From: an uncultured Acholeplasma sp. | Lineage (GTDB): Bacteria; Bacillota_I; Bacilli_A; Acholeplasmatales; Acholeplasmataceae | NCBI GenBank assembly: GCA_964648225.1 | Contig: CAZYKH010000001.1 | Coordinates: 135,959 to 199,958, forward strand | Length of the DNA stretch: 64,000 bases | Direction: 5' to 3' | In this document: in pieces, positions 1-64,000 of the stretch | Layout: each line of letters opens with the position of its first letter | Numbering within the stretch: position 1 is the stretch's first letter | Translations under genes and position numbers: made by a program | The notes under the pieces: generated by a model | What the model was told of the DNA's origin: nothing | Seen by the model: only the letters and a program-made list of their open reading frames with translations | Databases searched by the model: none

Positions 1-349
1 CATAAATACGACTCATAAATTTAGAATCAAATAATCTATCACCTTCAAGATAAGTCTTCTTAATAGACTCGTAAATCGCTTGATTACCAACAATTGTTAC
101 TTTATAACCGCCATATAACCAAAGTAAGGTTTTTACTAAACGGTCTGCAAAAAATAAGTTTTGTTGTAATTTTTGAGGGTCTTTAAAAATGTTGGTTGTA
201 TAACTTTCGTTAAAGCCATCCATTCTTTCAACAACAACTGTTAATGCTTCATAATCATTAGATGCCAGTACTTCCTCTTTAAATTGATTAAAATAAAGTA
301 TGGCTGGTTCATATGTAGGATCTAGTTTTAATTTATTTTTTAATGCCAT
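1..349 (-). CDS. hypothetical protein, N-terminal ~116 codons only (runs off the left window edge); last visible gene of the nagB operon
   Basis: Truncated, so absent from the ORF track. Hand translation of the minus strand from ATG 349..347 gives MALKNKLKLDPTYEPAILYFNQFKEEVLASNDYEALTVVVERMDGFNESYTTNIFKDPQKLQQNLFFADRLVKTLLWLYGGYKVTIVGNQAIYESIKKTYLEGDRLFDSKFMSRIY, open to position 2. It starts 17 nt after the nagB stop. No family recognised with confidence; it does not look like NagA. Confidence 0.5.
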   Translation of the reverse strand, partial: MALKNKLKLDPTYEPAILYFNQFKEEVLASNDYEALTVVVERMDGFNESYTTNIFKDPQKLQQNLFFADRLVKTLLWLYGGYKVTIVGNQAIYESIKKTYLEGDRLFDSKFMSRIY

Positions 350-366
350 CAATATATACCTGCTTT

Positions 367-1089
367 CTATTTTAATTTTGATGCTGCTGCTTCATCTAAA
401 TAGATGACTACATCTTTATGTTTTTGTAAAATCGATGCTGGTAAACTTTCATCTACTGGGCCATGAATCATACCATAAACAGCTTCTGCTTTTTGTTCAC
501 CAGTTGCTATTAATATGATTTTAGATGCACGCATAATATCTTGAATACCCATGGTAATGGATTGTGTAGGTACATCATCGATTGAGTCAAACATTCTAGA
601 ATTATCTTCAATTGTTGATAATGCAAGATCCGTTTGATGGGTTGTGGAGTCAAATGGTGTGCCAGGTTCATTAAACCCAATATGACCATTTGAACCTAAT
701 CCTAGTAATTGAATATCCACTTGATGTGCGTCCAATGCTTTTTGGAAAGTTTGAATTGCTTCTTTCGGTTCTAACGTCCCACTTGGAATAAAAGTATTTT
801 CTAATTTGATATCAATGTGATCAAATAATTGATTTCTCATAAAGTAAGCGTAAGATGCTTCATGTGTTTCATCTAAACCAATGTATTCATCTAAGTTAAA
901 TGTTGTTATATCCTTAAATGATACTTGTTTGTTTTTGTATGCTTCAATCAAATTTTTATATAAGGGAATTGGTGTTGTACCTGTTGCTAACCCTAATGTC
1001 ATATTCGGCTTTTCGTTAATTGCCTTGATATAAAAATCTGATACCGACCTATATAAGGTTTCTTTATCTTTAAAAATTTCTACTTTCAA
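367..1089 (-). CDS. nagB: glucosamine-6-phosphate deaminase
   Basis: 240 aa with [15 protein letters not shown] and [12 protein letters not shown] motifs typical of NagB. Confidence 0.95.
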
Positions 1090-1093
1090 TCTA

Positions 1094-1558
1094 TCAACCT
1101 CTTATTAATCTATTGTATACATTGCCTTCTTTTTCAATGACTATTGCATCCACGGTTTTTCTATAAAAATCTAGGACGCCCTCGCCTGCACCACCGATGA
1201 TTGCATAACCGTAACCATCATGATACATAGCCTCTAAAGTATGTAAAATTAAAGCCTTCCCTATATTTTTCCCGCGTAAAGTTTGGTCAACACCGATTGG
1301 ACCAAAATAGCCTTTTGCTGTTGCATCATAAGCTGCGAAACCAACAATTTTATTTTCGTGTAATGCAACAAAACATGTTGGTTGGCTCTTATAAAGCGCT
1401 GCTTTGGCTTCTGCAGCCCAACCTTTTGAGAAGTTATTTTCGACAAATGTGATAATTTTATCACTATTTGGGGAAAGTGCTCTAACAATTATAACATCTT
1501 TTGCAGGCATTTTCATATTAAAATCTAAATTATATAAATGAACTAACATATCTTTCAT
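1094..1558 (-). CDS. GNAT family N-acetyltransferase
   Basis: 154 aa with a GNAT motif-A-like [11 protein letters not shown] core. Wedged between murQ (1-nt gap) and nagB (4-nt gap). Confidence 0.7.
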
Positions 1559-1559
1559 A

Positions 1560-2477
1560 TTAAATATCTCCTAAAGTCATAGAATATTTGAGTGCTTCTC
1601 TTATATTACCATTAAACCTGTTTAACACTTTATCAATTTCTTCACTATCATCAATTTTTGAGATAATTGCGAAAATTGCATGTTTAACAGATTTAAATTT
1701 ATCGATATATAGTTTGGCAACATCTTCACCAACACCAGTAACTTCAACAACAATACCAACGGCACGAGATACAAGTTTATCGTTACTCATTTGAATATCA
1801 ATCATGAGGTTTTCATAAACTTTGCCAAGTTTTACCATGGTTGCTGTTGAAATCATGTTTAAAATTAGTTTTTGTGCTGTACCTGATTTCATACGTGTAG
1901 AACCAGTAAGTGGTTCTGCACCAGTGACTGCCTCTATTGGAAAATCAACAATATTAGATAACGGTGCATTTTCAGAAGTTGTAATACCACCTGTTTTAGC
2001 ACCAATGGATTTTGCATATTTCATGGCTGCAATAACATAAGGTGTACGACCACTTGCCGTTAGTCCTACAACAATATCTTGTGCACTAAAGTTGTAGTTT
2101 TTAAGATCTTCAACGCCAGCTTCTTCATTATCTTCTGCACCTTCTACAGCAATTCTTAGCGCTCTATCGCCACCGGCAATAACACCAATGACCATATCTT
2201 CTGCTACACCAAAGGTTGGTACACATTCGGATGCATCTAAAACACCCAGGCGACCAGATGTGCCGGCTCCAATATAAAATAGTCTACCACCATCTGCTAA
2301 TCTTTTAGAGATTTCGTCTACTAAGTTTGCAATCTTATCAATTTCTTTTTCGACTGCAAGCGGAACCTTTTTGTCTTCATTATTAAACATCGTTAATATT
2401 TCTTTTGTTGAGCTCACATCTAAGTTTTTAGTTAGTTTATTACGCTGTTCAGTTGTAATAGATTTTATGTCTACCAT
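1560..2477 (-). CDS. murQ: N-acetylmuramic acid 6-phosphate etherase
   Basis: 305 aa; SIS-domain etherase signature FYIGAGTSGRLGVLDASECVPTFG and a TTEQRN N-terminus. Confidence 0.95.
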   Translation of the reverse strand: MVDIKSITTEQRNKLTKNLDVSSTKEILTMFNNEDKKVPLAVEKEIDKIANLVDEISKRLADGGRLFYIGAGTSGRLGVLDASECVPTFGVAEDMVIGVIAGGDRALRIAVEGAEDNEEAGVEDLKNYNFSAQDIVVGLTASGRTPYVIAAMKYAKSIGAKTGGITTSENAPLSNIVDFPIEAVTGAEPLTGSTRMKSGTAQKLILNMISTATMVKLGKVYENLMIDIQMSNDKLVSRAVGIVVEVTGVGEDVAKLYIDKFKSVKHAIFAIISKIDDSEEIDKVLNRFNGNIREALKYSMTLGDI

Positions 2478-2482
2478 AATTA

Positions 2483-3367
2483 TTATTCCTTTCCTTTGGA
2501 TAGTTTAGATAGTATATAACCGCCATATACCGCTTCTTTAACATCCCGATTTAATATGTAATTTACTTTATTTTTATTTAATATATTTAAGACTTCATCT
2601 TTTAAATTTGGTGCGGATTCTAAAAATCCGCCACGTAAGGCAATCATCCACTGTTTTGTAGTGTTAATAGATTTAGAAACTTCGATAATACTTTGTGCAA
2701 TTAATTTAGCTTGAACTTGTATTTTTTCTAAAACATATGGATGTTGGTGGTTTGTAATATTTCTTGCAAGTTTGGCTATATCTTGTTTTTTCACCTTGTG
2801 TGTATAACCTATAATATCTTCGTTTGTTGTAAGATTTAAATCGTTTAATAAACTTTGTTGTACTTCATTTAAAGGTTTACCATAATCTAAATGATGTAGA
2901 CAATCTTTAAAGATATCCATAACGAAGTTATATGCAGAGCCTGGATCGCCAAATAGATGTCCATAACCACCATAGCGTTTCATTTGACCATCCACTAAAC
3001 TATACACGATACTTCCAGTACCACCTACAACATAAATTAATGGGGTTTTCGCATCATATGCTGAGTAAAGTCCTAAGTGTGCATCTGGATAAATGAAAAC
3101 ACGTGTATGATAAGTTTTTTCCAAATCTTTTATTAAGTTATCTTTGTTTGGAACCATACTATAACCTGAAAGTCCGATATGAATGCTTTGAACATCTTCT
3201 AGATTCATGTCATTAAGCGTGGTTTTTAAATTATCTAATGCATCTTTTACATCGACTGCAAAATTACTAGATCCTTTCATAACACGCTGAAGTTCTTGAC
3301 CATTTTCATCATATAAGACTGCTAAGGTTTTAGTGCCTCCACCATCAATGCTTACTATCTTACTCAT
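2483..3367 (-). CDS. BadF/BadG/BcrA/BcrD-type ATPase; putative GlcNAc/MurNAc 6-kinase (MurK-like)
   Basis: N-terminal IVSIDGGGTKT phosphate-1 motif and GGTGS motif of ASKHA BadF-type kinases. The ORF track starts at TTG 3373. ATG 3367 gives an 8-nt ATGAGTAA overlap with the nagZ stop, the same junction type as the two upstream genes. Start uncertain by 2 codons. Confidence 0.75.
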   Translation of the reverse strand: MSKIVSIDGGGTKTLAVLYDENGQELQRVMKGSSNFAVDVKDALDNLKTTLNDMNLEDVQSIHIGLSGYSMVPNKDNLIKDLEKTYHTRVFIYPDAHLGLYSAYDAKTPLIYVVGGTGSIVYSLVDGQMKRYGGYGHLFGDPGSAYNFVMDIFKDCLHHLDYGKPLNEVQQSLLNDLNLTTNEDIIGYTHKVKKQDIAKLARNITNHQHPYVLEKIQVQAKLIAQSIIEVSKSINTTKQWMIALRGGFLESAPNLKDEVLNILNKNKVNYILNRDVKEAVYGGYILSKLSKGKE

Positions 3368-4931
3368 AAACAATCGGCGAAACTCCTTTTGGTTTAAGTG
3401 TACCTTCTAAATACTTAACAACCGCTTCAATAGAGTTTGGTGTGTATTCATAAAAGGCTACATAATTTTTAATATTTTTTGTGTAATATAAATCATATGG
3501 ATTTCTTAAGGCTAAAACATGTAAGTCTTTGTTTAACGCACTTAAGTTATCAATAAGTTCAATTTGACTTTGATAAACATTTCCATTATACGATGTATAA
3601 ACTATTTGGTCAAAGTCTTGCGCGGTTGAGACTAACTGCTTTCTTTGTGATTCATTTGGATTAACATTTGCTTCAAGTACTGTCACATCTTTGAAATTTT
3701 GGCGTAAGCGACGTGCTAGTGTTGATTTATGTGAGTCTTCATCAGCAATGGTAGTAGCTTCAGGGTTGGTAGAAATAACTAATGTCTTACCACTTAATTT
3801 AAATGGATTTCCTTTAATTAAAGTCACTGCATCTTCTACAACTTGACGTGAAAACAATTTAGAACTCTCAGATTCAACATCCGCTTTAACATCTTCATAA
3901 GTACGTGTTAAATCAACATTTAGTTTTTCTTTATACTTTAAAGTACGTGCAACACGTTCATTTAAAGTATCCATAGATAACTCACCGGTTTTTAGTGCTT
4001 TGTTTAAGCGATCAGATGCACCAATTTGATATGGTAGATCATGACAGATACATACAAGGTTTGCACCCGCATTGACAGTCATTAAAGTCGCTTCAATCGT
4101 ACCGTAATTATCATGGATTGCTTTCATTTCAATACCATCGGTAATAATTAAACCTTCAAAGCCCATTTCTTCACGTAATAAACCTGTTAAAGCACGTTTT
4201 GATAATGTAACAGGTAAACCATTTTCAGTTAAATGCGTAAAGTTAATATGTGCTGACATAATCGCATCAATACCTGCTTTAATCGCCGCTTTAAATGGTT
4301 TAAATTCAAACTTTTCTAATTCAGATAATGGTTTTTCTACTTTTGGTAGTGCTAAGTGTGAGTCTACATGTGTATCGCCGTGACCTGGAAAGTGTTTTGC
4401 TGTTGCTACAATATGGTTTTGTAAACCTTCAATATACGCATTACCAAATGCTGCAACTTTATCTGGGTTATCTGAAAAACTACGTACACCAATGACTGGA
4501 TTTTTCGGATTATTATTGACATCTAATACTGGTGCTAAATCCATGTTAATACCTAAGTCAATTAATGTTTTACCCATTAAATCACCAATTTTATAAGCAT
4601 TATCTACTTCATTGGTTGCAGCAATGGTCATGGCTCCAGGGAAAAATGTTGCATCCTCAAAAATACGTGTGACCATACCACCTTCTTGATCAATAGTAAT
4701 ATATAGTGGTATACCCATTTCTTCCATTGCTATTTTTTGTAAATCTTGGTTTAACTTAAATAATTGTTCTGCTGATTCTACGTTTCTTGAAAATAGTAAA
4801 ATGTTACCTACTTTATATTCACGGATAAGTTTTTCAATTTCTGGTGTGACTGTTGTACCGTAAAAACCAGCAACAATCAGTTGTCCAATTTTTTCTTGAG
4901 TTGTTAATTTATTCATATCAAATTTACGCAT
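3360..4931 (-). CDS. nagZ: glycoside hydrolase family 3 beta-N-acetylglucosaminidase, no signal peptide
   Basis: GH3 motifs KHFPGHGDTHVDSH and GLIITDGIEM. Start moved from 4991 to ATG 4931 (MRKFDMNKLTTQEKIGQLIV), which has AGGAGG 10 nt upstream and overlaps the namZ stop by 8 nt. Confidence 0.9.
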   Translation of the reverse strand: MRKFDMNKLTTQEKIGQLIVAGFYGTTVTPEIEKLIREYKVGNILLFSRNVESAEQLFKLNQDLQKIAMEEMGIPLYITIDQEGGMVTRIFEDATFFPGAMTIAATNEVDNAYKIGDLMGKTLIDLGINMDLAPVLDVNNNPKNPVIGVRSFSDNPDKVAAFGNAYIEGLQNHIVATAKHFPGHGDTHVDSHLALPKVEKPLSELEKFEFKPFKAAIKAGIDAIMSAHINFTHLTENGLPVTLSKRALTGLLREEMGFEGLIITDGIEMKAIHDNYGTIEATLMTVNAGANLVCICHDLPYQIGASDRLNKALKTGELSMDTLNERVARTLKYKEKLNVDLTRTYEDVKADVESESSKLFSRQVVEDAVTLIKGNPFKLSGKTLVISTNPEATTIADEDSHKSTLARRLRQNFKDVTVLEANVNPNESQRKQLVSTAQDFDQIVYTSYNGNVYQSQIELIDNLSALNKDLHVLALRNPYDLYYTKNIKNYVAFYEYTPNSIEAVVKYLEGTLKPKGVSPIVYE

Positions 4932-6057
4932 AAAGCTTGAACCTCCTAATTGATTGTTCAAATATTTTTTCATCTTGTTTAAACCCTTCAAATATGAGGT
5001 CTAAATCCACACTTGTTTTTAACTTATTATCACCAGTTAATAAATCAATCATTTGATTGCTACCTTCAGTCCAGGGGACTCGAAATTCAAACTCTTTATA
5101 ATCTTTTCTAATTAAATCAAGAAGTTTGTAACCAAATTTTACAGGTTCAAATATGTTTTTATCTCTTAAAAATATTTCTATACCAGAACAATTTTTCCCT
5201 TCATGTTTACTAAAATTCGGAATAAAATGTACTGGTCTAACTAATATGCCCGGTGTTTGCCAAGCACTCACCTTTTTAGCGAGATCATCTGCATCGATAA
5301 ACGGTGCACCAATCATACTAAATGGTCTGGTTGTGCCACGACCTTCACTAACGTTTGTGCCTTCAAACACACAAGTACCTAAATAAATGTGTGCACTATC
5401 TAAAGTAGGAATATTTGGACTTGGTGCTAACCAAGGTAGGTTATAGTCCATAAAATCTTTATCATAGCTATAACCTGTCATTGGTATTACCGTTAAGTCA
5501 CAACCAATATTTTGTACTTCATTAAAATATAATGCAAGTTCACCTATGGTCATGCCATAACGTTGTAGGATTGGATAATACCCAACAAATGAACGGTATT
5601 TTAAATCTAAAATATTACCTTCAAGTCGATGTCCTACCGGATTTGGTCTATCAAATACAACAAATTTAAGTCCATGTTCTTTTGCTGCTTGCATCGCATG
5701 ACTCATTGTATAAATGTATGTATAAAATCTCGCCCCAACATCTTGCATATCAAAACATAAAACATCAACATTTTTAAGCATCTCTACATTAGGTCTTCTG
5801 TTTTTACCGTATAGTGAATGTACTTCTAAGCCCAGTGCTTTATCAAAGTAGCTTTCAACATGAACACCTGCTTCTGCATCTCCACGTATACCGTGCTCAG
5901 GACCATATAAAGTTGTTAAGTTGACCTTCTTACTTAATATATCTGCAGTAAGTTCTAACGATGAATTCACGCCAGTTGGATTGGTAATCAAACCAACACG
6001 TTTACCTTCAAATAGGTGTAAATATTCATCAATACGATCAATACCTAGTTTAAACAT
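4924..6057 (-). CDS. namZ: DUF1343 family exo-beta-N-acetylmuramidase (NamZ/YbbC-like), no signal peptide
   Basis: 377 aa; N-terminus GKRVGLITNPTGV and overall DUF1343 pattern. Sits beside nagZ, as ybbC-ybbD do in Bacillus subtilis. Confidence 0.85.
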   Translation of the reverse strand: MFKLGIDRIDEYLHLFEGKRVGLITNPTGVNSSLELTADILSKKVNLTTLYGPEHGIRGDAEAGVHVESYFDKALGLEVHSLYGKNRRPNVEMLKNVDVLCFDMQDVGARFYTYIYTMSHAMQAAKEHGLKFVVFDRPNPVGHRLEGNILDLKYRSFVGYYPILQRYGMTIGELALYFNEVQNIGCDLTVIPMTGYSYDKDFMDYNLPWLAPSPNIPTLDSAHIYLGTCVFEGTNVSEGRGTTRPFSMIGAPFIDADDLAKKVSAWQTPGILVRPVHFIPNFSKHEGKNCSGIEIFLRDKNIFEPVKFGYKLLDLIRKDYKEFEFRVPWTEGSNQMIDLLTGDNKLKTSVDLDLIFEGFKQDEKIFEQSIRRFKLYA

Positions 6058-6706
6058 TGGCCTTATCCAAACTTTCTATATATTCAACAACATTTCTAAA
6101 GATTAATGCATAAAGTAAAACCATCACTGACATACCCATAAAGACTAAAACTAAGACGAGTAATGGATGTAGGAATAATACAATCGGTATAAATAATATA
6201 ATGACTGCAAGTACCGTTCTAAAGATAAACTTACCACTTAAGAAGAATGCAAACTTAATCATGAGCCATATATTTGTATTTGGATATACAACCATAATTG
6301 GTAATGTATACATTGCAACAAATAAGACACTTAACACCATAATAATCATCACATATTGACCAACTAAGTTCATTGGCGATGGATTGGCTTCTAAAAAGTC
6401 ATTGTAGATTGTTAAGTTAATGACGCCGACAAAAATAGCTGCTGCTAAAATAAATCCGATTTTTAATTTTTGTTTAAAATCTTCTATAAAAAACTTAAAG
6501 TAAGTTTTAAAGATTGGTGTTTCTTCTTTTTTCAAGAACTTATGAAACATCTTATATCCAGCAATTAATGCTGGATATAAGGTTACAATTGGTAAGCTTG
6601 TTACAATAATTAATACGTTAATAACAATTAATCGAATAATCCAATCAGCAATTGTATTTAATTTTTGATATAAACTTTTATCATAAGTTTTATTTTCTTT
6701 TTTCAT
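6050..6706 (-). CDS. DUF624 (YesL-like) integral membrane protein
   Basis: 218 aa with about 6 predicted TM helices. The N-terminal pattern is typical of YesL-family proteins that accompany sugar ABC importers. Confidence 0.65.
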   Translation of the reverse strand: MKKENKTYDKSLYQKLNTIADWIIRLIVINVLIIVTSLPIVTLYPALIAGYKMFHKFLKKEETPIFKTYFKFFIEDFKQKLKIGFILAAAIFVGVINLTIYNDFLEANPSPMNLVGQYVMIIMVLSVLFVAMYTLPIMVVYPNTNIWLMIKFAFFLSGKFIFRTVLAVIILFIPIVLFLHPLLVLVLVFMGMSVMVLLYALIFRNVVEYIESLDKANV

Positions 6707-7704
6707 TAGCCTACAATACCTGTTCTTTCTATCGATTCAACGAATTGTCTTTGGACAAATAGATACATAATTAGAAGTGGTAACATCATGAGTAATGCAG
6801 CAACGTTAGAAATAGTTGCTAAAAACATTGGGTTAGACCAAACGTCTTGACCAATTAAGCTTAAACCACCTGTATAGAATAATGCCGCATAGACATTTTC
6901 AGCTGCGTTGACGAGACGCATCGTTAAAATCGGGAATGCTTCAGATAAGATGTTAAAGATCGATGCATAATATGTATCGTTCCATTGCCATACAAATGCA
7001 AATAACCCAACAGTAACTATCGCACCTCTAGCATTTGGCAACATAACATTCCAAAATATTCTAAAGACAGATGCACCATCGACTTGAGCCGCTTCTTCTA
7101 ACTCTTTAGGTAGCCCTTGGAAGAAACTTCTAAAGATGTAGATGAAAATACCACTACGTATACCTTGACCTAATCCACTCATTAAATAAATTGCATTTTC
7201 ACTACCAACAATACCTATTTCTCTAAAATATAAGTATTGAGCTAATGATAAAGCTTGCGGTGGAATAATAATTGTTAATATAACAAAGAAGAATAATATA
7301 TTACTTCCTCTAAATTTAAGTCTAGAAAATGCATAACCTGCTAGTGCTGTAGATGCAACTTGTAACACCATGGATATACCACTGAGTTTAAAGGTATTTA
7401 CCAAGGAGTTCCAATAATCTAATACGATGGCTGCTAATTCAAAGTTTTGTAAACTCCAGTTTTTAGGAATCCAAATAACTGAAGGGTCGTTTGAATCAAT
7501 TGGTGCTCTAAGACCTAGTAAAACTTGTTGGATGACTGGGTATAAAATAATGAAACATAACCCACCTAATAATAGGCCACGTAATACAGATAATAAGATA
7601 CTTTGGAACTTACGAATACGTCTTAATTGTTTACCGTGTTCTTTAGCTGCTTCAACTAAGGTAAGTTTACCTAAAGTACGATCTGCTGTAATTTTAATGT
7701 TCAT
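6706..7704 (-). CDS. carbohydrate ABC transporter permease (MalG-like)
   Basis: 332 aa, multi-TM, with EAA loop EEAAQVDGASVFRIFWNVMLP. Confidence 0.9.
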   Translation of the reverse strand: MNIKITADRTLGKLTLVEAAKEHGKQLRRIRKFQSILLSVLRGLLLGGLCFIILYPVIQQVLLGLRAPIDSNDPSVIWIPKNWSLQNFELAAIVLDYWNSLVNTFKLSGISMVLQVASTALAGYAFSRLKFRGSNILFFFVILTIIIPPQALSLAQYLYFREIGIVGSENAIYLMSGLGQGIRSGIFIYIFRSFFQGLPKELEEAAQVDGASVFRIFWNVMLPNARGAIVTVGLFAFVWQWNDTYYASIFNILSEAFPILTMRLVNAAENVYAALFYTGGLSLIGQDVWSNPMFLATISNVAALLMMLPLLIMYLFVQRQFVESIERTGIVG

Positions 7705-8641
7705 AGTGTGACCCTCCTACTTTAAATATTTTTGCTAGTAAGAAGACTACAAGTAAAGTACCAAGTATGAAGAGGACATAAATCCACGCCATTGCTGAAC
7801 TTAAGCCCCAGTTTTGTGTATTTAATTCATGTTGAATAATACCAGAAACTGGTGATGTTAAGAATGTATCTACAAGTGCGTAGACAACAACCGTTAATAT
7901 GTGTGGACTCACATTTGGTAGTGTAATTAACCAAAATGTTTCATAACCAGTTGCACCTTCGATTTTTGCTGCTTCGTATAAATGTTTAGGTATAGATTGA
8001 ATACTTGCTAAAAATAGTAGAATTGGTACCCCACTTAATGATAATATATCATAAATTCGGTCGATTAATCCGACAACAAAGTTCACCATAAACTCTGGTA
8101 TGCCCGTTTGTAGAAGGAAAAAGTGTAAGTCAAATATTTGGCCAATACCTTGTTGTTCTAAAATTTCCGTCATAATAGATCCACCACCAAGTGCAGATGC
8201 AACTGCAGCAGAGTTTAATATAACAGGTACGAAAAATATAGCACGAACGATCGCTCGACCTTTAAACTTCATGTTTAATAATACGGCCATAAATAAACTA
8301 AAGATTAATAATACCGGTAAGTTAAAGGCAACATCCGTCATTGTATTAATCATTTCAACACTAAAACTTGTTGAAGTCGATGTACTGACGTGTTGATTTA
8401 ATGCATATAAATAGTTATCAAAACCAACATGTTCAAATAAAATGGAGCCTACTTGTGGTGTAAGTTTATAAAAACTATAATTTAACGATTGGAAAAACGG
8501 CACAATAAATAGTAACAATAAGCCGATAAACCATGGCAACAAGAATACAACTGCCCATAACAGTTTTTGACGTTTATATGTCATTTCAAACTTCTTCTTA
8601 CCGTTAGGATTTAGTTGTTTGTTTGACGCTGTATCTTGCAT
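7694..8641 (-). CDS. carbohydrate ABC transporter permease (MalF/LplB-like)
   Basis: 315 aa, multi-TM, with EAA loop YEAAKIEGATGYETFWLITLP. Confidence 0.9.
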   Translation of the reverse strand: MQDTASNKQLNPNGKKKFEMTYKRQKLLWAVVFLLPWFIGLLLLFIVPFFQSLNYSFYKLTPQVGSILFEHVGFDNYLYALNQHVSTSTSTSFSVEMINTMTDVAFNLPVLLIFSLFMAVLLNMKFKGRAIVRAIFFVPVILNSAAVASALGGGSIMTEILEQQGIGQIFDLHFFLLQTGIPEFMVNFVVGLIDRIYDILSLSGVPILLFLASIQSIPKHLYEAAKIEGATGYETFWLITLPNVSPHILTVVVYALVDTFLTSPVSGIIQHELNTQNWGLSSAMAWIYVLFILGTLLVVFLLAKIFKVGGSHYEH

Positions 8642-11229
8642 TAGAGGGCTCCTTTCGTTATATAGTAATTCATTCCAGAAACTACGTTACCATCGACAAC
8701 GACATTAAATAAGTTGTAGTTAATGATGATTTCTAAACCATTTGAATATTGCACCTTATACACGTTATTAAAACCACTTAATTTTTCATGATTTACCAAA
8801 TAACCTTCGGCAATTTTCATGCCATTTAAGGTTTTAACTTGTTGTTCAATAACATCTAACCAGTTGACATAATGGGTTGACATATATTCATTGTGTTGTG
8901 TATTTAATAGTTTTTGTGAACTGTCATAAGATAATGTATATTTAATGTTTGATCCAGTTTCTAAAGCTTTTAAAAATTGGAACTGTGGACTACGGTTACT
9001 TGATAAGTTCATCGAGTCACCAGTATATTCTTTCATACCACTTATGACAAGTTGCATAAATGGTACGGCATAGTCAATTAAGCCATAAAGCGTTGTTTCT
9101 GTTGGTACATTATCAAAACTTGTGCCATATGGAATTGCAAATCCTAATGGACTTGAAATTAAGATATCTTCATTGATTTGTTGTAATAAGTTTTCTTGAA
9201 TCAATAAAGCATCTTGTTTATAAATTGTATTGTTGTAATCATGGTTTGAAACAATTTGAGAACCAATAATATTTAAGCTTAAACCTGATGTATACACTTG
9301 TTTACTAAATTGTTTATATTGTGCTTCATAATAAAGTGGATTAATTAAATATTGACTACCATCACTTGAAACCGTTGCTACTTCAGATTCTGGTAAAAGA
9401 GATGGCAAGTGATAACTGTAAAGCATGGATTCTGATCCACGTATACGTTTCGTATTGTAAATGGATTTATCTAATAAACCACGATACGCTTTGGTTGAGG
9501 CAAAGTTAACATTTTGATATAGGTTAATCCCTTTAGATTCAAGTAAGTTTGAAAAACTTGCAAACTTATCACTGCCACCTAAGACAGATGGAATACGATT
9601 TCTATCAAACATTTGATTATCTAATCCACCGTTTGCAACACCTAAGTAATTGACATTGATATCAGTAATACCACGTTGTTCTAAAGCATTAATAATTTCT
9701 AATGCTTGATCAAATGTTGTTAAACTATCTAATCTTGTATAAGGAATACCTAAGAAGAAATCCTTTTTATCAAATGCACCAAGTAGCTCTGCTGTTAAAA
9801 CAGTTTTTGTTGTTTCATCTGTTTTAGTTAAACCTTTTTCATGAATTAAATAATCACGGTAGACGTTTGCAATACCCACATAGTTATTGTCTGTACCACT
9901 TAAAAAGTGGAATGCAACTTCAAAGTCTGTTTGAACAATATCTTTAGTTAGTAGTGTCACACCATATTGGTTAAAACCAGAACCTAAAATAACTTGTTCA
10001 GTTTCTCTGACTTGGAATGATGCAAACACACGGTTATATGAGTCACGACGATTCGATACGTCAGCATTGACATATGCCATGGCATCGCCTTGGGTAATAA
10101 TTGCTGCAAAACCATTGTTTTCTTTCACCATACCAAAAACTGGTAAGTTTAATTTTTGTTGTTGTTCAGCCATTTTCATAGGCATTTGTGATAAATCCAT
10201 ACCATACATACGTTTTCTATACGCTGCTTGGTTGGTTTTACCATTGTTAAATTCCATAATGGCACCACTCCCATCTGGTATGAAAATATAACCTTCAGAT
10301 GGCTGATCGTTAACAATCATATGTGCTGTGCCAAACATAGGATACAGTGAGATTTCAGAAAGTCTACCACCAGTTTCAACGATTGAATCTTTAATGATTT
10401 TGGTATTAATACCGTAGTCTTCTAAAGTTACTTCGACCCCTATTTTAAATTGGACACGACTAATTTCTTCTACAATACCAAACTGGTAGTTTAATTCTTG
10501 AATATCTTCTTCAGTAAATTCTAAAGTTTCATAAAATATTTCAAATAAGATTCTTTTAACACCGACACTTAAATCTGATTCATAATTTAATATATGGTAA
10601 GCATCGAGTGCTTCATCATAACCTAAATATGCATATAGTTGTAATCTGGATTGAATTTCTTCATCAAATGTAGCCATTAATTCTGCTGGAATGTATTTTG
10701 GAAAATATAGGTTTGTTATATCATCAGAACCAATGGTATAAAGCACTTGAAATCCATTATCAAGATATTTAAATTGATAGGTACGTTTACCCGCAGGATC
10801 TTTAACACCCGCCGGATGAGAAATACTTAATGCATAGTTGTTCGCAGTTGTAACAGAACCTGCATCATTATAATAGTTAAATTCTAATGTAGCCATTTGT
10901 CTATTTCTAGCAGCAGGGGTTGTACCCGGTCTTGTATCATTAGTTTGAGGGTTGGATAACCATATATAACCTGTAAATTTATCCAGTACACTAAAGTGAG
11001 ATGTTGTTTCATCAAAGTATAGTTCATACTGATCATTAAAGGACACTAACTGGTTTGTTTCTGTTGCATCTTGTGCATCCATAAAACCGGTTGTATCAAA
11101 TGCTTGTGTAGTTTGGTATGTATAACTTGCCTTCGATAAAGGTATACCGATTGCTATAAACAATAGTAAGGCAACAAACAAGACACCAATGATTAATTTA
11201 ATATAATGTTTTTGAATAAATAGTTTCAT
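8641..11229 (-). CDS. N-terminally membrane-anchored 862-aa extracytoplasmic protein, DUF5696-like; candidate glycoside hydrolase
   Basis: Single N-terminal TM ([19 protein letters not shown]) followed by a large soluble region. From memory it resembles DUF5696 proteins found next to Yip1 and large SBP genes. ATGA overlap with the upstream gene. Confidence 0.5.
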
Positions 11230-11864
11230 CGTCGTAACCCCAATTCTTCAATAATTGCTGAGATAAACGCTATAATTTGCTGAATCACATCAAAGAATAG
11301 TAAGCCTAAAAACATCATAACCATCATCGAAACGGCGGTTGCTATAAATGCCATGATGGTTTTTAATAAGCCATATTGATGGATGTTTAAAATACCCATA
11401 AATAACATCCAACCTGTTAAGAAATATGCAATACCCATTGCAAGTGTATAAAATGCCATTTCATCTAAGGTTAAGAAGTTTGAGATAAATAATGCTGGAT
11501 AACCAATGATGATTACTGGAAATAAAGCATATCCAGTGACCATTAATATTTCTTTAAACTTACCTTTACCTTCCATTAATGTTGTCACAGACCAGTTGGC
11601 TGTAACAAATAATATCACAAGTAAGCCAACCACAAATATTTCTTGTAAATTGTTGATCATCATTGGATTACGTTCATTAATTAAAAAGCTTTCATATTGA
11701 TAGGTTAAAATGCGTAGTAAAGCAAACAAAGCGATATAAACTAATGCAACGCTCAGTTTACCTTTCTTTTCTGTTTTAAATTCATCATACCCATCAAATG
11801 GATGCATTAATATATATTTAGGAAAGGATAGGTAATCATTAATAATAAGTTTAAGTTTGTTCAT
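11226..11864 (-). CDS. Yip1-domain integral membrane protein
   Basis: 212 aa with five hydrophobic segments and a Yip1-like topology. 1-nt overlap upstream and 4-nt overlap downstream. Confidence 0.6.
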
Positions 11865-13675
11865 TATTTTATGCTATCCTTTCTTTTTCTAATTTGTTTA
11901 TAAACTATAAATGCAGTAGGTAGGGCTAAAATCGCTAAAAAGATATAACCAAAATTTTCTTTTATAAGTTGATTTCTGTAGGACTTATACGCTCTAGAAT
12001 AATAGTATTTATCATAACCATACTTAAAATATTCCATCGCTGTTTCATAGTCACCTTTTCTTAAATAGTATTTACCAATACCATTGTAAGCAACCTCATA
12101 GTTTGTATTTAAGACAAGTACTTCTTCCCATAGTCTAGCTGCTTGTTCAAACTCACCACGTTCATGGTGATAAATTGCTTCATTAACAGTTTGACCAAAT
12201 TCTGTATGTTCATAAACAACAACAGTTCTTAAGTCTTTATCTAAGACTAACAAGTTGTCGCCAAAATAATCTAAGGCAACACCACTGGTAAACTTATCTA
12301 ATTGTTGGCCTGCTTCACCGTTGATATAAAGTAGGTTACCTTCAGCATCATAGGTAAATAATCTTGATCGTTTTGCATCTAAGACTGTATAGATACCATC
12401 TTTGTATATAGCAACATCAACAAGTCTTGATGGACCATCAACAACATAGTTATTCATGCCTTCAACAAAATGAATATCACCTTTTGGTACATGGTATCCA
12501 TTACGTATTAAGACATCAACACCTTTCGGGTTGATAAGTTGAATCATATTATCTGAGTTATTTGTAGATGCTAAAGATGTTGCATAAATAAAGTTTTCTT
12601 CGCTCATCGTGACATTGGTATAACTGGTTGGTAAAAACTTTGGTAGTTTATCAATTTGTGCATCACTCATCCAAAAACGGTTAAAGATATCAATCGGACT
12701 TAAAGTAATTGGGTTAACACCTGTAAAGCGGTTAAATGAACCATCTGTATCAAGCTCAATAATACCTTCGAAAACATCTCTGGCAACAACATACATTCTA
12801 CCGGTAGAATCGGTTGTCACTTTAAGTGGCATAAAATCAAGTTCATCAAATGTAATATCATCAATTTCTTGAAAGATATCAATGACTTCAAAGTGATGAT
12901 TTAATTTAACAATACGGTTGTTATTGGTATCTGCAATATAAATACCTGTGTGTGCAACATCTAATCCCATAGGTGTATTTAGTGTTAACGGTTCTAAGAA
13001 GTTTAATACTTCACTTCTTTCAACTGTTGTTACTAATTCTAGTACCGGGATTGGTTTGGTTGCATCTAAATCTAAATCAACTCTCGTTGCTTCATTTTCT
13101 GCTTTAGCTTCATTATAGATGGTTGTAATACCACTATTTGTGGTAGTTAACAATTGACCTAATTGAGTTGGTACATAATTTTGATTTGCTAGTGCTAAAT
13201 TACCATCAATCATTTGGTCTACTTGATCATTAAAGAATGTTTTTCTATCGTTTGCTAAAAACTCTAAATCATCAATACTTGTTGTTGCTTCATTACCAGC
13301 AGTTTGAATACCATCTAAAATCTCAAGTTTATAAAGATTAAAGGTGTCTTCTAAATCTGCGACTGTTTCAAATAAATAGTCTCTATAATCTTCTGAAATT
13401 AAAAAGTCTTTAAAATAATGTTCTAATGCAAAGTTATCATTGACCACAGCTAAAGCATTTGATCCACTGGATATAACAAATATTTCATTTTCAAAAACGA
13501 CTAAATCTTCTGGACTAACTAAATCGACACCTAATGTGCGATCACTAAATGTTTGAGCATAACTTAAACCTGGTGCTGAATGAATTACTTCACCATAATA
13601 TGAATAGTTATAACGTATGATTGAAAAGTTTATTGGTAATGTAAATATAAGAGAGATAAGTGTAAATAATTTCAT
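11864..13675 (-). CDS. exported NHL-repeat beta-propeller / TPR protein with C-terminal TM anchor
   Basis: 603 aa with an N-terminal hydrophobic signal. NHL-like motif GIYIADTNNNRIVKLN; C-terminal TPR-like YNGIGKYYLRKGDYETAMEYF; then TM FGYIFLAILALPTAFIVY and a KQIRKRK tail. Confidence 0.6.
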   Translation of the reverse strand: MKLFTLISLIFTLPINFSIIRYNYSYYGEVIHSAPGLSYAQTFSDRTLGVDLVSPEDLVVFENEIFVISSGSNALAVVNDNFALEHYFKDFLISEDYRDYLFETVADLEDTFNLYKLEILDGIQTAGNEATTSIDDLEFLANDRKTFFNDQVDQMIDGNLALANQNYVPTQLGQLLTTTNSGITTIYNEAKAENEATRVDLDLDATKPIPVLELVTTVERSEVLNFLEPLTLNTPMGLDVAHTGIYIADTNNNRIVKLNHHFEVIDIFQEIDDITFDELDFMPLKVTTDSTGRMYVVARDVFEGIIELDTDGSFNRFTGVNPITLSPIDIFNRFWMSDAQIDKLPKFLPTSYTNVTMSEENFIYATSLASTNNSDNMIQLINPKGVDVLIRNGYHVPKGDIHFVEGMNNYVVDGPSRLVDVAIYKDGIYTVLDAKRSRLFTYDAEGNLLYINGEAGQQLDKFTSGVALDYFGDNLLVLDKDLRTVVVYEHTEFGQTVNEAIYHHERGEFEQAARLWEEVLVLNTNYEVAYNGIGKYYLRKGDYETAMEYFKYGYDKYYYSRAYKSYRNQLIKENFGYIFLAILALPTAFIVYKQIRKRKDSIK

Positions 13676-13684
13676 ATAATCCTC

Positions 13685-14578
13685 CTACTTCAGACCAGAT
13701 GTACTAAATGTTTCTACAATCTTAGATTGTGAGAATATAAAGAACACAACTGGAACAATCATCATAATAAATGCAACCGCTGCAACGGTACCTGCACGTT
13801 CAATAGAGCCTTGTGCAATTTGACGCAATGCAAACGATAACGGCTTAAATTCTTCACTAAAGATAAATGCACCACCATCAGTTGTCCATAATCTTTGGAA
13901 GAGTAAAATAATTAATGTTAACCATGCTGGTTTAACCAGTGGCATCACAATTTGGAAAAATATACGATATTCGCTTGCACCATCTATTTTTGCAGATTCA
14001 ATTAACTCTGTTGGTACTTGTTCCATAAATTGCTTCATTAAGTATAACCCTAATGAGGAAGCAATTGCCGGTAAGATGATCGCAAACGGTGTATCAATTA
14101 ATCCAATCCAAGAAACAATAATATAGTTTGGCGTTGCTGTAACTTGAGGTGCAAACATCAGTGAGTATACAACGAGCATAAAGATAATTTTTGAACCTGG
14201 AAATTTATATTTAGCTAGTGGGTATGCACACATACTTGCAATCAGAACGTGTCCTGCAGTACCGGTTATCGTAATAAAGATTGTATTAAAGAAATATCTA
14301 GAAAATGGAATCCATGAATTACCAATAAGTTCTGATAAATCTCTAAAGTTATTAAATGTGATATTTCTAGGTAGTAATGTTGGTGGGAAAACAAAGAGCT
14401 CATCTAATGGCTTAAATGCATTAGATGCTGTCATAATTAATGGATATGCTGAAAATATCCCAAATATTGCCAGTAAAATAAATAAGGCAATATCGCCACC
14501 TAATGAACGGTTGAGTCTTTTGCGTTTTTTAATTTTACGTTGCATCATAAACTTTTGAACAGCTTGCATATTACTCAC
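13685..14578 (-). CDS. carbohydrate ABC transporter permease (MalG-like)
   Basis: 297 aa with EAA loop ESAKIDGASEYRIFFQIVMP. GTG start per the ORF track; an alternative ATG lies at 14569. Confidence 0.9.
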   Translation of the reverse strand: MSNMQAVQKFMMQRKIKKRKRLNRSLGGDIALFILLAIFGIFSAYPLIMTASNAFKPLDELFVFPPTLLPRNITFNNFRDLSELIGNSWIPFSRYFFNTIFITITGTAGHVLIASMCAYPLAKYKFPGSKIIFMLVVYSLMFAPQVTATPNYIIVSWIGLIDTPFAIILPAIASSLGLYLMKQFMEQVPTELIESAKIDGASEYRIFFQIVMPLVKPAWLTLIILLFQRLWTTDGGAFIFSEEFKPLSFALRQIAQGSIERAGTVAAVAFIMMIVPVVFFIFSQSKIVETFSTSGLK

Positions 14579-15500
14579 CCATCCTTCTTAAGAATTTTTG
14601 GACAATTAAGTTTGCACTAATCATAATAATAAATAACACGGTTGCAATCGCTGATGCATAACCTAGGTCAAATCGAATGGAACCATAGTCAATCAAGTGC
14701 GTTACAATGGTATGTCCTTCATATTGTACTGATGGGAACCCAACTAATTGCATCGACACTTCAGCAATCGCAAGTGATGTTGTAATTTGCATCACGGCCC
14801 CAAATAATAATTGTGGTTTCATAGATGGAATCGTAATGTACCATAATTCCTGCCATCTATTACGAATACCATCGATACTACCTGCTTCATAAAGTGTTTT
14901 ATCAACACCTTGAAGACCAGCAATAAAGGCAAGGAATGAAACCCCTAAACTTAGCCATAATTGAACTAATATAATAACAAATAACATATAATCTGGGTCT
15001 CGTAACCATAAGATTGGGTTATTAATCAGACCAAACTGCATTAAGAAAGCATTGGCATAACCATGAACGTCACCTGAAAAGATTAATAACCAAATTAAGA
15101 ATGCATTACCACTAATGGAAGGTGCATAAAATACTAAGGTCATAAACGCTCTAAGTTTTGGTCTAAGTTCATTAATTAACCAGGCAAATACGAAAGCCAG
15201 TAAGTAGGATACTGGACCCGTAACAACCGCTAAGACAAGCGTGTTTCTAATGGCGATGATAAATATCTCATCGTCTAGTAATAATTTTATATAGTTATCA
15301 AAGCCCACAAAACGTGGTGCTTCTAACATGTTAAATTGGGTAAAACTAATACCAAGTGACATGAATACTGGAATAATTGTGAAGGTTAAAAACAAGATTA
15401 AATACGGTGCCATTAACACATATAAATGTTTTGACTCCTTCATTTCTTTCCAAAGCATTTTGGATCTAGTTTTAAAATCTGGTTTAGCTGTAGCTTGCAT
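14571..15500 (-). CDS. carbohydrate ABC transporter permease (MalF-like)
   Basis: 309 aa, multi-TM, with EAA-like YEAGSIDGIRNRWQELWYITIP and RBS AAGAGGA upstream. Confidence 0.9.
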   Translation of the reverse strand: MQATAKPDFKTRSKMLWKEMKESKHLYVLMAPYLILFLTFTIIPVFMSLGISFTQFNMLEAPRFVGFDNYIKLLLDDEIFIIAIRNTLVLAVVTGPVSYLLAFVFAWLINELRPKLRAFMTLVFYAPSISGNAFLIWLLIFSGDVHGYANAFLMQFGLINNPILWLRDPDYMLFVIILVQLWLSLGVSFLAFIAGLQGVDKTLYEAGSIDGIRNRWQELWYITIPSMKPQLLFGAVMQITTSLAIAEVSMQLVGFPSVQYEGHTIVTHLIDYGSIRFDLGYASAIATVLFIIMISANLIVQKFLRRMGE

Positions 15501-15513
15501 ATAGATCCTCTTT

Positions 15514-18429
15514 CTAATCTAATCCGAACTCGCGACGTTTCTTAGCAAGTTCTTCATTAATCATTTGTACATAATCATAAATCGTCTCACGTGGATTTGC
15601 AGCTTCGTTTAATACGAGTCTAAATGCGTTATCTAAGTGACGACCTGTCATGTACCCACCTGGTACTTCTGGAATACCTCTTACCCATTGCCATTGTTCT
15701 TTAAGTTTTGCTAGTTCATCAACAGTCCATGGAAGTTGTTCCATCGCCTCAACGTTTGCGGTAGGATATCTTGCAGCAGCTCCTAAAATACCTTCTAGTT
15801 CACGACCAAAACGCATTTGAGTTTCTGTAGAAGTCCACCACTTTAAGAATTCCCATGACTCTTCTTTTTTAGTTGATTGGTTTAATATAATACCACCTGT
15901 ACCACTTGCAACAGTTTCACGGCGAATTTGTGTTTGCCCAAATTCATCCACGTATTCTGTACCAGGTACAGCAATAAAGTTCCATTTACCACGTATCTCA
16001 GGTGCAAAAACACTTAATACGTTGTAAGTATTGTAATAAGAGATACCAATTGGCATTTGTCCACTTCTAAAGCGGTTGTTGAAGTTTGCTTCAACAGGGA
16101 ATGAGTAGTTCGTATAAAAGGATGTCCACTGTTCAAATACTTGCGGTCCCATACCTTCATTAAAGCCTGATTGGCGATCCCCATCAATATAAAACTCACC
16201 ATCATTTTGGTAAAACATTGTTGAGAAAATCGGATTTGGTGGTAGCGTAACTGCCGCACCTTGTGTTAGTGGTACGGGTAAGTAAAACTCTAAGTTGTGT
16301 TTTTGAAGAGATGGAATCATTTCAACAACTTCACGCCATGTATTTGGCGGTGTAAGACCAATTTCTTCAAAAATATCTGTACGGTAAAACATCATTAAAA
16401 ATATTTGTTGTTCAGGTAGTGCGTAGTATTTACCATCAAATTCATATGGTACCATTGCACTTGGCATGAATCTTGTTACAATTTCATCGAAATCATCAAA
16501 TTGACTTAAATCATAAACTGCATTACGCATTGCATAGTTTACAGGTGTCGAGTCTGCTTGACCAATGGCCACATCCGGTCCACGGCCAGATAATGTTGCT
16601 GGAAGTAAACTTGCAGCCGATACTAATTTTAAGTCCACTTGTATTTGATGTTGTGGTGCAAATGATTCGTCAATTAATTTTCTTAAAATGTTTGCTTGGT
16701 CTTGACCAATCGATAACCATACATCAATGGTTTCATTGACTTGACCAGTATCAATACGTCCAACAGATGCAAAATCTGTTGTAAAAGATGCTAAAAATGA
16801 TCTAAAGCCAAACCAAGTACTTTCAAAGAATCCTGGTCTTGCTTGCGGTAAATCATAGTTTTCGTTATGTAATATAAAATAATCAATTTCTAATGGTTGA
16901 CTCGATAATAAAATAACGAGTGTTCCTAATGAAGATATGTTTGAAACATAGGTTGAAAGGCTATTTTGAATGTCTCTAGGACGATCTATAAAGTCTTCTA
17001 ATTGTAAAATAACCGTATCTAAAATACCAGTTTTTTCACTTCTATTTCCTGATGCATCAATGAGTGTTTGTCGTATCAGTTTTGCTTGTTCTAATTCAGT
17101 TTCAAATCTTTCAAGTAAATTTGGAATACGATTGACTAACTCATAATCTCTAAATGGGTCCGGACTTGGTCCGGTATAAATTAATATTTCTCTATAAATT
17201 TTATTTAAATTATCAATGACATGTTGTAAGTCAGAAATAAGTTGACCATAAATACCAAGTGAAACTTCCATGGTTAACTCATGTTCACCAGCTTCTAAGT
17301 AAAATAAGAATGCTTCTTCTTCAGTACCTAGTGTTTGAATACGCCAGTCGTTTGAAAATTTGAATGCGAACCCTTCCATTTCTTTAAATGGAATTTCTCC
17401 GTCAATATAAATATCTCTAAAAACAACCATACCGTTGGCTAAGCGTTGTTTTACACGCATAGAAATTTCATAGAGTCCTGACTTAGGAACCGAGAATTTC
17501 CAAGAGATTTGGTCACCCGCTTTATCCCAGTTCGTTCCACCCATTGTATTTAACTTAATCAATGTTGGATCTGATGGTGATGTTCTAGCAGATGTACGAT
17601 CATTTAAAGGATAAAGTGTTGGTGATGTTGTACGAATTGCAGATTCTGCTTCAATAATTTCAACTTTATCTTCGACAGTTTGATATCCGTTTTGATCATA
17701 AATTGCTTTAACTTCTTCATAGCTTGGTAATTCTCTTACTGATACTAACTCAACAGATTCTATGAGTAACGGTTCTCTTAAACTTTCAAAAGTTATCGTG
17801 TGTGAACCCGGCTCAAAATAAAATTTAAATGGCTCTGTAATATAACCTAATGGGTCACCAATGAGTTTGGATGTCCATATTGGTTTTTCAACTTGACTAG
17901 GCCTGATATCATTACCAACATAGTCTTGAATCACTTCGCCTTCACTACCAAAATAGCGGTGAAATATAATGTTTTCTGCTGCATCAAAAGGCGTTACCCC
18001 ATCTAAATACACACGACGCTCTATCGCCGAGTTTTTACCTGGATACGCATAATAATTAACACGAATATTGTAAAACCCTTCAGTTTCAACTTCAACCGGC
18101 AAGGTAATAGATCCTGTTTCATCAGTTAAAACAGATTCTGAAACACCCTCGAAATTATATTTAATTTCGTAGTTGCCTTCTATATCTGTAAAATCTGTAG
18201 CCGAAATCAAAATTGTTTTGTCTTCTGGAAATATTTGTGGTTTTGATGCAATATAATCTTCATAGTCTTTGACGTAAGAATCCTCACCAGGTTCTCTGTT
18301 TGTATCAACACTTAAACTTGTATTGTATTTTAAGTGATTATTATCAAAGGCTATACTGAGTGTGTCATTAATTATAAACGCAATAAACGCAATTAATAGC
18401 ACCAATAATGTTATGTGTAATCTTTTCAA
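15514..18429 (-). CDS. 971-aa TM-anchored protein: two CBM/galactose-binding-like domains + helical region + family-1 extracellular solute-binding domain
   Basis: TTG start with GAGGTGAGG RBS; N-terminal TM with no lipobox. Two ~150-aa beta-sandwich-like segments (GFYNIRVNYYAY.., GLYEISMRVKQR..). The C-terminal half resembles SBP_bac_1 (DVWLSIGQDQANILRKLIDESF..). Confidence 0.7.
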   Translation of the reverse strand: MKRLHITLLVLLIAFIAFIINDTLSIAFDNNHLKYNTSLSVDTNREPGEDSYVKDYEDYIASKPQIFPEDKTILISATDFTDIEGNYEIKYNFEGVSESVLTDETGSITLPVEVETEGFYNIRVNYYAYPGKNSAIERRVYLDGVTPFDAAENIIFHRYFGSEGEVIQDYVGNDIRPSQVEKPIWTSKLIGDPLGYITEPFKFYFEPGSHTITFESLREPLLIESVELVSVRELPSYEEVKAIYDQNGYQTVEDKVEIIEAESAIRTTSPTLYPLNDRTSARTSPSDPTLIKLNTMGGTNWDKAGDQISWKFSVPKSGLYEISMRVKQRLANGMVVFRDIYIDGEIPFKEMEGFAFKFSNDWRIQTLGTEEEAFLFYLEAGEHELTMEVSLGIYGQLISDLQHVIDNLNKIYREILIYTGPSPDPFRDYELVNRIPNLLERFETELEQAKLIRQTLIDASGNRSEKTGILDTVILQLEDFIDRPRDIQNSLSTYVSNISSLGTLVILLSSQPLEIDYFILHNENYDLPQARPGFFESTWFGFRSFLASFTTDFASVGRIDTGQVNETIDVWLSIGQDQANILRKLIDESFAPQHQIQVDLKLVSAASLLPATLSGRGPDVAIGQADSTPVNYAMRNAVYDLSQFDDFDEIVTRFMPSAMVPYEFDGKYYALPEQQIFLMMFYRTDIFEEIGLTPPNTWREVVEMIPSLQKHNLEFYLPVPLTQGAAVTLPPNPIFSTMFYQNDGEFYIDGDRQSGFNEGMGPQVFEQWTSFYTNYSFPVEANFNNRFRSGQMPIGISYYNTYNVLSVFAPEIRGKWNFIAVPGTEYVDEFGQTQIRRETVASGTGGIILNQSTKKEESWEFLKWWTSTETQMRFGRELEGILGAAARYPTANVEAMEQLPWTVDELAKLKEQWQWVRGIPEVPGGYMTGRHLDNAFRLVLNEAANPRETIYDYVQMINEELAKKRREFGLD

Positions 18430-18458
18430 AATGCCTCACCTCAATGAAAATGGTACCT

Positions 18459-18491
18459 CCTTCCTTATGTCATATAAAAACATAAGGAAGG
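18459..18491 (-). promoter_or_regulatory. intercistronic stem-loop between the two binding-protein genes
   Basis: Perfect 11-bp stem CCTTCCTTATG / CATAAGGAAGG (18459-18469 / 18481-18491) with an 11-nt loop and no immediate T-run. Likely an mRNA-stabilising or partial terminator element downstream of the first SBP gene. Confidence 0.5.
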
Positions 18492-18511
18492 TTATACCAA
18501 GTTCGTTTCTT

Positions 18512-20095
18512 TTAATCTTCTCCTAGATATGTCGCTAGTGCGTCTTCGTAAATTGGTTTAATTCTTTCCATCTCTGTTCTTGCATCACCATTTTGGATTG
18601 CTAGGTTTGCTGCACCATACCATCCATTTGCTGCAAATTTAGAGATACCTAATGCACCAGTTAAATCTAATGTTGTCTTATCAAAAATACTTAAGTATGC
18701 ATCAATTGATGCTGAATCGTTAAATCTTTGAATTAATGTTGCATGGAATTCTGTCGATAATTCTTCGTCAGTTTTCCACATTTGAATTTCATTCCATACT
18801 TGGAACGCTAATGCTTCTTTTTCTGCACTTAATCCACTTGCTATTGTATAAACTGCAACACCACTAATCGGTGAAACATACTCACCGGTATATGTGTCGC
18901 TAACTGGATAAGGAACAAATCCAACATCAAAGTTTAATCCTGCCCATCTATTATCTGCGTTTAAGAACCAGAAACTACCTGGATGGAGCGCAACTTTACC
19001 AGCTATCCATAAAGCAGAACCTGCGTCATATTGTGGTGAACCTTCCCATAGACCTTTATTGGATAATCCATGTAAGAAGTTATATGTTTCTAATGCTGGT
19101 GCTTGATGGAATGCAACACGACCTGATCTTGCATTAATGAGTGAACCACCATTTAAAGGAATCATATTTTCTGCATAAACAGCTTTAATACCACCTAATA
19201 CACGGTAGTCATCACCCATACTTGGTAATGCTGCTTGAGCTGCATCAGCCCATTGTTCAAATTTAGACCAAGTCCATTCACCATTATTAAATAGTTCTGC
19301 TGGGTTATCTAAACCTAAGTCATTGATTAGTTCTACGTTAAAGTATAGACCTACATCCACTGTTGGTTTATTTACTGAAAACGCATAGAATTGACCTTTA
19401 AATGTACCTAGTTCCTTTGCTGGAGCTGTAATATTAGATCCTGTAGTACTTAAGTACTTATCTACTGCTGCGATTGCGTTTGCATTAGCAAGTTGAGCAG
19501 TCCAGTCAGATGTTGTCCAATAAATATCTGCTAATGGAGCACCTTCAACTGATGCTTGAATAATTGCATTTACGCGGTCTGGTCCCCAAGTTGCAGCCGT
19601 TGGATATGCTTTATATACAACTTTAACATTTAATCTTTCTTCAACTTCTCTTTGTTTATTTTGTCTAGCTTGTTGTTCTCTACCAGAGAATGCTGGATCA
19701 AATGGGTCAACTTCATATGGTGCACCGTGCATAATAACAATTTCAGTCGGAGGTGTTGTATGGACTATCTTCACTGTAATTGTTCTTTTTTTAGTGACGA
19801 CATTTCCATCTGAGCCTTCAACTGTATAAGTTAGTGTATAAGTACCAGCTGCACTCGTTACAACTGTACCTTCTACATTAATACGTGATGTAATATCACC
19901 ATCTACAGTATCGTTTGCTGTGACCCCTTCCATTGGATCAAATGCGTCCCCTACATTAATTGTTTTATCTGAAACTCCAACAATTGTTGCAGTGTTTTCT
20001 TCATTACCATTGCCATTATCATCGCCGCCGTTACCACAAGCTGCTAAAGTAAATAGCATCACAAACAGTAATAAGAATGAGAATATCTTTTTCAT
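18512..20095 (-). CDS. lipoprotein: Ig-like (DUF5011-type) domain fused to ABC sugar-binding protein
   Basis: Lipobox LAAC|G, an NG/D-rich linker, a DUF5011-like segment (GDITSRINVEGTVVTSAAGTYTLTYTV), then an SBP_bac_1-like domain. RBS AAAGGAG. Confidence 0.85.
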   Translation of the reverse strand: MKKIFSFLLLFVMLFTLAACGNGGDDNGNGNEENTATIVGVSDKTINVGDAFDPMEGVTANDTVDGDITSRINVEGTVVTSAAGTYTLTYTVEGSDGNVVTKKRTITVKIVHTTPPTEIVIMHGAPYEVDPFDPAFSGREQQARQNKQREVEERLNVKVVYKAYPTAATWGPDRVNAIIQASVEGAPLADIYWTTSDWTAQLANANAIAAVDKYLSTTGSNITAPAKELGTFKGQFYAFSVNKPTVDVGLYFNVELINDLGLDNPAELFNNGEWTWSKFEQWADAAQAALPSMGDDYRVLGGIKAVYAENMIPLNGGSLINARSGRVAFHQAPALETYNFLHGLSNKGLWEGSPQYDAGSALWIAGKVALHPGSFWFLNADNRWAGLNFDVGFVPYPVSDTYTGEYVSPISGVAVYTIASGLSAEKEALAFQVWNEIQMWKTDEELSTEFHATLIQRFNDSASIDAYLSIFDKTTLDLTGALGISKFAANGWYGAANLAIQNGDARTEMERIKPIYEDALATYLGED

Positions 20096-20209
20096 TTTTT
20101 ATCTCCTTTTTTTAAAAAGTATTTGTCACCAATATTATACTATGTATATAGTATCTATGAATTTATTACACTAAATTATGCTTGATATTTTCACATTATT
20201 AAAATCTTT

Positions 20210-20223
20210 TTCAAACGCTTACA
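20210..20223. promoter_or_regulatory. cre-like box upstream of the SBP-to-nagB operon
   Basis: Minus strand reads TGTAAGCGTTTGAA, a 12/14 match to cre consensus TGWAANCGNTNWCA. Lies between the terminator at 20243-20270 and the operon start. Confidence 0.4.
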
Positions 20224-20242
20224 TAATCTACCATAATGAAAC

Positions 20243-20270
20243 AAAAAGCCCAATTTATCATTGGGCTTTT
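20243..20270 (-). terminator. rho-independent terminator of the 822-aa surface protein gene
   Basis: Stem AAAGCCCAA / TTGGGCTTT with a 7-nt loop, followed on the minus strand by TTTTTGT. Confidence 0.8.
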
Positions 20271-20287
20271 CGAATTAAACTAATTTC

Positions 20288-22756
20288 TTATTTTTTCTTC
20301 ATGAAGAATAATAGTGCTGAACCACCAAATGCAACGAGGGCTGCACCTAATGACATAAGAACTGCAGTTAATACGTTTACCCCACCGTTAGCCTTTAAAG
20401 CGTCTTCGATTGCTTTATCTACTTGTTCAGGTGTTAATCTGTTATCAACTTCATCTTTTGTTTCTTCAACTTTGTTATCAACTTCATCTACTTTATTTTC
20501 GACCTCAGTTACTTTTTCTTCAAGATCTTCTTGTGTAGGTTTAGCTTGTTTAACTACTACTGTGAAAGCAACTTCAGTTTCGTTACCAGCACGGTCAGCT
20601 GCACCAACGATAACTTGGTATGTACCTGGTAATAATTTACCATCAGCCATTGCCATATTACCATTATCTAATACATATAGACTTAATTGTGCTCTTGTAT
20701 CAAAGTTGTCAATTGCAACAACGTTTGCAAGAATTGCATTATCAACAGATGTAAATCTATCGGATTCAACTGTATATTGATTGTCAACAACTACTAATTG
20801 AGGCGCTGTTTTATCATCAATAACGAGTTCATAAGAAGTCTTTGTAACGATATCTGTTTCAAAATCTTCAGTACCTAGTACAAATGAAATTGGATGACCA
20901 AATGGTAAGTTTCTTAAACCAGCAGCATTTACTGAACCATGAACACCAACAACAAATTCACCTTCAGCAAGCACTAAGCCGCTTCTCCATGCATTAAATT
21001 GAGTTTCATCTTCTACAGCAACACCATCTTCAGTCATGTGATTCCAGTTATAACGGTCATACCATTCTTTTAATGTACCATCTGCAGCAACATATAAGAA
21101 TACTGAACCATAAGCAGATCCCACATTATTAACAGCTTCAGATTCTGTAAAGATTGCGAAGCGTCCATAATTTGTCACACTTACGTTAGTAACTGTATTC
21201 ACTACTGAAAGATCGATTGAATAATCTGTACCATCAATTGTTAATACTGTAGGTTCCCCAGCGATAAATACATTATAAGTAAATTCTAAATTAATTTGAT
21301 AAGTACCTGGTTTTGGATTATACATGTTAAAACCAGCAGGTGGTGTTACTTTGATTGTATTTGTTAAATCATTACCATAACCATCATCAGCTTTAATGTC
21401 ACCTAATAGGTCAACAAAGACACCCTCATCTGCAAAACGTTTTTTAACGTTTGTGAATTTAGGAGGTAAGACACCAACAGCAATTTCAACTTCAACTTCT
21501 GTTAATCCATTTTCTGGATGTTCAGCTGAATATAACGCAATATAACCATTACCAAATCCTGATGAATCGACAACAGTTAATGCAGCATCTGGAGTATATG
21601 TATCACTATCAGCATCGTAAACAAAATTAATTGTTTGTAATGGTGTAGGTACATGATCTTCATCAGCTAAGTTATAATCTGCAACATCAAATATTTCTAC
21701 TTTATAAGATAACTTTTCTGTTTGATTAACAATGAAACCATCTTCATCATACATTTTTACCCAAGTTACAGATATGTCATTTGGTAAATCAAATGAAGGT
21801 GCATTAAATTCAACAATCATTTGTGTTCCAGGTGTAGCGCCATCATCATCATGTGAACTAATTCCAGCAAATACAGGATCTGGGAAATTATACGGTCTAT
21901 TCATCTTAGGTGCTTCTTCTTCTAAGAATGATGGTACAAACATCTTAACAAAGTCTGTCGATGAGTATGCACCACGGTCATTTGTACCGAATGAGACTGT
22001 AGACCATCCTGCAGGAATAACTACATGATTTGGATTGTAATCTAATAATAAAGTTTGTTCTGCCTCAGGAACCGCATCTTCACCTGTTAACGCTGCTAAG
22101 TCAGCATTTACCCATTTTAGATATACAAGTGGTTCTAATACATATCCATCTGCATCTGTTTCATCTCTCATGATTCTTACATGAGTTAAACGTGTGTTTG
22201 GTGTATCTACAGCTGGATTTGCAGCTTCATCATATGCTGTGATTTCAGCTTCTGTAGCTAATCTCCAATCAGCATTTTCATAAACATCCGTACCATCATT
22301 GTGGATATAGTAAGTAAAGAAGTGGTCTTCGAACATCATGAGTTCGCCTTCTTCATTAAAATATGCATACATGCGATGTACTGATGTAGTAATATCTGTT
22401 CTTGCAGTATCTGTAGACATTTCAATATCATCTTCACCATCATTAATTGTCATAACAGCAAACGCATTCCATGATAGTGCCGGATAATCTGTTGGTGCAA
22501 TTAGACCATCTGCATCTGCATCAGTCCATAGGTGAGCAAATCTTACCCCGCCACGAACAAAGTGATATCTATGACCTAAAAACTCTAAGTCCCAATTTGA
22601 ATCCCCTACGAGTGTAAAAGGTGTACTGGGTCCATAAAGTGCACTTGGGTCATCATATGGATAGATGTCCACGAGGTCACCATCTTCTGCAAAAGTTGGC
22701 ATCATGACAACTAACGCAGCAACGAACAACAAGAATAATGTTGTAATTTTTTTCAT
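20288..22756 (-). CDS. 822-aa acidic surface protein of unknown function (signal peptide, Ig-like DUF5011-type segments, coiled coil, C-terminal TM anchor)
   Basis: Signal MKKITTLFLLFVAALVVMMPTFA. Coiled coil EEKVTEVENKVDEVDNKVEETKDEVDN. C-terminal TM LTAVLMSLGAALVAFGGSALLFF followed by MKKK. No catalytic family recognised. Confidence 0.8.
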   Translation of the reverse strand: MKKITTLFLLFVAALVVMMPTFAEDGDLVDIYPYDDPSALYGPSTPFTLVGDSNWDLEFLGHRYHFVRGGVRFAHLWTDADADGLIAPTDYPALSWNAFAVMTINDGEDDIEMSTDTARTDITTSVHRMYAYFNEEGELMMFEDHFFTYYIHNDGTDVYENADWRLATEAEITAYDEAANPAVDTPNTRLTHVRIMRDETDADGYVLEPLVYLKWVNADLAALTGEDAVPEAEQTLLLDYNPNHVVIPAGWSTVSFGTNDRGAYSSTDFVKMFVPSFLEEEAPKMNRPYNFPDPVFAGISSHDDDGATPGTQMIVEFNAPSFDLPNDISVTWVKMYDEDGFIVNQTEKLSYKVEIFDVADYNLADEDHVPTPLQTINFVYDADSDTYTPDAALTVVDSSGFGNGYIALYSAEHPENGLTEVEVEIAVGVLPPKFTNVKKRFADEGVFVDLLGDIKADDGYGNDLTNTIKVTPPAGFNMYNPKPGTYQINLEFTYNVFIAGEPTVLTIDGTDYSIDLSVVNTVTNVSVTNYGRFAIFTESEAVNNVGSAYGSVFLYVAADGTLKEWYDRYNWNHMTEDGVAVEDETQFNAWRSGLVLAEGEFVVGVHGSVNAAGLRNLPFGHPISFVLGTEDFETDIVTKTSYELVIDDKTAPQLVVVDNQYTVESDRFTSVDNAILANVVAIDNFDTRAQLSLYVLDNGNMAMADGKLLPGTYQVIVGAADRAGNETEVAFTVVVKQAKPTQEDLEEKVTEVENKVDEVDNKVEETKDEVDNRLTPEQVDKAIEDALKANGGVNVLTAVLMSLGAALVAFGGSALLFFMKKK

Positions 22757-22803
22757 TTTTTAACTCCCTTTTCCTTTATTTTGTTTTCTAAACATGTGGC
22801 TTC

Positions 22804-22832
22804 ATTATATGCTCAACTGAAAGCGCTGTCAA
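22804..22832 (-). promoter_or_regulatory. consensus sigma-A-type promoter for the 822-aa gene
   Basis: Minus strand TTGACA (22832..22827), 17-nt spacer, TATAAT (22809..22804). Both hexamers match consensus perfectly. About 45 nt upstream of the ATG. Confidence 0.7.
22818..22831. promoter_or_regulatory. cre box (14/14 to consensus) overlapping the -35 element and spacer
   Basis: Plus strand TGAAAGCGCTGTCA matches TGWAANCGNTNWCA at all 14 positions. Confidence 0.55.
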
Positions 22833-22851
22833 TTTATTTTTACCAATAAGC

Positions 22852-22865
22852 CGATAACGCTTGCA
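22852..22865. promoter_or_regulatory. second cre-like box upstream of the same promoter
   Basis: Minus strand TGCAAGCGTTATCG, 12/14 to the cre consensus. Confidence 0.3.
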
Positions 22866-22905
22866 TATTTTTACATTTTGGAAAATATTTTCAGTTTTTT
22901 CAATT

Positions 22906-25900
22906 TTATCTAGTTGTACCTGGTACGAATACATTGAATGTACGTGTACTTGTTTGACCATCTAATATAACTGTAATTGTATAACTTACTGTGGTATTAT
23001 GAGTGGGCATTGATATAACACGTCCCGCATGATCAATAATTTCAGGATTACTTGAAACCATCGAAATTTGAGCATTTGCATAGTTTAATGCAACCTCATA
23101 TTCGACGTCTGCCATCTTTTGAAATTTAGGCTCTAAACCTGAAACCAATAAGGCATTTGGACAATGTTTCCCAGAAAAATGTTGATGGAACTTAATGTGT
23201 TCTCTTGGAAGGTTATATTTAACCAGTGTTTGAGATGCCCATTTAGCTGTTCTTTGCCAAATTCTATAAAGATCGTCACCCATACCAACGTTCATTTCAA
23301 TTGCAATAGCGTTTCTATTACCACCGCCTAACAGTTCCGGTCTAACGATGCCTTGGATTATCACAGGTCCACCTACAGGTGCACTGCCATCACCAGCATG
23401 CCATGCAACTTCTCCTTCAGGGATGTGTTGATACATTTCATAATCATCTATTGTGTAATGCCAAGATACTTGCGCACCATTATTAGCTGCCTGACCTAAT
23501 AAATAGTTAGCATGTGATAATGCACTAGACGATGGATCCGTATTTGCAGTATCATGCACAGTTATCCAGTGTACATTTTTGTCATTATACGTTATCGCCG
23601 GTTCTGGAATGTCAGATAATGCATATCCTGGTCTAACACGCCCGCCCTTGTATTGGTCTGGAATCATTTTTGTTGTATCAATTATAATTTCATCAAAATA
23701 GAAGTTTGAGACTGATTCATACCCAACAACTCGGTATGATGGACCTGTTCCTGTTTCCCAGAAATCATGTTTTTTAAGGTATGCTTGCTGATTTAATGTG
23801 AGTAGATCTAATAAGTTGTTTTCATCTAATGATTCGTAGAAAGTTACATAATACGTTTCATAGACTTCGCTATCATCTGCAAGTCTTACAGTGATAATGA
23901 CTTGACCCGCTGTATGCGATGTAACCACACCATTTTCATCTACAGTAGCGACCAAATCATTGGATGATTCAAAAGTTACCGCTTTATCTTGTATTGTAAT
24001 TGGGAAAGGTGTCGCTTCAATCGTTAGACTATCACCTGCAACAAGTGATTGTGTATCGATTGATGGTGTTAAATTAATACCCGGATCGGTAGTGACTTTA
24101 AAGTCAACTGTGGTTTCTGCATCAGATGCTCTTGATGATGCAGAAATTGTAATTGCTGCTTCACCACTTTGTTTTGGAACAAGTTTACCAGTACCTTCAA
24201 CCATGAGTATGTCTGCATCTGTAGTTCTAAATCTAAAACGAGCATTTTCTAGTTCATATGGTAAATATTCATACTCAATAAATAATTCTTCACCAACCCA
24301 AAGTGTATCTAAATCTGTGGTAACAAAAATGAATAATACAATTTCCGGATCAAAGTTTGCTTCAGATACAATATCTGCTTTTTCTTCATAATGACCTATA
24401 AGCATTCGTTCTGGAATATTTTCAAAATCATTTAAATCAAGTGTTTGGCTACCCCAAAAATTGAGCGTGAAATCAATATTAGAATTTAAGTTTGCAATTG
24501 CTCCTTTATCACTATAATTTACAACCGAATTAAAACGAACAAATGCAGATATTTCTGTCTCAGCTAGCATCACTTTAAATGCAGTTTCAATGTCTTCAAT
24601 ATCATTCCAAGCAATTTGTAGTGAAGTTTCTTCACTATATGTAGTACCTAAAACTTCTACAGCTACTTTGGTATTTTTAATGATATTGTTTTTAATATCT
24701 AATTTGCCATCTAGTATTTCTCTAACCAATATTGCATGACCATCAACATTAGAAATAGTGTTTTTATCCACATATAAAGTTGCTGCTAATGCAACATCTA
24801 TTGCAGCCAATACGGAAGCATCTAAATTACTAAATTCATTATGAACTACCGTTAGGTTTTCAGCACTTTCAAGTGCTTTGATAAACCCTTCATCACTAAA
24901 TTTGAATCCATCTATTGTTATACCCGGTGCATCAATTGTAAGTTGTTTGGTAATAACGACATTTGGTGTTGCAGCAATAAGCGTTACATCTGACTTGTCG
25001 AGTGTAATCGATGTATCTAATGTCATGTCAAAGACATGAATTTTAGTACCATCATTTGCTTTTTCTAATGCCGCTTCTAGTGTATTAAACAAGCTTGCGC
25101 CATAAATGAATTCTAAGTCATTAATTACAACTTTATCACCATCTTGTTTTGTTACATCAACTGCCAATTCATTATAAATTGTCATTTCATGATTTGCAAA
25201 AACTGCTTCATCAGCAATAGAGGTTGCAGTAATAACAACTACACCACTACCAACTGGTGTTACAACACCATCTTGGCTAACTTGAGCAACTGCTTCATCA
25301 CTTGATGACCAAATCACTTGAGGAACAGATGTTTCAGGACCTAAGATGGTTGTAAGTTTGACATTGCTGCCTACATTTAACTTCGTTTCACCTTCAATTA
25401 AGATTGTAGTAGCAACATCATAAACTATTAAGTCAATTGATGCTTTAACTGAACTATCTGATTTAAGTGTCATCGTAATCGTAAAGTCTCCTGGCGCAAT
25501 TGCAGTAATAATTCCACCTTCATCTACTGTTGCAACCAAGTCATTACTTGAACTAAATGTAACTTCCCCATCAGCTTCAAATTGTAATTGTAAGGTTTGG
25601 CCCTGCCATAAATAAGCACTTGGTTCTCCAATGGATAATTCAACAGTTGGCTCAGTCACCAAAACATCTACACTTTTAAAGACTTCTTCATCTGTTTTGG
25701 AAGTCACCTTAATCGTTGTATTACCAGCTTTTAAAGCAGTAATTAGGCCCGCATTAGATACATCAATAATTGATGGATCTGTAACATTTATCTCGTAACC
25801 AAGTGGGTCATTCGTTGTAATTTCTAGTTGAAATGTATCATCGACTTCTAAACTAATTGGGCCACTTGAAATACTTAATGTAATATCCTTTGTCGTATCA

Positions 25901-25974
25901 TCTGTACCTTCTGCACAAGCTACTAAAGTAACAAACGCTACAACAATACTTACCATAGTAAATATTTTCTTCAC
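22906..25974 (-). CDS. 1022-aa lipoprotein: Big_2 Ig-like repeats + parallel beta-helix-like region + N-acetylmuramoyl-L-alanine amidase (Amidase_2) domain
   Basis: GTG start with GGAGGAGG RBS and lipobox LVAC. Big_2-like segments (GLITALKAGNTTIKVTS, GIITAIAPGDFTITMT, GVVTPVGSGVVVITAT, GVVTSHTAGQVIITV). Amidase_2 region around aa 795-945 (nt ~23140-23592) has WITVHDTA, AWHAGDG, NAIAIEM and KHCP, so the Zn ligands His/His/Cys are present. Confidence 0.85.
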   Translation of the reverse strand: MKKIFTMVSIVVAFVTLVACAEGTDDTTKDITLSISSGPISLEVDDTFQLEITTNDPLGYEINVTDPSIIDVSNAGLITALKAGNTTIKVTSKTDEEVFKSVDVLVTEPTVELSIGEPSAYLWQGQTLQLQFEADGEVTFSSSNDLVATVDEGGIITAIAPGDFTITMTLKSDSSVKASIDLIVYDVATTILIEGETKLNVGSNVKLTTILGPETSVPQVIWSSSDEAVAQVSQDGVVTPVGSGVVVITATSIADEAVFANHEMTIYNELAVDVTKQDGDKVVINDLEFIYGASLFNTLEAALEKANDGTKIHVFDMTLDTSITLDKSDVTLIAATPNVVITKQLTIDAPGITIDGFKFSDEGFIKALESAENLTVVHNEFSNLDASVLAAIDVALAATLYVDKNTISNVDGHAILVREILDGKLDIKNNIIKNTKVAVEVLGTTYSEETSLQIAWNDIEDIETAFKVMLAETEISAFVRFNSVVNYSDKGAIANLNSNIDFTLNFWGSQTLDLNDFENIPERMLIGHYEEKADIVSEANFDPEIVLFIFVTTDLDTLWVGEELFIEYEYLPYELENARFRFRTTDADILMVEGTGKLVPKQSGEAAITISASSRASDAETTVDFKVTTDPGINLTPSIDTQSLVAGDSLTIEATPFPITIQDKAVTFESSNDLVATVDENGVVTSHTAGQVIITVRLADDSEVYETYYVTFYESLDENNLLDLLTLNQQAYLKKHDFWETGTGPSYRVVGYESVSNFYFDEIIIDTTKMIPDQYKGGRVRPGYALSDIPEPAITYNDKNVHWITVHDTANTDPSSSALSHANYLLGQAANNGAQVSWHYTIDDYEMYQHIPEGEVAWHAGDGSAPVGGPVIIQGIVRPELLGGGNRNAIAIEMNVGMGDDLYRIWQRTAKWASQTLVKYNLPREHIKFHQHFSGKHCPNALLVSGLEPKFQKMADVEYEVALNYANAQISMVSSNPEIIDHAGRVISMPTHNTTVSYTITVILDGQTSTRTFNVFVPGTTR

Positions 25975-27017
25975 TACTTTTCCTCCTCCATTTCATAAAT
26001 TATGTTCCCTATCTCATTTCTTAATCCAATGATTTGATTTAAATTTCTCTTAGGGTGGACCGCATTCGAAACTAAAACAAATCCCAATTTATTTTTCTTA
26101 TCGATAAACATATGACAACCTGTAAAACCTGTATGACCAATCGTTTGATCAAAATCACGGTACTTGCCAGCAAAACTATCATCATATGGTTTTAGATAAC
26201 CCAAGGTTCTTGTCACTTTGTAGCCCAAGGAATCATCAGTAATTACTGGTTCAAATAACATATCTGTTAATTGTTTGTTTAAAACAAATTCATCTTTTAA
26301 AATACTTTGAATGAATAATCCAATATCATAGGCTGTAGAAAACAAGCCGGCATGACCAGATAACCCACCTAGTAAATAAGATTTTTCATCATGGACTTGC
26401 CCTTTTAATAATCCTTTTGAAAAATCATCATCATGATATTCTGTAGGGGCAGCACGATTGACATCCGGTTTATAATTAGAATCTTTCATACTTAGTGGTT
26501 CAAAAACATACTTTATGGCTGCTTGATCAATGGGCATACCAAAAAGTTTTTCTGTAATTTTGCCCAGTAAGATAAACCCTACATCCGAATAAACTACTTT
26601 AGTGTGTGGTTCATATGTAAGTTCCATATTATAAATAATATCCATCACTGTACTACCATCTTTAACTGTACGTATTTTAGGTACATCTGCAGGTAGGCCT
26701 GATTGATGTGAAAGTAAATCTTTGATTGTTGTATTAGGGTGTTTATAACGTTCTAATAAAGTCTGTATTTTCGTTTCCAAACTTAATTGATTAAGCTCAA
26801 TTAATTTCATAATGAGCGTCGTTGTCGATATAACTTTTGTTAAAGAAGCTACATCATAAACTTCATCGCCTTTTAATACTTCCTTTGTTGGGTATATTTG
26901 TTTATACCCAACAAAGTCTGTTGTGATTTTATCTTTAGTTACGTAAGCATAGTGTGCGCCAGGAAATTTATTTTGTTCAATTGCACTTTGTAAAAACGCT
27001 TTTAATCTATTCATCAT
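25974..27017 (-). CDS. serine hydrolase of the beta-lactamase/AmiE (YbbE) family, cytoplasmic
   Basis: 347 aa with no signal peptide. Motifs SxxK (ASLTK), YSD and HTG (IGHTGFTG). Confidence 0.8.
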   Translation of the reverse strand: MMNRLKAFLQSAIEQNKFPGAHYAYVTKDKITTDFVGYKQIYPTKEVLKGDEVYDVASLTKVISTTTLIMKLIELNQLSLETKIQTLLERYKHPNTTIKDLLSHQSGLPADVPKIRTVKDGSTVMDIIYNMELTYEPHTKVVYSDVGFILLGKITEKLFGMPIDQAAIKYVFEPLSMKDSNYKPDVNRAAPTEYHDDDFSKGLLKGQVHDEKSYLLGGLSGHAGLFSTAYDIGLFIQSILKDEFVLNKQLTDMLFEPVITDDSLGYKVTRTLGYLKPYDDSFAGKYRDFDQTIGHTGFTGCHMFIDKKNKLGFVLVSNAVHPKRNLNQIIGLRNEIGNIIYEMEEEK

Positions 27018-30000
27018 GGTCTTTTCTTCATAATAAATACAATTGACGATACTACAAATATAATACCTATGACAACCGATGATATGATGCCTATGATTTG
27101 TAAGTTATTATTGCCTTCGGGTGTTTCTTCATCCGGTATTTCTTCACCTGGTGTTTCCTCATCTGGATTTCCATCAAACATATGTGTTTCCCAAGTATGT
27201 TCTACATCTTCTGTCCAATAATGTGTACTTAAACGATTAAGTGCTTTTTGCACTAAATCATTGTTTAAGTTTAATGATTTATATGAGAATATTGAACTAC
27301 CAATAATCTCTTCATATTGAGACATATATCTTAATTGTTCTAAGAATTCGGATTCATGCGGCCAATTATTAGAGTTTTCGGCATATCGATAAAAACCTTG
27401 ACCAATGATAAGATCTACATTTGTATCTTTAACCGTATCAACCCACCAATCCACTAAATCTGCAAAGCGTGCAGTTGAATGGTTAAATGGCCAATAAAGT
27501 TGCGGAATAATATAGTGTAACCAACCTTCTTTAACCCATTTTCTAGAATCTGCAAATTGTGCTGAATAGCTTGATAATCCCATAGAATTGGACCCTAATG
27601 GATCTTGAGATTTATTACGCCAAATACCAAATGGTGAAATACCAAATTTAACATGCATATCATTAGCTTCATTATGTGCTTCAACTAAATTAAAGATATC
27701 ACGAACAAGTGTATTAACATTTTCACGTCGCCAATCTTCACGTGATAACCCATTTGGATTAAAGTTTAAGAATGCATAATCATCTTCAGTATCTAATGTA
27801 CCGGAATAACTATAGAAGTAATCATCAAAATGAATACCATCAATTGCATAGTTTTCCATAATTTCTGCAACTATATTATATAAATATTGGCGTACTGCTG
27901 GCATACCAGGGTTTAAGATGAGTGCTCCATTTGTATCTTGAATGACATAGCTTGGGTTTTGTTTAGCGAAGTTAGAATCATGAAGTAATGATAATTGTTC
28001 TTCTTTGGAGCCCCCAGTATTAGATACTCGATAAGGGTTCATCCAAGCATGTACTTCAATACCTCGCTTATGTGCTTCATCTACTACAAATTCTAATACA
28101 TCCCAACCTACACCTACACCTTCTTCACCAGATAAATATCTAGAAAACGGGGCATATGCTGATGGATAAAATGCATCATTCATTGGTCTTGTTTGGAAAA
28201 ATAAGGTATTAAATTTCAATGTTTTCATACGTTCTAAAGCATTAATGATACTCGCTTTATATGATGCTTCATCTTCATATTGTGCTATATCAATGTTCGC
28301 TACAGTCGCTAGCCAAACAGCACGTATTTCTTTCGTTTTTTCAGTATATGAAGTAGGTAATTCTACTGGTGTATCCGTTTGATAATATGTAACTTTTTGT
28401 CCATTTCTGACAACAAATTGATTATCTTCAGTCAGCGGAATACGTACACGTACACGCACATCTAAAACATCTGATTCGATACCATTTTCAGCAATCGATT
28501 TATATTCTACGCGGAAGTTTGCTGATTCTGTGAATGTAAAACTTTCAGTGTAGATTTTCCATTCAGACCAATCAATACCATTATGGATACGGTAACTAAT
28601 TGTATCTGTTTCATTTTCCGCTTCTAAAATAACTTCAACCGGCTCAATAAAGTAGCCATCTTCTTCTGTACCATTTAATATAACTGTAACCTCACCCGGT
28701 CCTTCAACAATATTAAATTGATAACTAAATATTTTTTCTTGTGGTCCATTGCGATATTCTAATGTATAGTGTCCTAGTTGTTCATATAATATAGGTTCAA
28801 CATATTGTTGCCATGCACCACCATTTACACGATATCTTGGTTCTGGTGCATTTGGATCAAACTGGATATCTACTTCTAGCCACTCGAAATTAGGGGCAAC
28901 ACCATCTCCTGCAATTTGAATAGTTGGATCTGTGTAATTTGAAACTATTTTTAAGTTTTGTTGTATAGCATTTGATTCAACACCACCAGCATCAATTGTT
29001 TTAGCAAATACTGCATAATTTCCAGTATCTGTTAAGGTGATCGGACCTTCATAAAGTTCCCAAGGCCCAATACTTCCGTGGTTAATACGGACCCAAATTT
29101 CATGATCCTGTGCTGTAATTTCAATGTGTGCACCAGATTCATAATTATCCCCTATTTTATTACCAACGATTGTAATTTCAGGGACAACAAGGTTTTCTAT
29201 TTCTGTATAAAATGTTGTAACGAGTGTTTTCGATGCAACATCATTCGTATCAATCGCTTTATAATAAAGTTCGTGTCTCCCATTTGAAATAACTTCAATA
29301 GGTTCAGTATAAGTTACCCAAGTTTCTTGATCAAAACTATATAAAATATCATGATCACTTGTAAGCGTAATTGTTACTTGTGACATAAAGCGTTGGCCAA
29401 TGAAATCACCATCAAAGCTAATAGTTGGTGCTTCAACACTACTTTCTGGTAAATCACTTAAATGATTTGTGTAAGATAATGCTCTAACACCATATGTGTA
29501 ATTTGTAGATGTATCATTAGAATCCCAAGTGATTGTGGATTGTCCATCGTTATAAATAACATCTACAATTTGACTTTGTTCATATGCTAGTGCATCATCT
29601 GTTTTATAAATATAATAAAACTTTGCATCACTGTGACCATCAAATGTCAGTTCACCAGTTGCTGCATTATGTACAACGTTTGTTACCGTTGGTACTTTAA
29701 CTGGTGTCATACTTTTTAATGGTGGTAAGACTGCGATATGATTAAAATGATTATTGCGTGCATTGGTTAAATTTGCTTGTGATGGTCTATTTAAATTTTG
29801 ACCAGCATCGCGAATCATATTATATGAATAAATTGAAAAGCCTTGAACATTTTCATAAGTACTTAATATATCTAATTGATTACTAAATTCATTAGGATTA
29901 TTACGCCAAGAATAAACATTAGATTGGGTACCAGCATCTGCTAGATAAAGACCAACACCTGAATATAGGTTTACATCTAAGTATCTAACAACTTTTTCCC

Positions 30001-31024
30001 ACCAACCCATAACATCTTCAAGACCAGCTTGAGGATGAGTGATTGCCCAATAACTTTGAGGTAGCATATAATCTAGCCATCCTTCTTTGATCCAATGTAG
30101 CGTATCGGCAAATAAATAAGATTGATAATGTTCTTGTCCACTTGTTTTAGAACCATTGGTGATTGGCATACCATTAGAATCATAAGTCACTTCACCGTTA
30201 CCGTTTCTATAAATACCGGTTGGTGAAATACCAAATTGTACATAACGATTATTATCGATGTTAAATTGTTTGATTGCTTCATGGGTTGCTTCTATAAATA
30301 AATTTATTTGTTCACGGCGCCAATTACTCTTGCCTGCAACCGTATTTGGTTGTCCTAAAGGATCTGCTAAAAATAGTGTTTGATCTGGGTCATTTAAAAT
30401 ACTACCATTACCCATTTCCATATAAAAGTAATCATCAAAATGGATAGCATCTACATTATAGTTTTCAATAATCTCTAGAATTGTATTGACCACATGTTCT
30501 CTAACCACTGGTAAGGCAGGGTTTAATATGTGTGCTGTATTTTCTTTATTAGACAAAATATTTGCGGGATTACTTTGCGGATTTTCAGTTGGCATCGTTC
30601 CTCTTTGATAAGTGGTTGAAACACGATAGGGATTTAACCAAGCATGAAATTCAATACCACGTTTATGTGCTTCATCAATGAAGTATGCCATCGGATCAAA
30701 TACATCAAAATCAACACTTGAAAACCAGCTTGCTACTGGGTTAATTTCAGATTTATATAATGCGTTATTATGTGTTCTCATATGTACGATTGCAACATTT
30801 AAATTATTAATTTCCATATTATTTAATATGGCATTGACTTCATTTTTAAATGCTTGCTCGGTGGAGTATGCCTGCATACTACCAATAAAATGTGTGATCC
30901 ATGTTGCTCTAAACTCACCTTGTTCTTCTGCAACTTCAACTTCCGGATAAGCATAAACTTTTTGATTTGGAACAAGTGTGAGTGCTAAAATACTTATCAG
31001 TAAAAACAAAACTACTTTTTTCAT
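27014..31024 (-). CDS. 1336-aa surface enzyme with two GHL10 (DUF187, YngK/YddW-DigH-like) glycosidase domains, an Fn3-like domain and Ig-like repeats between them, and a C-terminal TM anchor
   Basis: Signal peptide. GHL10 signatures occur twice (HAWLNPYRVS + AIHFDDYFY; HAWMNPYRVS + GIHFDDYFY). P/E/T-rich linker, then TM IIGIISSVVIGIIFVVSSIVFI followed by MKKRP. Confidence 0.8.
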   Translation of the reverse strand: MKKVVLFLLISILALTLVPNQKVYAYPEVEVAEEQGEFRATWITHFIGSMQAYSTEQAFKNEVNAILNNMEINNLNVAIVHMRTHNNALYKSEINPVASWFSSVDFDVFDPMAYFIDEAHKRGIEFHAWLNPYRVSTTYQRGTMPTENPQSNPANILSNKENTAHILNPALPVVREHVVNTILEIIENYNVDAIHFDDYFYMEMGNGSILNDPDQTLFLADPLGQPNTVAGKSNWRREQINLFIEATHEAIKQFNIDNNRYVQFGISPTGIYRNGNGEVTYDSNGMPITNGSKTSGQEHYQSYLFADTLHWIKEGWLDYMLPQSYWAITHPQAGLEDVMGWWEKVVRYLDVNLYSGVGLYLADAGTQSNVYSWRNNPNEFSNQLDILSTYENVQGFSIYSYNMIRDAGQNLNRPSQANLTNARNNHFNHIAVLPPLKSMTPVKVPTVTNVVHNAATGELTFDGHSDAKFYYIYKTDDALAYEQSQIVDVIYNDGQSTITWDSNDTSTNYTYGVRALSYTNHLSDLPESSVEAPTISFDGDFIGQRFMSQVTITLTSDHDILYSFDQETWVTYTEPIEVISNGRHELYYKAIDTNDVASKTLVTTFYTEIENLVVPEITIVGNKIGDNYESGAHIEITAQDHEIWVRINHGSIGPWELYEGPITLTDTGNYAVFAKTIDAGGVESNAIQQNLKIVSNYTDPTIQIAGDGVAPNFEWLEVDIQFDPNAPEPRYRVNGGAWQQYVEPILYEQLGHYTLEYRNGPQEKIFSYQFNIVEGPGEVTVILNGTEEDGYFIEPVEVILEAENETDTISYRIHNGIDWSEWKIYTESFTFTESANFRVEYKSIAENGIESDVLDVRVRVRIPLTEDNQFVVRNGQKVTYYQTDTPVELPTSYTEKTKEIRAVWLATVANIDIAQYEDEASYKASIINALERMKTLKFNTLFFQTRPMNDAFYPSAYAPFSRYLSGEEGVGVGWDVLEFVVDEAHKRGIEVHAWMNPYRVSNTGGSKEEQLSLLHDSNFAKQNPSYVIQDTNGALILNPGMPAVRQYLYNIVAEIMENYAIDGIHFDDYFYSYSGTLDTEDDYAFLNFNPNGLSREDWRRENVNTLVRDIFNLVEAHNEANDMHVKFGISPFGIWRNKSQDPLGSNSMGLSSYSAQFADSRKWVKEGWLHYIIPQLYWPFNHSTARFADLVDWWVDTVKDTNVDLIIGQGFYRYAENSNNWPHESEFLEQLRYMSQYEEIIGSSIFSYKSLNLNNDLVQKALNRLSTHYWTEDVEHTWETHMFDGNPDEETPGEEIPDEETPEGNNNLQIIGIISSVVIGIIFVVSSIVFIMKKRP
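28445..29428 (-). repeat. four tandem ~75-85-aa Ig-like repeats (chitobiase/hexosaminidase C-terminal-like) inside the 1336-aa ORF
   Basis: aa ~533-860. Each unit has the pattern (I/V)x(I/L)..., an aromatic core and a Y(K/R)xI(D/A) ending, for example ...HELYYKAIDTNDVAS, ...NYAVFAKTIDAGGVES, ...HYTLEYRNGPQEK, ...NFRVEYKSIAENGIES. Boundaries approximate. Confidence 0.5.
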
Positions 31025-32238
31025 TTGTTGTCCTTTCTATTATTGAGTAATTTTTTAACAAGGTCCATACCTTGTTTTTGCTTTTCAGGTTCAATAAATG
31101 TCTTATAAGTGAAAAACACATTACCTTGGATAGTATCAAATTGATTCGCATATTTTATTTGATTTACAATTTCATATGGGTTTGAGTAACCACCTTTTTC
31201 ACCTAAGCGATATGCACCATGGCCAATATATAAATCAACTTGAGTACCATCGCATACATTTGCCCACCATTTGGTTAAATCACCAAATGGTGCTAATTCA
31301 TGTTCAAAATCCCAATAAATTTGTGGAATAATATAATCTATGTAACCTTCTTTGACCCATAGGTAACTATCGGCATATTGATTATCAAACGATTGACTAC
31401 ATTTTGGATTAACGTTGGCTCCAAGCACATCTTTGGATTTTGTTTTCCATATACCAAATGGTGATACTCCAAAGCGTAGTTTAGGATGTTTTTCTTTAAG
31501 TGCTTCGTTTAAGTTTTTAATAACATTGGTAATTTGTGATCTTCTAAAATCACCAAGTGTTTGTGACTTATCATCTCTTCTTTCAAAGTCTTCTAAGTCA
31601 TTATCATCATCACTTAAACCAGCATATGGATAAAAGTAATCATCAAAATGAATACCATCCACATCATAGTTATCTGCTATTTCTAACATCGATTCAATAA
31701 TAAAGTCTTGAACTTGTTTTTTTGCAGGATTTAAAATGAGCTGTCTATTTTTATCAGTAACAACTAAGTCCGGATATTTTTTAGCGAAATTTAGGTCATC
31801 TAAAGTTTCTAAATATTCCATTTTAGACATATCAATTTTCATGCTCACACGATACGGATTACACCAAGCATGCACTTCAATATTTCTTTTTTTAGCTTCT
31901 TTAATGACAAAGTCTAACACATCAAATTTTGGTGCAACACCTTCTTTACCAGTTAAATATTTTGAATAGGGATTGAACTTAGATTTGTAAAAAGCATCAT
32001 TAGTTGTTCGCACTTGAAAAAATATTGCTGTCATATGATAAGCTTTTGCTGTATCTAACATTTGAATAACTTTTTGTTGATAATTAGGATCTTGTGTTGT
32101 TGGTAGATCTATGTTAAGGACATTGGATACCCAAAAAGCTCTAAATGGTTTTTCTTGATAGTTTTCGGGGATAATAATTTGTTCTTCTGTTTCGTAATAA
32201 TTTAGTGGCTTATTCGTACCAAAATATGTTAACTTCAT
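31021..32238 (-). CDS. cytoplasmic GHL10 (DUF187) family glycosidase-like protein
   Basis: 405 aa with no signal peptide. Same signatures as the other two domains: HAWCNPYRVS, GIHFDDYFY, GVSPFGIW. Confidence 0.8.
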   Translation of the reverse strand: MKLTYFGTNKPLNYYETEEQIIIPENYQEKPFRAFWVSNVLNIDLPTTQDPNYQQKVIQMLDTAKAYHMTAIFFQVRTTNDAFYKSKFNPYSKYLTGKEGVAPKFDVLDFVIKEAKKRNIEVHAWCNPYRVSMKIDMSKMEYLETLDDLNFAKKYPDLVVTDKNRQLILNPAKKQVQDFIIESMLEIADNYDVDGIHFDDYFYPYAGLSDDDNDLEDFERRDDKSQTLGDFRRSQITNVIKNLNEALKEKHPKLRFGVSPFGIWKTKSKDVLGANVNPKCSQSFDNQYADSYLWVKEGYIDYIIPQIYWDFEHELAPFGDLTKWWANVCDGTQVDLYIGHGAYRLGEKGGYSNPYEIVNQIKYANQFDTIQGNVFFTYKTFIEPEKQKQGMDLVKKLLNNRKDNK

Positions 32239-33533
32239 TTGTTATACACTCCATAGTATGTTAAATATTCTTTGTGCTTATCATATAATGCATTAAATGC
32301 ATCCTTGGTTGATTTAAATGATTTAGATAAGGGGTGAATTTGAAAAGCTAACAATGCCTTATTTAAATCTTTTTCATAAATTGCATCACATAGTAATTCT
32401 TCATATGCTTTTAAGTGTTGAACAATACCACGCACATGTAAAGGTAGTTCACCAATATGAACGGGTATTGGTCCATCTTTAGTCATGCGAGCGGTAATTT
32501 CAATAGACGTTTCATCGGGTATACCAACGATATGACCGTGGTTTACTGTATGAATGACATGGTAGTTTTTCTTGTTATTTTTAATAGAGTCCATAATTTC
32601 AACTGCGGTTTGAGCAAAACTATGATCTAAGAGCTTTTGCATGTCTTTAAAAACATTTAAAGTATTTTCATCAGCATATTTTTTATATAACAAGTCATTA
32701 AATTCAATCATTTGATTGGTTAGTATTTTTTTATTTTTTTGGTTATCTAAAAATGTTTTTGTAACGACTTCATCTTGATAATAATACTTTAAATTAGGAT
32801 GTGGATAACATCCTAAACGTTGTAGATTTTCTAAAGCCATCGGATGATTTTTTGGTAAAAATCCACCGGATAATAACTTTGGTAATTTATCTTTTCCTTT
32901 ATGATAAACTTTAAGCATAAAGGATAGTTCGCTTAAACCAGCATAATATGGGACAAGTTCATTAGGATGTGCTTTTAGTTTATCTATAACTTCCTTAGTT
33001 ATTTGATTTGGCTCATTTGATAGACCAATATAACGGTCAAACTCACTAAAACGACATACCGCTTCACTAATAATACCGGTTGGGTTTGTTGCATTAATCA
33101 CCCATGCTTTTGGGGCTAGTTCTTTAATGTCTTCGATCATTTCATAAATTACCGGAACAGTTCTTAAGGCATTAAATAACCCACCAATGCCTATCGATTC
33201 ATGACCAAGCATATTAAATTCAGCCGGTATGGTTTCGTCATAAAAACGTGCTTGCATGTGACCAACTCTAATTTGAATAAGAACAAAATCAGCATCCAAT
33301 AGACCATGTCTTTGGTTTAAGCTAGATGTAACTGAAATTGGTATGTTGTGATGTTTTAACATTCTTTGAATGAAATTGGTCATAATGTCTAAGCGTTCTT
33401 CACTTGTTTTTAAATCAATTAAAACTACTTCTGTAAATTTTAAATCATCATAATGTTTGATGATGTATTCAAATACTTCTGCTGTATTCGTTGATGCGCC
33501 ACCTAATATGGCCAGTTTTAGTTTTGTTTGCAT
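32235..33533 (-). CDS. GH4-like NAD-dependent glycosidase homologue with non-canonical metal-site residues
   Basis: 432 aa. By eye it aligns along its length to E. coli ChbF-type GH4 (KLAILGGASTNTAE, DADFVLIQIRVG, WVINATNPTGIISEA). It has IGLSNEP where GH4 has G(V/L)CN(I/V)P, and AGLSE where GH4 has GLNH. Confidence 0.75.
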   Translation of the reverse strand: MQTKLKLAILGGASTNTAEVFEYIIKHYDDLKFTEVVLIDLKTSEERLDIMTNFIQRMLKHHNIPISVTSSLNQRHGLLDADFVLIQIRVGHMQARFYDETIPAEFNMLGHESIGIGGLFNALRTVPVIYEMIEDIKELAPKAWVINATNPTGIISEAVCRFSEFDRYIGLSNEPNQITKEVIDKLKAHPNELVPYYAGLSELSFMLKVYHKGKDKLPKLLSGGFLPKNHPMALENLQRLGCYPHPNLKYYYQDEVVTKTFLDNQKNKKILTNQMIEFNDLLYKKYADENTLNVFKDMQKLLDHSFAQTAVEIMDSIKNNKKNYHVIHTVNHGHIVGIPDETSIEITARMTKDGPIPVHIGELPLHVRGIVQHLKAYEELLCDAIYEKDLNKALLAFQIHPLSKSFKSTKDAFNALYDKHKEYLTYYGVYNK

Positions 33534-33549
33534 TATATCACTTTCTTTT

Positions 33550-34698
33550 CTAGGTAAAGTATGAAACTGTACCTAACACTACATGTTTTTTAGCGCCGGT
33601 TGCGCTTGGTAAATTGGCTGTTTGTTGAAATAATGTTTGATTACCCAATACAATGAAGGCTAACGCTTCTTTATAATCACTTGATACCCCCACATCGTCA
33701 CTAGATAATACTTTAATATCTGGTAAAGATTTTTGTATAAAATTCATTAAAAATTGATTATGTACACCGCCACCAGAAATAATTAATTCATCGACTTCGT
33801 GTTTGTTTAAGATAAATTGTTTAATATTCGATATCATCGTTGATGCTGTTGCAACCGTTAAAGTATGAATGATATCTTCTGGTGCATGATTTTTGTATTT
33901 TGTCATTAAAGTTTGTGTGTATGCCCCACCAAATTGTTCTCTACCACAAGATTTTGGTGGCATTTGGTGAACAAATGGGTGCTGCATAATTTCATCATAT
34001 AACGGTAAGATGAGTTGACCTTTTTTTGCAATTTGACCACCATCATCATAAGGTTTGTTGTATAACTTTTCCATAGCATAATTAATCATCATATTGCCTG
34101 GTCCTGTATCAAATGCATAGACGTCATGTTCATTTTTCGTTTTTGGTAAATACGTAATATTAGAAATACCACCAATATTTTGTGCAATGCGTGATTTATC
34201 GCTACTTGACAATAATAGATAATCTACATAAGGTACAAGTGGTGCACCTTGTCCGCCTTGAATCATATCAGCAATTCTAAAATCAGAAACTACTGTTGTT
34301 TCTGTCAGTCCTGCAATGACTGAGCCACTACCTAATTGTAAAGTAGATGGTAATCTTGTATCTTCTATTTCGCTTTGATGGTAAACAGTTTGTCCGTGCG
34401 ATGCAATAAAGTTTAAGCTCGATGGGCTTAATTTTAATTCTTTACACAAACTGATAACACAACTTGCATAGAGCCGACCCAACTCAAAATGAAGACTCGA
34501 TACGTCTTTAACTGTTAGTTGGTCTGTCACTGCAAGTTTTACCTTTTCAAGTAACATTGGTGGATAATCAAATGTTTTACCTGCAATCATTTCTATTTTA
34601 GTTGTTAAACCAGTACCTGAGATGGTTGCTATCACTACATCAATGCCATCAAGCGATGTACCACTCATAATACCGCATGCTAACTTAGACTGATTCAT
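33550..34698 (-). CDS. anmK: anhydro-N-acetylmuramic acid kinase
   Basis: GIMSGTSLDGIDV N-terminal motif and AnmK-like length. Start moved from 34731 to ATG 34698, which has AAGAGG 8 nt upstream; the putative -10 element overlaps 34731. Confidence 0.9.
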   Translation of the reverse strand: MNQSKLACGIMSGTSLDGIDVVIATISGTGLTTKIEMIAGKTFDYPPMLLEKVKLAVTDQLTVKDVSSLHFELGRLYASCVISLCKELKLSPSSLNFIASHGQTVYHQSEIEDTRLPSTLQLGSGSVIAGLTETTVVSDFRIADMIQGGQGAPLVPYVDYLLLSSSDKSRIAQNIGGISNITYLPKTKNEHDVYAFDTGPGNMMINYAMEKLYNKPYDDGGQIAKKGQLILPLYDEIMQHPFVHQMPPKSCGREQFGGAYTQTLMTKYKNHAPEDIIHTLTVATASTMISNIKQFILNKHEVDELIISGGGVHNQFLMNFIQKSLPDIKVLSSDDVGVSSDYKEALAFIVLGNQTLFQQTANLPSATGAKKHVVLGTVSYFT

Positions 34699-34731
34699 AA
34701 TCAAAACCTCTTTAATTTGTGATATTTTCAT

Positions 34732-34760
34732 TATATAGTATTAATTTGTAAAATCTTGTA
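34732..34760 (-). promoter_or_regulatory. putative promoter of the anmK-to-amidase operon
   Basis: Minus strand TTACAA (34760..34755), 17 nt, TATATA (34737..34732). Confidence 0.45.
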
Positions 34761-34769
34761 AGCGCTTAA
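34756..34769. promoter_or_regulatory. cre-like box overlapping the anmK -35 element
   Basis: Plus strand TGTAAGCGCTTAAT, 12/14 to TGWAANCGNTNWCA, with a palindromic TAAGCGCTTA core. Confidence 0.45.
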
Positions 34770-34804
34770 TTTTTGTAAGGTTCTTTCATACTTAGAAAAT
34801 ACTT

Positions 34805-34832
34805 TTCAAAAAAACACCTTTCAAAAGGTGTT
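34805..34832 (-). terminator. rho-independent terminator of murR
   Basis: Stem AACACCTT / AAGGTGTT with a 4-nt loop, followed on the minus strand by TTTTTTTG. Confidence 0.8.
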
Positions 34833-34843
34833 TTCGTTTTTAG

Positions 34844-35689
34844 TTATCGTTTAAATTTTTTAAATGTTCGATATGTAGTTTCTAATGCTTGCACAGATCG
34901 GTCAATATCGGTATACGCACATTTTGCATACAATGCATCTATAACAGACATTTGAGAAATTCTTGATGTCATCGCTGCACTTCTAAATTCTGACTCTAAT
35001 GCCGATGTATATAATACAACATCAGATATATCTGCTAAAATACTGGAACCAATTCTAGTAATACTAATAATTGGTGTTTTATTTTCTTTGGCTAATAATG
35101 CTGAAGAAACTATTTCTTTTGTCTTACCAGAGTTTGAAACAAATATAACAACATCCTTATGATTAATAAATGATGCATCGACTAATTGATCGTGTGATTC
35201 ACCTTGTGCAATACAAAACTTATTAATACGTCTAAGTTTCATTTCCAAATCTTTACATACTAAATAACTAGAACCTTTACCAAAAATTAAAATCTTTCGA
35301 GCACTCATTATTAATTGGGCAGCTTTAGTATATGTTTTTTCATCATAAAGATTAATGGTCTCTTCTAAAGCTCTAATATTATTTTCAATTGCCTTGCGTC
35401 CACTATTTTGATCTTTAATTAAAATAACGTCTGTATACTCACTAGTTTCAGGTATTTCTACTTTAGAATTGGCTAGAATAAAGTCAATCTTAAAGTCTTT
35501 AAACCCTTTATATCCTAATTTTTTACACATTCTAACAACGGATGCAGGTGAAGTATAAGCGGCTTCAGCAATTTTTTCTACACTAAAATCTTTGATTTGA
35601 GTTTTGTTTTCAATCAAATAATCTAAAACAATGCGTTCGGCCATACTTAGTGCTTCTTTATTTTTTAGCATGTTTAACATTACACTCAT
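34844..35689 (-). CDS. murR: MurR/RpiR family transcriptional regulator (HTH_6 + SIS)
   Basis: 281 aa. N-terminal RpiR-type HTH (IAEAAYTSPASVVRMCKKLGYKGFKDFK) and a C-terminal SIS domain (ILIFGKGSSYLV). Confidence 0.85.
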   Translation of the reverse strand: MSVMLNMLKNKEALSMAERIVLDYLIENKTQIKDFSVEKIAEAAYTSPASVVRMCKKLGYKGFKDFKIDFILANSKVEIPETSEYTDVILIKDQNSGRKAIENNIRALEETINLYDEKTYTKAAQLIMSARKILIFGKGSSYLVCKDLEMKLRRINKFCIAQGESHDQLVDASFINHKDVVIFVSNSGKTKEIVSSALLAKENKTPIISITRIGSSILADISDVVLYTSALESEFRSAAMTSRISQMSVIDALYAKCAYTDIDRSVQALETTYRTFKKFKR

Positions 35690-35770
35690 TTATTCATACA
35701 CCTCGTTTTTCCTATCTATATTATATCATGAGTGTAACTGTTTTTATTTTTCACACTTTTAACTTTATGT

Positions 35771-37174
35771 TTAAATGACCTTTTTAGGATTTAAAATATG
35801 TTTTGGATCAAAGACTGATTTAATGCCTCGCATCAGTTCAATTTGTTCTTTACCTAAGAGTTCATGCATGTATGCTTTTTTGGCAATACCTATACCATGC
35901 TCTCCTGAGACCCTACCACCATAACTAAAAGCTTTTTCATAAAGTAAGTCAAAAGCATTTTTTAATACTTTTTGCCAGGAAGTTTCATCCATATTATCCT
36001 TACATAAATAAATGTGTAGGTTACCATCTCCAATATGGCCAAAATATGGGATTCTAACATTAAGTTTTTTACTCACTTCATTCACATAATTTAAAAAGCT
36101 TTCAATATGTGATCTTGGTAAAACGACATCACATTCATCAATAAAGTCAGAGCTTGCCTTAATGGCATTTAAAAATCCACCACGTATATTCCATATATTG
36201 GAACGATGTTTTTGTGGGTCAACGATTAAGGCACTTTTTGCACCATATGTTTCTAACATAAGTTTTTTTACATGTTCTAAATCTTTATCAAGTGATGACT
36301 CATTACTACTATCATAACTTAATAGCAAGTAAGCATTGGCACCTTCACCTTCAACTTTTGTACCAAAAAAGGTTTCACTATACTCCACTGCTTGCTTTTC
36401 AAAAAACTCAACGGCCGTTGGTAGTATAAAGTCTTTAATGAGTTTAGGTGATGCATGAATGGCATCACTTCTTTTATCAAAAGCAACCAACATAGATTTT
36501 GTGTACTTTGGTTTTGGAATGAGTTTTAAGGTTGCACTGACAATAATTGCTAGGGTACCTTCACTACCTATGATTAAGTCTTTAAGTCCATAACCGGTCG
36601 AATCCTTAACCACTTTTCCACCTAGTGTTAAAAGCTCACCCTTAGGGGTCACTACTTCTAGTGCGCGCACCCATGCTCTTGTTGTACCATATTTAATGGC
36701 ACGCATTCCACCAGCATTGGTTGAAATATTACCACCAATCGATGCACGTTTTTCACCAGGATCTGGTGCATAAAATAATCCTTTAGATTCTACTGCATCA
36801 TAGATTTCAAATAACCTAACGCCTGGTTCGACTGTCAAGGTTAAATTAACTTCATCAAGTTCGATGATTTTATTCATCCCAGACATATCTAATAATATAC
36901 CACCTAAAATAGGCACAGCAGCACCGACTAAGCCGGTGCCTGCGCCTCTTACTGTTACGGGTATGGATGCTTTATAAGCATATGCCATTATTTTTACAAC
37001 TTGATGTTTGTCTTGAATGCGTATATAAATATCTGGCATATGTTGTGCAGTGCCTAATTGATCATGACTATACTTAGGATCAATGTCTTTACCCATTTTT
37101 ATATGATCTGAACCAACAATTTCTTTTAGGTATAAAAAATCATCGGTATTTACTTTTTTATATGTCATCTTCAC
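35771..37174 (-). CDS. FAD-linked oxidase, GlcD / D-lactate dehydrogenase family
   Basis: 467 aa. FAD_binding_4 motifs (VTVRGAGTGLVGAAVP, GGNISTNAGGMRAIKYG) and a C-terminal FAD-oxidase domain (GEHGIG). Confidence 0.85.
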   Translation of the reverse strand: MKMTYKKVNTDDFLYLKEIVGSDHIKMGKDIDPKYSHDQLGTAQHMPDIYIRIQDKHQVVKIMAYAYKASIPVTVRGAGTGLVGAAVPILGGILLDMSGMNKIIELDEVNLTLTVEPGVRLFEIYDAVESKGLFYAPDPGEKRASIGGNISTNAGGMRAIKYGTTRAWVRALEVVTPKGELLTLGGKVVKDSTGYGLKDLIIGSEGTLAIIVSATLKLIPKPKYTKSMLVAFDKRSDAIHASPKLIKDFILPTAVEFFEKQAVEYSETFFGTKVEGEGANAYLLLSYDSSNESSLDKDLEHVKKLMLETYGAKSALIVDPQKHRSNIWNIRGGFLNAIKASSDFIDECDVVLPRSHIESFLNYVNEVSKKLNVRIPYFGHIGDGNLHIYLCKDNMDETSWQKVLKNAFDLLYEKAFSYGGRVSGEHGIGIAKKAYMHELLGKEQIELMRGIKSVFDPKHILNPKKVI

Positions 37175-37177
37175 TAC

Positions 37178-38746
37178 CTAATTAGTTTGAGCAATATTTC
37201 TAAATAGATCTAATATCGCACGGACATCATCATTGTGGACATTATATGTAAATGTATCACTAAATGGTGAGGTTGCATAGTTTGGATTACCTTTAACCCG
37301 TACTTGGATTTCATGGGTTCCGGCTGCTAATATTAAAGGTATGGATTCTTTCGTAACATAAGTTTCTCGTCCATTAATCTTTAATATATATTGCATGTTT
37401 TCATTATTACCTGTGAAATGGAATACCCCTTCACCATCTACATATAACCCAGTTGGTGCTTCATAAGATGCTCTTGTATCTGGATAAGGTATTTCATAAA
37501 ATGTTGGTTCTAAATTACCTCTTGCAAATAATAAACCATTAGAAATGGATCGTATTGTCCCATCAGAGAACGTATTAAGACCATCATATTCACCTGTTTC
37601 ATCATTTCTTAATAACATTGTTGATGAACCACCACCATCTAAGTTAAAGGCATTAACTGCACCGTGAAGCTTCATTAATTCCCCTAATTCACCATATTTA
37701 ACACCATTTTTACCAGCTATAATATCACGACCATCAACAACGATAAAGAAAATTGTACCATCTTCTTTTTCACCAACTGCAGTTCTTGGGTGACGGAAGT
37801 GTGCCATATTATTACTTGGTAGCGATTGGAAGTAATCGTGTTGAACAACACCATTAAGAACTAGTGGTGCACCAGCACCAATAGCGTGTCTGACATTTTC
37901 AAAACCATTACCTAATAGTTCTTGAACAAGTAACGTATCAGTTGGTTGAATTAAATCTTCATCCTGAAACATTTTACCAACTAAAATAAATGATTTTTCT
38001 TCAACCGTAACTGCTTCAGTTGTTTTATAATCCAGTTGACCTTTAGAATAATTAGCATTACCATTAGCATCTGTTTTAATATCGCTTGCTTTTACGACGA
38101 CCTTAATATAATCTTCTGGAATTTCATCTTCAAAAGATGTATGGAAGATTGCTACCTCTAAATCATTTTGCGGTAATTGATTAATGCGATCAATTTTAAT
38201 ACGTTTTTTAAGTTCTCTAAACTCATTTAAAATATTTAAGTGTTGTCCTAAAAAGCTTGGATTGCCATGAACCATATCACCATCTGTTGTAAAACCTATC
38301 ACACTACGGTGAATGCTTGCTCCAACACCACGGTGTTTAACTTCATAATCTACAATATGTGTATGTGTTGAACGTCCGGTATTATTGATATCATAAAAGT
38401 CACCATTCACACCTGCAGTAATTTCTAACTGTGGAAATCTTTGTTGCGCAGTTGCGATATGTACTCTTAAATTAGACATACCCCATTCAAATGGGCGATA
38501 ATTATCACTAGCAATAACATTATAATCTGTTGTTTTGAGGTTAACTCCTAGATAATTATAATGTTGTTCTTTTTGTTCCTCATTCCATGTTAACAAACCT
38601 GTTCTGCGAATATGTTCTAAACCGTGAACATAACGTCTTTCATGAGTTAATATATCAAATCTAAAATCATTAGCACTATATGTATTCGGTGTTAATGATA
38701 ACAGCAGCATAATTGATACAAATATTGTTATAAATAGTTTTTTCAT
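37178..38746 (-). CDS. secreted phosphodiester glycosidase family protein (DUF2233 / NAGPA-like) with C-terminal Ig-like domain
   Basis: 522 aa. Signal peptide ending TYS|AND, RTAVGEKEDGTIFFIVVDGR and NLDGGGSSTM motifs characteristic of DUF2233. Confidence 0.75.
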   Translation of the reverse strand: MKKLFITIFVSIMLLLSLTPNTYSANDFRFDILTHERRYVHGLEHIRRTGLLTWNEEQKEQHYNYLGVNLKTTDYNVIASDNYRPFEWGMSNLRVHIATAQQRFPQLEITAGVNGDFYDINNTGRSTHTHIVDYEVKHRGVGASIHRSVIGFTTDGDMVHGNPSFLGQHLNILNEFRELKKRIKIDRINQLPQNDLEVAIFHTSFEDEIPEDYIKVVVKASDIKTDANGNANYSKGQLDYKTTEAVTVEEKSFILVGKMFQDEDLIQPTDTLLVQELLGNGFENVRHAIGAGAPLVLNGVVQHDYFQSLPSNNMAHFRHPRTAVGEKEDGTIFFIVVDGRDIIAGKNGVKYGELGELMKLHGAVNAFNLDGGGSSTMLLRNDETGEYDGLNTFSDGTIRSISNGLLFARGNLEPTFYEIPYPDTRASYEAPTGLYVDGEGVFHFTGNNENMQYILKINGRETYVTKESIPLILAAGTHEIQVRVKGNPNYATSPFSDTFTYNVHNDDVRAILDLFRNIAQTN

Positions 38747-38765
38747 TTACTTAACCTCCTATCAT

Positions 38766-39398
38766 TTACGCCGGTAAAACAAGATTAACTTGTCCGATAT
38801 TTGATATTGTTAAAGTCACCAAGTAAGTTGTCTCATTGACAACAATATCAAATATAATTTCATGGATATGGTTTTCATTGGCACGAAGCTGTAGTACTTC
38901 AATTGAATCTACTGCTTCATGAAGACCAATAAAACCATCTAATGATGCTAAATCATCTGATTTCATAATGTATGATGTTTCGTTATTTACGCTAAATTGT
39001 TCGAACTCAAAACCATAGAAGAATAAGTCGGATGATTTAAAGTTTGACTCACTGACTACGAATGTATTACCTTGTTTTTCATACATCTTAGATTTTGAGC
39101 CACTATTATCATAGTAAGCTTCATAATCACCGTCGATATATTTGACGACATCCCCATCAAAATACATCATAACAATCGTTTCTTTTAATGCTTGATGATC
39201 TTTTACTTTGATTTCTAATTCAAAATTATTTTCATCTAAAAATTGTAAACGTTCATTAAATAACGTTTTGGCTACTTCATCTGGATTATCTGTTCCATCG
39301 CCATTACCGTTACCATCGCCATTACCATTATTAGCTGGTAAACAACCAACAAGTAGTAAACTTAATGCAAAGATGACGGTTAATAATATTTTCTTCAT
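38766..39398 (-). CDS. lipoprotein of unknown function
   Basis: 210 aa with lipobox LLVGC and an NGNGDGNGNGDG linker. First gene of the transcription unit. Confidence 0.7.
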   Translation of the reverse strand: MKKILLTVIFALSLLLVGCLPANNGNGDGNGNGDGTDNPDEVAKTLFNERLQFLDENNFELEIKVKDHQALKETIVMMYFDGDVVKYIDGDYEAYYDNSGSKSKMYEKQGNTFVVSESNFKSSDLFFYGFEFEQFSVNNETSYIMKSDDLASLDGFIGLHEAVDSIEVLQLRANENHIHEIIFDIVVNETTYLVTLTISNIGQVNLVLPA

Positions 39399-39493
39399 TT
39401 TTCTTTCCTTCCTACTTTATTTTATAAAAACGCTTTCTTGTTTTCATTTTACAAAATATAGAGTGAAAATAATTTTGAATAAATGAATATTTA

Positions 39494-39529
39494 CAAAAAC
39501 AAAGGCCTAAAACGTTGAAGTTTTAGGCC
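39494..39529 (-). terminator. rho-independent terminator after the DUF2130 gene
   Basis: Stem GGCCTAAAAC / GTTTTAGGCC with a 6-nt loop, then TTTGTTTTTG on the minus strand. Confidence 0.8.
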
Positions 39530-39534
39530 CTAGT

Positions 39535-40875
39535 TTATTGATTTACTTTGTCGATATGATTTAATACTTTTCTAATTGAAAATGATTCAATTTTACTTTT
39601 AATCGTATTTAAGTGCGTATCTAAGACAATACGGGTACTTTCTTTTATAGCATCAGCACTTGAAATAATTGTTTCGGTGCGTTTTCTAATGTTTTCCATT
39701 TGAGTTCCGATATGACGTATGGAATTATTTAAAATTTCTTCTTTAAATGCTTCAAATGCTTCTAATATTTCAAGAGATTCTTTAAATTCAATACGTTCAG
39801 CTTCTTTTTCTGTAATAATATCAGCATATTTTAATCCGATAGATTCAATAATTCCTAACAGTGTCACAAAAAATTGTGGTCGTACAACATACATCTTTTC
39901 ATATTGATCTACGACAAATATTGGGGCATCAGACTCAACATTGTATTCTAATTCACTTACTAAAATAGCGTACTCTAAGTTTTTCTTAACCCTATCTTCA
40001 TGTAGTTTCTTATAGTGATCAGCATTCTTTTTCTTATTTTCAGATTCTAAAGCTTCACTTTTCATTTCAACCATCGCACTGGTTAATAAGATAGAGTGAT
40101 TTGAATCATTATAAACTTTAAAGATATAGTCACCCTTAGTACCTTTTGTATCCCCTTCAGATCTTACAACGACATTATCTTTTTCAAACGTTGACGTTTT
40201 AAAGCCAAAAAGGGAAACATTTTTGTATTGTTCATAGCACCAATTTTCTAAGTTTTCACCTATGTTTTTGACATTTCTAGATCCCCATTCACGTCTAAGT
40301 GTTTCTAGCTCTTTATCTTTGACATGAACTGCTTGTGTAAGGTCTTTTAGTTTTTCATTTAAAGACACTTCATGTTCTAGTTTTAGCTTTGCTTGTTCAG
40401 CTTTTAACGCTTCAATTTGAGCTAATCTTTGGTTAAGTTGTTCTTTATATTGGTTTTCTATTTTGAGTTGGGTTTGTGTTTCAATGAGCTTAATATCTGC
40501 TAATAATTTTTGTCGTTCTAATTCAAACTCTGATTTGAGTTTTTGTTCTATGATGCTTATATTTTTTTCACCCAAAGCTTGTTGATTTGCCATCTTTAAT
40601 TCAAGTTCTCTTTTTTCTTGAATGAGTTCATTTTTGGTTTGTTCAAATATACTTGCTTGTTCTTTTAAACTAAGTTTGGTTTTAGTTTCATTTTCTTGAA
40701 TGACATTTTCAAGCATACGTTGATAAACCTCATCAGTTTTTGCTTTAATGCGGTCTATAATGAATGATTCATCAACTGTATGTAATGACTTTAAGTCAAT
40801 TGTATCGCCCTTTTTACCATCCTCATTTAATTTTAGTGTATGTTGATCAACAATACTTACACTAAGTTTAGCCAT
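39535..40875 (-). CDS. DUF2130 family protein (long coiled coil + C-terminal PD-(D/E)xK-like region)
   Basis: Start moved to ATG 40875 (MAKLSVSIVDQ) with an AAGGGGGA RBS. Long E/K/Q-rich coiled coil. C-terminal GDYIF...VEMKS resembles a D...ExK nuclease motif. Confidence 0.7.
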   Translation of the reverse strand: MAKLSVSIVDQHTLKLNEDGKKGDTIDLKSLHTVDESFIIDRIKAKTDEVYQRMLENVIQENETKTKLSLKEQASIFEQTKNELIQEKRELELKMANQQALGEKNISIIEQKLKSEFELERQKLLADIKLIETQTQLKIENQYKEQLNQRLAQIEALKAEQAKLKLEHEVSLNEKLKDLTQAVHVKDKELETLRREWGSRNVKNIGENLENWCYEQYKNVSLFGFKTSTFEKDNVVVRSEGDTKGTKGDYIFKVYNDSNHSILLTSAMVEMKSEALESENKKKNADHYKKLHEDRVKKNLEYAILVSELEYNVESDAPIFVVDQYEKMYVVRPQFFVTLLGIIESIGLKYADIITEKEAERIEFKESLEILEAFEAFKEEILNNSIRHIGTQMENIRKRTETIISSADAIKESTRIVLDTHLNTIKSKIESFSIRKVLNHIDKVNQ

Positions 40876-40895
40876 GTAAATTCCCCCTTTTTTAT

Positions 40896-42299
40896 TTACC
40901 AATTGTGATGAAAATCACCTTTTTTATCAATACGTTCAAATGTATGTGCACCAAATAAATCACGTTGTGCTTGGATTAGATTAGCACTGGAGTTTTTAGT
41001 ACGATATGCATCAAAATAACTAATTGCTGCAGTAAATGCTGGTGTGCTTACACCATGTATAACAGCTTTAGTAATGGTTTTTCTTAAATTAAACTGATAT
41101 TTTTGTAGTGTATTTGAAAAAGTATCATCTAACATTAAATTAACTAAATTTTTATATTTACCATAAGCATCACTAATGATATTTAAAAACTTTGCACGAA
41201 TAATACACCCTGCTCTAAATATTTTAGCAATTGATTCAAAATTTAAATCCCAGTTATGTAGCTTGGCAGCATTTTTCATTAAATCAAACCCTTGTGCATA
41301 GGCAATAATCTTGCTAGCATAAAGTGCTTGACGTACCATTTCTACAAATTCTTTTTTATTCATACTTAATTTAGGTGCATCATATTTAAGGATTTTAGAT
41401 GCATGAACACGTTCATCTTTTTTTGAAGACATCAATCTTGCATAAACAGCTGAAGTTAAAAGTGAAGCATCAGTCCCTGTATTTAAGGCTTCTTCAGTTG
41501 TCCATTTACCGGTACCTTTTTGGGCTGCTCTATCTAAAATCATATCAATTAAATCATTGTTTGTTTCAGGATCCTTTGTTTTAAATATTTGTGCGGTAAT
41601 TTCAATTAAGTAAGAATCTAATTCACCTTGGTTCCACTCATTAAATACTTCACTAAGTTCTTTATTTGTTAGTCCACCTAATTGTTTTAATAAGGCATAA
41701 CTTTCTGCTATCAATTGCATATCAGCATATTCAATACCATTATGAACCATTTTGACATAATGACCTGCACCATCAGCACCAATATAATCTACACACGGTA
41801 GACCATCATCTGCCTTGGCAGCAATTGCTTCAAAAATTGGTTGAACATATTGATAAGAATCTTTACTGCCGCCCGGCATAATTGCTGGACCAAAACGGGC
41901 ACCTTCTTCACCACCTGAAATACCAACACCTAAATACCTAAATCCTTTTGACTCAAGTTCTTTAGTTCTCTTGATTGTGTCATTAAAGTTTGAATTACCA
42001 CCATCAATGATGATATCACCTTGGTCAAGCAGTGGTAATAGATCTGCTATGACATAATCTACTGGTTTACCCGCTTGAACCATTAAAATAACCTTTCTTG
42101 GTTTACTTAAAGCTGCTACAAAATCTTTTAAGTGTTCAAATAACGTTAAGTTTGCATCCGGGTTGTCTTTAATCACTTGTTGGCCGACAGAATAAGTCCT
42201 ATTATAAATAGCAACACTATAACCATTATCAGCCATGTTAAGCGCTAAATTTGAACCCATAACACGTAATCCAATTAATCCAACATCATGTAATTTCAT
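40896..42299 (-). CDS. gnd: 6-phosphogluconate dehydrogenase, decarboxylating
   Basis: 467 aa with the GLIGLRVMGSNLALN Rossmann motif and the GIEYADMQLI and GTGKWT motifs. Confidence 0.95.
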   Translation of the reverse strand: MKLHDVGLIGLRVMGSNLALNMADNGYSVAIYNRTYSVGQQVIKDNPDANLTLFEHLKDFVAALSKPRKVILMVQAGKPVDYVIADLLPLLDQGDIIIDGGNSNFNDTIKRTKELESKGFRYLGVGISGGEEGARFGPAIMPGGSKDSYQYVQPIFEAIAAKADDGLPCVDYIGADGAGHYVKMVHNGIEYADMQLIAESYALLKQLGGLTNKELSEVFNEWNQGELDSYLIEITAQIFKTKDPETNNDLIDMILDRAAQKGTGKWTTEEALNTGTDASLLTSAVYARLMSSKKDERVHASKILKYDAPKLSMNKKEFVEMVRQALYASKIIAYAQGFDLMKNAAKLHNWDLNFESIAKIFRAGCIIRAKFLNIISDAYGKYKNLVNLMLDDTFSNTLQKYQFNLRKTITKAVIHGVSTPAFTAAISYFDAYRTKNSSANLIQAQRDLFGAHTFERIDKKGDFHHNW

Positions 42300-42353
42300 A
42301 TTTTCCCTCCACTATATCAAGCTAAAAATGTATATCGTACATTTAACAAATTA

Positions 42354-42362
42354 ATTATAACA
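42354..42362 (-). promoter_or_regulatory. extended -10 promoter element upstream of gnd
   Basis: Minus strand TGTTATAAT (TGnTATAAT) about 55 nt upstream of the gnd ATG. The -35 element is weak. Confidence 0.4.
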
Positions 42363-42635
42363 TTTTTATATAGATTTCGCTTTAATCCTTATCAATTCTT
42401 TTCTTATTTTTTTCATACAAATCCATTTAGATTCAGTTTATATGTGAATTTTTTATATAATTACTCCAAGATTTAAAGTTAATTATTCATAGCACGTTTA
42501 TTTTAACAATCATCTATTTGAAATATCCCATTTTAAACTAGTTTCTTTGGTTGTCATTTGTTTCTTAGAATCACGGGCACGTGCATTATATACTCATAAA
42601 GTCATAATATAAAATTCGAAAACTTATTACGAAAT

Positions 42636-42665
42636 AAAAAAAGTCTGACATCATAAAGATCAGAC
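42636..42665 (-). terminator. terminator downstream of tRNA-Leu
   Basis: Stem GTCTGA / TCAGAC with an 11-nt loop, followed on the minus strand by seven T. Confidence 0.65.
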
Positions 42666-42677
42666 AAATTTCAAAAT

Positions 42678-42763
42678 TGGTGCTCGGGAAGGGATTTGAA
42701 CCCTCACAGGATTTCTCCCACTACCACCTCAAGGTAGCGTGTATACCGTTTCACCACCCGAGC
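42678..42763 (-). tRNA. tRNA-Leu (anticodon GAG), class II with long variable arm, CCA encoded
   Basis: Minus strand GCTCGGGTGGTGAAACGGTATACACGCTACCTTGAGGTGGTAGTGGGAGAAATCCTGTGAGGGTTCAAATCCCTTCCCGAGCACCA. The 7-bp acceptor pairs, the anticodon stem is CTACC/GGTAG with loop TTGAGGT, and the T-loop is GGTTCAAATCC. Confidence 0.9.
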
Positions 42764-42773
42764 ATGCTATAAA

Positions 42774-42802
42774 ATAATATCACTTTAAATGATAAAAATC
42801 AA
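42774..42802 (-). promoter_or_regulatory. putative promoter of tRNA-Leu
   Basis: Minus strand TTGATT (42802..42797), 17 nt, TATTAT (42779..42774), about 10 nt before the mature 5' end. Confidence 0.5.
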
Positions 42803-42810
42803 TACACCAT

Positions 42811-42857
42811 AAAAATAATGGAAGCAGACTTAATTAAATGTCTTGTTTGCTTCCATT
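42811..42857 (-). terminator. terminator after the DAK2 (yloV-like) gene
   Basis: 10-bp stem AATGGAAGCA / TGCTTCCATT with an inner GAC/GTC extension, followed on the minus strand by ATTTTTAT. Confidence 0.6.
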
Positions 42858-42877
42858 ATGATTAAGTTTTTTATAAT

Positions 42878-44578
42878 TTACTCGACTGCAATAATATATG
42901 AATAAATATCTTGCTTGCCATCGATTGTTTCAACTTCACAGTCTTCATTGACTGATGAGACAAACTCAACAACCTTTTCAACCTCGTCTTGGCTAACACC
43001 GTTTCCAATAAAGAGGGTTGCGATTTCTGATTCATCATCGATTAATGATTTCAGTAACTTTGTTACAGTTTCATATCGATCTTTAGATGAAACAATAATC
43101 TTAGATTTCGATAGACCTAAATAATCTCCGGTTTTGACTTGTACACCATGCATTTCAGTATCTCGAACTGCATAGGTAACTTCACCGGATTTCATTTCAG
43201 ATACAACTTCCAACATTACTTCTGTATTTTCCTCAATAGTTGCCGTTGGATCAAATGAAATAAGCGCTGTATATCCTTGTGCAACAGTCTTAGTTTTTAA
43301 TACAGATACATTTTGGTTTTCAGTTAAACTCGCTGCTTGTTCAGCAGTTAATATAATATTAGAGTTATTTGGTAAAATAATGACATTATCAGCGTTAACA
43401 GCTTCAATAGCCTTAATAAAGTCTTCTGTTGGTGGGTTCATTGTTTGACCACCATCAATAACAATATCAACACCTAATTCTTTAAAGGCAGCTTTTACAC
43501 CTTCGCCTTGACCAACTGCAATTAAACCATATTTTGATCTCGGTTTTTTAGCCTTAGCCGCTTCCAAGTCTAAAGGTGCATGACCATGGGCTCCATGATC
43601 ATGTGCACTGTGATCTTGACCTGTGATACTTCCATGTTGTAGTCGCATATTATCTATTTTGATTGTTTTTAACTCACCAAATTTTTGAGCAAGTGTTAGT
43701 GCCACACCAGGTTGATTTGTATGTACGTGAACTTTTAATAACTCTTCATCTGTGACAACAACTAATGAGTCGCCCATTTGTTCTAACGGGTTACGAACGT
43801 TGTTCACATCAAAGTTTTTCCAATCAAATAATTCAACAATAAATTCAGTACAATAACCAAATTTAATATCGACTTCCCCAAGATTATGCGCACCAAGATA
43901 TTCAGGATTGCCACCCTGAGGCATTGATTTTACAACATCTTGTTCTGTGAGCACTTCACCTTCAAGTGCCATTAACATACCTTCAATAATTTTAATAAAC
44001 CCAGCACCACCACTATCTACAACACCAGCTTCTTTTAAGACAGGTAGTAAATCAGGTGTTTTAATTAAGGTTTCTTTTGCTTGCATTAGATATGTTTTTA
44101 AAACATCTTCAATCGATGTAAATTTCTTTTGATCCTTTAATACACGCTCAGCTGATTCTCTAACCACAGTTAAAATGGTTCCTTCCACAGGATCCATGAC
44201 TGCACGGTATGCCATTTGGTAGCCACCGACCAGTGCTTGTATAAATTCTTTAATTGTTAGTGAGCCGTTATTAATTTTAGAAATTTCAGAATATAACCCT
44301 CTAAAGAATTGAGATAAGATAACGCCTGAGTTACCTCTTGCGCCCATGAGTAATCCTCTAGATAAGATTTTTGATACATCTACGATTGAAGTTGACTGAT
44401 CTTGGGAAACTTCTTTAACACCCGCCATCATTGTCATTTGCATATTTGTCCCCGTGTCACCATCTGGTACCGGAAACACATTAAGGTGATCCACTTCTTT
44501 ATGATTATTTTTTAAGTGGATAGCACCATTAGTGACCATCTTCTTAAAGAGATCACCACTAATTTTTTTATTAGACAT
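42878..44578 (-). CDS. DAK2 domain-containing protein (YloV family)
   Basis: 566 aa. N-terminal DhaL/Dak2 motifs (FPVPDGDTGTNM, GARGNSGVILSQ) and a YloV-type C-terminal domain. Divergent from rpmB, as in Bacillus. Confidence 0.9.
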   Translation of the reverse strand: MSNKKISGDLFKKMVTNGAIHLKNNHKEVDHLNVFPVPDGDTGTNMQMTMMAGVKEVSQDQSTSIVDVSKILSRGLLMGARGNSGVILSQFFRGLYSEISKINNGSLTIKEFIQALVGGYQMAYRAVMDPVEGTILTVVRESAERVLKDQKKFTSIEDVLKTYLMQAKETLIKTPDLLPVLKEAGVVDSGGAGFIKIIEGMLMALEGEVLTEQDVVKSMPQGGNPEYLGAHNLGEVDIKFGYCTEFIVELFDWKNFDVNNVRNPLEQMGDSLVVVTDEELLKVHVHTNQPGVALTLAQKFGELKTIKIDNMRLQHGSITGQDHSAHDHGAHGHAPLDLEAAKAKKPRSKYGLIAVGQGEGVKAAFKELGVDIVIDGGQTMNPPTEDFIKAIEAVNADNVIILPNNSNIILTAEQAASLTENQNVSVLKTKTVAQGYTALISFDPTATIEENTEVMLEVVSEMKSGEVTYAVRDTEMHGVQVKTGDYLGLSKSKIIVSSKDRYETVTKLLKSLIDDESEIATLFIGNGVSQDEVEKVVEFVSSVNEDCEVETIDGKQDIYSYIIAVE

Positions 44579-44819
44579 AGTTTTTCCTCCGATTCACCAA
44601 ATCTGTTAGATGAATGCTTGATTAAGTTATTTTTTAAACGATTAATTTACTTTGAGTTCTTAATCGATATTAAGTATATCATAATATTTTTAAATTGCAA
44701 TCTTTTATAAATTCAAACGAATACTCATATATTATATCACAATTTAAATTGTGGGTAAACTTTATGTAAACTACACAAAAGTATTATTTTTATCATTATT
44801 CCTTTTATTAAAAAAACAA

Positions 44820-44848
44820 TTGCTTTTTATATATTATTGTGTTAAACT
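44820..44848 (+). promoter_or_regulatory. putative rpmB promoter
   Basis: TTGCTT (44820-44825), 17-nt spacer ending TGT, TAAACT (44843-44848). RBS AAAGGAG before the ATG at 44876. Confidence 0.5.
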
Positions 44849-44875
44849 TAATAAGGCAATAAAAGGAGTGATACT

Positions 44876-45064
44876 ATGGCAAAGTGCTACGTAACTGGTA
44901 AAACTACATCTTTTGGTAATAAACGCAGTCATGCGTTAAACGCAAGCCGTCGTACTTGGAAGGCAAACTTACAGACTGTCCGTATCAAAGATGAAAATGG
45001 AAATGTCAAACGAGTTAGAATTTCCGCAAAAGCTTTAAAGAAATTAGAGCTGGAGCGCGTTTAA
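44876..45064 (+). CDS. rpmB: 50S ribosomal protein L28
   Basis: 62 aa, [33 protein letters not shown], a typical L28. Confidence 0.95.
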
Positions 45065-45090
45065 TCATCACCTAAATTTGTAGATAAACT

Positions 45091-45113
45091 AAGGCATATT
45101 AATGCCTTTTTTT
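45091..45113 (+). terminator. rpmB terminator
   Basis: Stem AAGGCAT / ATGCCTT with a 4-nt loop, then a T-run. Confidence 0.7.
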
Positions 45114-45714
45114 ATTGGTCTTTGTTCGTATACATCACAATAACTTTACCTTTTTTTACCGTTAGTACACCTTTTTTTTCTTTTAGTTCATTAGAAATAC
45201 CTAAACTATTAAAATGATCCAAAGTATAATCTTTTAAATCATACTTAAAGCCTTTAAGGCTTATGATGGCACTACTTGCACTAAAAATATTAATATACCC
45301 ATCATATTTAATAGTATAAGTACCTACCGGATAAGCACTTACCGTGGTTTGATCGGTGATAATTGTTAGGTTTTCATAGACTGATGTTAACAGTATGTTG
45401 GCATAGCTATGTTCAAACCTTAAACCACCAAGTCCACCTAGCACATATATATGTTTAGGGTTTAAGTTTTGAGCATGTAATACAGCACTTTCTGTATCTG
45501 TGTAGTCTTTTGCGGTATTCAATTTTATACTTTCAATTGTATTTAGTAATGATTTATCTGTTAGAGAATCAAAATCTCCAATGGCTAAATCAACTTCTAC
45601 ACCTTGTTGATAAGCATCAAAAAGCCCCTGGTCGACTGCGATCACATATGCGGGCTTTTTGATATATTTTTTTATATTTTCTACAACTGGGTGTACGATA
45701 AGATACACATTCAT
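45112..45714 (-). CDS. thiN: thiamine pyrophosphokinase (YloS/ThiN-like)
   Basis: Start moved to ATG 45714 (MNVYLIVHP), just after the rpe stop. DLAIGDFDS motif and C-terminal thiamine-binding domain. Conserved position after rpe. Confidence 0.8.
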   Translation of the reverse strand: MNVYLIVHPVVENIKKYIKKPAYVIAVDQGLFDAYQQGVEVDLAIGDFDSLTDKSLLNTIESIKLNTAKDYTDTESAVLHAQNLNPKHIYVLGGLGGLRFEHSYANILLTSVYENLTIITDQTTVSAYPVGTYTIKYDGYINIFSASSAIISLKGFKYDLKDYTLDHFNSLGISNELKEKKGVLTVKKGKVIVMYTNKDQ

Positions 45715-45715
45715 A

Positions 45716-46348
45716 TTATTTAAGAGATGCGATTCTTTCTTTACGGTCTTCATAGTTAAAGATAAATGTACCTGCAACGACTATGGTTGCACCTGCTTCT
45801 TTAACTTGTTTAGCAGTTGACACATTAATACCACCATCAACCTGTATTTCATATCTATAACCATTTTCTTCCTTGAGTTTGGCTAATTGTTCAATCTTTT
45901 TAAGTTGGCTTTGAATAAATAGTTGTCCACCATAACCTGGTTCTACCCCCATCACTAATACGAGATCAAGTTGATCTAAATAAGGTTTAATAAAATCCAC
46001 ATCCGTACTAGGTTTAATTGCTAAACCTGCTTTTTTACCTAAGTAAAGAATTCTACGAATACTTTCCTTAAAACGATTGCATTCAGCATGAATTGTAATA
46101 AATTCTGTGGTTGGAAATATAACCTTATCAATCCAATCTAACGGATGTTCCACCATTAAGTGAATATCCATTGGTAATTTTGTTAATTCGCCAATTTGAG
46201 AAACGATCGCTGGTCCAAAACTAATGTTTGGAACAAAGTGACCGTCCATAACATCCACATGTACATAATCAGAGCCCTCCTCAATCGACTTTAATTCATC
46301 TTCAAGCCTAATGAAATTGGCTGTTAAAATTGATGGTGCAACTTTCAT
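45716..46348 (-). CDS. rpe: ribulose-phosphate 3-epimerase
   Basis: 210 aa with motifs PSILTANF, HVDVMDGHFVPN and VDGGIN. Confidence 0.95.
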   Translation of the reverse strand: MKVAPSILTANFIRLEDELKSIEEGSDYVHVDVMDGHFVPNISFGPAIVSQIGELTKLPMDIHLMVEHPLDWIDKVIFPTTEFITIHAECNRFKESIRRILYLGKKAGLAIKPSTDVDFIKPYLDQLDLVLVMGVEPGYGGQLFIQSQLKKIEQLAKLKEENGYRYEIQVDGGINVSTAKQVKEAGATIVVAGTFIFNYEDRKERIASLK

Positions 46349-46359
46349 TTTGTCCCCTC

Positions 46360-47313
46360 CTAAAATTTTTCTTTTCTCGTTTTTAATATCTCTACAAAAT
46401 TTAAGTAACTTTCATATCTAGATTTCAAAATGTCACCAGATGCTACCTTTGATTTTACCATACAATCCGGTTCACTTATATGTTGACAACTATAACCAAA
46501 CTTACAATCATCACTATATTTTTTAAAATCTAAAAAGTAGTTTTTAATCATTGTTGCATCATGGAACTCAAAATCCACCTTACTAAAGCCCGGTGTATCA
46601 CAAATATAACCGCCGCCGTATTCAAATAATTCCGAATGCCTTGTTGTATGCTTACCACGGCCTAAACTTTCTGAAATCTCTTGAGTTTTCAATGCTAACT
46701 CCGGTCTTAATGCGTTTAAAAAAGTAGATTTACCAGCACCTGTTTGACCAGCTAGAATTGTAATTTTACCTTCAAAGATATCATCTAATGTATCTATACC
46801 AACCCGTGCTTTACTATTGACATAATAAATGTCGTAAAAGGGTTTATAGTAGTTAAGGCTTTCTTTTAGTTTAATGAGTGACTCTTCGTCAATTAAATCT
46901 ATTTTTGTAACAAGAATAATTGGTTTTAACGCATTGTAGCCTAGTATCACTAAAAACTTATCTAATAAGTTAAAACTAAAATCTGGGCTGACTGCCGAAA
47001 AAACTAATAGTACCTGATCAATGTTTGCTATATCCGGTCGAATCAGTTCATTTTGCCTTGGCAATACTTCTGTAATCATATACTGATCAGATTCAAACTC
47101 ATAATGCACAATGTCACCAACCTTAGGACTTAAGACGATATCTTTGACATCCTTTTTCGTGCTCATCGTAACATTTTTATTAAAACTCGAGTCTTTTTCA
47201 ACCCGTATTTTTCTTAATTTACCGCGTGCATAGCCTTCGAATACTTCTTTGGTTTTTAAGTCTTTAAAACTATATAACCCGCCGATTAATTTAACAACAC
47301 GTGCTTTTTTCAA
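46360..47313 (-). CDS. rsgA: ribosome small subunit-dependent GTPase A
   Basis: 317 aa. Circularly permuted GTPase (VTKIDL ... GQTGAGKST) with a C-terminal Zn knuckle, CKFGYSCQHISEPDC. Confidence 0.9.
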   Translation of the reverse strand: MKKARVVKLIGGLYSFKDLKTKEVFEGYARGKLRKIRVEKDSSFNKNVTMSTKKDVKDIVLSPKVGDIVHYEFESDQYMITEVLPRQNELIRPDIANIDQVLLVFSAVSPDFSFNLLDKFLVILGYNALKPIILVTKIDLIDEESLIKLKESLNYYKPFYDIYYVNSKARVGIDTLDDIFEGKITILAGQTGAGKSTFLNALRPELALKTQEISESLGRGKHTTRHSELFEYGGGYICDTPGFSKVDFEFHDATMIKNYFLDFKKYSDDCKFGYSCQHISEPDCMVKSKVASGDILKSRYESYLNFVEILKTRKEKF

Positions 47314-47329
47314 AAATTATCAATTCTCC

Positions 47330-48346
47330 TTATAAGTTTTGACTTCTTAATTGGCCACAAGCAGCATTAATGTCATGACCCTGTTCTTTTCTTAAAATAG
47401 CAGTGATTTTATGTGATTTTAATACTTTATGAAATGCTTGTCTACGCTCTAAGCTTGAACGTTCATAAGGTGCTTCTTTAACCGTATTATAAGGTATTAA
47501 ATTCACATAGACGTTCATACCTTTTAACAGTTTTGCAAGTTCATGTGCTGTTTTTTCGCTATCGTTTAGCTCTTGTATCATGATGTATTCAATTGTGACA
47601 CGTCTATTGGTCACAGAAATATAGTACTTAATTGCATCGATAACTTCTTCAACTTTAAAACGTTCATTAATCTTCATTAACTTTGAGCGTATTTCATTAT
47701 TGGGTGCATGTAGTGATACAGCGAGGTTTACCTGTACCCCTAAATGGGCAAAATCCTTAATTTTAGGTACTAATCCAGAAGTGGATACCGTAATATGACG
47801 TGCTCCAATTGCTAAGCCTTTAGGATGATTTACAATCTCAACAAATTTAACAAAGTTCTTATAATTATCAAAAGGTTCACCAATGCCCATAATGACAATA
47901 CTTGAGACACGTTTACCGGATTCTTTTTCTGCTTTCATAATTTGGAGCACAATTTCTCCGGCTGTTAGATCTCTTTTTTTCTTTAAAACACCGGATGCAC
48001 AAAAACTACACCCTATGTTACAACCCACTTGGGTTGTCACACAAGCACTCATACCATAATTATGGTTCATTAATACTGTTTCAATTAAATTGCTATCTTT
48101 TAAATCAAATAGAAATTTGATTGTACCATCACTACTTGTGTTTTTAATAACAGTTTCTAAACCATCAAAAGTAAATGCCTGACTTAATAAATCAATGATT
48201 TCTTTAGGCATGTTTTGCATTTGTTCAAATGCATCAATTTTTTGTTGATAGAGCCAGTGCCATATTTGGTCTGCTCTATATTTTTTAAAGCCGTTTTCAA
48301 CAATGAATGATTCTAATTCATTGTATGTTAGATCATAAATTAGCAT
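47330..48346 (-). CDS. rlmN: 23S rRNA (adenine2503-C2)-methyltransferase, radical SAM
   Basis: 338 aa with CNIGCSFCASG and the C-terminal INAACGQL motif. Confidence 0.93.
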   Translation of the reverse strand: MLIYDLTYNELESFIVENGFKKYRADQIWHWLYQQKIDAFEQMQNMPKEIIDLLSQAFTFDGLETVIKNTSSDGTIKFLFDLKDSNLIETVLMNHNYGMSACVTTQVGCNIGCSFCASGVLKKKRDLTAGEIVLQIMKAEKESGKRVSSIVIMGIGEPFDNYKNFVKFVEIVNHPKGLAIGARHITVSTSGLVPKIKDFAHLGVQVNLAVSLHAPNNEIRSKLMKINERFKVEEVIDAIKYYISVTNRRVTIEYIMIQELNDSEKTAHELAKLLKGMNVYVNLIPYNTVKEAPYERSSLERRQAFHKVLKSHKITAILRKEQGHDINAACGQLRSQNL

Positions 48347-48414
48347 ATTATTTTGTCCTCACTTGTTATTATACAAGATTTATTCTATTTTTGTTATGTT
48401 TCATAAAAAATGCA

Positions 48415-50769
48415 TTAGTCTCTAAACACAGCTTTAAAATTAAATTCTAGTCTATTTTGAATCGATCTGAGTGCTTTTTCTACATCTTGTTTTTCTAAAG
48501 TTTTATCTTTGTTGTTAAGCGTCATTGAGATTGCTAATGAATGATATCCATCTGCCATTGTTTCATCTTCATAAACATCAAATACTTCAACATGAGTTAA
48601 TAGTTTTCTAGCTGTTTGATAAATGATTTTTAAAATATCTCCTACCGGATGTGCTTTAGACACGATAAAAGAAATGTCTCTTTGAACTGAAGGGTATTTT
48701 GAAATTGGTTCAAATACAACCATATCTTTTTGATCAATAATATGTGTTAAGTCAAGTTCTAAGACATAAGCATCTTTAATATCAAATGCCTGGTCTGTTA
48801 ATGGATGTGTTTTACCCATAATACCAACAAGCTTATCACCAACATAAATATCTGCTTGCATACCAGGATGCAGTGCTTCAATTCTACTTGTTTGTTTCAC
48901 TTCAAAGTCGACATGAAGTAAAGCACTAATTTGATTTAAAACACCTTTTAATGTGTAAAAATCAACTTTAATGTCTTGTTTTAAGTAGCTAGAATCTACG
49001 TATTTACCATTTAATAAAACTGCTAAATGGTTTTGTTCAACACCTTCGGCAAATACATGTCCAATTTCAAATAAACTTAAATCTTGCATTTGACGTGATA
49101 GATGATAGTTTAAGTTGTTTAATAACCCTGGAATGAGTGATTGTCTTAAATATTTTCTATCATCGCTTAAAGGTGTTAGTATACGTACTGACTTACCTAT
49201 TTTAGGGAATTTAGATGTATCATCTTCTTGACCTAAACTGTAATTAACAACCTCATTAAAACCTAATCCTACCAAAGTGTTTTTTAGACGACGGATATTT
49301 TTTTGAACCGGTGTTAATTGACCAAGTGAAGATGGTTGTAGCCTTTTTCCTTCAATCTTGTGGTAACCATAAACACGTAATATTTCTTCGGTTACATCTG
49401 CTTGAATTAAAATGTCTTTTCGATAACTTGGTGCTTGAACTAATAAACTGTTTGATACTTCTTTAACATTGTAGTTTAATTGATCAAGTATTTGTAACAA
49501 TTCTTTTTCGTTTAAACTGGTTCCTAATAAACCATTAATGTATTGAAGTTCAATTTCAACCCAAGGATTTTCTTCTTTAACTTTAAGTTTAGAAGCTATA
49601 GCTGAATAGACTTTTGCATCGGCTAAATCAACCAACATTTGCGTTGCAGCTTCTAAACCTAAACGTACGCGTTCTTGATCAATACCACGCTCAAAACGTA
49701 GTGAAGAATCACTTCTTAAGTCTAGACGCTTACTTGTTTTAGCAATCGCTTGTGGATTAAATTGTGCAGCTTCTAAAAGGATTGTTGTTGTATCGTTATC
49801 AACACCGGTATTTAATAAGCCCATCACACCACCTAATGCAATTGGGTTTTTACCATCTGTAATAACAATATCATCTACTTCTAATACTCTTTTTACTTCA
49901 TCTAATGTAACAACAGTTTCACCTTTTTTAGCTTGTCTAACTAAAATGTTTTTTGAGTTGACTTTGTTAGCATCAAATGCATGTAGCGGTGTACCATATG
50001 TCATTAAAATATAGTTTGTAATATCTACAACATTATTAATTGGACGTATATCACTTTGGATAAGTGCATTTTTAAGCCACCATGGACTTTCTTTAACAAC
50101 AACATCCATCACTCTTAAATCATACTTTAAACAGTTATTGGTTGTAATATCAACCGTCCAATCATTATTGATTGTCGTTTCTTTAAATGTTGGTTTTGGT
50201 AAATTTACCTTTTGATTTAACATCGCACCTAAATCATAGGCAAAACCTAAATGAGATAGTAAGTCACCACGGTTAGGTGTTAAATCAAGTAATAGTTTAT
50301 GACCATTTAAGCCTAGAGCTTTTAAAGCATCATCGCCTGGTTGAACTTTAGATTCAAAGTAAAAAATACCTTCTTTATACTTTTCAGGTATATACTTTTC
50401 ATCAAATCCTAACTCCGTTAAAGAACAGATCATACCGTTAGATACTTCACCACGAACTTTGGCAGATTTAATCTTAAAGTCCCCTGGTAAAACAGCACCA
50501 ACTTTAGCAACTATAACAAATTGTCCGACTTCAACATTTGGAGCACCACATACAATATCTAAAACTTCATCACCAACATCAACAGTTGTTAAACTTAAAG
50601 TATCTGCATTTGGATGTTTAACTTTAGTTTTAACAAGACCAACCACTAAATTTGTAGAACTATTTAATTTTTCATAACTATCTACTTCAATAATTTGTTG
50701 GTTCGTAACTTCATATAAGTTGTCTGGTACTTTAATAAATTGCTTGAGTATATTATCTAAAATAAACAT
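48415..50769 (-). CDS. pheT: phenylalanine--tRNA ligase beta subunit
   Basis: 784 aa with tRNA-binding, B3/4, B5 and FDX-ACB domain patterns. 1-nt overlap with pheS. Confidence 0.95.
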   Translation of the reverse strand: MFILDNILKQFIKVPDNLYEVTNQQIIEVDSYEKLNSSTNLVVGLVKTKVKHPNADTLSLTTVDVGDEVLDIVCGAPNVEVGQFVIVAKVGAVLPGDFKIKSAKVRGEVSNGMICSLTELGFDEKYIPEKYKEGIFYFESKVQPGDDALKALGLNGHKLLLDLTPNRGDLLSHLGFAYDLGAMLNQKVNLPKPTFKETTINNDWTVDITTNNCLKYDLRVMDVVVKESPWWLKNALIQSDIRPINNVVDITNYILMTYGTPLHAFDANKVNSKNILVRQAKKGETVVTLDEVKRVLEVDDIVITDGKNPIALGGVMGLLNTGVDNDTTTILLEAAQFNPQAIAKTSKRLDLRSDSSLRFERGIDQERVRLGLEAATQMLVDLADAKVYSAIASKLKVKEENPWVEIELQYINGLLGTSLNEKELLQILDQLNYNVKEVSNSLLVQAPSYRKDILIQADVTEEILRVYGYHKIEGKRLQPSSLGQLTPVQKNIRRLKNTLVGLGFNEVVNYSLGQEDDTSKFPKIGKSVRILTPLSDDRKYLRQSLIPGLLNNLNYHLSRQMQDLSLFEIGHVFAEGVEQNHLAVLLNGKYVDSSYLKQDIKVDFYTLKGVLNQISALLHVDFEVKQTSRIEALHPGMQADIYVGDKLVGIMGKTHPLTDQAFDIKDAYVLELDLTHIIDQKDMVVFEPISKYPSVQRDISFIVSKAHPVGDILKIIYQTARKLLTHVEVFDVYEDETMADGYHSLAISMTLNNKDKTLEKQDVEKALRSIQNRLEFNFKAVFRD

Positions 50770-51788
50770 TATAACACCCCTTTAAATTGATTTAAAAATC
50801 TTAAATCATTGGTATAAAATTGGCGAATATCATCAATTTTATATTTTAAAATTGCAATACGTTCAATACCGATACCAAAAGCAAATCCGCTCACTTTTTT
50901 AGGATCGTAGCCACCCATCTTTAAAACATTAGGGTGTACCATACCCGCACCTAATACTTCAATCCATTCGGTTGTACCATCAGCTTTTGTGTAGGAAACA
51001 TCCACTTCAACAGATGGTTCTGTAAATGGAAAATATGATGGGCGAAGACGAATTTGTCTTTCTTGACCAAAGATATGTCTTGCCATACTTAAAAGTGTGT
51101 CTTTTAAATGCGCAAATGTTACGCCTTGATCAATAACTAACCCTTCACATTGCATAAACTGATGTGAGTGCGTACGATCATCTGGATCTCTTCTATATGT
51201 TTTACCTGGTGCAATAATTGCTACCGGTTTATTTGCATACTTTTCCATATATCGCGCTTGTATTGGTGATGTGTGTGTTCTTAATAATGTATTGGTTGTT
51301 ACATAAAATGAATCATGCATTTCGCGTGCCGGATGATCTTTGGCGATATTCATCATCTCAAAGTTATATTTATCAAGTTCTAACTCAGGACCTTCTGCCA
51401 CCTGATAGCCTAATCCAATGAAATAATCTTCTAAATCTTGTGTCACAATCGTTAAAGGATGTAACGTACCTTGTTTAAAGTTAAGACCAGGTAAAGTCAC
51501 ATCAATAGTTTCTTTTTCTAATTGTGCATTCATTTGTCGCGTTAGCGCGATATTTTTATAGTGATGAATTTTAGATTCTACTTTTTGTTTAGCCTCATTC
51601 ATTAACTGACCAAACTTAGGTTTTTCTTCATTTGGCAAAGTTCTAATCAGTGACATTTGTGAAGTTAATAAGCCTTGTTTACCTAAATATTCAACTCTTA
51701 AAGATTCCAAATCATTAAGTGAAAGCTCTTCATTAAGTTTCTCATCTAATGATTGAACAATTTTATCGATTGTTTGTTTCATATTCAT
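50769..51788 (-). CDS. pheS: phenylalanine--tRNA ligase alpha subunit
   Basis: 339 aa with class II motifs ([23 protein letters not shown]-type, [12 protein letters not shown]). Confidence 0.95.
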
Positions 51789-51799
51789 TTCTCCTCTGT

Positions 51800-52015
51800 A
51801 TTTAAGATAAAAGTCCTTAGACGTATAAATATACGCTAAGGACGAATTGTTTTTTATCGCGGTACCACCTTAGTTCCAAGATAGATATCTTGACACTCAA
51901 ATCTTGTAACGTAAGATGTTGACGGAATAGATTTTACCTATTCACTCCATAACCGAATTCAAATATGTTTTCTTAAGTGGCTTTCACTATCCCACATATC
52001 GCTAGTTTTAAGAAA
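51800..52015 (-). promoter_or_regulatory. T-box leader (Phe specifier) with terminator/antiterminator controlling pheST
   Basis: Minus strand contains the T-box sequence CTAAGGTGGTACCGCG (51873..51858). Terminator hairpin GTCCTTAGCGTAT...ATACGTCTAAGGAC (51843..51813) is followed by TTTTAT. The Stem-I region AGCGATATGTGGGATAGTGAAAG has a candidate UUC specifier at 51957..51955 (GAATTCGG). Confidence 0.8.
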
Positions 52016-52046
52016 ATTAATATTTTACTACTGTTATATCGACGTT

Positions 52047-52787
52047 TTAATTATTATTTCTTGCCATAACGGTGACTGCTAATCTTAAGATATTATAGTA
52101 TATCCATATTAATGTTACCATAAATCCAAGTGCTACAGTCCATTCATAACTCTTTGGTAGTCCACTTTTAGCAACCATTTCCGCTCTTTCAAAGTCAAGT
52201 GTTAGCATTAAAGCACCCATAACGATTAAAATTAAGCTGATTGCTACAGTCAATTCATAGGACATGAAGCTTTCTATAAATTGTGGATTCATTAAACCAA
52301 TAATACCAACAACAAGTGAACCGACTAATACAGTTAATAGTGCACCAAAGACAACTGATCTTAGTAATCTAGATCCTCTTAATAACCCTGTATTATACAA
52401 TACGAACATCACCGTAAATACTAAACCAGTGCCTAACAATGCAATCGATGCAACACCAGGAAATGCAGCTTCAAGTACCCAAGTTAAAAGCCCATAAGTA
52501 AAACCTTGCATTACTGCATATAGAATACTCATCGGCGCAGCAATTTTTGGAACAAACATTGCAAGCATAACCGCTAAAAATGCAAAGATACCTGAACCAA
52601 TTAAAATACCATACAATAATCCTGCTGGCATTGCTTGTGCTAAGAATATGGATGAAAAACCTGTGACAATTGTAACCATCACTAATATGATTGTCTTAAT
52701 GTTTATCCCCGATTTTGAAGCAGTTTCAACATCATTAGCAAACGTTTGTTTTTCTAGATTTGCAAATACTGGATTTGAACTACGCAT
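52047..52787 (-). CDS. Bax inhibitor-1/YccA-like (BaxI_1) membrane protein
   Basis: 246 aa with the MRSSNPVF N-terminus typical of this family and about 7 TM segments. Confidence 0.65.
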   Translation of the reverse strand: MRSSNPVFANLEKQTFANDVETASKSGINIKTIILVMVTIVTGFSSIFLAQAMPAGLLYGILIGSGIFAFLAVMLAMFVPKIAAPMSILYAVMQGFTYGLLTWVLEAAFPGVASIALLGTGLVFTVMFVLYNTGLLRGSRLLRSVVFGALLTVLVGSLVVGIIGLMNPQFIESFMSYELTVAISLILIVMGALMLTLDFERAEMVAKSGLPKSYEWTVALGFMVTLIWIYYNILRLAVTVMARNNN

Positions 52788-52873
52788 AATTGTTTCACCT
52801 CTTATATAGATTTTATAATGTTATTTTATCATTTTAAATTTTATATCTAATATATATGTGTAATTTTATACAA

Positions 52874-55800
52874 TTAATATTTATAGGCAAACAGTCCATG
52901 TTCAAGTTCACTACTGACCTCTGCCAGATCATCAAATGCCCCAGATAAGTCTAATCTTTCATAAACCGTCTTGTTTATTTTACCACGTTTTCTTGCATCT
53001 TCTTTAGAATTGAATGGTTTTTTCTCTCTTTCTTCTACAATTTCTAAAGCAGCTTTTAAGCCTAAACCGTCAATACTTACAAATGGCATCCTCAATCCAT
53101 TTTTTTCCATCACAAATTCAACAGCTTGAGACTTCTTAATATGGACCGGTAAAAACTTAAATCCACGTTTTGTCATTTCAAGTGCCACCAATAACGTAAC
53201 AAGCACATCTTGGTCTTTCGCAGTTAAATTATTTTCTTTTCTTAGAGCAATGATTCTATTTCTAATCGCATTAGTTCCCATAACCATCACATCATGTTCA
53301 AACTGAACAGCACGCTTTGAAAAGAAACTAGAATAAAATAATAGCGGACTATAAACTTTAAACCAAGCAATACGCATTGCCATAATGACATAGGCTGCGG
53401 CGTGAGCCTTTGGAAACATGTATTTTATTTGTGAAGCACTCCAAATATACCAATCCGGTATGTTGCTAGCCTTCATATCATTTTCGTATTCAACCCATTT
53501 TTTAGGATTTGATGATGGACGACCACGTCTAACAAACTCCATAATTTCAAAAGCCTTAGACTCCGACATACCTCGGTTTGATAATTCCACCATAATATCA
53601 TCACGACAACCAATAATGTCATCAAATGGTATTTTACCAAACTGGGTTGTACCTAAAACAAGCTCTTGTGAGTTTTTAAGCCACACATCCGTTCCATGTG
53701 AGAGCCCAGAAATTTTAACTAAACCAGCAAATGTGTTGGGTCTTGTTTGTTGTAACATCTGTCTTGTAAAAGGTGTTCCAAACTCAGGTATTGCTAAACT
53801 TGCAATATCACCATACACATCATCTTTATCTTTGATACCAATGATTGTAGTATCTTGGAATAGGCGATATACTTTAGGATCGTCTAGTGGAATATCTTGG
53901 GCATTATCAAATGGGAATTCATCTGGATGTTCTTTAACATAATCCATTAAGAATTTAATCATTGTTGGATCATCATGCCCTAAAATATCTAATTTTAGTA
54001 AGTTATCTTCAAATGCATGGTAATCAAAGTGTGTTGTTTTCCATGAACTAGTTGTATCATCTGCCGGATACTGAATAGGTGTGACATCAAATATAGATTT
54101 ATCTTTAGGTACAACAACAATCCCACCTGGGTGTTGTCCGGTTGAACGTTTAACACCTTCTATACCTTTAGCAAGTCTTTCAATATAGGCACTTCTTGCA
54201 TCTTTACCTAAATACTCTAAATAACCTTTAACATAACCATAAGCATTACGTTCAGCAACGGTTTGAATTGTACCGGCTCTAAAGGTATATTCTTCACCTA
54301 ATAATTCTCTAACATATTCATGTGCTTTAGCTTGATAGTCACCACTAAAGTTCAAGTCGATATCAGGGATTTTATCACCATCAAAACCAAGGAATGTTTC
54401 AAATGGTATGTCATGGCCATCTTTATGCATTGGCTCGCCACAATGTGGACAATTCATGTTGGGTAGGTCATAACCTGACTTGACATGTTTTAATACTTCA
54501 ATAAATGGTTCATCTATTTTATCGACACCTTGTTCATAAATTTCTTCATCGGTTAATTTAAAGACAGCATATTCTCCTTTTTTACAACGATAATGCGGTC
54601 TTAAAGGATTGACTTCTGTAATATTCATTAAGGTTGCTACTAAGGACGAACCAACAGAACCACGTGAACCGACTAAATAGCCATCTTCAAGTGATTTTTT
54701 AACTAATAAATGCGAAATAAAATAAATTGGTGCAAACTGGTTTTCAATAATGTTATTAAGTTCACGATTCACCCGTGCTAAGACATACGGATGAATTGGG
54801 TCACCATAAAGTCTTTTAGCTTCATCATAGACCATTTTTTCAACATGTACTTTAATCGATGGAATACCAAGTGTATCCTTAAAGGCATCATCTTTAATAG
54901 AATATAATTCTTTGGGAAATGCACGAACCAGTTCAAACTGTTCATTGAGTTTGTTGGTGTTTGTTACAACAATCTCATAGGCAGTTTGTTGATCTAAAAA
55001 CGAAAATGCCTCCAACATTTCTTGTGTTGTCAATAAATGTTGGTCTGGTGAAACTTCATAGTTTGCCAGTGGATGTAATCCACCACCAACTGACTTGGTT
55101 TGGATATATATTTCTCGGTATTGTTTATCTTCAGGGTTTAAATAATGTGCATTAGAACTTGCAATGACTATTTTATTTTGTTCTTTTGCAAATGTAATAA
55201 TTTTTTTAATAGCCGCTTGAATTACTTCTCGTCCAAGTGGCCCAATTTCTTTTTCTAAATGAAGATATGCGTTTAAAGGCTGTACTTCAATGTAATCATA
55301 AAAACTAATCGCTTGTTTTAAAGTTTCATCGTTTAAGTTCAGTGCGGCTTCAAATACTTCACTACCTTCCGTACCACTACCAATCATTAAACCGTCTTTA
55401 TATTTTAAATACGTTGATTTTAACAATCTAGGGCCACCATCAAAGTGGGTTGTTAATGCATCCGATACTAATTTAAATAAATTTTTATAACCTGCTTGAT
55501 TTTTAGCAAGTACCGTTGCATATTTAGGAATCGGATGACGCCATACTTCTTTTTTATCAATAGATGCTTGAAGTTCGAAATATGAATAAATTTCTTCTTT
55601 ATAAAAATCTTGTAGCATATTTAAAAATACTTCTGCTGTTGCATAAGCATCATGAATCGCACGGTGATGTGCTTCTAAGTTAACCTTAAAGAACTTTGTG
55701 ACTGCTTTTAAGTTAAAGCGTTTTAAATCCGGAATTTTTCCATTATCAGAAACATAGAATCTTGCATGATTATTTTCTTTATTTGTATGATTATAAAAAT

Positions 55801-57388
55801 ATCTTGCAATATTTAAAGTATCAATGACAGCAAAATCTTCATGTTCTAAGCCAAGTGCTCTAGCTTTTTCATAAATAAATCCGATATCAAAAGATGCATT
55901 ATGTGCAACTAAAACACTGCCTTTAATAAACTCTAAAAACTTTGGCAATACCACATCAATGGTTGGTTCATTTTCAACCATTTCATCTGTGATATTAGTA
56001 AGTCTTTTCGTTGTTTCACTTAATGGTTCTTCTGGATTAATTAACACTTCAAAACGTTCAGATATAAAACCGCCCTTGACTCTATAAGCAGCGATTTCAA
56101 TGATCTTATCTCTAGTATGTGAAAAGCCAGTGGTTTCAACGTCAAAAACGGTGTAGGTTGCTTCTTTTAAAAGTAGATCCTCATGATAATCTTTGGCTAC
56201 CCAAAAGGCATCATCATCAACATAGTCGAGTTGTACACCATAAATTGGTTTAATCTTTTTACCTTTAATTGCTTGATGTAATTCTGGGAAAGCATATAAA
56301 CCGTTTCTATCTGTAATCGCAAACGCCTTATGGCCCCATTTTTCAAGTGTTTCAACATAATCGGTAATCGATGTTACGGCATCCATTGGTGATGCCTTTG
56401 TATGGATATGAAACTCAATACGTTTTTCTTTAGCTTTATCAACTCGTTCAAACTTTTTAGGACGTTCAATTTGGTGAAAAGATCTAGCCATAATAACAAC
56501 TTCTTTTTGGAAGGTATCATATTGTGCATTACCAGAAATTTGGACGATATCACCAACTTTTACTTCTTTAGCTAATGCAATATCCTTATCAGTTCTTACA
56601 AATCTTTTGACTGTAATGGCATCATCTTTATCGAAAATGGACATCGTTAAAAGACTCGTGTTTTTAAGTTGTCTAACTTCTGTTTTAAAGACTTCGCCTT
56701 CAATTAAAAAGTTCACATCGCCTTTTTCATTTTGATATTTATCAAGCTCGTAAGCACTTTTTGGTATTTCATGAATACGTACGGCAGATGGGCTTGATTT
56801 TCTTGAAAAGGTTGCTTTTTGATCTAAAATAATTGTATCCGGTGTTCTAGCTAATCGAGACATATTTTCTCTTTGTACTTCAATGTTTTGTCTTACTTGT
56901 TCTGCAACAGGTGTTAATGCTTCATTAACTTTGAGTTTAAAGTTCACATCTAGTCCATGCTTATAAAAATATTCTTTTAGTTTTGGTAAATATTTTTTTA
57001 AGCCTCGACTATCTTTTTCTATTAAAATAAAAAATGTGTTATCTTCAAATTCAACAGTATAGTTTTTAAATACAGAAACAGGTTGAAATAAATCTGAAGC
57101 TTTGTGTACTAATGCTTCAAAATATGTCTTATATGACTTAGATAAATCAATGGTTTTAAAAGACAGCTGATAATCAACTTCTTTTACAACACCTTTAACT
57201 AAAAAGAAAGTTTGAAGTTGATTAATAAACAAACTCATTTCACTGGCTGATAATAAGGTATCAAACGTAATATCAAATAACCAAGTTTGTTTTTTAACAT
57301 TGACAACCACTTGATTTAAGTGGGCAGTTGATAGTGGTGGTGTATTTAATTGGGCTTGTTGTAAAAATAAATCAAATTTGTTTGTCAT
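52874..57388 (-). CDS. polC: DNA polymerase III, PolC type
   Basis: 1504 aa. PHP domain (IEFHIHTKASPMDA), DnaQ-like exonuclease (YTVFDVETTG, HNASFDIGF, HRAIHDA), Zn module (CPHCGEPMHKDGHD) and polymerase core. Confidence 0.97.
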   Translation of the reverse strand: MTNKFDLFLQQAQLNTPPLSTAHLNQVVVNVKKQTWLFDITFDTLLSASEMSLFINQLQTFFLVKGVVKEVDYQLSFKTIDLSKSYKTYFEALVHKASDLFQPVSVFKNYTVEFEDNTFFILIEKDSRGLKKYLPKLKEYFYKHGLDVNFKLKVNEALTPVAEQVRQNIEVQRENMSRLARTPDTIILDQKATFSRKSSPSAVRIHEIPKSAYELDKYQNEKGDVNFLIEGEVFKTEVRQLKNTSLLTMSIFDKDDAITVKRFVRTDKDIALAKEVKVGDIVQISGNAQYDTFQKEVVIMARSFHQIERPKKFERVDKAKEKRIEFHIHTKASPMDAVTSITDYVETLEKWGHKAFAITDRNGLYAFPELHQAIKGKKIKPIYGVQLDYVDDDAFWVAKDYHEDLLLKEATYTVFDVETTGFSHTRDKIIEIAAYRVKGGFISERFEVLINPEEPLSETTKRLTNITDEMVENEPTIDVVLPKFLEFIKGSVLVAHNASFDIGFIYEKARALGLEHEDFAVIDTLNIARYFYNHTNKENNHARFYVSDNGKIPDLKRFNLKAVTKFFKVNLEAHHRAIHDAYATAEVFLNMLQDFYKEEIYSYFELQASIDKKEVWRHPIPKYATVLAKNQAGYKNLFKLVSDALTTHFDGGPRLLKSTYLKYKDGLMIGSGTEGSEVFEAALNLNDETLKQAISFYDYIEVQPLNAYLHLEKEIGPLGREVIQAAIKKIITFAKEQNKIVIASSNAHYLNPEDKQYREIYIQTKSVGGGLHPLANYEVSPDQHLLTTQEMLEAFSFLDQQTAYEIVVTNTNKLNEQFELVRAFPKELYSIKDDAFKDTLGIPSIKVHVEKMVYDEAKRLYGDPIHPYVLARVNRELNNIIENQFAPIYFISHLLVKKSLEDGYLVGSRGSVGSSLVATLMNITEVNPLRPHYRCKKGEYAVFKLTDEEIYEQGVDKIDEPFIEVLKHVKSGYDLPNMNCPHCGEPMHKDGHDIPFETFLGFDGDKIPDIDLNFSGDYQAKAHEYVRELLGEEYTFRAGTIQTVAERNAYGYVKGYLEYLGKDARSAYIERLAKGIEGVKRSTGQHPGGIVVVPKDKSIFDVTPIQYPADDTTSSWKTTHFDYHAFEDNLLKLDILGHDDPTMIKFLMDYVKEHPDEFPFDNAQDIPLDDPKVYRLFQDTTIIGIKDKDDVYGDIASLAIPEFGTPFTRQMLQQTRPNTFAGLVKISGLSHGTDVWLKNSQELVLGTTQFGKIPFDDIIGCRDDIMVELSNRGMSESKAFEIMEFVRRGRPSSNPKKWVEYENDMKASNIPDWYIWSASQIKYMFPKAHAAAYVIMAMRIAWFKVYSPLLFYSSFFSKRAVQFEHDVMVMGTNAIRNRIIALRKENNLTAKDQDVLVTLLVALEMTKRGFKFLPVHIKKSQAVEFVMEKNGLRMPFVSIDGLGLKAALEIVEEREKKPFNSKEDARKRGKINKTVYERLDLSGAFDDLAEVSSELEHGLFAYKY

Positions 57389-57399
57389 GTTATCCCTTT

Positions 57400-58167
57400 C
57401 TAAATAATTGTTAATTTTGAAAATGTTCTACGCATATAACTCATCATGAGTATAATGCCGATAAAGATAAATAAACCGTTGTTTAAAAATAATGCAAATA
57501 GACTGGCTACAACATAGACTGTTAAGACATGTACTGCAATTTTAAACTTATATTTAAACGTAATTGGATATCTTGAAAATAACGCAGTTAATAAAGTGAA
57601 AAATAATAGCTCGATACATAAAGACATGAAAATAACGCTCACCTGAAATATTTTAGCAGATGCACTATGTTCTATAATAATTTGATCGATTGCTTTAATC
57701 AGCCTATCTACATTGTCACTTCTTTCATTACTAAACTTAAAATTTTGCAAACCCACTTCTTCATATGTATACAATTGAGTTACGGTCATAAATTTAGTAA
57801 GTCGTATACCATCTTTAACAAAAATCATGCGCATACCTTGAAATTCCGGATTTGTTGGTGTGTTAATCAACCCAACCGTATAAATATCCAAACGTAAATA
57901 ACGGTCTTCTAATATTTGACCATAATCAATGATTAATTCACCGTCCACAATTTGATGTGGACTTTTTAATGTTTGAGTATATTGAGATTTAATGGCTAAC
58001 TTTTCTTGATGGCTTAATCCTTTACTTGCAAGTGCAAGCACGACCAAAGGTAATGCCGCCAAGATAAGCAATAAAAAAAAGTAAGCCCAAACTTTAAGCC
58101 ACGAGTCTTTTAAGTATAATGAAAGTTCACTTGGACGGAGTAAGCCTCGTTTAAATTTTTGATACAT
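57400..58167 (-). CDS. DUF1189-like integral membrane protein
   Basis: 255 aa. N-terminal pattern and TM layout resemble DUF1189 (YvdJ-like). 11 nt upstream of polC, so probably co-transcribed. Confidence 0.5.
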   Translation of the reverse strand: MYQKFKRGLLRPSELSLYLKDSWLKVWAYFFLLLILAALPLVVLALASKGLSHQEKLAIKSQYTQTLKSPHQIVDGELIIDYGQILEDRYLRLDIYTVGLINTPTNPEFQGMRMIFVKDGIRLTKFMTVTQLYTYEEVGLQNFKFSNERSDNVDRLIKAIDQIIIEHSASAKIFQVSVIFMSLCIELLFFTLLTALFSRYPITFKYKFKIAVHVLTVYVVASLFALFLNNGLFIFIGIILMMSYMRRTFSKLTII

Positions 58168-58237
58168 AGCGTCACCAATCCTTTAAATTATTATAACATA
58201 ATCGAGACAATATGATAAAATTATATTAGGTGAAAAT

Positions 58238-59182
58238 ATGATATTACTTACAAAAGAAAAACATTATAATACTTTAAATAATTATTACCGAAAAACCTAT
58301 GGACAAAAAGTCTTTAAGGTTGCATTAAATGCCGGTTTTACTTGTCCTAATATTGACGGTACTGTCGCAAGCGGTGGCTGTACTTTTTGTTCATGGATGG
58401 GTTCTGGTGATTTTGCAGGGGATAAACGCGATAGCCTTAAAGTACAATTTGAAACTATCAAACAACAAATGCATAAAAAATGGAAAGATGGACTCTACAT
58501 TGCTTACTTTCAAGCTAATACCAACACACATGCACCCTTACCTAGACTGAAAGAAATTTATGAAGAAGCCATTACATTAGATCCTAAAATTGTTATGATA
58601 TCTTTAGGGACTAGACCGGATTCATTACCTGATGATGTTGTTGATTACTTAGCAGAACTCAATACAAGAATGCCGGTTCAAGTGGAACTTGGTCTCCAAA
58701 CAATTCATCAAGCTACCAGTGATTTAATTAATCGTGCACATGACCTTAAAACTTTTGATGATGCGGTTTTAAGGTTAAATGCTCGTGGTATTGAAGTGGT
58801 TGTACATATTATTAATGGCTTACCAACTGAAACTAAAGACATGATGATTGAAACTGTTAAGCATTTAAATACACTACCAATTCAAGGTATTAAAATCCAT
58901 ATGTTGCATCTTATGGAAAAAACTAAAATGGGTCATGATTATTTAAAAAATCCTTGGCCACTTCTAACCTTAGAAGAGTATGTTGATATTACAACCGAAC
59001 AACTTTTATGGTTAAGACCAGACATCATCGTTCATCGTGTCACAGGTGATGCGCCTGAAGATATGTTAATCGCACCACTTTGGACTAAAAAGAAATTTGT
59101 TGTTTCAAATGAAATTGATAAACGTTTAAGAAAACTCAATTTATACCAAGGTGATTATTATGAAAAGACAAAACGTCGTTGA
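58238..59182 (+). CDS. TIGR01212-family radical SAM protein (YtqA-like)
   Basis: 314 aa. FTCPNIDGTVASGGCTFCS cluster motif typical of the YtqA/YhcC family. Confidence 0.85.
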   Translation: MILLTKEKHYNTLNNYYRKTYGQKVFKVALNAGFTCPNIDGTVASGGCTFCSWMGSGDFAGDKRDSLKVQFETIKQQMHKKWKDGLYIAYFQANTNTHAPLPRLKEIYEEAITLDPKIVMISLGTRPDSLPDDVVDYLAELNTRMPVQVELGLQTIHQATSDLINRAHDLKTFDDAVLRLNARGIEVVVHIINGLPTETKDMMIETVKHLNTLPIQGIKIHMLHLMEKTKMGHDYLKNPWPLLTLEEYVDITTEQLLWLRPDIIVHRVTGDAPEDMLIAPLWTKKKFVVSNEIDKRLRKLNLYQGDYYEKTKRR

Positions 59183-59684
59183 ATTAGCACACAATCTTCT
59201 TCAAGAAGTTATTACACCTCAAATGACGATTGTAGATGCTACTTGTGGACATGGCTATGATACGTTATTTTTAGCAAAACATGTTTTTCATGTCCATGCA
59301 TTTGACATTCAAGAAGCTGCTATTTTAAGTAGTAAAAATTCAACCATAGATTTTGATAATATTACATACCATCATGCAAGTCATGAATTGATTACTGATC
59401 TAATTGATGACTATGATGGTGTCATATTTAATTTAGGTTATTTACCTCAAAGTGATAAAAAGATTACAACCACTTATGAGACAACCATTAAAACATTAAA
59501 CAAGTTGTATAAGCGTCAAAAAGGGTTTGTTTTAATCGTTGCTTATCCTGGTCATATAGAAGGCTTAAAAGAAGCAGTTGCTATCCAATCATTTTTAGAC
59601 AAACTTCATATAAAGTATAGAGTGATTCGGTTAGATCGTATCACAAAAAAACAAGCGCCTTTTATATTCTATTATGAAAATTAA
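59160..59684 (+). CDS. class I SAM-dependent methyltransferase (YtqB/MnmM-like)
   Basis: Start placed at ATG 59160 (MKRQNVVELAH) with an AAGGTGA RBS. VDATCGHGYDT SAM-binding motif. Overlaps the ytqA-like stop. Confidence 0.75.
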   Translation: MKRQNVVELAHNLLQEVITPQMTIVDATCGHGYDTLFLAKHVFHVHAFDIQEAAILSSKNSTIDFDNITYHHASHELITDLIDDYDGVIFNLGYLPQSDKKITTTYETTIKTLNKLYKRQKGFVLIVAYPGHIEGLKEAVAIQSFLDKLHIKYRVIRLDRITKKQAPFIFYYEN

Positions 59685-59687
59685 TAA

Positions 59688-59742
59688 GGGACTGTGGCTA
59701 GATAAAATCATTTGATTTCATAGCTTACAGTCCCATTTTTTT
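59688..59742. terminator. convergent (bidirectional) terminator between the ytqB-like gene and leuS
   Basis: Outer stem GGGACTGT / ACAGTCCC enclosing an imperfect inner hairpin, with a T-run at 59736-59742. Confidence 0.55.
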
Positions 59743-62152
59743 ATTTTATGACAATATTAACAATTTTATTTGGTATGACAATCACTTTAACGACTTGTTT
59801 ACCTTCGATATGTCTTAAGACATTTTCATGATTTAAAGCAAGCGACTCTAAATCTGTATCTGGCATATCCTTTTTAACTTGAAGGCGTCCTCTTAATTTA
59901 CCATTAACCTGAACAACGACTTCAACTTCTGTTTCAATTAAGTACTTTTCATCATGTTTTGGCCACTGTGAATAAATAAGTTCTTCATTAAACTTAAGTA
60001 CTTCTTTATTGAGTTCTTCTGTAATATGTGGTGCCACTGGATTTAATAACTTTAAGAAATTTCTTGCTTGTCCAAGTCCAATGGACTTCACTTTATAAAC
60101 CTCATTGACAAAAATCATCATTTGAGAAATCGCTGTATTAAACGCAAGTTTTTCATAATCTTCTGTTACTTTTTTAATGGTTTGATGTAATACAGTTTGT
60201 AGTGCATCTACATCTTCTTTCTCAATATCAAAGTCAAACATACGCCATACGCGGTCTAAAAATCTTTTAGCACCATCCATACCTTCATCACTCCAAGGTT
60301 TATCGGCTTCAAGTGGTCCTAAAAACATTTCAAATAATCTTAGGCTATCGGCACCATGGCTCATAATATACTCATCTGGAGAGACACTATTACCTTTAGA
60401 TTTACTCATTTTAGCATGGTCTTCACCTAAAATCATACCTTGATTAACAAGTTTCATAAATGGTTCTTGGGTACTTACAAAGCCTAGATCATAAAAGAAC
60501 TTATGCCAGAATCTTGCATAAAGCAAGTGCCCTACAGCATGTTCTGTACCACCAATATAAAGATCTACTGGTAAAAATTGATCTAAGACTGCTTTAGCTT
60601 CTTTAGAATCTAGTGGTATATAACCTAAATTGGATTTTAAAATATAGCCGATATAATACCAACTAGAGCCAGCTAGTTGTGGCATGGTATTGGTATCACG
60701 GCGTCCTTTTTTACCATTGATATCGACATATAACCAATCATGTGCATTCGCCAGTGGTGATTCCCCTGTTCCACTTGGTTTAATAAATTCAAGATATGGT
60801 AATTCAAGTGGTAATTCATCATCTGATACTAAATGAATATTGCCTTCAGCATCATAAATAACTGGGAATGGTTCACCCCAATAACGTTGACGACTAAAGA
60901 CCCAGTCTCTTAATTTATATGTATGATGGCGATATCCTTTATGACGATCTTCTAGGTGTTTTGTGATCTTTTCAATTGCCTCATCATTATATAATCCATC
61001 AATGATGCCTGAATGATGATGTATACCGTCACCAGTATAAGCACCTTCACTACCACCTTTAATGACTTCAATCATATTCAGTCCATATTGCATAGCAAAC
61101 TCATAATCGCGTTCATCATGTGCAGGTACAGCCATGACTGCACCCATACCATAATGTGGTAATACATAATCTGCAATCCAAATTGGAAGCAATTGGTTTG
61201 TCAGTGGGTGTTTTGCAAATGCACCCGTAAATACACCTGTTTTAGTTTTATCTGAAATACGTTCTAAATCAGACTTCATTTTGGTTTTTTCAATATATTT
61301 TAAAACATCCTTCGATTCATCTTTAGTCATAATTTTTTCAATTAATGGATGCTCTGGTGCTAATACACAATATGTCACACCATAAATTGTATCTGGTCTT
61401 GTTGTAAAGACATCAAAGCTTTCATCAGTACCAGACACTTCAAAATTAATGACAGTGCCGCTAGATTTGCCAATCCAGTTTCGTTGCATTTCTTTTAAGT
61501 TTTCTGGCCAGTCAACAAGTTCTAAATCTTCTAATAATCTATCGGCATATTCTGTGATTTTTAATACCCATTGACGCATAGGTTTTTTAACAACTGGGTA
61601 GTGACCACGCTCAGATACCATTTGTCCATCAATGATTTCTATTTCATCATTTGCTAACACAGTACCTAAACCTTCACACCAGTTAACTTCTACATCTTTT
61701 AAAACCGCAAGTCCTTTTTCATATAGACGTTTAAAAATCCATTGTGTCCATTTAAAATATTCTGGGTCTGTTGTTGCTAACTCTTTATCCCAGTCTACAC
61801 CTTTACCCATTTCAATAATTTGTCTTTTAAAATTCTTAATATTTTGATATGTAAATGTTTTAGGATCTTTTCCGGTTGCAAGTGCGTATTGTTCAGATGG
61901 TAATCCAAATGCATCCCACCCCATTGGGTGAAGTACATTATAACCTTGCATACGTTTAAAACGTGACACAATGTCACTTGCAGTATAACCTTCGATATGG
62001 CCTACGTGAAGTCCCGATGCAGAAGGATATGGAAACATATCCAAAACATAATATTTCGGATGAAAACGATCGTTTTTAGTTTTAAACAACTTATTATCTA
62101 ACCAATGTTGTTGCCATTTTTCTTCAATTTTTCTATGTTCATATTTACGCAT
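59741..62152 (-). CDS. leuS: leucine--tRNA ligase
   Basis: Start moved to ATG 62152 ([17 protein letters not shown]) with a GAGG RBS. HIGH-type motif (SGLHVGH) and KMSKS present. Confidence 0.95.
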
Positions 62153-62177
62153 ATTTCTAACCTCACTCATAGCATCT

Positions 62178-62206
62178 ATTATATACAATTTAAGCCTATT
62201 TTTCAA
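62178..62206 (-). promoter_or_regulatory. leuS promoter (short leader, no T-box)
   Basis: Minus strand TTGAAA (62206..62201), 17 nt, TATAAT (62183..62178). Confidence 0.6.
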
Positions 62207-62209
62207 TGC

Positions 62210-62235
62210 AAAAAAAATCCCCTCACATGAGGAGA
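62210..62235 (-). terminator. acpP terminator
   Basis: Imperfect 7-bp stem TCCCCTC / GAGGAGA with a 4-nt loop, followed on the minus strand by eight T. Confidence 0.65.
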
Positions 62236-62244
62236 TATTTTATA

Positions 62245-62475
62245 TTATTGATTGTCTTTAATATAAGCAACCAAATCATTCACAGTTTTTAAATTTTGTA
62301 GAACTTCGTCTGATATTTCAATAGAAAACTCATCTTCTACTGTCATAATTAATTCTACAGCGTCAATTGAGTCCGCACCTAAATCCTCTACTAATCTTGC
62401 ATCTGGATTTACTAAAGCCTCATCTACTGCTAATTCGTCAACGATAAGCTCTTTGACTTTATCAAATATATCCAT
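62245..62475 (-). CDS. acpP: acyl carrier protein
   Basis: 76 aa with the LGADSIDAVELIM phosphopantetheine-attachment motif. Confidence 0.9.
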   Translation of the reverse strand: MDIFDKVKELIVDELAVDEALVNPDARLVEDLGADSIDAVELIMTVEDEFSIEISDEVLQNLKTVNDLVAYIKDNQ

Positions 62476-62605
62476 TTTAAAAACCTCCTAAAGTTTTCCT
62501 TTTTGTACCCATACATTATAACACAATTTTATATTTGTCTACTATTTAATCACCCTAATTGTTTTAATATCAAAGTATTTTATTTCATTTTATGATTTAA
62601 CGGTA

Positions 62606-62634
62606 TTCAATGAATCTTTATATCATGATATAAT
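62606..62634 (+). promoter_or_regulatory. putative pgl promoter with extended -10
   Basis: TTCAAT (62606-62611), 17 nt, TGATATAAT ending at 62634. Confidence 0.55.
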
Positions 62635-62658
62635 AGTTGTTGAAAGTTGAGGATGATT

Positions 62659-63582
62659 ATGAAATTTTTAGTTGGAACTTATACAAAAAACACATCTGAA
62701 GGCATCTATTTAGTAGACGAAAATAAAGTGTCTTTATATAAAAGGTTATTTAACCCAACATACTTTACACAACAAGAAGGTTATTTATTTACAATCGCAC
62801 ATGGTGGTATTGAAATTTATCAAGATGATAATTTAATTTATGAAGACCATTCAGAATACAGTAGGCCTGCACATATTTTTTATGAACCAACCTTAGAAAT
62901 GATATTTACAGCAAACTATCATGCTGGACAAATTTCTACTTATAAGTTTGATGGTCCAATGACTAAAAAGATTCAAACAATTATTTATCCAGGTGGTTCT
63001 CATGCCCACCAAGCTTATTACGATGTTCATAGTCAAACACTTTATGTCTGTGATCTGGGCTTAGATACAATCTTTACATATACCATTGGCGAAGATTTAA
63101 AGTTAGTACCAAAAAAAGATTTAACACTACATAAAGGGGTAGGACCAAGACACTTGGTTGTTGCAGAAACAGGATTTGTCTATGTAATGACTGAATATTC
63201 TAGAGAAATCTATGTTTTTAATGAGAACTTAGATTTTGTTAAAAAATATAAAACATTAGATAAAAACTTCCAAGGTATTACTGGTGCTGCAATACGTCTA
63301 ACTCAAAATGGTAAACATTTATATGTATCAAACCGTGGGTTTGATGCCATTACCCATTTTGAAGTATTAGATGATGGCACACTACGTAGAAAACGAATTT
63401 ATAACACTTTAGGCAAACATCCACGTGATTTTAATTTATCATTAGATGAGTCACACTTAGTCGTTGGTAATATGCACTCTAATAACGTCGCAATTTTTGA
63501 AAGAAATCAAGATACCGGTACATTAAGGCATGTTCAAACTGTTACGGTTCCTGAACCAAGTTGTATTGTCTTTATACCTTAA
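62659..63582 (+). CDS. pgl: lactonase family protein (7-bladed beta-propeller 6-phosphogluconolactonase, YbhE-like)
   Basis: MKFLVGTYTK N-terminus and GKHPRDFNL motif typical of Lactonase family proteins. The ORF track starts at TTG 62647. ATG 62659 is preferred (GAGGA 5 nt upstream); ATG 62653 is also possible. Confidence 0.75.
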   Translation: MKFLVGTYTKNTSEGIYLVDENKVSLYKRLFNPTYFTQQEGYLFTIAHGGIEIYQDDNLIYEDHSEYSRPAHIFYEPTLEMIFTANYHAGQISTYKFDGPMTKKIQTIIYPGGSHAHQAYYDVHSQTLYVCDLGLDTIFTYTIGEDLKLVPKKDLTLHKGVGPRHLVVAETGFVYVMTEYSREIYVFNENLDFVKKYKTLDKNFQGITGAAIRLTQNGKHLYVSNRGFDAITHFEVLDDGTLRRKRIYNTLGKHPRDFNLSLDESHLVVGNMHSNNVAIFERNQDTGTLRHVQTVTVPEPSCIVFIP

Positions 63583-63617
63583 AAAAAACGAATCCAAACG
63601 GATTCGTTATTTTTTTA
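63581..63617. terminator. bidirectional terminator between pgl and the FMN reductase gene
   Basis: Stem AACGAATCC / GGATTCGTT with a 4-nt loop, flanked by an A-run and a T-run. Confidence 0.8.
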
Positions 63618-63621
63618 TTAA

Positions 63622-64000
63622 TTATTTAATTTCACCCTTGCGTAAAGCTTTTAATGCTTTAGACCAGTTTGTTAATTGAGTAAATAATGCATCTAATTCT
63701 GGTTCATGCCATGCACCTGGTGTAAATTCTTGTTCTGGTGTCATAGGGTTTTTAAAATCAGTTGGGAAGTTTAAGTTGATTTGTTGTTGGGTTAAAGCAA
63801 TTTGTTGGTATGCTAAATGTGCTCTAAATCCAACAATACCACGTGATGCACCTAACCAACCATAACCTACAAATGCTAATGCTTTATTTTGAACCTCGCT
63901 ACCTAATAGTTGGAATGCGTTTTGTAATGCACCTGGTACAACATGGTTGTATTCTGGTGTTACTAAAATGTAACCATCAAATGATGCCATTGTTTCGCTC
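63622..64000 (-). CDS. NAD(P)H-dependent FMN reductase family protein, C-terminal part (5' end outside window)
   Basis: LVTPEYNHVVPGALQNAF motif of the FMN_red family. The frame stays open upstream of the internal Met at 63990 to the window edge. Confidence 0.7.
   Translation of the reverse strand, partial: SETMASFDGYILVTPEYNHVVPGALQNAFQLLGSEVQNKALAFVGYGWLGASRGIVGFRAHLAYQQIALTQQQINLNFPTDFKNPMTPEQEFTPGAWHEPELDALFTQLTNWSKALKALRKGEIK

Follow-up and report, generated by a model that had tools for sequence, protein, structure and literature searches.

A probable peptidoglycan foraging and catabolism locus in an Acholeplasma-like bacterium

The window analysed here is a continuous stretch of DNA of 64 kb in which the minus strand carries every open reading frame between 367 and 44578, with short or overlapping junctions. 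The first-pass annotation had delimited a locus of five transcription units at 1-39398. The five units are plausible in view of three hairpins and a promoter. The left end was misplaced, because the locus continues past base 1: NagB is followed after 18 nt by a gene of 452 aa and then, outside the window, by a gene for a 282-aa PIG-L deacetylase (PIG-L 47.9 bits), an arrangement also found in A. laidlawii. The ends of the locus and its regulatory elements are as follows.

1-349, minus strand: 5' part of the gene of 452 aa, cut by the window edge; weak ROK/ASKHA sugar-kinase-like signal (ROK 21.6 bits, slightly below the cut-off)
20210-20223, minus strand: cre-like box in the promoter region of the next unit after the terminator of the 822-aa gene
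20242-20272, minus strand: intrinsic terminator after the 822-aa gene
22804-22832, minus strand: sigma-70 promoter with a perfect TTGACA-17-TATAAT sequence; a cre-like box, likewise perfect, overlaps it at 22818-22831
34757-34770, minus strand: cre-like palindrome in the AnmK promoter region
34811-34834, minus strand: palindromic terminator-like hairpin after murR
34844-35689, minus strand: RpiR/MurR-family regulator (HTH_6 and SIS)
38766-39398, minus strand: 210-aa lipoprotein (lipobox LVGC), the first gene of the locus
39502-39531, minus strand: strong terminator hairpin of the upstream DUF2130 gene, marking the upstream locus boundary

The 210-aa protein gave no family match in profile searches; an orthologue is encoded in A. 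laidlawii, and A. hippikon has a gene of similar size at the same position. The regulator, which is 94% identical to its A. laidlawii counterpart, scores 157 bits with MurR/RpiR models, under their equivalog cut-offs. Of the five promoter regions of the locus, four contain cre-like boxes, the exception being that of murR itself, and the box at 22818-22831 is conserved in A. laidlawii and in one MAG each of Izemoplasmatales and Tenericutes. Since these boxes lie at equal promoter offsets in the relatives, they fit a set of catabolic operons.

Genes for the trimming, activation, and catabolism of amino sugars form a first group.

367-1089, minus strand: NagB, glucosamine-6-phosphate deaminase (TIGR00502 251.6 bits, cut-off 236.9; Pfam Glucosamine_iso)
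1094-1558, minus strand: GNAT acetyltransferase (Pfam Acetyltransf_1)
1560-2477, minus strand: MurQ, MurNAc-6-phosphate etherase (TIGR00274 373 bits, cut-off 302)
2483-3373, minus strand: BadF/BcrAD-type sugar kinase, MurK-like (Pfam BcrAD_BadFG)
3360-4991, minus strand: NagZ-type GH3 beta-N-acetylglucosaminidase, cytoplasmic (PRK05337 209.5 bits, cut-off 207)
4924-6057, minus strand: NamZ (GH171) exo-beta-N-acetylmuramidase, cytoplasmic (NamZ_N 273 bits, NamZ_C 146 bits)
25974-27017, minus strand: beta-lactamase-fold serine hydrolase, PBP4B/AmiE-like, cytoplasmic (PF00144 156 bits)
32235-33533, minus strand: GH4 NAD-dependent glycosidase (Pfam GH4 N and C domains)
33550-34731, minus strand: AnmK, anhydro-MurNAc kinase (NF007142 537 bits, cut-off 435)
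35771-37174, minus strand: LctD-type FAD-dependent lactate dehydrogenase (full-length match to LctD, 7qh2_C, E 8e-159)

MurQ, AnmK, NagB, and NagZ score above the cut-offs of curated NCBIfam HMMs, and Pfam matches were obtained for NamZ, GHL10 (three domains), Amidase_2, NAGPA/DUF2233, and GH4. The assignments of MurQ, AnmK, NamZ, and the amidase, whose failure would have counted against the proposed system according to the first-pass annotation, all passed profile-HMM or structure-sequence tests. NamZ matches the DUF1343 protein of B. fragilis (4k05) with an E-value of 1.4e-75. NagZ carries the KHFPGHGDTHVDSH motif, and the metagenome gene call of 523 aa places its likely start near 4931. The best solved relative of the BadF-type kinase is a MurNAc/GlcNAc kinase, and the GH4 protein is nearest to 6-phospho-beta-glucosidases (5c3m, 1s6y; E about 1e-76). 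For the beta-lactamase-fold protein, in which SxxK, YSD, and HTG motifs are present, the best NCBIfam match is PBP4B with 126 bits, under the cut-off. The GNAT gene is kept only in the Acholeplasma and Haploplasma loci among those compared; that its product re-N-acetylates de-N-acetylated wall sugars might be speculated. No canonical NagA gene was found in the locus. The FAD-dependent enzyme had been annotated as a GlcD/Dld-like protein that could oxidise D-lactate. This idea is strengthened by LctD as the best solved relative, whereas the GlcD label has to be replaced by LctD-type, the TIGR00387 glcD score being just 360 bits against a cut-off of 568. In two relatives (loci L007 and L084), the LctD orthologue is preceded by EtfB and EtfA genes.

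A second group of genes encodes surface enzymes, together with a further GHL10 protein that is cytoplasmic.

20288-22756, minus strand: 822-aa surface protein with signal peptide, C-terminal TM helix, and strings of Ig/cadherin-like domains
22906-25974, minus strand: Amidase_2 lipoprotein of 1022 aa (lipobox LVAC); domains: four Big_2, a middle part resembling a beta-helix, and Amidase_2 (MurNAc-L-Ala amidase)
27014-31024, minus strand: dual-GHL10 protein of 1336 aa, exported and C-terminally anchored (PF02638 342 bits, two stretches)
31021-32238, minus strand: 405-aa GHL10 protein, cytoplasmic (PF02638 218 bits)
37178-38746, minus strand: NAGPA/DUF2233 phosphodiester glycosidase, secreted (PF09992 109 bits; signal peptide)

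The Amidase_2 domain resembles XlyA (3hmb, E 5e-18) and retains the His/His/Cys zinc ligands and the Glu. The C-terminal GHL10 domain of the 1336-aa protein matches the structure of Cwp19 (5oq2) with an E-value of 1e-92, and the proposed active-site residues of Cwp19 (PMC5765458) are retained in all three GHL10 domains of the locus. In C. difficile, the GHL10 catalytic domain of Cwp19 is a lytic transglycosylase that yields 1,6-anhydromuropeptides (PMC6016235). A domain with this activity, which makes 1,6-anhydroMurNAc, would explain why AnmK adjoins the GHL10 genes. The NAGPA/DUF2233 protein matches 3ohg (E 2e-13) and animal NAGPA (6pku, E 2e-6). Pfam and NCBIfam searches with the 822-aa protein gave no match; its family is limited to this lineage, since among 150 homologues all of those with a source name come from Acholeplasmatales, Izemoplasmatales, or 'Tenericutes'. 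Foldseek searches with its AF2 model (pLDDT 83) returned cadherin/Ig-like matches only; it is probably a binding protein.

Between these groups lies a module for import.

6050-6706, minus strand: DUF624/MusI-like six-TM protein, sugar ABC importer accessory (Pfam DUF624; TM helices)
6706-8641, minus strand: second ABC permease pair (6706-7704 and 7694-8641; BPD_transp_1; UgpE/MalG-like and UgpA-like)
8641-11229, minus strand: DUF5696 protein, membrane-anchored by an N-terminal TM helix (PF18952 E 4e-158)
11226-11864, minus strand: Yip1-domain six-TM membrane protein (Pfam Yip1)
11864-13675, minus strand: 603-aa exported protein with C-terminal TM helix (weak matches to TPR and, in orthologues, to NHL)
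13685-15500, minus strand: first ABC permease pair (13685-14578 and 14571-15500; BPD_transp_1; UgpE-like and GlcT-like)
15514-18429, minus strand: 971-aa membrane-anchored solute-binding protein (SBP) with N-terminal TM helix (SBP_bac_8 and SBP_bac_1 at residues 581-876)
18512-20095, minus strand: 527-aa lipoprotein (lipobox LAAC), a divergent second SBP with an Ig-like domain

Two SBPs had been proposed. This holds for the 971-aa protein, which is extended N-terminally by about 580 aa of unrecognised fold, whereas the protein at 18512-20095 lacks an SBP Pfam match itself, SBP_bac_1 being found in its orthologues, among them a 59%-identical Mariniplasma protein. The first permease pair is 94% identical to that of A. 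laidlawii, and the DUF624 protein scores 62 bits with NCBIfam MusI_fam, under the cut-off. In Clostridia, Yip1 is fused to the NHL protein. No ABC ATPase gene was found in the locus, and a PTS gene was found neither among open reading frames of at least 150 aa in 1-44578 nor in ten further scanned ones up to 62206. For DUF5696, the AF2 model (pLDDT 83, pTM 0.84) gave Foldseek matches to 5opq (E 2.5e-29), 5wzq, GH101, GH36, and GH31, from which a GH129/GH101-like glycosidase fold is predicted. To our knowledge, alpha-linkages are absent from murein; the likeness of DUF5696 to alpha-glycosidases sits oddly with a murein substrate.

A signal peptide, a lipobox, or a membrane anchor is predicted for the amidase, the dual-GHL10 protein, the NAGPA-type enzyme, the 822-aa protein, both SBPs, DUF5696, and the 603-aa and 210-aa proteins. 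No such signal was detected on the longest possible open reading frames of NamZ, NagZ, the beta-lactamase-fold protein, the 405-aa GHL10 protein, and GH4. These predictions bear out the export pattern given in the first-pass annotation, including exo-glycosidases that lack export signals.

Homologues were searched for three locus proteins, and in each case the nearest ones come from Acholeplasma laidlawii, A. oculi, A. hippikon, Mariniplasma, Izemoplasmatales, or 'Tenericutes'. The A. laidlawii orthologues of locus proteins show 52-94% identity, and both loci are flanked by FakA and DUF2130 genes. By sequence, the host is very probably an Acholeplasma-like mollicute that, judging from its relatives, is wall-less. 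Acholeplasma belongs to the class Mollicutes. Peptidoglycan synthesis is absent from Tenericutes, and a cultured Izemoplasma had no wall by TEM (PMC8397711). The neighbourhood comparison that had been proposed retrieved the whole locus from four genomes, namely those of A. laidlawii and A. hippikon and one MAG each of Tenericutes and Izemoplasmatales. Both Acholeplasma genomes show losses: the amidase and LctD genes are missing from A. laidlawii 8195 and the beta-lactamase-fold gene from A. hippikon, so that these three genes are accessory. The transporter and catabolic half, from SBP to MurQ/NagB, is kept in about 50 species-level representative genomes. The locus is thus a conserved feature of the lineage and not a one-off, and a gene order that recurs in independent genomes shows that the clustering is not due to chance.

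Taken together, the family assignments and the wall-less, Acholeplasma-like host support the reading proposed earlier, and we regard the 39-kb block as probably serving the foraging and catabolism of peptidoglycan (murein). In line with this reading, Acholeplasma was the first to assimilate 13C-labelled biomass of dead E. coli in pig slurry (PMC4628116). Outside the cell, the Amidase_2 lipoprotein would remove stem peptides and the anchored dual Cwp19-type GHL10 enzyme would cleave glycan strands to 1,6-anhydroMurNAc ends, as their families and export signals suggest. The secreted NAGPA-type enzyme may, speculatively, cleave GlcNAc-1-phosphate links that join teichoic acids to MurNAc, and substrate binding may be the task of the surface protein with Ig/cadherin-like domains. 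The two SBPs would supply the two permease pairs within the conserved NHL/TPR, Yip1, and DUF5696 module, the importer ATPase presumably being encoded elsewhere. In the cytoplasm, NagZ and NamZ would alternately release GlcNAc and MurNAc from imported oligosaccharides, and the PBP4B/AmiE-like hydrolase may take off remaining peptides. AnmK would convert anhMurNAc into MurNAc-6-P, and the MurK-like kinase would phosphorylate MurNAc and GlcNAc. MurQ would then form GlcNAc-6-P and D-lactate, which LctD would oxidise, and a deacetylase, perhaps the PIG-L protein beyond the window edge, would lead together with NagB to fructose-6-P.

The same surface enzymes and binder could mainly be a weapon that lyses live neighbours for feeding on what is released, with wall-sugar catabolism as a side benefit. 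We hold this to be possible but rather unlikely; it overlaps with murein foraging. A wall-less cell is immune to murein hydrolases, the lytic enzymes are large, surface-anchored, and equipped with many Ig-like binding domains, and Cwp19 triggers autolysis in C. difficile (PMC6016235). In the pig-slurry study, Acholeplasma took up label from the bacterial biomass within 2 h, but this biomass consisted of dead cells (PMC4628116). Furthermore, the lytic genes lie in one locus with a complete catabolic pathway and have cre-like boxes in common with it, an argument for a nutritional role, and toxin, secretion, or contact apparatus genes were not found in the locus.

The import module raises the question of whether the 39 kb are one system. 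The SBP, four-permease, NHL-Yip1, and DUF5696 module also stands alone in Ruminococcaceae, Lachnospiraceae, Clostridiales, and Anaerolineae MAGs, where its neighbours are DUF4434, AraC, a further SBP, a ROK kinase, and a phosphoesterase and where NamZ, NagZ, MurQ, and other MurNAc genes are missing. It is therefore a portable unit with no intrinsic tie to MurNAc, and its substrate is not intrinsically murein. Together with the predicted fold of DUF5696, which resembles GH129, GH101, and GH36 alpha-glycosidases, this would suit a generic oligosaccharide importer for an alpha-linked glycan that merely lies beside a MurNAc/GlcNAc operon and surface hydrolases. Such a composite is improbable, however, because in the approximately 50 Acholeplasmatales/Izemoplasmatales genomes the module is directly followed by DUF624, NamZ, NagZ, the kinase, and MurQ. 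The junctions from module to MurQ are overlapping or very short and contain no terminator, the promoter upstream of the module has a cre-like box like those of the other units, and the locus has no second importer for MurNAc, anhMurNAc, or muropeptides.

Another GlcNAc-rich polymer as the main target, such as chitin, PNAG biofilm matrix, host mucin, or glycosaminoglycan, with the MurNAc-specific genes as a minor branch, is still more doubtful. In structure, Cwp19 GHL10 comes closest to the PNAG-processing domain of PgaB (PMC5765458), the amidase protein has a weak hyaluronate-lyase N-terminal-like segment besides its beta-helix, and NagZ, NagB, the kinase, and PIG-L could be used with any GlcNAc source. 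But MurQ, AnmK, and NamZ, which match above curated cut-offs, act specifically on MurNAc compounds, Amidase_2, whose zinc ligands are intact here, is a domain of murein amidases, LctD suits D-lactate, which is made only from MurNAc, and the Pfam scan found neither a chitinase (GH18/19) nor a catalytic domain of GH20 or lyase type. Recycling of its own wall by a walled Firmicute is highly improbable: the gene set overlaps with clusters known for recycling in B. subtilis and E. coli (PMC5061867), the view is limited to 64 kb of the genome, and some Izemoplasmatales-related genomes have peptidoglycan-synthesis genes (PMC7761423), but the close homologues and flanking synteny are all of Acholeplasma, Mollicutes are defined by the absence of a wall (PMC8397711), the window contains no mur, PBP, or division-and-wall gene, and a wall-less host implies foraging instead of recycling.

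Peptidoglycan foraging by this locus would differ from the known B. subtilis and E. coli routes, as had been claimed. In B. subtilis, NagZ, NamZ, and AmiE are secreted (PMC8054146), whereas NagZ, NamZ, and the AmiE/PBP4B-like protein of this locus are cytoplasmic, MurP is absent, and ABC permeases replace a PTS or AmpG. A description of such a system was not met in a full-text literature search, to whose coverage the A. laidlawii genome and Izimaplasma papers did not belong. The locus is a real, coherent, and apparently undescribed variant of known MurNAc catabolic clusters. If the reading is true, a wall-less bacterium would possess a complete kit to degrade the walls of other bacteria, import the pieces, and burn the wall sugars.

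All open reading frames (ORFs) of at least 150 aa taken as genes between positions 1 and 44578 lie on the minus strand, with junctions that mostly overlap or comprise a few bases. The G+C content is even across the window (31-37%) and gives no sign of a foreign island. Positions 1-39398 hold the locus proposed to serve in foraging on murein. Profile searches of the ORFs against Pfam and NCBIfam backed the family assignments of the first-pass annotation: MurQ, AnmK, NagB, and NagZ exceeded curated cut-offs, NamZ was likewise recovered, and further matches were obtained for a BadF-type kinase, four ABC permeases, one clear substrate-binding protein (SBP), an Amidase_2 lipoprotein, a beta-lactamase fold, a two-domain and a one-domain GHL10 protein, a GH4 protein, an RpiR/MurR regulator, an FAD oxidase, and a NAGPA/DUF2233 protein. 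The suggested division into five transcription units is plausible in view of three terminator-like hairpins and a perfect promoter.

Features of the locus (window positions)
3360-4991, minus strand, NagZ
4924-6057, minus strand, NamZ
8641-11229, minus strand, DUF5696 protein
15514-18429, minus strand, large SBP (971 aa)
18512-20095, minus strand, 527-aa lipoprotein with Ig-like match (Ig-SBP)
20288-22756, minus strand, 822-aa surface protein
22906-25974, minus strand, Amidase_2 lipoprotein
27014-31024, minus strand, dual GHL10 protein
31021-32238, minus strand, cytoplasmic GHL10 protein
39502-39531, terminator-like hairpin
34811-34834, terminator-like hairpin
20242-20272, terminator-like hairpin
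22804-22832, perfect promoter TTGACA-17-TATAAT

The locus had been taken to start at base 1 of the window. This boundary has to be moved, as the locus continues past it and longer contigs show more genes after NagB. These are a 452-aa gene giving a weak ROK-like match, whose first ~116 codons alone fall inside the window, and a gene for a PIG-L-family deacetylase, followed by a ~300-nt gap and a rhamnose operon (10741-20723 of L002, a longer contig carrying the continuation). A canonical NagA gene was not found in the locus, and the PIG-L-family deacetylase is a possible substitute. The rhamnose cluster encodes RhaA, a class II aldolase, an FGGY kinase, a 454-aa protein, an SBP, and a permease. 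At the other end, the directly adjoining upstream neighbor is a DUF2130 gene (39535-40902), as it is in A. laidlawii; a strong hairpin that would terminate transcription in both directions lies between this gene and the locus, and no functional tie to the locus was found. A 200-aa plus-strand ORF (20178-20780) runs antisense to the 3' end of the 822-aa gene and extends over the terminator region; it is probably not a gene and does not appear among the public gene calls of the contig. The remainder of the window encodes PolC, PheST with a T-box, LeuRS, and other housekeeping proteins.

MurQ scores 373 bits against TIGR00274 (cut-off 302) and 398 bits against PRK05441 (cut-off 168) and has GKRP_SIS_N and SIS domains. 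AnmK reaches 537 bits with NF007142 (cut-off 435) and 445 bits with NF007148 (cut-off 387), the profile covering residues 2-381 of 384, and NagB 251.6 bits with TIGR00502 (cut-off 236.9). The NagZ score is marginal (PRK05337, 209.5 vs 207); the motif KH(F/I)PG(H/L)GxxxxD(S/T)H was found as KHFPGHGDTHVDSH at residue 199. NamZ matches NamZ_N with 273 bits (cut-off 27) and NamZ_C with 146 bits (cut-off 25) and resembles the DUF1343 structures 4k05 from B. fragilis (E 1.4e-75) and 4jja (E 4e-60), on which NamZ has been modeled. By domains and similarity, it is thus a predicted member of the GH171 exo-beta-N-acetylmuramidase family. The BadF-type kinase (PF01869, 81 bits) has as its best solved relative 8zo3 (E 3.7e-22), annotated as a MurNAc/GlcNAc kinase, and scores 76 bits against the NagK_SO3507 model (cut-off 370). 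The GH4 protein is closest to 6-phospho-beta-glucosidases. A cytoplasmic beta-lactamase-fold protein has SxxK, YSD, and HTG motifs and PBP4B as its best family match; in E. coli, the PBP4B gene yfeW is located within the murQ-murP operon (PMC5061867).

The FAD oxidase had been described as GlcD-like and proposed to oxidize the D-lactate released by MurQ. The protein stays under the GlcD equivalog cut-off (360 vs 568). Over residues 3-466 of 467, it aligns with LctD (7qh2_C, 532 bits, E 8e-159), which is the FAD lactate dehydrogenase in the Lct/Etf complex (LctBCD) of Acetobacterium woodii, and is thus a full-length relative of this enzyme. Genes for the EtfB/EtfA partners were found neither in the window nor in the A. 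laidlawii or A. hippikon loci; EtfB and EtfA precede LctD in the loci of the Izemoplasmatales and Tenericutes MAGs. The similarity to LctD and the Etf genes in these two relatives support the idea that the putative LctD-type oxidase disposes of D-lactate from MurQ.

The division into exported and cytoplasmic proteins made by the first-pass annotation agrees with the computed export signals. A signal peptide, lipobox, or membrane anchor is present in the amidase, the dual GHL10 protein, NAGPA, both binding proteins, the DUF5696 protein, and the 603-, 822-, and 210-aa proteins. Export signals are absent, even on the longest possible ORFs, from NamZ, NagZ, the beta-lactamase-fold protein, the small GHL10 protein, the GH4 protein, AnmK, MurQ, and the kinase.

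For the GHL10 proteins, PF02638 scores are 342 bits for the dual and 218 bits for the cytoplasmic protein, and the C-terminal domain of the dual protein matches the crystal structure of Cwp19 (5oq2) with E 1e-92. Experiments have established that Cwp19 acts as a lytic transglycosylase and liberates 1,6-anhydromuropeptides (PMC6016235), and Trp36, Arg132, Asp195-Asp196-Tyr197, Ser250, Gln295/Tyr297, and Gly328 have been proposed as its active site (PMC5765458). Each of the three GHL10 domains of the locus retains the motifs RAxW, NPYR, HFDDYFY, FG[VI]SP, PQxYW, and GxGxY. Domain assignment and residues both point to lytic transglycosylases of the Cwp19 type. The 1,6-anhydro products of such enzymes would account for the fact that AnmK, which consumes anhydroMurNAc, heads the GHL10 operon.

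The Amidase_2 domain (PF01510, 63 bits) has kept the zinc ligands and the catalytic Glu in comparison with XlyA (3hmb): H in ITVHDT, E in IAIEM, and H...C in FHQHFSGKHCP. In the amidase lipoprotein, ~300 residues within the stretch ~190-660 separate the Ig-like and Amidase_2 domains and give weak signals resembling a right-handed beta-helix and the N-terminal part of hyaluronate lyase. They could form a second, unrecognized domain that binds or cleaves glycans. For the 822-aa protein, a sequence search of the PDB gave no match. Its predicted model consists of strings of Ig/cadherin-like domains, for which Foldseek returned only cadherin/Ig-like repeats with very low TM-scores and no recognized enzyme fold; all members of this family that bear a source name belong to the Acholeplasma/Izemoplasmatales/"Tenericutes" lineage. 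Neither Pfam nor NCBIfam placed the 210-aa lipoprotein, the 603-aa protein, or the first 580 aa of the large SBP in any family.

CUT1-type importers consist of an SBP, two permeases, and an ATPase. The locus encodes an SBP and four BPD_transp_1 permeases, and no ABC_tran ATPase gene was found in it; an ATPase that is shared and encoded elsewhere is usual in Firmicutes. Two SBPs had been proposed. This is correct for the large SBP; the 527-aa lipoprotein itself has an Ig-like Pfam match alone, shows no SBP match in Pfam at E up to 1, and has no similarity to the 971-aa SBP in BLASTP. Its assignment as a putative SBP comes solely from orthologues in Mariniplasma, A. hippikon, and an Izemoplasmatales MAG, which match SBP_bac_1. 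The 82-nt spacer between the two binding-protein genes (18430-18511) contains a long near-perfect palindrome (CCTTCCTTATG...CATAAGGAAGG). Such an element could affect the processing or stability of the mRNA and thereby set the amount of the first binding protein relative to the other operon products.

For the DUF5696 protein, no report was found in the full-text literature searched. The AlphaFold model is confident (pLDDT 83, pTM 0.84), and in Foldseek it is nearest to GH129 enzymes (3,6-anhydro-D-galactosidase, alpha-GalNAc-ase) and less close to GH101, GH36, and GH31. The best match has E 2.5e-29 and a TM-score on the target of 0.68-0.70, at a sequence identity of only 10-13%; many Asp and Glu residues are invariant in the alignment. 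Because of the resemblance of the model to these families, the protein is probably a membrane-anchored glycosidase. Distant DUF5696 genes with 25-29% identity occur in MAGs of Ruminococcaceae, Lachnospiraceae, Clostridiales, and Anaerolineae; the MAG loci with the distant module (L070, L072, L073, L074, L077, and L078) also include Eubacteriales and one unclassified MAG. An eight-gene module is common to them, with the large SBP, two permeases, an NHL-Yip1 fusion, DUF5696, and two permeases. NamZ, NagZ, and MurQ were not found within 10 kb of these distant loci, where the neighbors are DUF4434, an AraC regulator, another SBP, a ROK kinase, and a metallophosphoesterase. The occurrence of the module in Clostridia and Anaerolineae next to other genes than those for MurNAc argues for a portable import unit, the context of which sets its substrate. 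In mollicutes, it is joined transcriptionally to the MurNAc genes. The module resembles an ABC importer of an uncharacterized type that has doubled permeases and a glycosidase-like protein integrated in it.

The nearest relatives, searched for with the DUF5696, dual GHL10, and 822-aa proteins, come from A. laidlawii, A. oculi, A. hippikon, A. equirhinis, A. equifetale, Mariniplasma anaerobium, Haploplasma modicum, and many MAGs labeled Acholeplasmataceae, Izemoplasmatales, or "Tenericutes". A comparison of gene neighborhoods, which the first-pass annotation had called for, revealed the whole locus in the same gene order in four other genomes: A. laidlawii 8195 (L006), A. hippikon (L083), Tenericutes MAG M17C-02, and Izemoplasmatales MAG D1M01_69. 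The shared order is lipoprotein-NAGPA-(EtfB-EtfA)-LctD-MurR-AnmK-GH4-GHL10-dual GHL10-(beta-lactamase fold)-(Amidase_2)-8xx-aa surface protein-Ig-SBP-large SBP-..., with variable genes in brackets. The chromosomal position is shared with A. laidlawii 8195, where the locus follows FakA and DUF2130, encodes proteins 52-94% identical to those of the window, and is missing the Amidase_2 lipoprotein and LctD. A. hippikon does not have the beta-lactamase-fold gene, and the Izemoplasmatales MAG additionally carries another BadF kinase gene behind AnmK as well as, upstream, a gene for a PF01832 glucosaminidase.

A DUF5696 profile scan with one genome per species yielded 72 loci, ~64 of which belong to the Acholeplasma/Izemoplasmatales/"Tenericutes" lineage as defined by taxon label or at least 39% identity to the DUF5696 protein of the window; the best GTDB species representatives found had 70-75% identity. 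According to a tblastn matrix, a block comprising Ig-SBP, large SBP, two permeases, the 603-aa protein, Yip1, DUF5696, two permeases, DUF624, NamZ, NagZ, the kinase, and MurQ is kept wherever the flanking DNA suffices, usually with NagB. Scan and matrix show a block conserved far beyond chance as a lineage-wide, vertically kept trait. The nearest relatives and the shared chromosomal position make it very probable that the source is an Acholeplasma species absent from the GTDB species representatives. Acholeplasma belongs by taxonomy to the class Mollicutes, which are defined by the absence of a peptidoglycan wall and of precursor synthesis, and cultured Izemoplasma is wall-less by TEM (PMC8397711). 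From these relatives, we infer that the source organism is wall-less. Recycling of its own cell wall is rejected on this taxonomic basis.

The putative MurR regulator has the HTH_6 and SIS architecture and reaches 157 bits with the best MurR/RpiR models (cut-off 378). A cre-like palindrome, TGWNANCGNTNWCA, is present in four of the five promoter regions, the exception being that of murR itself.

cre-like boxes (window positions)
22818-22831, perfect match, overlaps the -35 box of the perfect sigma-70 promoter
22852, two mismatches
20210, two mismatches
34757, two mismatches
39425, two mismatches

The boxes have the same offsets in A. laidlawii, and comparable ones occur in the promoter regions of A. 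hippikon. In the Izemoplasmatales and Tenericutes MAGs (L007, L084), the surface-protein gene is likewise preceded by the perfect box. Across the window, the cre consensus and AAGCGYTT are no more frequent than in shuffled sequence, so that only position and conservation of the boxes carry weight, not motif counts. An operator specific to the locus was considered and rejected, since the same box precedes the neighboring rhamnose operon (L002 12962-13256); this suggests general catabolite control of the CcpA type in acholeplasmas, which fits a nutritional role of the locus. An Rfam scan of the window detected no riboswitch for the locus; its two matches, a T-box and a tRNA, lie elsewhere in the window. 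The T-box leader (51835-52051, minus strand, RF00230, 103.9 bits) is directly upstream of pheS (50769-51788) and pheT (48415-50769), an ordinary arrangement in Firmicutes-derived genomes. The single tRNA gene (42681-42763, minus strand) lies between the genes for 6-phosphogluconate dehydrogenase and a FakA-like protein.

Based on family memberships, export signals, and conservation, we infer each functional step of the following mechanism. Outside the cell, the amidase would strip peptides from murein and the dual GHL10 enzyme would cut the strands into fragments with anhMurNAc ends. More speculatively, NAGPA may cut GlcNAc-1-phosphate linkages of wall-attached polymers, and the 822-aa surface protein may bind the sacculus. 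Oligosaccharides would be imported via the two binding proteins and two permease pairs and trimmed inside the cell by NagZ and NamZ in alternation. AnmK and the kinase would then form MurNAc-6-P and GlcNAc-6-P, which MurQ, a deacetylase, and NagB would convert into fructose-6-P, while LctD would take the D-lactate. This mechanism agrees with ecological data, because 13C probing of pig slurry identified Acholeplasma as the first to take up dead E. coli biomass (PMC4628116). Chitin or PNAG as the target was also considered, the GlcNAc-processing enzymes being compatible with either, and is judged unlikely given the MurNAc-specific enzymes.

Known MurNAc catabolism comprises the routes of E. coli, B. 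subtilis, and Tannerella as well as the MurK route of C. acetobutylicum. The enzymology of the locus falls within this known catabolism; its layout as a large locus is apparently new. In the B. subtilis cluster murQ-murR-murP-amiE-nagZ-namZ, MurQ, a MurR-family regulator, NagZ, NamZ, and a beta-lactamase-fold protein (AmiE/PBP4B-like) are likewise found together, AmiE having an operon place analogous to that of the beta-lactamase-fold protein here. The common logic is the trimming of strands by alternating exo-GlcNAc-ase and exo-MurNAc-ase (PMC8054146). The reported absence of a MurP PTS was borne out, with no PTS family match among the ORFs of at least 150 aa at 1-44578 or ten further ORFs up to 62206. 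Whereas AmiE, NagZ, and NamZ of B. subtilis carry signal peptides (PMC8054146), their counterparts in the locus have no N-terminal hydrophobic segment. With the exo-enzymes in the cytoplasm, oligosaccharides rather than MurNAc would have to enter, via the ABC permeases. In addition, the locus has AnmK, three GHL10 domains, GH4, LctD, NAGPA, the Amidase_2 lipoprotein, and the DUF5696 module, and its host, judging from relatives, has no wall to recycle.

The anhMurNAc route of E. coli (AmpG, NagZ, AmpD, AnmK, MurQ) is similar in chemistry: a lytic transglycosylase yields anhMurNAc, NagZ is cytoplasmic, AnmK makes MurNAc-6-P, MurQ splits it, and a PBP4B-like gene is linked to murQ (PMC5061867), as in the locus. 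No MFS permease of the AmpG type was found among the locus ORFs. In contrast to cytoplasmic AmpD, the locus amidase is an extracellular lipoprotein; the predicted lytic transglycosylases are of the GHL10 type instead of the Slt/Mlt type, and the products would be burnt via NagB and LctD instead of being reused for wall synthesis. Cwp19 of C. difficile is a single-domain autolysin that is anchored to the organism's own wall via CWB2 repeats, whereas the locus encodes a membrane-anchored enzyme with two catalytic domains and a cytoplasmic one in a host that presumably has no own wall to lyse.

Tannerella forsythia needs MurNAc for building its own wall, whereas MurNAc would be only food here; the transporter type differs, and the extracellular lytic enzymes and the AnmK/LctD branch are particular to the locus. 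Its scavenging route (MurT transporter, MurK kinase, MurQ, and NamZ) resembles the locus in the use of foreign wall sugars and in a kinase, not a PTS, preceding MurQ (PMC5790795). Wall-less Spiroplasma and Hepatoplasmataceae with MurP-MurQ have been predicted to use MurNAc from the debris of other bacteria (PMC3563533, PMC10928387). They have a PTS and etherase for the free monosaccharide only, and murein-degrading enzymes, AnmK, NamZ, NagZ, or ABC import are not reported for them.

The features that would distinguish the locus are thus the extracellular lytic enzymes, ABC import, cytoplasmic exo-glycosidases, the GHL10/AnmK pairing, and the LctD outlet. In line with the view that this is not a described system, the large locus was not found in the full-text literature searched, a prior mention being possible, and nothing was found there on Acholeplasma together with MurQ and peptidoglycan. 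The hosts listed in the NamZ paper are Bacteroidetes, some Firmicutes, Actinobacteria, and gamma-proteobacteria, with no mollicutes. The genes of the locus have been present in public genomes for years.

A wider reading is possible, if on balance doubtful: free-living wall-less Acholeplasmatales and Izemoplasmatales would be specialized murein eaters, perhaps killers of walled neighbors, that kept and enlarged an ancestral recycling pathway after wall loss, with a locus containing several undescribed activities. Bacterial NAGPA would cut the GlcNAc-1-phosphate link between teichoic acid and murein, leaving MurNAc-6-phosphate in the strand. A GH4 6-phospho-beta-muramidase, functionally analogous to MupG, would free this residue inside the cell, the 405-aa GHL10 protein would be a cytoplasmic lytic transglycosylase, and DUF5696 would represent a new family of glycoside hydrolases, integrated in an ABC importer with doubled permeases.

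The proposals, wholly inferential so far, would be surprising to specialists in murein recycling and in mollicutes, and they are open to direct testing because A. laidlawii can be cultured. They provide strong guilt-by-association hypotheses for DUF5696, bacterial NAGPA/DUF2233, the cytoplasmic GHL10, the GH4 subgroup, NHL-Yip1, and the 822-aa protein. The locus would represent a third layout of MurNAc catabolism, in which ABC import of oligosaccharides is combined with cytoplasmic NagZ/NamZ and a GHL10 lytic transglycosylase coupled to AnmK. If true, this would give a concrete genetic basis for the old puzzle of what free-living acholeplasmas eat and would explain the isotope-probing result that acholeplasmas are the first consumers of dead bacterial biomass. 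Wall loss may thereby turn into an advantage, as murein-degrading enzymes could be displayed without risk to the cell.

Follow-up and report, generated by a model that had tools for sequence, protein, structure and literature searches.

A candidate two-transporter glycan-uptake system within a peptidoglycan-catabolic locus of an uncultured Acholeplasma

Gene content and organization of the locus

The analysed DNA, a stretch of 64,000 nucleotides from an uncultured Acholeplasma sp. (in the following, the window), carries on its minus strand a series of genes for ABC transporter subunits, surface proteins and cytoplasmic enzymes. The features are listed below, with the evidence for each identification in brackets.

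367..6057, minus strand: cytoplasmic catabolic enzymes, namely NamZ, a GH3 NagZ-like protein, a BadF-type sugar kinase, a MurQ-like SIS etherase, a GNAT protein and NagB (Pfam; without signal peptides by hydropathy)
6050..6706, minus strand: small membrane protein of the DUF624/MusI family, 218 aa (Pfam DUF624; NCBIfam MusI_fam below cut-off)
6706..7704, minus strand: permease P2b, transmembrane domain (TMD) subunit (Pfam and NCBIfam, EAA motif)
7694..8641, minus strand: permease P2a, TMD subunit (Pfam and NCBIfam, EAA motif)
8641..11229, minus strand: DUF5696 signal-anchored ectoprotein, 862 aa (Pfam, AF2, Foldseek, profile versus PDB)
11226..11864, minus strand: Yip1-family membrane protein with five transmembrane segments, 212 aa (Pfam, hydropathy)
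11864..13675, minus strand: NHL propeller and TPR ectoprotein, 603 aa (AF2 model and Foldseek)
13685..14578, minus strand: permease P1b, UgpE/MalG-like TMD subunit (Pfam and NCBIfam, EAA motif)
14571..15500, minus strand: permease P1a, UgpA/MalF-like TMD subunit (Pfam and NCBIfam, EAA motif)
15514..18429, minus strand: giant signal-anchored substrate-binding protein (SBP), 971 aa (N-terminal transmembrane segment, CBM35-like tandem, family-1 SBP)
18512..20095, minus strand: ordinary SBP lipoprotein, 527 aa (lipobox, Ig-like domain by Pfam, MalE-like SBP)
20288..31024, minus strand: upstream partners, mostly surface proteins, namely the unknown protein U822 with a signal peptide and a C-terminal transmembrane segment, a 1022-aa lipoprotein with four Big_2 domains, a beta-helix and Amidase_2, a cytoplasmic AmiE-like protein of beta-lactamase fold, and a 1336-aa GHL10 protein with a signal peptide and a C-terminal transmembrane segment (Pfam, hydropathy)
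31021..39398, minus strand: locus head, with a 210-aa lipoprotein, a secreted NAGPA phosphodiester glycosidase, an FAD-linked oxidase of D-lactate dehydrogenase type, a MurR/RpiR regulator, AnmK, GH4 and a cytoplasmic GHL10 protein of 405 aa (Pfam, hydropathy, gaps)

For all nine ORFs the coordinates given in the preliminary description of this DNA, and the minus strand, were verified; the domain calls at 6706-18429 were upheld by Pfam, and Foldseek with the AF2 model validated the NHL propeller. Missing from the module as drawn there was the lipoprotein SBP at 18512-20095. The measured distances between neighbouring genes are +13 nt (giant SBP/P1a), -8 (P1a/P1b), +9 (P1b/NHL), -1 (NHL/Yip1, TAATG), -4 (Yip1/DUF5696, ATGA), -1 (DUF5696/P2a) and -11 (P2a/P2b). 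The tight coupling claimed for these genes is real, except that the first of the gaps exceeds the stated maximum of 10 nt, and the overlapping genes suggest that the module proteins may be produced together stoichiometrically. Hydropathy analysis, here and in about 90-120 orthologues, likewise supports the membrane tethering of the module proteins, but the Yip1 protein is a polytopic protein and no outward-facing ectoprotein.

The set of enzymes identified by Pfam confirms that a MurNAc/GlcNAc (peptidoglycan) catabolic locus surrounds the module. The MurQ pathway is represented by the MurQ-like protein of SIS/GKRP type, the BadF kinase, AnmK, NamZ and GH3, accompanied by Amidase_2, the AmiE-like protein and an RpiR-SIS regulator; NagA was not found within the window. 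Neither NamZ nor GH3 possesses a signal peptide according to hydropathy. The composition of this set and its cytoplasmic location are direct observations, and the activities named are those predicted from family membership. A GHL10 domain has been described in Cwp19 as a lytic transglycosylase domain.

Importer components and conservation of gene order

The transporter genes bear the features of CUT1-type importers: (i) family-1 SBPs; (ii) four TMD subunits arranged in two pairs, each with a BPD_transp_1 domain in Pfam; (iii) an EAA loop in all four. Instead of the single importer with four accessory proteins proposed earlier, the region is composed of two importer blocks with one SBP each, which are separable because in other loci their order is permuted (L113, L125, L136, L139) or block A is missing (L132, L134). 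Block A consists of the giant SBP and P1a/P1b, and block B of the NHL/TPR, Yip1 and DUF5696 proteins, P2a/P2b and the ordinary lipoprotein SBP. The assignment of each SBP to its permease pair is suggested by adjacency and by the loci devoid of block A.

The 527-aa lipoprotein probably serves one of the permease pairs as its cognate SBP. Its residues 179-435 match maltodextrin-binding protein in the PDB sequence search, and a lipobox is present in 75 of 87 orthologues. The giant SBP is built from a tandem of CBM35-like beta-sandwiches, one at about 100-215 and the other at about 298-392, followed by a helical stalk and a family-1 sugar SBP (about 565-971). Pfam places SBP_bac_1/8 in its C-terminal half, with Lin1841 as the best PDB match (E 3e-26); the CBM35 signal is weak, falling below threshold in 16 of 19 orthologues, and an internal repeat is detected at E 1e-6. 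An N-terminal hydrophobic anchor occurs in 85 of 88 giant-SBP orthologues and a lipobox in just four.

Neither the window nor any of 74 loci contains an ORF with both Walker A and LSGGQ motifs, and the ATPase is presumably supplied in trans, from elsewhere in the genome. The 218-aa protein exceeds the Pfam cut-off for DUF624 (45.5 bits versus 24.2) and remains below that of the MusI family model NF052431 (62.4 versus 160 bits). Its family membership suggests an accessory of sugar ABC importers. It is encoded in all Mollicute loci and in a few gut loci.

The genes of the module are conserved together, as had been asked of them. Of 41 testable genome loci, 40 show the same order. In a metagenome set of 80 further loci, DUF5696 is preceded by NHL/Yip1 in 58 of the 60 loci testable on that side and followed by P2a-P2b in 62 of 64. 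All 31 loci with full flanks encode an ordinary SBP, and 29 of them also the giant SBP block, which at times is permuted to the downstream side. NHL/Yip1, DUF5696 and P2a-P2b are never split in about 60 testable loci from three phylum-level lineages. This gene order recurs in Mollicutes, Clostridia and one Chloroflexota (Anaerolineae) MAG; no deviation from it occurs in any Acholeplasmatales/Izemoplasmatales locus whose flanks are long enough, and an 8-gene core is kept in the Clostridia and the Anaerolineae MAG at 25-27% DUF5696 identity. The recurrence of the layout is far above chance. Since the genes are co-conserved across genomes and phyla, the module cannot be dismissed for want of co-conservation. 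Gene order of this kind points to a functional linkage and does not in itself show a complex.

Across Mollicute orthologues the median identity reaches 80% for P1a, 82% for P1b and 69% for Yip1, the lowest value in the core being that of DUF5696 (47%). The cytoplasmic enzyme block is syntenic in all 45 Mollicute loci with at least 6 kb of downstream sequence, and only Mollicutes pair the module with NamZ, NagZ, MurQ, AnmK, amidase and GHL10. Outside the Mollicutes it lies in xylan/mannan loci, next to GH10, GH26, GH43, GH5 and GH130 genes. The core of the module is thus generic and the MurNAc link lineage-specific. The DUF5696 family comprises about 5,000 clusters at 50% identity. No mention of it was found in the literature searched, in agreement with the earlier statement that the module is unstudied. 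The module appears to be a widespread yet unstudied sugar-uptake machine.

The NHL/TPR-Yip1 unit and the DUF5696 protein

In the 603-aa protein both TPR and NHL remain below the Pfam threshold (NHL 19.1 versus a cut-off of 20), and NHL orthologues reach 63 bits. The AF2 model (pLDDT 73.7) reveals a six-bladed NHL propeller, with Foldseek TM scores of about 0.7 to the NHL domains of TRIM71 and TRIM2. The protein carries a hydrophobic helix at the N-terminus and a transmembrane segment at the C-terminus (575-601), as well as a helical insertion specific to its clade at about 95-200; most orthologues are about 491 aa long. The adjacent 212-aa protein belongs to the Yip1 family (PF04893, 43.5 bits versus 28.6) and shows five or six hydrophobic segments in hydropathy analysis. 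NHL/TPR and Yip1 appear to form a single functional unit, with Yip1 as the membrane partner; they are fused in 22 of 58 metagenome loci, and three genome loci also encode fusions. The number of transmembrane segments in the fusion proteins fits a head-to-tail joining of the two.

The 862-aa protein matches DUF5696 (PF18952) with 528 bits versus 25.6, over profile positions 1-612 (E 4e-158). Its AF2 model (pLDDT 83, pTM 0.84) is composed of an N-terminal beta domain, a (beta/alpha)8 barrel starting from about Y450 and a C-terminal beta-sandwich, the three-domain fold of GH129 and GH129-like enzymes. Foldseek matched the model to DagB (5opq; 2e-28, TMt 0.67) and NagBb (5wzp; 4e-21, TMt 0.70), with GH101, GH36 and GH31 among further matches. 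No GH129 match was obtained in the Pfam search. Remote sequence homology is indicated by the profile comparison with the PDB, both for DagB (7.5e-5 with the Mollicute profile, 6.4e-9 with the non-Mollicute profile, the alignment covering three colinear segments) and for NagBb (9.6e-5). Foldseek and the profile comparison together establish a glycoside-hydrolase fold, and DUF5696 is a remote homologue of GH129/GH101-fold enzymes. It shares the three-domain architecture of NagBb, DagB (ZGAL_3152) and GH101, but differs from them in an identity of only about 10-12%, in its membrane anchor and in a gene always located between those of NHL/Yip1 and an ABC permease pair.

A further difference relates to the Asp at the end of beta4 that serves GH129 enzymes as nucleophile (D435 in NagBb, D486 in DagB). 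Asp occupies column 654 or 662 in 138 of 151 (91%) non-Mollicute DUF5696 members and neither column in 44 of 50 Mollicute orthologues; the Acholeplasma protein has I654 and N662. This evidence of Asp loss is moderate, because the two columns come from a positional bracket of D486 (637-670, drawn from profile-alignment anchors and strand positions in the model) and not from structural superposition. A non-Mollicute module near a MurQ-like gene (L097) keeps both Asp residues, and the loss is therefore not simply tied to the peptidoglycan context.

Hydrolysis by DUF5696 is thus doubtful in the Mollicute clade, including the protein studied here, and with it the glycan processing formerly ascribed to the module, as the surface GHL10 protein, of lytic-transglycosylase type, and the amidase would already provide cleavage. 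With both candidate nucleophile positions gone, DUF5696 of this clade is most likely a glycan-binding hand-over protein and not a canonical hydrolase.

Alternatively, DUF5696 might be an active surface glycosidase here too, trimming or depolymerising the strands of peptidoglycan, or the groups decorating them, immediately ahead of import by P2a/P2b. Its catalytic apparatus would then be relocated or non-canonical, e.g. D719/E757, the clade-specific E616, or substrate assistance through the 2-acetamido group. The GH129/GH101/GH36/GH31-type fold with its remote homology speaks for such an activity, as do D319, D345, D719, N741 and E757, which are conserved family-wide and at 100% in the Mollicute clade, and the residues newly fixed in this clade (E616 and Y591, together with the basic R595, H607, R746 and K763). 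DagB differs from NagBb in its acid/base residue and employs an Asp of the N-terminal domain, and catalytic plasticity therefore exists in the GH129-type fold. Against these points stand the absence of both Asp candidates and the variability of column 662 (H/S/N/T), where no new residue was fixed, as well as the low conservation of DUF5696 within the core. To our knowledge all solved relatives of this fold cleave alpha-linkages, whereas the peptidoglycan backbone is beta-1,4-linked, and endo/exo cleavage would already be covered by GHL10, Amidase_2, NamZ and GH3. An active enzyme is on balance unlikely, while still deserving serious consideration.

Proposed role and closest known systems

The region probably represents the core of a conserved ABC system of CUT1 type in which two transporters, together with accessory proteins of their own, take up glycans; in this Acholeplasma it would be the uptake stage of a peptidoglycan-scavenging locus of about 38 kb. 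This reading is favoured with some reserve. Its mechanism may be envisaged as follows. The surface GHL10 and Amidase_2 proteins would cut foreign peptidoglycan to (anhydro-)muro-oligosaccharides and remove the peptides. The anionic beta-1,4 glycan would be retained on the naked membrane by the giant SBP with its CBMs and by the ectodomain of DUF5696, with the NHL/TPR-Yip1 unit acting as a membrane scaffold uniting the ectoproteins and both permease pairs, much as YknW does for YknXYZ. The imported oligosaccharides could then be dismantled in the cytoplasm by NamZ, NagZ, the AmiE-like protein, AnmK, the kinase, MurQ, NagB and D-lactate oxidase.

The same genes could instead encode two ordinary, independent sugar importers, with NHL/TPR, Yip1 and DUF5696 serving a separate, co-regulated non-transport function such as a sensor/regulatory unit or a surface glycan-binding adhesin. 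The permutation or loss of block A would agree with this, as would the generic nature of NHL propellers and TPRs as interaction modules and the two-component or LacI/AraC regulators near many loci. However, in about 60 testable loci the three proteins are never separated from P2a-P2b, and their genes overlap at start and stop codons; the NHL/TPR-Yip1 unit revealed no signalling output domains, and for another ABC complex it has been proven that a Yip1 protein acts in assembly. Such an arrangement is considered improbable. That the module exports or assembles a surface glycan of its own (e.g. the lipoglycan that Acholeplasma bears) and does not import nutrients is hardly credible, despite several surface-anchored, glycan-related proteins, given EAA-motif BPD_transp_1 subunits and family-1 SBPs that define binding-protein-dependent importers, catabolic enzymes as neighbours and no glycosyltransferases in the locus.

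The proposed uptake system resembles Gram-positive CUT1 importers, which often share an MsmK/MsmX-type ATPase encoded elsewhere, in its family-1 SBPs, MalF/UgpA- and MalG/UgpE-like TMD pairs, EAA motifs and an operon without an ATPase. In contrast to them, two TMD pairs, two SBPs and three extra proteins are combined in one conserved array, and one SBP of about 970 aa is signal-anchored instead of lipidated and carries tandem CBM35-like modules. An analogy can also be drawn with Sus-like utilisomes of Bacteroidota (SusCD with surface glycan-binding proteins and a surface GH), in which such proteins are likewise encoded with a transporter in polysaccharide utilisation loci and the substrate changes with the locus; the proteins and membranes are unrelated, single-membrane ABC importers, known here from their genes, standing in place of TonB-dependent barrels.

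YknW, a bacterial Yip1-family protein, has been described as an assembly modulator of the Bacillus ABC transporter YknXYZ. The earlier statement that no module protein belongs to a characterised family was thus overstated, both for Yip1 and for the remotely GH129-like DUF5696. Both systems encode a polytopic Yip1 protein with an ABC transporter having extracytoplasmic partners, but YknYZ is a MacB-type exporter, whereas the TMDs here are type-I importer subunits and Yip1 is coupled, often fused, to an NHL/TPR ectodomain. MusI is an essential small accessory membrane protein of the Corynebacterium maltose importer MusEFGK2I; the 218-aa DUF624 protein resembles its family model below the cut-off, and the Mus system is devoid of DUF5696, NHL and Yip1.

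The murQ-murR-murP-amiE-nagZ-namZ genes of B. subtilis and MurNAc scavenging in Tannerella share NamZ, NagZ, an AmiE-like protein, MurQ, MurR and a kinase with the present locus. B. subtilis secretes NamZ, NagZ and AmiE and takes up monomeric MurNAc by the PTS MurP. In Acholeplasma, by contrast, the enzymes lack signal peptides, uptake would proceed through ABC transporters and no PTS is involved, and the host is itself without a wall that could be recycled: a wall-less bacterium appears to bear a locus for eating the cell wall of others.

Peptidoglycan locus around the transporter genes

The transporter genes form part of a minus-strand locus of about 38 kb and roughly 28 genes (367-39398). 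The MurNAc/GlcNAc catabolic setting assigned to them in the preliminary description is borne out by the genes for NamZ, GH3, a MurQ-like protein, NagB, AnmK, MurR and an amidase. The host is a wall-less Mollicute with the standard genetic code, and the closest named relatives of the window proteins, at about 70% identity, belong to Acholeplasma laidlawii. The locus comprises:

38766-39398, minus strand: small lipoprotein
37178-38746, minus strand: secreted NAGPA-type phosphodiester glycosidase
35771-37174, minus strand: FAD-linked oxidase, D-lactate dehydrogenase type
34844-35689, minus strand: MurR/RpiR regulator
33550-34731, minus strand: AnmK
32235-33533, minus strand: GH4
31021-32238, minus strand: cytoplasmic GHL10, 405 aa
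27014-31024, minus strand: surface GHL10, 1336 aa, signal peptide and C-terminal TM anchor
25974-27017, minus strand: beta-lactamase-fold protein
22906-25974, minus strand: 1022-aa lipoprotein with Big_2, beta-helix and Amidase_2
20288-22756, minus strand: U822, an unknown 822-aa protein, signal peptide and C-terminal TM
6706-20095, minus strand: transporter block
367-6706, minus strand: DUF624/MusI-like protein, NamZ, GH3, BadF-type kinase, MurQ-like etherase, GNAT, NagB

The beta-lactamase-fold protein is taken by us to resemble AmiE of B. subtilis, and the NAGPA-type enzyme could, speculatively, strip GlcNAc-1-phosphate-linked wall-polymer remnants from MurNAc. The NamZ (4924-6057) and GH3 (3360-4991) ORFs as listed overlap by 68 nt, with TTG as the GH3 start, probably because the true start is a downstream ATG, the translation including MRKFDMNKL.

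D-lactate is the by-product of MurQ, and the substrate of AnmK is anhydro-MurNAc, the product of lytic transglycosylases. The catalytic domain of Cwp19, a lytic transglycosylase of C. difficile, is a GHL10 domain (PMC6016235). Such a role of GHL10 fits the presence of an AnmK gene. NamZ and GH3 are devoid of signal peptides according to hydropathy analysis; in B. subtilis both enzymes are secreted and monomeric MurNAc is imported via the PTS (PMC8054146). Together, the enzyme content and the missing signal peptides suggest the logic of the locus: foreign peptidoglycan would be cleaved outside, the oligosaccharides imported and the breakdown finished inside. No paper linking Acholeplasma or Izemoplasma to MurQ, NamZ or peptidoglycan scavenging was found in the literature searched. 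Free-living wall-less Mollicutes have hitherto been discussed as DNA degraders; that they carry a complete, conserved peptidoglycan-scavenging locus bears on their ecology and is noteworthy in its own right, apart from the importer.

A search against Rfam returned only a T-box leader (51835-52051), directly upstream of pheS/pheT (50769-51788, 48415-50769), and a tRNA gene (42681-42763), neither within the transporter region. Otherwise, 42-64 kb holds housekeeping genes (PolC, LeuS, RsgA, RlmN, FakA).

Organization and conservation of the transporter array

ORF calling reproduced exactly the coordinates of the preliminary description, all on the minus strand, and its domain calls agree with Pfam for the SBP, the four BPD_transp_1 permeases, Yip1 and DUF5696. 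The family-1 SBP fold occupies the C-terminal half of the giant SBP (971 aa), BPD_transp_1 is present in all four permeases, the 862-aa protein matches DUF5696 over its full length (E 4e-158), and both the TPR and the NHL signals of the 603-aa protein are sub-threshold. Junctions from the giant SBP to NagB, NamZ/GH3 excepted, range from -14 to +13 nt, several with TAATG or ATGA overlaps; the overlaps described earlier are thus real, but the largest gap is 13 nt rather than the claimed maximum of 10. Of the proteins described as membrane-tethered, the giant SBP and DUF5696 have predicted N-terminal anchors and the NHL protein an N-terminal helix and a C-terminal TM, whereas Yip1 is polytopic. 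The same hydropathy pattern of anchoring was seen in about 90-120 orthologues.

By its transport core the array belongs to the CUT1-type importers. EAA loops, a permease motif, are present in all four permeases, and docking of an ATPase is therefore expected for both pairs. An ATPase gene was found neither in the window nor in the 74 genome loci considered below; shared MsmK/MsmX-type ATPases serve Gram-positive CUT1 systems, and the absence fits an ATPase of this type. An export function was rejected because the TMDs and SBPs are importer-type. Promoter-like sites were fewer than in shuffled sequences, so the promoter/terminator scan is uninformative on operon boundaries.

When a DUF5696 profile was run against species-representative genomes, 74 loci were obtained; in each, ORFs were called and matched to the window proteins. 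The eight core genes are all separate ORFs in 37 of the 41 genome loci with enough flank; in three more NHL/TPR and Yip1 are fused, and the last (L073) is a solo DUF5696. The eight-gene core is also kept in Clostridia and in an Anaerolineae MAG, where NamZ and MurQ are missing and DUF5696 identity is merely 25-27%. A metagenome scan with a non-Mollicute profile (13 sequences) confirmed 583 relatives among 600 pattern matches. In the best 80 of these 583, NHL/Yip1 lies immediately 5' of DUF5696 in 58/60 testable loci and P2a-P2b, the second permease pair, immediately 3' in 62/64; the handful of deviating loci are explained by artefacts of parsing or by frameshifts. Together with 40 of 41 testable genome loci, these counts establish the co-conservation of the module genes that the preliminary description supposed.

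The array is nevertheless not the single importer with accessories that had been proposed, since it falls into two blocks. Of these, block B (NHL/TPR-Yip1, DUF5696, P2a, P2b) was never broken. Block A (the giant SBP and the first permease pair) is relocatable or absent: where the flanks are complete (31 loci), it is upstream in 27 and downstream in two, and in two (L132, L134) it is missing within 10 kb. All 31 also have an ordinary SBP, about 450-500 aa long. Because it accompanies block B in every full locus, DUF5696 as an SBP substitute for P2a/P2b was rejected as the primary model. According to a weaker rival explanation, the accessory genes function independently of transport; the mobility of block A counts in its favour, and the unbroken block B, in which these genes adjoin P2a and P2b, against it.

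The order from U822 to NagB is common to the Acholeplasmatales/Izemoplasmatales loci with enough flank. U822 itself (20288-22756) combines a signal peptide with a coiled-coil at the C terminus and a TM anchor, and gave nothing in PDB or Pfam searches. In most Mollicute loci it is conserved as the gene immediately preceding the lipoprotein SBP, its place being taken by an amidase in L056.

Among 104 ORFs that border the module in loci from outside the Mollicutes, the commonest enzymes are GH10 (8), GH26 (7), GH43 (5), GH5 (3), GDSL esterases (3) and GH130 (2). CBM35 (4) is also among the commonest families, and LacI, AraC and two-component regulators are frequent. This spread suggests that the core is a generic uptake machine recruited to various beta-1,4-linked glycans, a series which denuded peptidoglycan strands fit. 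The array occurs in hundreds of loci of gut, bioreactor and sediment Bacillota and of Chloroflexota, within xylan, mannan and peptidoglycan utilisation loci.

Fold and candidate catalytic residues of DUF5696

The confident model of DUF5696 (pLDDT 83, pTM 0.84) resembles in Foldseek the three-domain glycosidases DagB (GH129-like; E 2e-28) and NagBb (GH129; 4e-21), and also GH101, GH36 and GH31; a comparison of the 862-aa protein with GH families, envisaged earlier, thus yields a GH-type fold. Among PDB sequences, DagB was matched by the Mollicute DUF5696 profile (7.5e-5) and by the non-Mollicute profile (6.4e-9, in three colinear segments covering all three domains), and NagBb was matched at 9.6e-5. 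These matches indicate a real but remote homology, which relates DUF5696 distantly to the GH129-like enzymes. A homologue search with a 131-aa DagB fragment gave no matches.

The residues most conserved among 152 diverse members are P318-D319-G320-S321-G322, Y342, D345, Y450, T504, D719, P723, N741, E757 and H814. In DagB, D202, D486 (equivalent to the NagBb nucleophile D435), E517 and E531 are essential (PMC5698469). With Y450 (DagB Y300), G551-552 (about 400-409) and H814 (H630) as anchors, D486 was placed at window residues 637-670 by positional bracket, not superposition. Within this interval lie the model strand 649-652 and two columns at which most of the family has Asp. Asp occurs at column 654 in 79/151 and at column 662 in 114/151 non-Mollicute members, and in at least one of them in 138/151. 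In the Mollicute peptidoglycan-locus clade, 44 of 50 members have Asp at neither column; the window protein has I654 and N662, column 662 being H, S, N or T in the clade. In this clade D319, D345, D719, N741 and E757 are 100% kept, and Y591, R595, H607, E616, R746 and K763, variable elsewhere, are fixed.

The residue patterns suggest, with moderate strength, that Mollicute DUF5696 has lost the canonical nucleophile and retained and re-tuned a putative binding site, the new basic residues of which could bind MurNAc lactyl carboxylates. Of the "processing" role proposed for the module, the GH fold stands, but both candidate nucleophiles are gone from the clade. The main rival explanation, that DUF5696 remains an enzyme with a non-canonical site, can likewise draw on the fold, whereas the nucleophile test fails here, and for this reason the family is not filed as a member of GH129.

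Both Asp were independently lost in 7 of 74 metagenome orthologues in ordinary contexts (L141, L144, L150, L075, L084, L085, L088), all non-Mollicute and still in the module. Three of the seven also have Asn instead of D719, which suggests that these positions work together. A link of Asp loss to peptidoglycan context outside Mollicutes was unsupported: the non-Mollicute locus L097 keeps both Asp near a MurQ-like gene, which speaks against a simple tie between the loss and peptidoglycan. The MurQ-like, beta-lactamase-fold and GNAT-like ORFs of L097 (18129-22217) lie about 4 kb downstream of the module, and this locus may be a second lineage coupling the module to amino-sugar catabolism.

Accessory proteins and a possible surface complex

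The nearest structure to the C-terminal half of the giant SBP is Lin1841, a sophoro-oligosaccharide binder (E 3e-26). The N-terminal half carries a CBM35-like beta-sandwich in tandem duplication (self-match E 1e-6), sub-threshold yet recurring in 16/19 orthologues, and the family is signal-anchored, not lipidated. The ordinary SBP (18512-20095), a 527-aa lipoprotein, combines an Ig-like domain with a MalE-like fold.

The NHL/TPR model (pLDDT 73.7) shows a six-bladed NHL propeller, a TPR region and a C-terminal TM. A helical insertion of about 110 aa (residues ~95-200; three long helices) inside the propeller region of this protein (11864-13675) occurs in this species and an A. laidlawii-like clade, and most orthologues (~491 aa) are without it. 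In 22 metagenome and three genome loci NHL/TPR runs straight into the Yip1 domain, with one TM at about residue 460 and five further TMs after it. These fusions are simple head-to-tail joinings, which argues that the separate NHL/TPR and Yip1 proteins of the window act as a single unit. A direct precedent for a scaffold role of the window Yip1 is YknW, a protein of the Yip1 family that modulates how the YknXYZ ABC complex is assembled (PMC4887032). The window Yip1 parallels YknW as the window DUF624 protein parallels MusI.

The analysis establishes the gene content, its order and conservation, the NHL-Yip1 fusions, the folds, the residue patterns and the predicted partition of the proteins between inside and outside. 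The mechanism is inferred, and on the reading that we consider more likely than not its steps would be as follows: (i) surface GHL10 and the amidase break up foreign peptidoglycan; (ii) the CBM-bearing giant SBP and DUF5696 hold the glycan at the membrane; (iii) NHL/TPR-Yip1 scaffolds the ectoproteins with the permeases; (iv) two importers take up (anhydro-)muro-oligosaccharides; (v) cytoplasmic NamZ, NagZ, the AmiE-like protein, AnmK, the kinase, MurQ, NagB and the D-lactate oxidase complete the breakdown. It is possible, although we hold it rather doubtful, that NHL/TPR-Yip1, DUF5696, the CBM-bearing giant SBP and two importers form one surface super-complex, which would capture beta-1,4 glycans in polymeric form (xylan, mannan, denuded peptidoglycan) and pass oligomers straight to the permeases. 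In Gram-positive, single-membrane cells such a complex would correspond to the Sus utilisome. It would be re-tooled in the wall-less Acholeplasmatales/Izemoplasmatales, with DUF5696 as a pseudo-enzyme bearing new basic residues for MurNAc carboxylates, and would enable these bacteria to feed on the wall necromass of others.

In the customary picture, an ABC sugar importer is made up of an SBP, two TMDs and two NBDs. Here three invariant partners come in addition, namely the GH-fold ectoprotein, the unit of propeller/TPR protein and Yip1, and the giant SBP with its CBM fusion; their association with two permease pairs is undescribed in the literature searched. If the partners form a complex, they would supply a missing piece in polymeric glycan capture by Gram-positive and wall-less bacteria.

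Clustered at 50% identity, the DUF5696 family has 4,961 representatives, yet it found no mention in the literature searched. It can now be assigned a fold, a distant connection to GH129 and candidate columns for catalysis, and its clades with and without the Asp residues form a natural pair. In three Clostridiales/Eubacteriales MAGs (L072, L073, L074) a solo DUF5696 of about 755 aa lies outside any ABC module, beside homoserine O-succinyltransferase, DUF4364 and HAD phosphatase genes. These proteins retain the PDGSGA and AAIITxGD motifs and represent a second, distinct context of the family.

What the first reader, a model, noticed from the sequence alone, without database searches (positions are those of the whole stretch)
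20288..31024. Surface enzymes use C-terminal TM-helix anchors, with no LPXTG or wall-binding modules: is the host wall-less, making this predatory or foraging catabolism rather than recycling?
The 822-aa, 1336-aa and 603-aa (11864-13675) exported proteins each end in a hydrophobic helix plus a basic tail (…ALVAFGGSALLFFMKKK; …IIFVVSSIVFIMKKRP; …PTAFIVYKQIRKRK). I saw no LPXTG, LysM, SLH, SH3b or choline-binding repeats on any of them. The other exported proteins are lipoproteins or N-terminally anchored. The window also has low GC, PolC, TGA as a stop, NG/D-rich lipoprotein linkers, and no prpC-prkC (PASTA kinase) between rlmN and rsgA. Together these fit an Acholeplasma-like Mollicute. A wall-less cell carrying a full peptidoglycan-degrading and importing apparatus would be feeding on the walls of other bacteria.
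Basis: inference. Interest (0 to 1): 0.7.

Follow-up and report, generated by a model that had tools for sequence, protein, structure and literature searches.

The report
Wall-less Acholeplasma carries peptidoglycan-eating locus
A bacterium from a genus that has no cell wall of its own carries a conserved 38-kb gene block for cutting up, importing and burning the cell-wall polymer of other bacteria, with the outer enzymes tied to its membrane by simple tail anchors.

Summary
The 603-, 822- and 1336-aa proteins are the only bitopic proteins in the window with a signal peptide, a C-terminal hydrophobic helix and a K/R tail. They carry no LPXTG and no wall-binding module. The other exported proteins are lipoproteins or N-anchored.

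The host is a species of Acholeplasma sensu stricto (RlmN 88%, PolC 87% identical to A. laidlawii). The locus is syntenic in A. laidlawii, A. hippikon and Mariniplasma anaerobium.

The block (window 367-38746) encodes a coherent peptidoglycan catabolic route:
- surface XlyA-like amidase and a double GHL10 enzyme (Cwp19-type lytic transglycosylase, E 1e-92)
- two ABC importers
- cytoplasmic GHL10, GH4, NagZ, NamZ and an AmiE-like amidase
- AnmK, MurQ, NagB and a D-lactate-type oxidase, under a MurR regulator

With no wall to recycle, foraging on foreign peptidoglycan is the best reading; predation is unshown. I could not scan the source genome for mur genes.

Two additions. The 822-aa protein has a lineage-restricted N-domain with no structural match. 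Its orthologues in sister genera carry an LPXTG-like PETGC signal, so absence of LPXTG is not by itself a marker of wall-lessness.

The parts
27014..31024 (-). 1336-aa surface enzyme. It has a signal peptide, two GHL10 catalytic domains (about residues 36-400 and 892-1265) joined by OmpL47-type beta-barrel domains, a Pro/Glu-rich linker and a C-terminal TM helix ending in KKRP.
   Evidence: Pfam GHL10 2.8e-102 with 2 stretches. OmpL47-type barrel. PDB Cwp19 5oq2: E 1.1e-92 for the C-terminal domain and 6.6e-58 for the N-terminal domain. The motifs W-x-NPYR, HFDDYFY and PQxYW are conserved (residues named in PMC5765458).
27017..27112 (-). C-terminal membrane anchor of the 1336-aa protein (residues about 1305-1336).
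   Evidence: Hydropathy script. 102 of 120 homologues end the same way. LPXTG_anchor 12.0 bits, below the 15.9 cutoff.
20288..22756 (-). 822-aa surface protein of a lineage-restricted family. It has a signal peptide, an N-domain with no fold match (26-308), Ig-like beta-sandwiches (about 311-736), a coiled coil (742-788) and a C-terminal TM helix ending in KKK.
   Evidence: No Pfam or NCBIfam family. About 150 homologues, all in Acholeplasmatales, Izemoplasmatales or 'Tenericutes'. AF2 pLDDT 83.4. N-domain model pLDDT 84.6, pTM 0.84, with no match in PDB or BFVD. Only 55 representatives among 1.84 billion proteins.
20291..20380 (-). C-terminal membrane anchor of the 822-aa protein (residues about 793-822).
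   Evidence: It lies at the same position as the PETGC signal of orthologues; G792 is nearly invariant.
22906..25974 (-). 1022-aa lipoprotein (lipobox LVAC) with four Big_2 domains, a beta-helix and an Amidase_2 domain. It is a predicted surface N-acetylmuramoyl-L-alanine amidase.
   Evidence: Pfam Big_2 4.3e-30 and Amidase_2 4.8e-17. PDB XlyA 3hmb 4.6e-18 and PlyL.
25974..27017 (-). 347-aa beta-lactamase-fold protein with no signal peptide. It is PBP4B/AmiE-like and is a probable cytoplasmic MurNAc-peptide amidase or peptidase.
   Evidence: Pfam Beta-lactamase 1.4e-45. Best NCBIfam match PBP4B 1.5e-36, below its cutoff.
31021..32238 (-). 405-aa cytoplasmic single-domain GHL10 enzyme.
   Evidence: Pfam GHL10 1.9e-64. 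No signal peptide.
32235..33533 (-). GH4 NAD-dependent glycosidase, cytoplasmic.
   Evidence: Pfam Glyco_hydro_4 and Glyco_hydro_4C.
33550..34731 (-). AnmK, anhydro-N-acetylmuramic acid kinase.
   Evidence: NCBIfam NF007142 537 bits, above the 435 cutoff.
34844..35689 (-). MurR/RpiR-family regulator.
   Evidence: NCBIfam matches 6.6e-46, below the equivalog cutoffs.
35771..37174 (-). FAD-linked oxidase (GlcD-like). It is a candidate D-lactate dehydrogenase for the D-lactate released by MurQ.
   Evidence: TIGR00387 1.6e-107, below cutoff. The function is inferred from context.
37178..38746 (-). 522-aa exported NAGPA-family phosphodiester glycosidase.
   Evidence: Pfam NAGPA 3.8e-31. Conserved at the head of the locus in A. 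laidlawii, A. hippikon and A. oculi.
18512..20095 (-). 527-aa solute-binding lipoprotein (lipobox LAAC) with an Ig-like domain.
   Evidence: Pfam Bact_surface_Ig-like. SBP_bac_1 recorded on orthologues.
13685..18429 (-). 971-aa N-anchored solute-binding protein and two ABC permeases.
   Evidence: Pfam SBP_bac_8 and SBP_bac_1. BPD_transp_1.
11864..13675 (-). 603-aa exported NHL/TPR protein with a C-terminal TM helix and a basic tail (anchor about 11867-11953).
   Evidence: Weak NHL and TPR hits. Hydropathy. The orthologue in M. anaerobium has the same anchor.
6050..11864 (-). Yip1-domain membrane protein, N-anchored DUF5696 protein (862 aa), two ABC permeases and a DUF624 membrane protein.
   Evidence: Pfam Yip1, DUF5696 4.2e-158 and DUF624.
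367..6057 (-). Cytoplasmic end of the pathway: NamZ (4924-6057), NagZ GH3 (3360-4991), BadF-type sugar kinase (2483-3373), MurQ (1560-2477), GNAT (1094-1558) and NagB (367-1089).
   Evidence: NamZ_N and NamZ_C, and Glyco_hydro_3. Above their NCBIfam cutoffs: MurQ 398 bits against 168, NagB 251.6 against 236.9, NagZ 209.5 against 207.
46360..48346 (-). rlmN and rsgA, 16 nt apart, with no prpC-prkC between them.
   Evidence: The same adjacency holds in 78 of 78 related loci.

Best explanation
The block at window 367-38746 is a peptidoglycan-foraging locus of a wall-less Acholeplasma.

Outside the cell, enzymes tethered to the only envelope layer available, the plasma membrane, attack foreign murein.
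- A lipoprotein amidase (XlyA-type) strips the stem peptides.
- A double GHL10 enzyme, held by a C-terminal tail anchor, cuts the glycan strands. It is related to the Cwp19 lytic transglycosylase and to DigH, the denuded-glycan hydrolase. Its likely products are GlcNAc-(1,6-anhydro)MurNAc oligomers.
- The 822-aa tail-anchored protein (new N-domain on an Ig-like and coiled-coil stalk) and the NAGPA phosphodiester glycosidase probably bind the polymer or uncover it.

Two ABC importers, with one lipoprotein and one N-anchored binding protein, take up the fragments.

Inside the cell:
- A second GHL10, a GH4 enzyme, NagZ and NamZ release the monosaccharides.
- The AmiE/PBP4B-like protein removes residual peptide.
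- AnmK and a BadF-type kinase produce MurNAc-6-P and GlcNAc-6-P.
- MurQ yields GlcNAc-6-P and D-lactate.
- NagB, with a deacetylase encoded elsewhere, feeds glycolysis.
- The FAD oxidase oxidises the D-lactate.
- A MurR-type repressor controls the set.

Status of the steps. Shown here: gene identities, topology signals, host genus and conservation of the locus. Inferred: substrate order, the roles of the 822-aa, 603-aa, DUF5696 and NAGPA proteins, and the absence of a wall in this particular genome.
For: Host.
- RlmN is 88% identical to A. laidlawii and A. granularum.
- PolC is 87% identical and the flank is syntenic.
- The code is standard, with TGA used as a stop.

Pathway.
- MurQ, AnmK, NagB and NagZ score above NCBIfam cutoffs.
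- NamZ, GH3, Amidase_2, GHL10 and GH4 score above Pfam cutoffs.
- Both GHL10 domains match the Cwp19 structure (E 1e-92 and 7e-58) with the active-site motifs kept.
- Cwp19 makes 1,6-anhydroMurNAc products (PMC6016235). That explains AnmK sitting three genes upstream of the double GHL10 gene (with GH4 and the 405-aa GHL10 gene between them).
- DigH, E. coli's GHL10 protein, degrades denuded glycans (PMC12288456).

Topology. The surface set has signal peptides plus lipoboxes or anchors. NagZ, NamZ, the 347-aa and the 405-aa proteins have none.

Selection. The gene order is identical in M. anaerobium, whose RlmN is only about 67% identical, and also in A. laidlawii and A. hippikon. All ORFs there are full length.

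Wall loss. Acholeplasmataceae are predicted peptidoglycan-deficient (PMC10868615).

Ecology. 13C-RNA stable-isotope probing showed Acholeplasma as the main rapid assimilator of dead E. coli biomass in pig slurry (PMC4628116).
Against: - No whole-genome check for mur, mraY, ftsW or PBP genes was possible for the source genome.
- Some environmental 'Tenericutes' outside this family keep mraY and murG (PMC7301438).
- No NagA is present in the window. Only a PIG-L-family deacetylase lies just beyond it.
- No stem-peptide peptidases or endopeptidases (CHAP, NlpC/P60, LytM) were seen in the locus. Breakdown of cross-linked sacculi may therefore depend on the amidase alone or on other organisms.
- A. 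granularum lacks the block at the syntenic site, so it is dispensable for the genus.
- No expression or biochemical data exist for any of these proteins.
Confidence: 0.72

Rival explanations
1. Contact-dependent predation. The tethered amidase and transglycosylases lyse living neighbouring bacteria on contact, and the locus then consumes the released wall.
For: - The enzymes are held on the cell surface on long stalks rather than secreted.
- The amidase domain is of the prophage-endolysin type (XlyA, PlyL), which can lyse Gram-positive cells from outside.
- Cwp19 causes autolysis in C. difficile.
Against: - The window holds no killing factors, toxins, endopeptidases or adhesion systems with known prey specificity.
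- GHL10 enzymes characterised so far act on denuded or late-stage murein.
- Gram-negative prey are shielded by an outer membrane.
- The stable-isotope study used heat-killed cells.
Confidence: 0.1
2. Ordinary self-recycling. The host does make some peptidoglycan, perhaps thin or transient, and the locus recovers its own turnover products.
For: - The enzyme set overlaps the B. subtilis murQ-murR-murP-amiE-nagZ-namZ recycling operon and the Gram-negative AnmK/MurQ route.
- Some lineages in the wider order are predicted to be thin-walled.
Against: - The genus is Acholeplasma sensu stricto.
- The locus is syntenic in organisms described as wall-less.
- The family is predicted to have lost the mur genes.
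- No PASTA kinase lies at the conserved site in any of 78 relatives.
- The route ends in NagB and a D-lactate-type oxidase, which is catabolism, and the window has no MurU/AmgK-type salvage genes.
Confidence: 0.05
3. The locus targets another amino-sugar polymer, such as chitin, host glycans, PNAG or the organism's own glycans. The peptidoglycan-type genes are then incidental.
For: - GHL10 resembles PgaB structurally.
- The substrates of DUF5696, GH4, NAGPA and the two binding proteins are unknown.
- Acholeplasma is known to handle unusual GlcNAc polymers (paper listed).
Against: MurQ, AnmK, NamZ and Amidase_2 have no known substrate outside murein, and they are co-linear in one co-directional array with overlapping or very short gaps.
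Confidence: 0.08
4. Decaying relic of the walled ancestor with no present function.
For: - The block is absent at the syntenic site in A. granularum.
- The LPXTG-like motif has decayed in genus Acholeplasma.
Against: - Intact ORFs of up to 1336 aa, with the same order, are kept across genera whose RlmN is only 67% identical.
- The active-site motifs are retained.
Confidence: 0.03

Closest known systems
Bacillus subtilis MurNAc recycling operon (murQ-murR-murP-amiE-nagZ-namZ/ybbC)
   Same: It shares MurQ, a MurR/RpiR regulator, a beta-lactamase-fold AmiE-type protein, GH3 NagZ and NamZ, clustered together. The operon composition is cited from established knowledge.
   Different: - The host has a wall and recycles its own material.
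- Uptake is by the MurP PTS, not by ABC importers plus kinases.
- NagZ, AmiE and NamZ are exported in B. subtilis, whereas here they lack signal peptides.
- There is no GHL10, AnmK, GH4, DUF5696 or 822-aa protein.
Clostridioides difficile Cwp19 (GHL10 lytic transglycosylase)
   Same: The catalytic domain is the same (E 1e-92) and the W-x-NPYR, HFDDYFY and PQxYW motifs are conserved. Its products carry 1,6-anhydroMurNAc.
   Different: - Cwp19 has one catalytic domain and is held on the wall by three CWB2 modules that bind PSII, and it acts as an autolysin.
- The protein here has two catalytic domains, no wall-binding module and a C-terminal membrane helix, in a host without a wall.
Escherichia coli DigH (YddW), the GHL10 denuded-glycan hydrolase, together with the AmpG-NagZ-AmpD-AnmK-MurQ recycling route
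   Same: It is in the GHL10 family (source names 'YddW'). The logic of amidase first and glycan cleavage second is the same. AnmK, MurQ and NagZ are shared.
   Different: That system is periplasmic and divisome-associated, serves the cell's own septum, and uses the AmpG permease.
Tannerella forsythia MurNAc scavenging (MurT/MurK/MurQ, AmgK/MurU)
   Same: It takes peptidoglycan sugars from other bacteria (established knowledge).
   Different: Tannerella is walled and needs MurNAc to build its own wall. Here the route is catabolic only.
Phytoplasma Amp-type surface proteins and LPXTG sorting signals
   Same: Signal peptide plus C-terminal TM helix is the known topology of phytoplasma Amp, in the same family (established knowledge). 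The helix-plus-basic-tail layout equals the last two parts of a sortase signal.
   Different: The window proteins have no LPXTG and fall below the TIGR01167 cutoff. Orthologues in sister genera have PETG followed by an invariant Cys.

Membership tests
MurQ (N-acetylmuramic acid 6-phosphate etherase) | Full-length match above the curated NCBIfam cutoff. | tested here: met
   NF003915 398 bits against cutoff 168. TIGR00274 373 bits against 302.
AnmK (anhydro-MurNAc kinase) | Full-length match above the curated equivalog cutoff. | tested here: met
   NF007142 537 bits against cutoff 435. Pfam AnmK 4.1e-99.
GHL10 / Cwp19-type peptidoglycan lytic transglycosylase | GHL10 TIM-barrel domain with the conserved putative active-site residues (Cwp19 Trp127, Arg132, Asp195-Asp196-Tyr197, Gln295, Tyr297, Gly328). 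| tested here: met
   Pfam GHL10 342 bits against 27.9. Cwp19 E 1e-92 and 7e-58. The W-x-NPYR, HFDDYFY and PQxYW motifs align. The residue list comes from PMC5765458.
GHL10 / Cwp19-type peptidoglycan lytic transglycosylase | Formation of 1,6-anhydroMurNAc products on murein. | not testable with these tools
   This needs an enzyme assay. AnmK in the same operon is only circumstantial.
NamZ (exo-beta-N-acetylmuramidase) | Both the NamZ_N and NamZ_C domains are present. | tested here: met
   273 and 146 bits, against cutoffs of 26.9 and 25.
Sortase-dependent LPXTG surface proteins | LPXTG-type motif, helix and basic tail, scoring above the TIGR01167 cutoff. | tested here: not met
   The window tails score 12.0 and 8.5 bits against cutoff 15.9, and the motif region does not align. 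A regex search is negative. The M. anaerobium orthologue scores 19.3 bits.
Wall-bound hydrolases (LysM, SH3b, SLH, CWB2, choline-binding) | At least one wall-binding module is present. | tested here: not met
   No such Pfam family at E <= 0.01 or 1e-4 on any exported protein scanned.
Genus Acholeplasma (wall-less Mollicutes with the standard genetic code) | Housekeeping proteins closest to Acholeplasma type strains, and TGA used as a stop codon. | tested here: met
   RlmN 88% and PolC 87% identical to A. laidlawii. TGA ends 5 genes and never occurs in frame.
Genus Acholeplasma (wall-less Mollicutes with the standard genetic code) | No peptidoglycan synthesis genes in the genome. | not testable with these tools
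   Only 64 kb plus 10-kb flanks could be reached. The claim rests on the literature for the family.

The most novel reading that the evidence does not exclude
Free-living Acholeplasmataceae and Izemoplasmatales may be dedicated grazers of other bacteria's peptidoglycan. They would use a lineage-specific surface machine whose parts are not yet known to biochemistry. One part is the 822-aa family, with an N-domain that has no structural relative. The other is an orphan LPXTG-like 'PETG-Cys' sorting signal that is conserved in organisms predicted to lack both a wall and sortases. That signal would imply a new way of processing or lipid-anchoring C-terminal signals.
Probability: 0.3. Interest if true: 0.8.

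Novelty: new variant of a known kind. Interest (0 to 1): 0.62.

Why it matters
- It gives a concrete gene-level mechanism for an observation made without one: Acholeplasma is the fastest assimilator of dead bacterial biomass in slurry.
- It recasts the free-living Mollicutes as consumers of murein, one of the largest pools of bacterial necromass.
- It shows how wall-degrading enzymes are re-housed when the wall is lost, with CWB2-type or LPXTG-type attachment replaced by lipid and helix anchors.
- It flags two testable unknowns: a domain with no fold match that sits in all four loci read in full, and a conserved LPXTG-Cys signal in wall-less cells.
- A. laidlawii is culturable and carries the locus, so all of this can be tested directly.

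Tried and rejected
- Sequence search of the 822-aa protein against the PDB gave only a spurious tektin hit at E 0.89.
- Foldseek with the whole 822-aa model returned only generic cadherin- or S-layer-like Ig arrays with TM-scores below 0.13. The isolated N-domain gave nothing in PDB or BFVD.
- DUF5696 has no solved relative.
- I scanned the tails against NCBIfam for a known C-terminal sorting domain. Only sub-threshold LPXTG_anchor and MYXO-CTERM matches appeared for the window proteins.
- I looked for further PETGC-tailed proteins in 85 fetched loci and found none outside the locus. Those loci are housekeeping neighbourhoods, so this says little.
- The homology search for the 603-aa protein was meant as a control in walled relatives. 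The 120 listed hits were again only Acholeplasma, Acholeplasmataceae and 'Tenericutes', so the control is unanswered.
- Literature searches for Acholeplasma with MurQ, or with N-acetylmuramic acid, found no study of this locus. The Lazarev 2011 genome paper is not held.
- A relic or pseudogene reading was rejected because of the intact, syntenic ORFs across genera.
- A chitin-only reading was rejected because of MurQ, AnmK, NamZ and Amidase_2.

Full report
OBSERVATION

The window is a nearly uninterrupted array of minus-strand genes at 32-36% GC.

A hydropathy script found that five window ORFs of at least 100 aa end in a hydrophobic 17-mer followed by a short K/R tail. Two are polytopic ABC permeases. 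The remaining three are exactly the 603-aa (11864-13675), 822-aa (20288-22756) and 1336-aa (27014-31024) proteins. Each also has a hydrophobic N-terminal signal sequence and no other membrane segment.

This topology occurs in 3 of 45 window ORFs of at least 150 aa. It occurs in 0 of 797 ORFs from 80 housekeeping loci of related genomes (Fisher p = 1.4e-4).

No LPXTG-like motif lies in the last 60 residues of any real ORF. Against NCBI's LPXTG_anchor model the two tails score 12.0 and 8.5 bits (cutoff 15.9), and only the helix part aligns. Pfam finds no LysM, SH3b, SLH, CWB2, choline-binding, PG_binding or SPOR module on any exported protein scanned.

The other exported proteins are as stated. 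There are lipoboxes on the 1022-, 527- and 210-aa proteins, with N/G/D-rich linkers, and N-terminal anchors on the 971- and 862-aa proteins.

TGA ends 5 of 41 genes and never occurs in frame, and all 178 Trp codons are TGG. rlmN and rsgA are 16 nt apart.

WHO THE HOST IS

A scan of one genome per species with RlmN returned only Acholeplasma, Acholeplasmataceae and 'Tenericutes' records. Identities were 88% to A. laidlawii 8195 and A. granularum ATCC 19168, 83% to A. oculi, and 90-93% to two uncultured Acholeplasma MAGs. Mariniplasma and other family members scored about 65-68%.

PolC is 87% identical to A. laidlawii. The whole flank is collinear with A. laidlawii, A. granularum and A. oculi: PolC, pheST with its T-box, rlmN, rsgA, rpe, thiN, rpmB, the DAK2 gene and tRNA-Leu.

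The window is therefore a distinct species of Acholeplasma sensu stricto. The exact 822-aa protein occurs on an ENA metagenome scaffold (ERZ23499309, SHAF22-1), on Logan assemblies, and on an NCBI contig of 252 kb.

All 78 related loci that carry both genes have rlmN next to rsgA, 12-119 nt apart. Absence of the PASTA kinase at this site is thus a family trait. I had no walled control in that set.

WHAT THE LOCUS ENCODES

From 38746 down to 367 the genes are co-directional, mostly overlapping or a few bases apart.

Curated models identify the following:
- AnmK: 537 bits, cutoff 435
- MurQ: 398 bits, cutoff 168
- NagB: 251.6 bits, cutoff 236.9
- NagZ: 209.5 bits, cutoff 207
- a MurR/RpiR regulator, a BadF-type sugar kinase and a GlcD-like FAD oxidase
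- NamZ (both domains), GH3, DUF5696, Yip1, DUF624, a NAGPA phosphodiester glycosidase and two solute-binding proteins
- Amidase_2 with four Big_2 domains, a beta-lactamase-fold protein whose best NCBIfam match is PBP4B, GH4, and three GHL10 domains

The amidase domain resembles the prophage endolysin amidases XlyA and PlyL.

Both catalytic domains of the 1336-aa protein match the crystal structure of C. difficile Cwp19 (E 1.1e-92 and 6.6e-58). The W-x-NPYR, HFDDYFY and PQxYW motifs, which hold the proposed active-site residues, are conserved (PMC5765458).

Cwp19 is a lytic transglycosylase that yields 1,6-anhydroMurNAc muropeptides. It is held on the clostridial wall by three CWB2 modules (PMC6016235). 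E. coli's GHL10 protein DigH degrades glycan strands already stripped of peptides (PMC12288456). An anhydro-MurNAc kinase three genes upstream of the double GHL10 gene then makes biochemical sense.

Enzymes with export signals are the amidase, the double GHL10, the 822-aa protein, NAGPA, DUF5696, the 603-aa protein and the binding proteins. The 405-aa GHL10, GH4, the 347-aa protein, NagZ and NamZ have none. This suggests coarse cleavage outside, import of oligomers, and finishing inside.

No NagA lies in the window. Just beyond it come an unassigned 452-aa protein and a PIG-L-family deacetylase.

CONSERVATION

The same genes in the same order occur in three complete genomes:
- A. laidlawii 8195, which there lacks the Amidase_2 lipoprotein and the FAD oxidase
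- A. hippikon, which there lacks the beta-lactamase-fold gene
- Mariniplasma anaerobium, where the match is exact from GH4 to DUF5696

Retention of full-length ORFs and gene order across genera whose RlmN is only about 67% identical argues for function.

In A. granularum the DUF2130 gene is followed directly by the GNAT and NagB genes. The roughly 38-kb block between them is therefore absent at that site. The variable stretch begins shortly after a conserved tRNA-Leu(GAG).

IS THE HOST WALL-LESS?

I could not scan the source genome. The inference rests on three points:
- genus membership
- the presence of the locus in taxa described as wall-less (Peloplasma paper)
- a survey of 2650 Bacilli genomes that predicts loss of mur genes, racemases, ligases, flippases and sortases at or before the Acholeplasmatales/Izemoplasmatales ancestor, with complete loss in Acholeplasmataceae (PMC10868615)

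Caution is warranted outside the family, because some environmental 'Tenericutes' keep mraY and murG (PMC7301438).

FORAGING OR PREDATION

13C-RNA stable-isotope probing identified Acholeplasma as the dominant population labelled 2 h after heat-killed 13C E. coli cells were added to pig slurry. The authors offered no mechanism beyond transporters (PMC4628116). The locus supplies one.

Nothing in the window speaks for killing of live cells. There are no endopeptidases, toxins or prey-recognition systems. I rate scavenging far above predation.

THE ANCHORS

Of 120 homologues of the 1336-aa protein, 102 end in a hydrophobic helix, and most of those also carry a basic tail. Ten further proteins, P0102-P0111, differ. 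They are about 1085 aa long, and nine of the ten end in a hydrophobic tail with no basic residues.

Outside genus Acholeplasma, many homologues of the 1336-aa protein, and 70 of 120 homologues of the 822-aa protein, carry a conserved [I/V/P]P(E/K/D)TGC[G/F] motif just before the helix. This includes M. anaerobium: '...AIPETGCGSAINGTSAIFITFSLVLGASAIFFFRRRR' and '...DPPKTGCFSAISTSS...'.

The M. anaerobium 821-aa tail scores 19.3 bits on LPXTG_anchor, above the cutoff. There is a weaker resemblance to MYXO-CTERM.

A nearly invariant Gly (G792) marks the same position in the window protein. Intermediate forms such as 'PEDETGTS' lack the Cys.

The plain anchors in this window therefore look like decayed versions of an LPXTG-like signal. 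That signal is still conserved in sister genera that are described as wall-less and predicted to lack sortases. This weakens 'no LPXTG' as a diagnostic for wall loss, and it raises its own question.

THE 822-AA PROTEIN

It has no Pfam or NCBIfam family. It has about 150 homologues, all unnamed. Those with an organism label come from Acholeplasma, Paracholeplasma, Mariniplasma, Acholeplasmataceae, Izemoplasmatales or 'Tenericutes'.

The AlphaFold model (pLDDT 83.4) shows an N-domain, Ig-like sandwiches, a coiled coil and the membrane helix. Whole-chain Foldseek finds only generic Ig arrays.

The N-domain modelled alone (pLDDT 84.6, pTM 0.84) has no match in PDB or BFVD; the best E-values are 0.17 and 0.12.

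A profile of the N-domain finds 55 representatives among 1.84 billion proteins. In the full-length representatives it almost always sits at the N-terminus of a protein of about 800 aa. Invariant acidic and basic residues (E143, R165, E171, R194, E208, D260, R261, D303, D305) fit either a binding site or a catalytic site.

VERDICT

The pathway itself is of a known kind. The variant is new in three ways:
- a wall-less host
- membrane-tethered exo-enzymes in place of wall-bound ones
- ABC import with intracellular finishing, plus lineage-specific parts

I found no paper describing it. The genes are, however, annotated in public Acholeplasma genomes.

Noticed in passing
L086 (Mariniplasma anaerobium AP024412.1) 1568-5575 and 10001-12466; proteins P0146-P0240 and many of P0011-P0090: Orthologues of both tail-anchored window proteins in sister genera end in a conserved [I/V/P]P(E/K/D)TG-Cys-[G/F] motif, then a helix and a basic tail. 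The M. anaerobium tail passes the LPXTG_anchor cutoff (19.3 against 15.9 bits). The family is described as wall-less and predicted to lack sortases. This may be an orphan or new C-terminal sorting or lipidation signal.
   Followed up: partly
L009 (A. granularum ATCC 19168) 16416-19162, compared with window 367-40902: In A. granularum the DUF2130 gene is followed directly by the GNAT and NagB genes. The whole peptidoglycan block of about 38 kb is missing at the syntenic site. I did not check whether it lies elsewhere in that genome.
   Followed up: partly
window 40896-42299 and 42678-42763: A 6-phosphogluconate dehydrogenase-like gene sits between the conserved tRNA-Leu(GAG) and the DUF2130 gene. 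It has no counterpart at that site in A. laidlawii, A. granularum or A. oculi. The variable region starts just after the tRNA.
   Followed up: partly
proteins P0102-P0111 (homologues of the 1336-aa protein): This group of GHL10 proteins, mostly about 1085 aa, comes from short ENA contigs. Nine of the ten end in a hydrophobic tail with no basic residues (for example ...SLLGLCCLLILLF) and have odd N-termini, which recalls eukaryotic GPI signals. They may be of protist origin.
   Followed up: no
L087 10741-12961 (just beyond window position 1); window 1-366 (-): Downstream of NagB lie a 452-aa protein with no Pfam family, whose start is the partial ORF at window 1-366, and a PIG-L-family deacetylase, followed by rhamnose catabolic genes. 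The deacetylase may stand in for the missing NagA.
   Followed up: no
window 37178-38746: An exported NAGPA-family phosphodiester glycosidase heads the locus in four Acholeplasma genomes. A role in removing GlcNAc-1-phosphate-linked wall polymers from MurNAc C6, which must be free for anhydro-bond formation, is my speculation only.
   Followed up: no
window 11864-13675 compared with L086 19121-20593: The NHL/TPR tail-anchored protein is about 603 aa in this window and in A. laidlawii, but about 490 aa in most relatives. The Acholeplasma forms carry an insertion of roughly 110 residues.
   Followed up: no
window 51835-52051 (-): A T-box leader lies upstream of pheS (Rfam 103.9 bits). This is ordinary.
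   Followed up: yes
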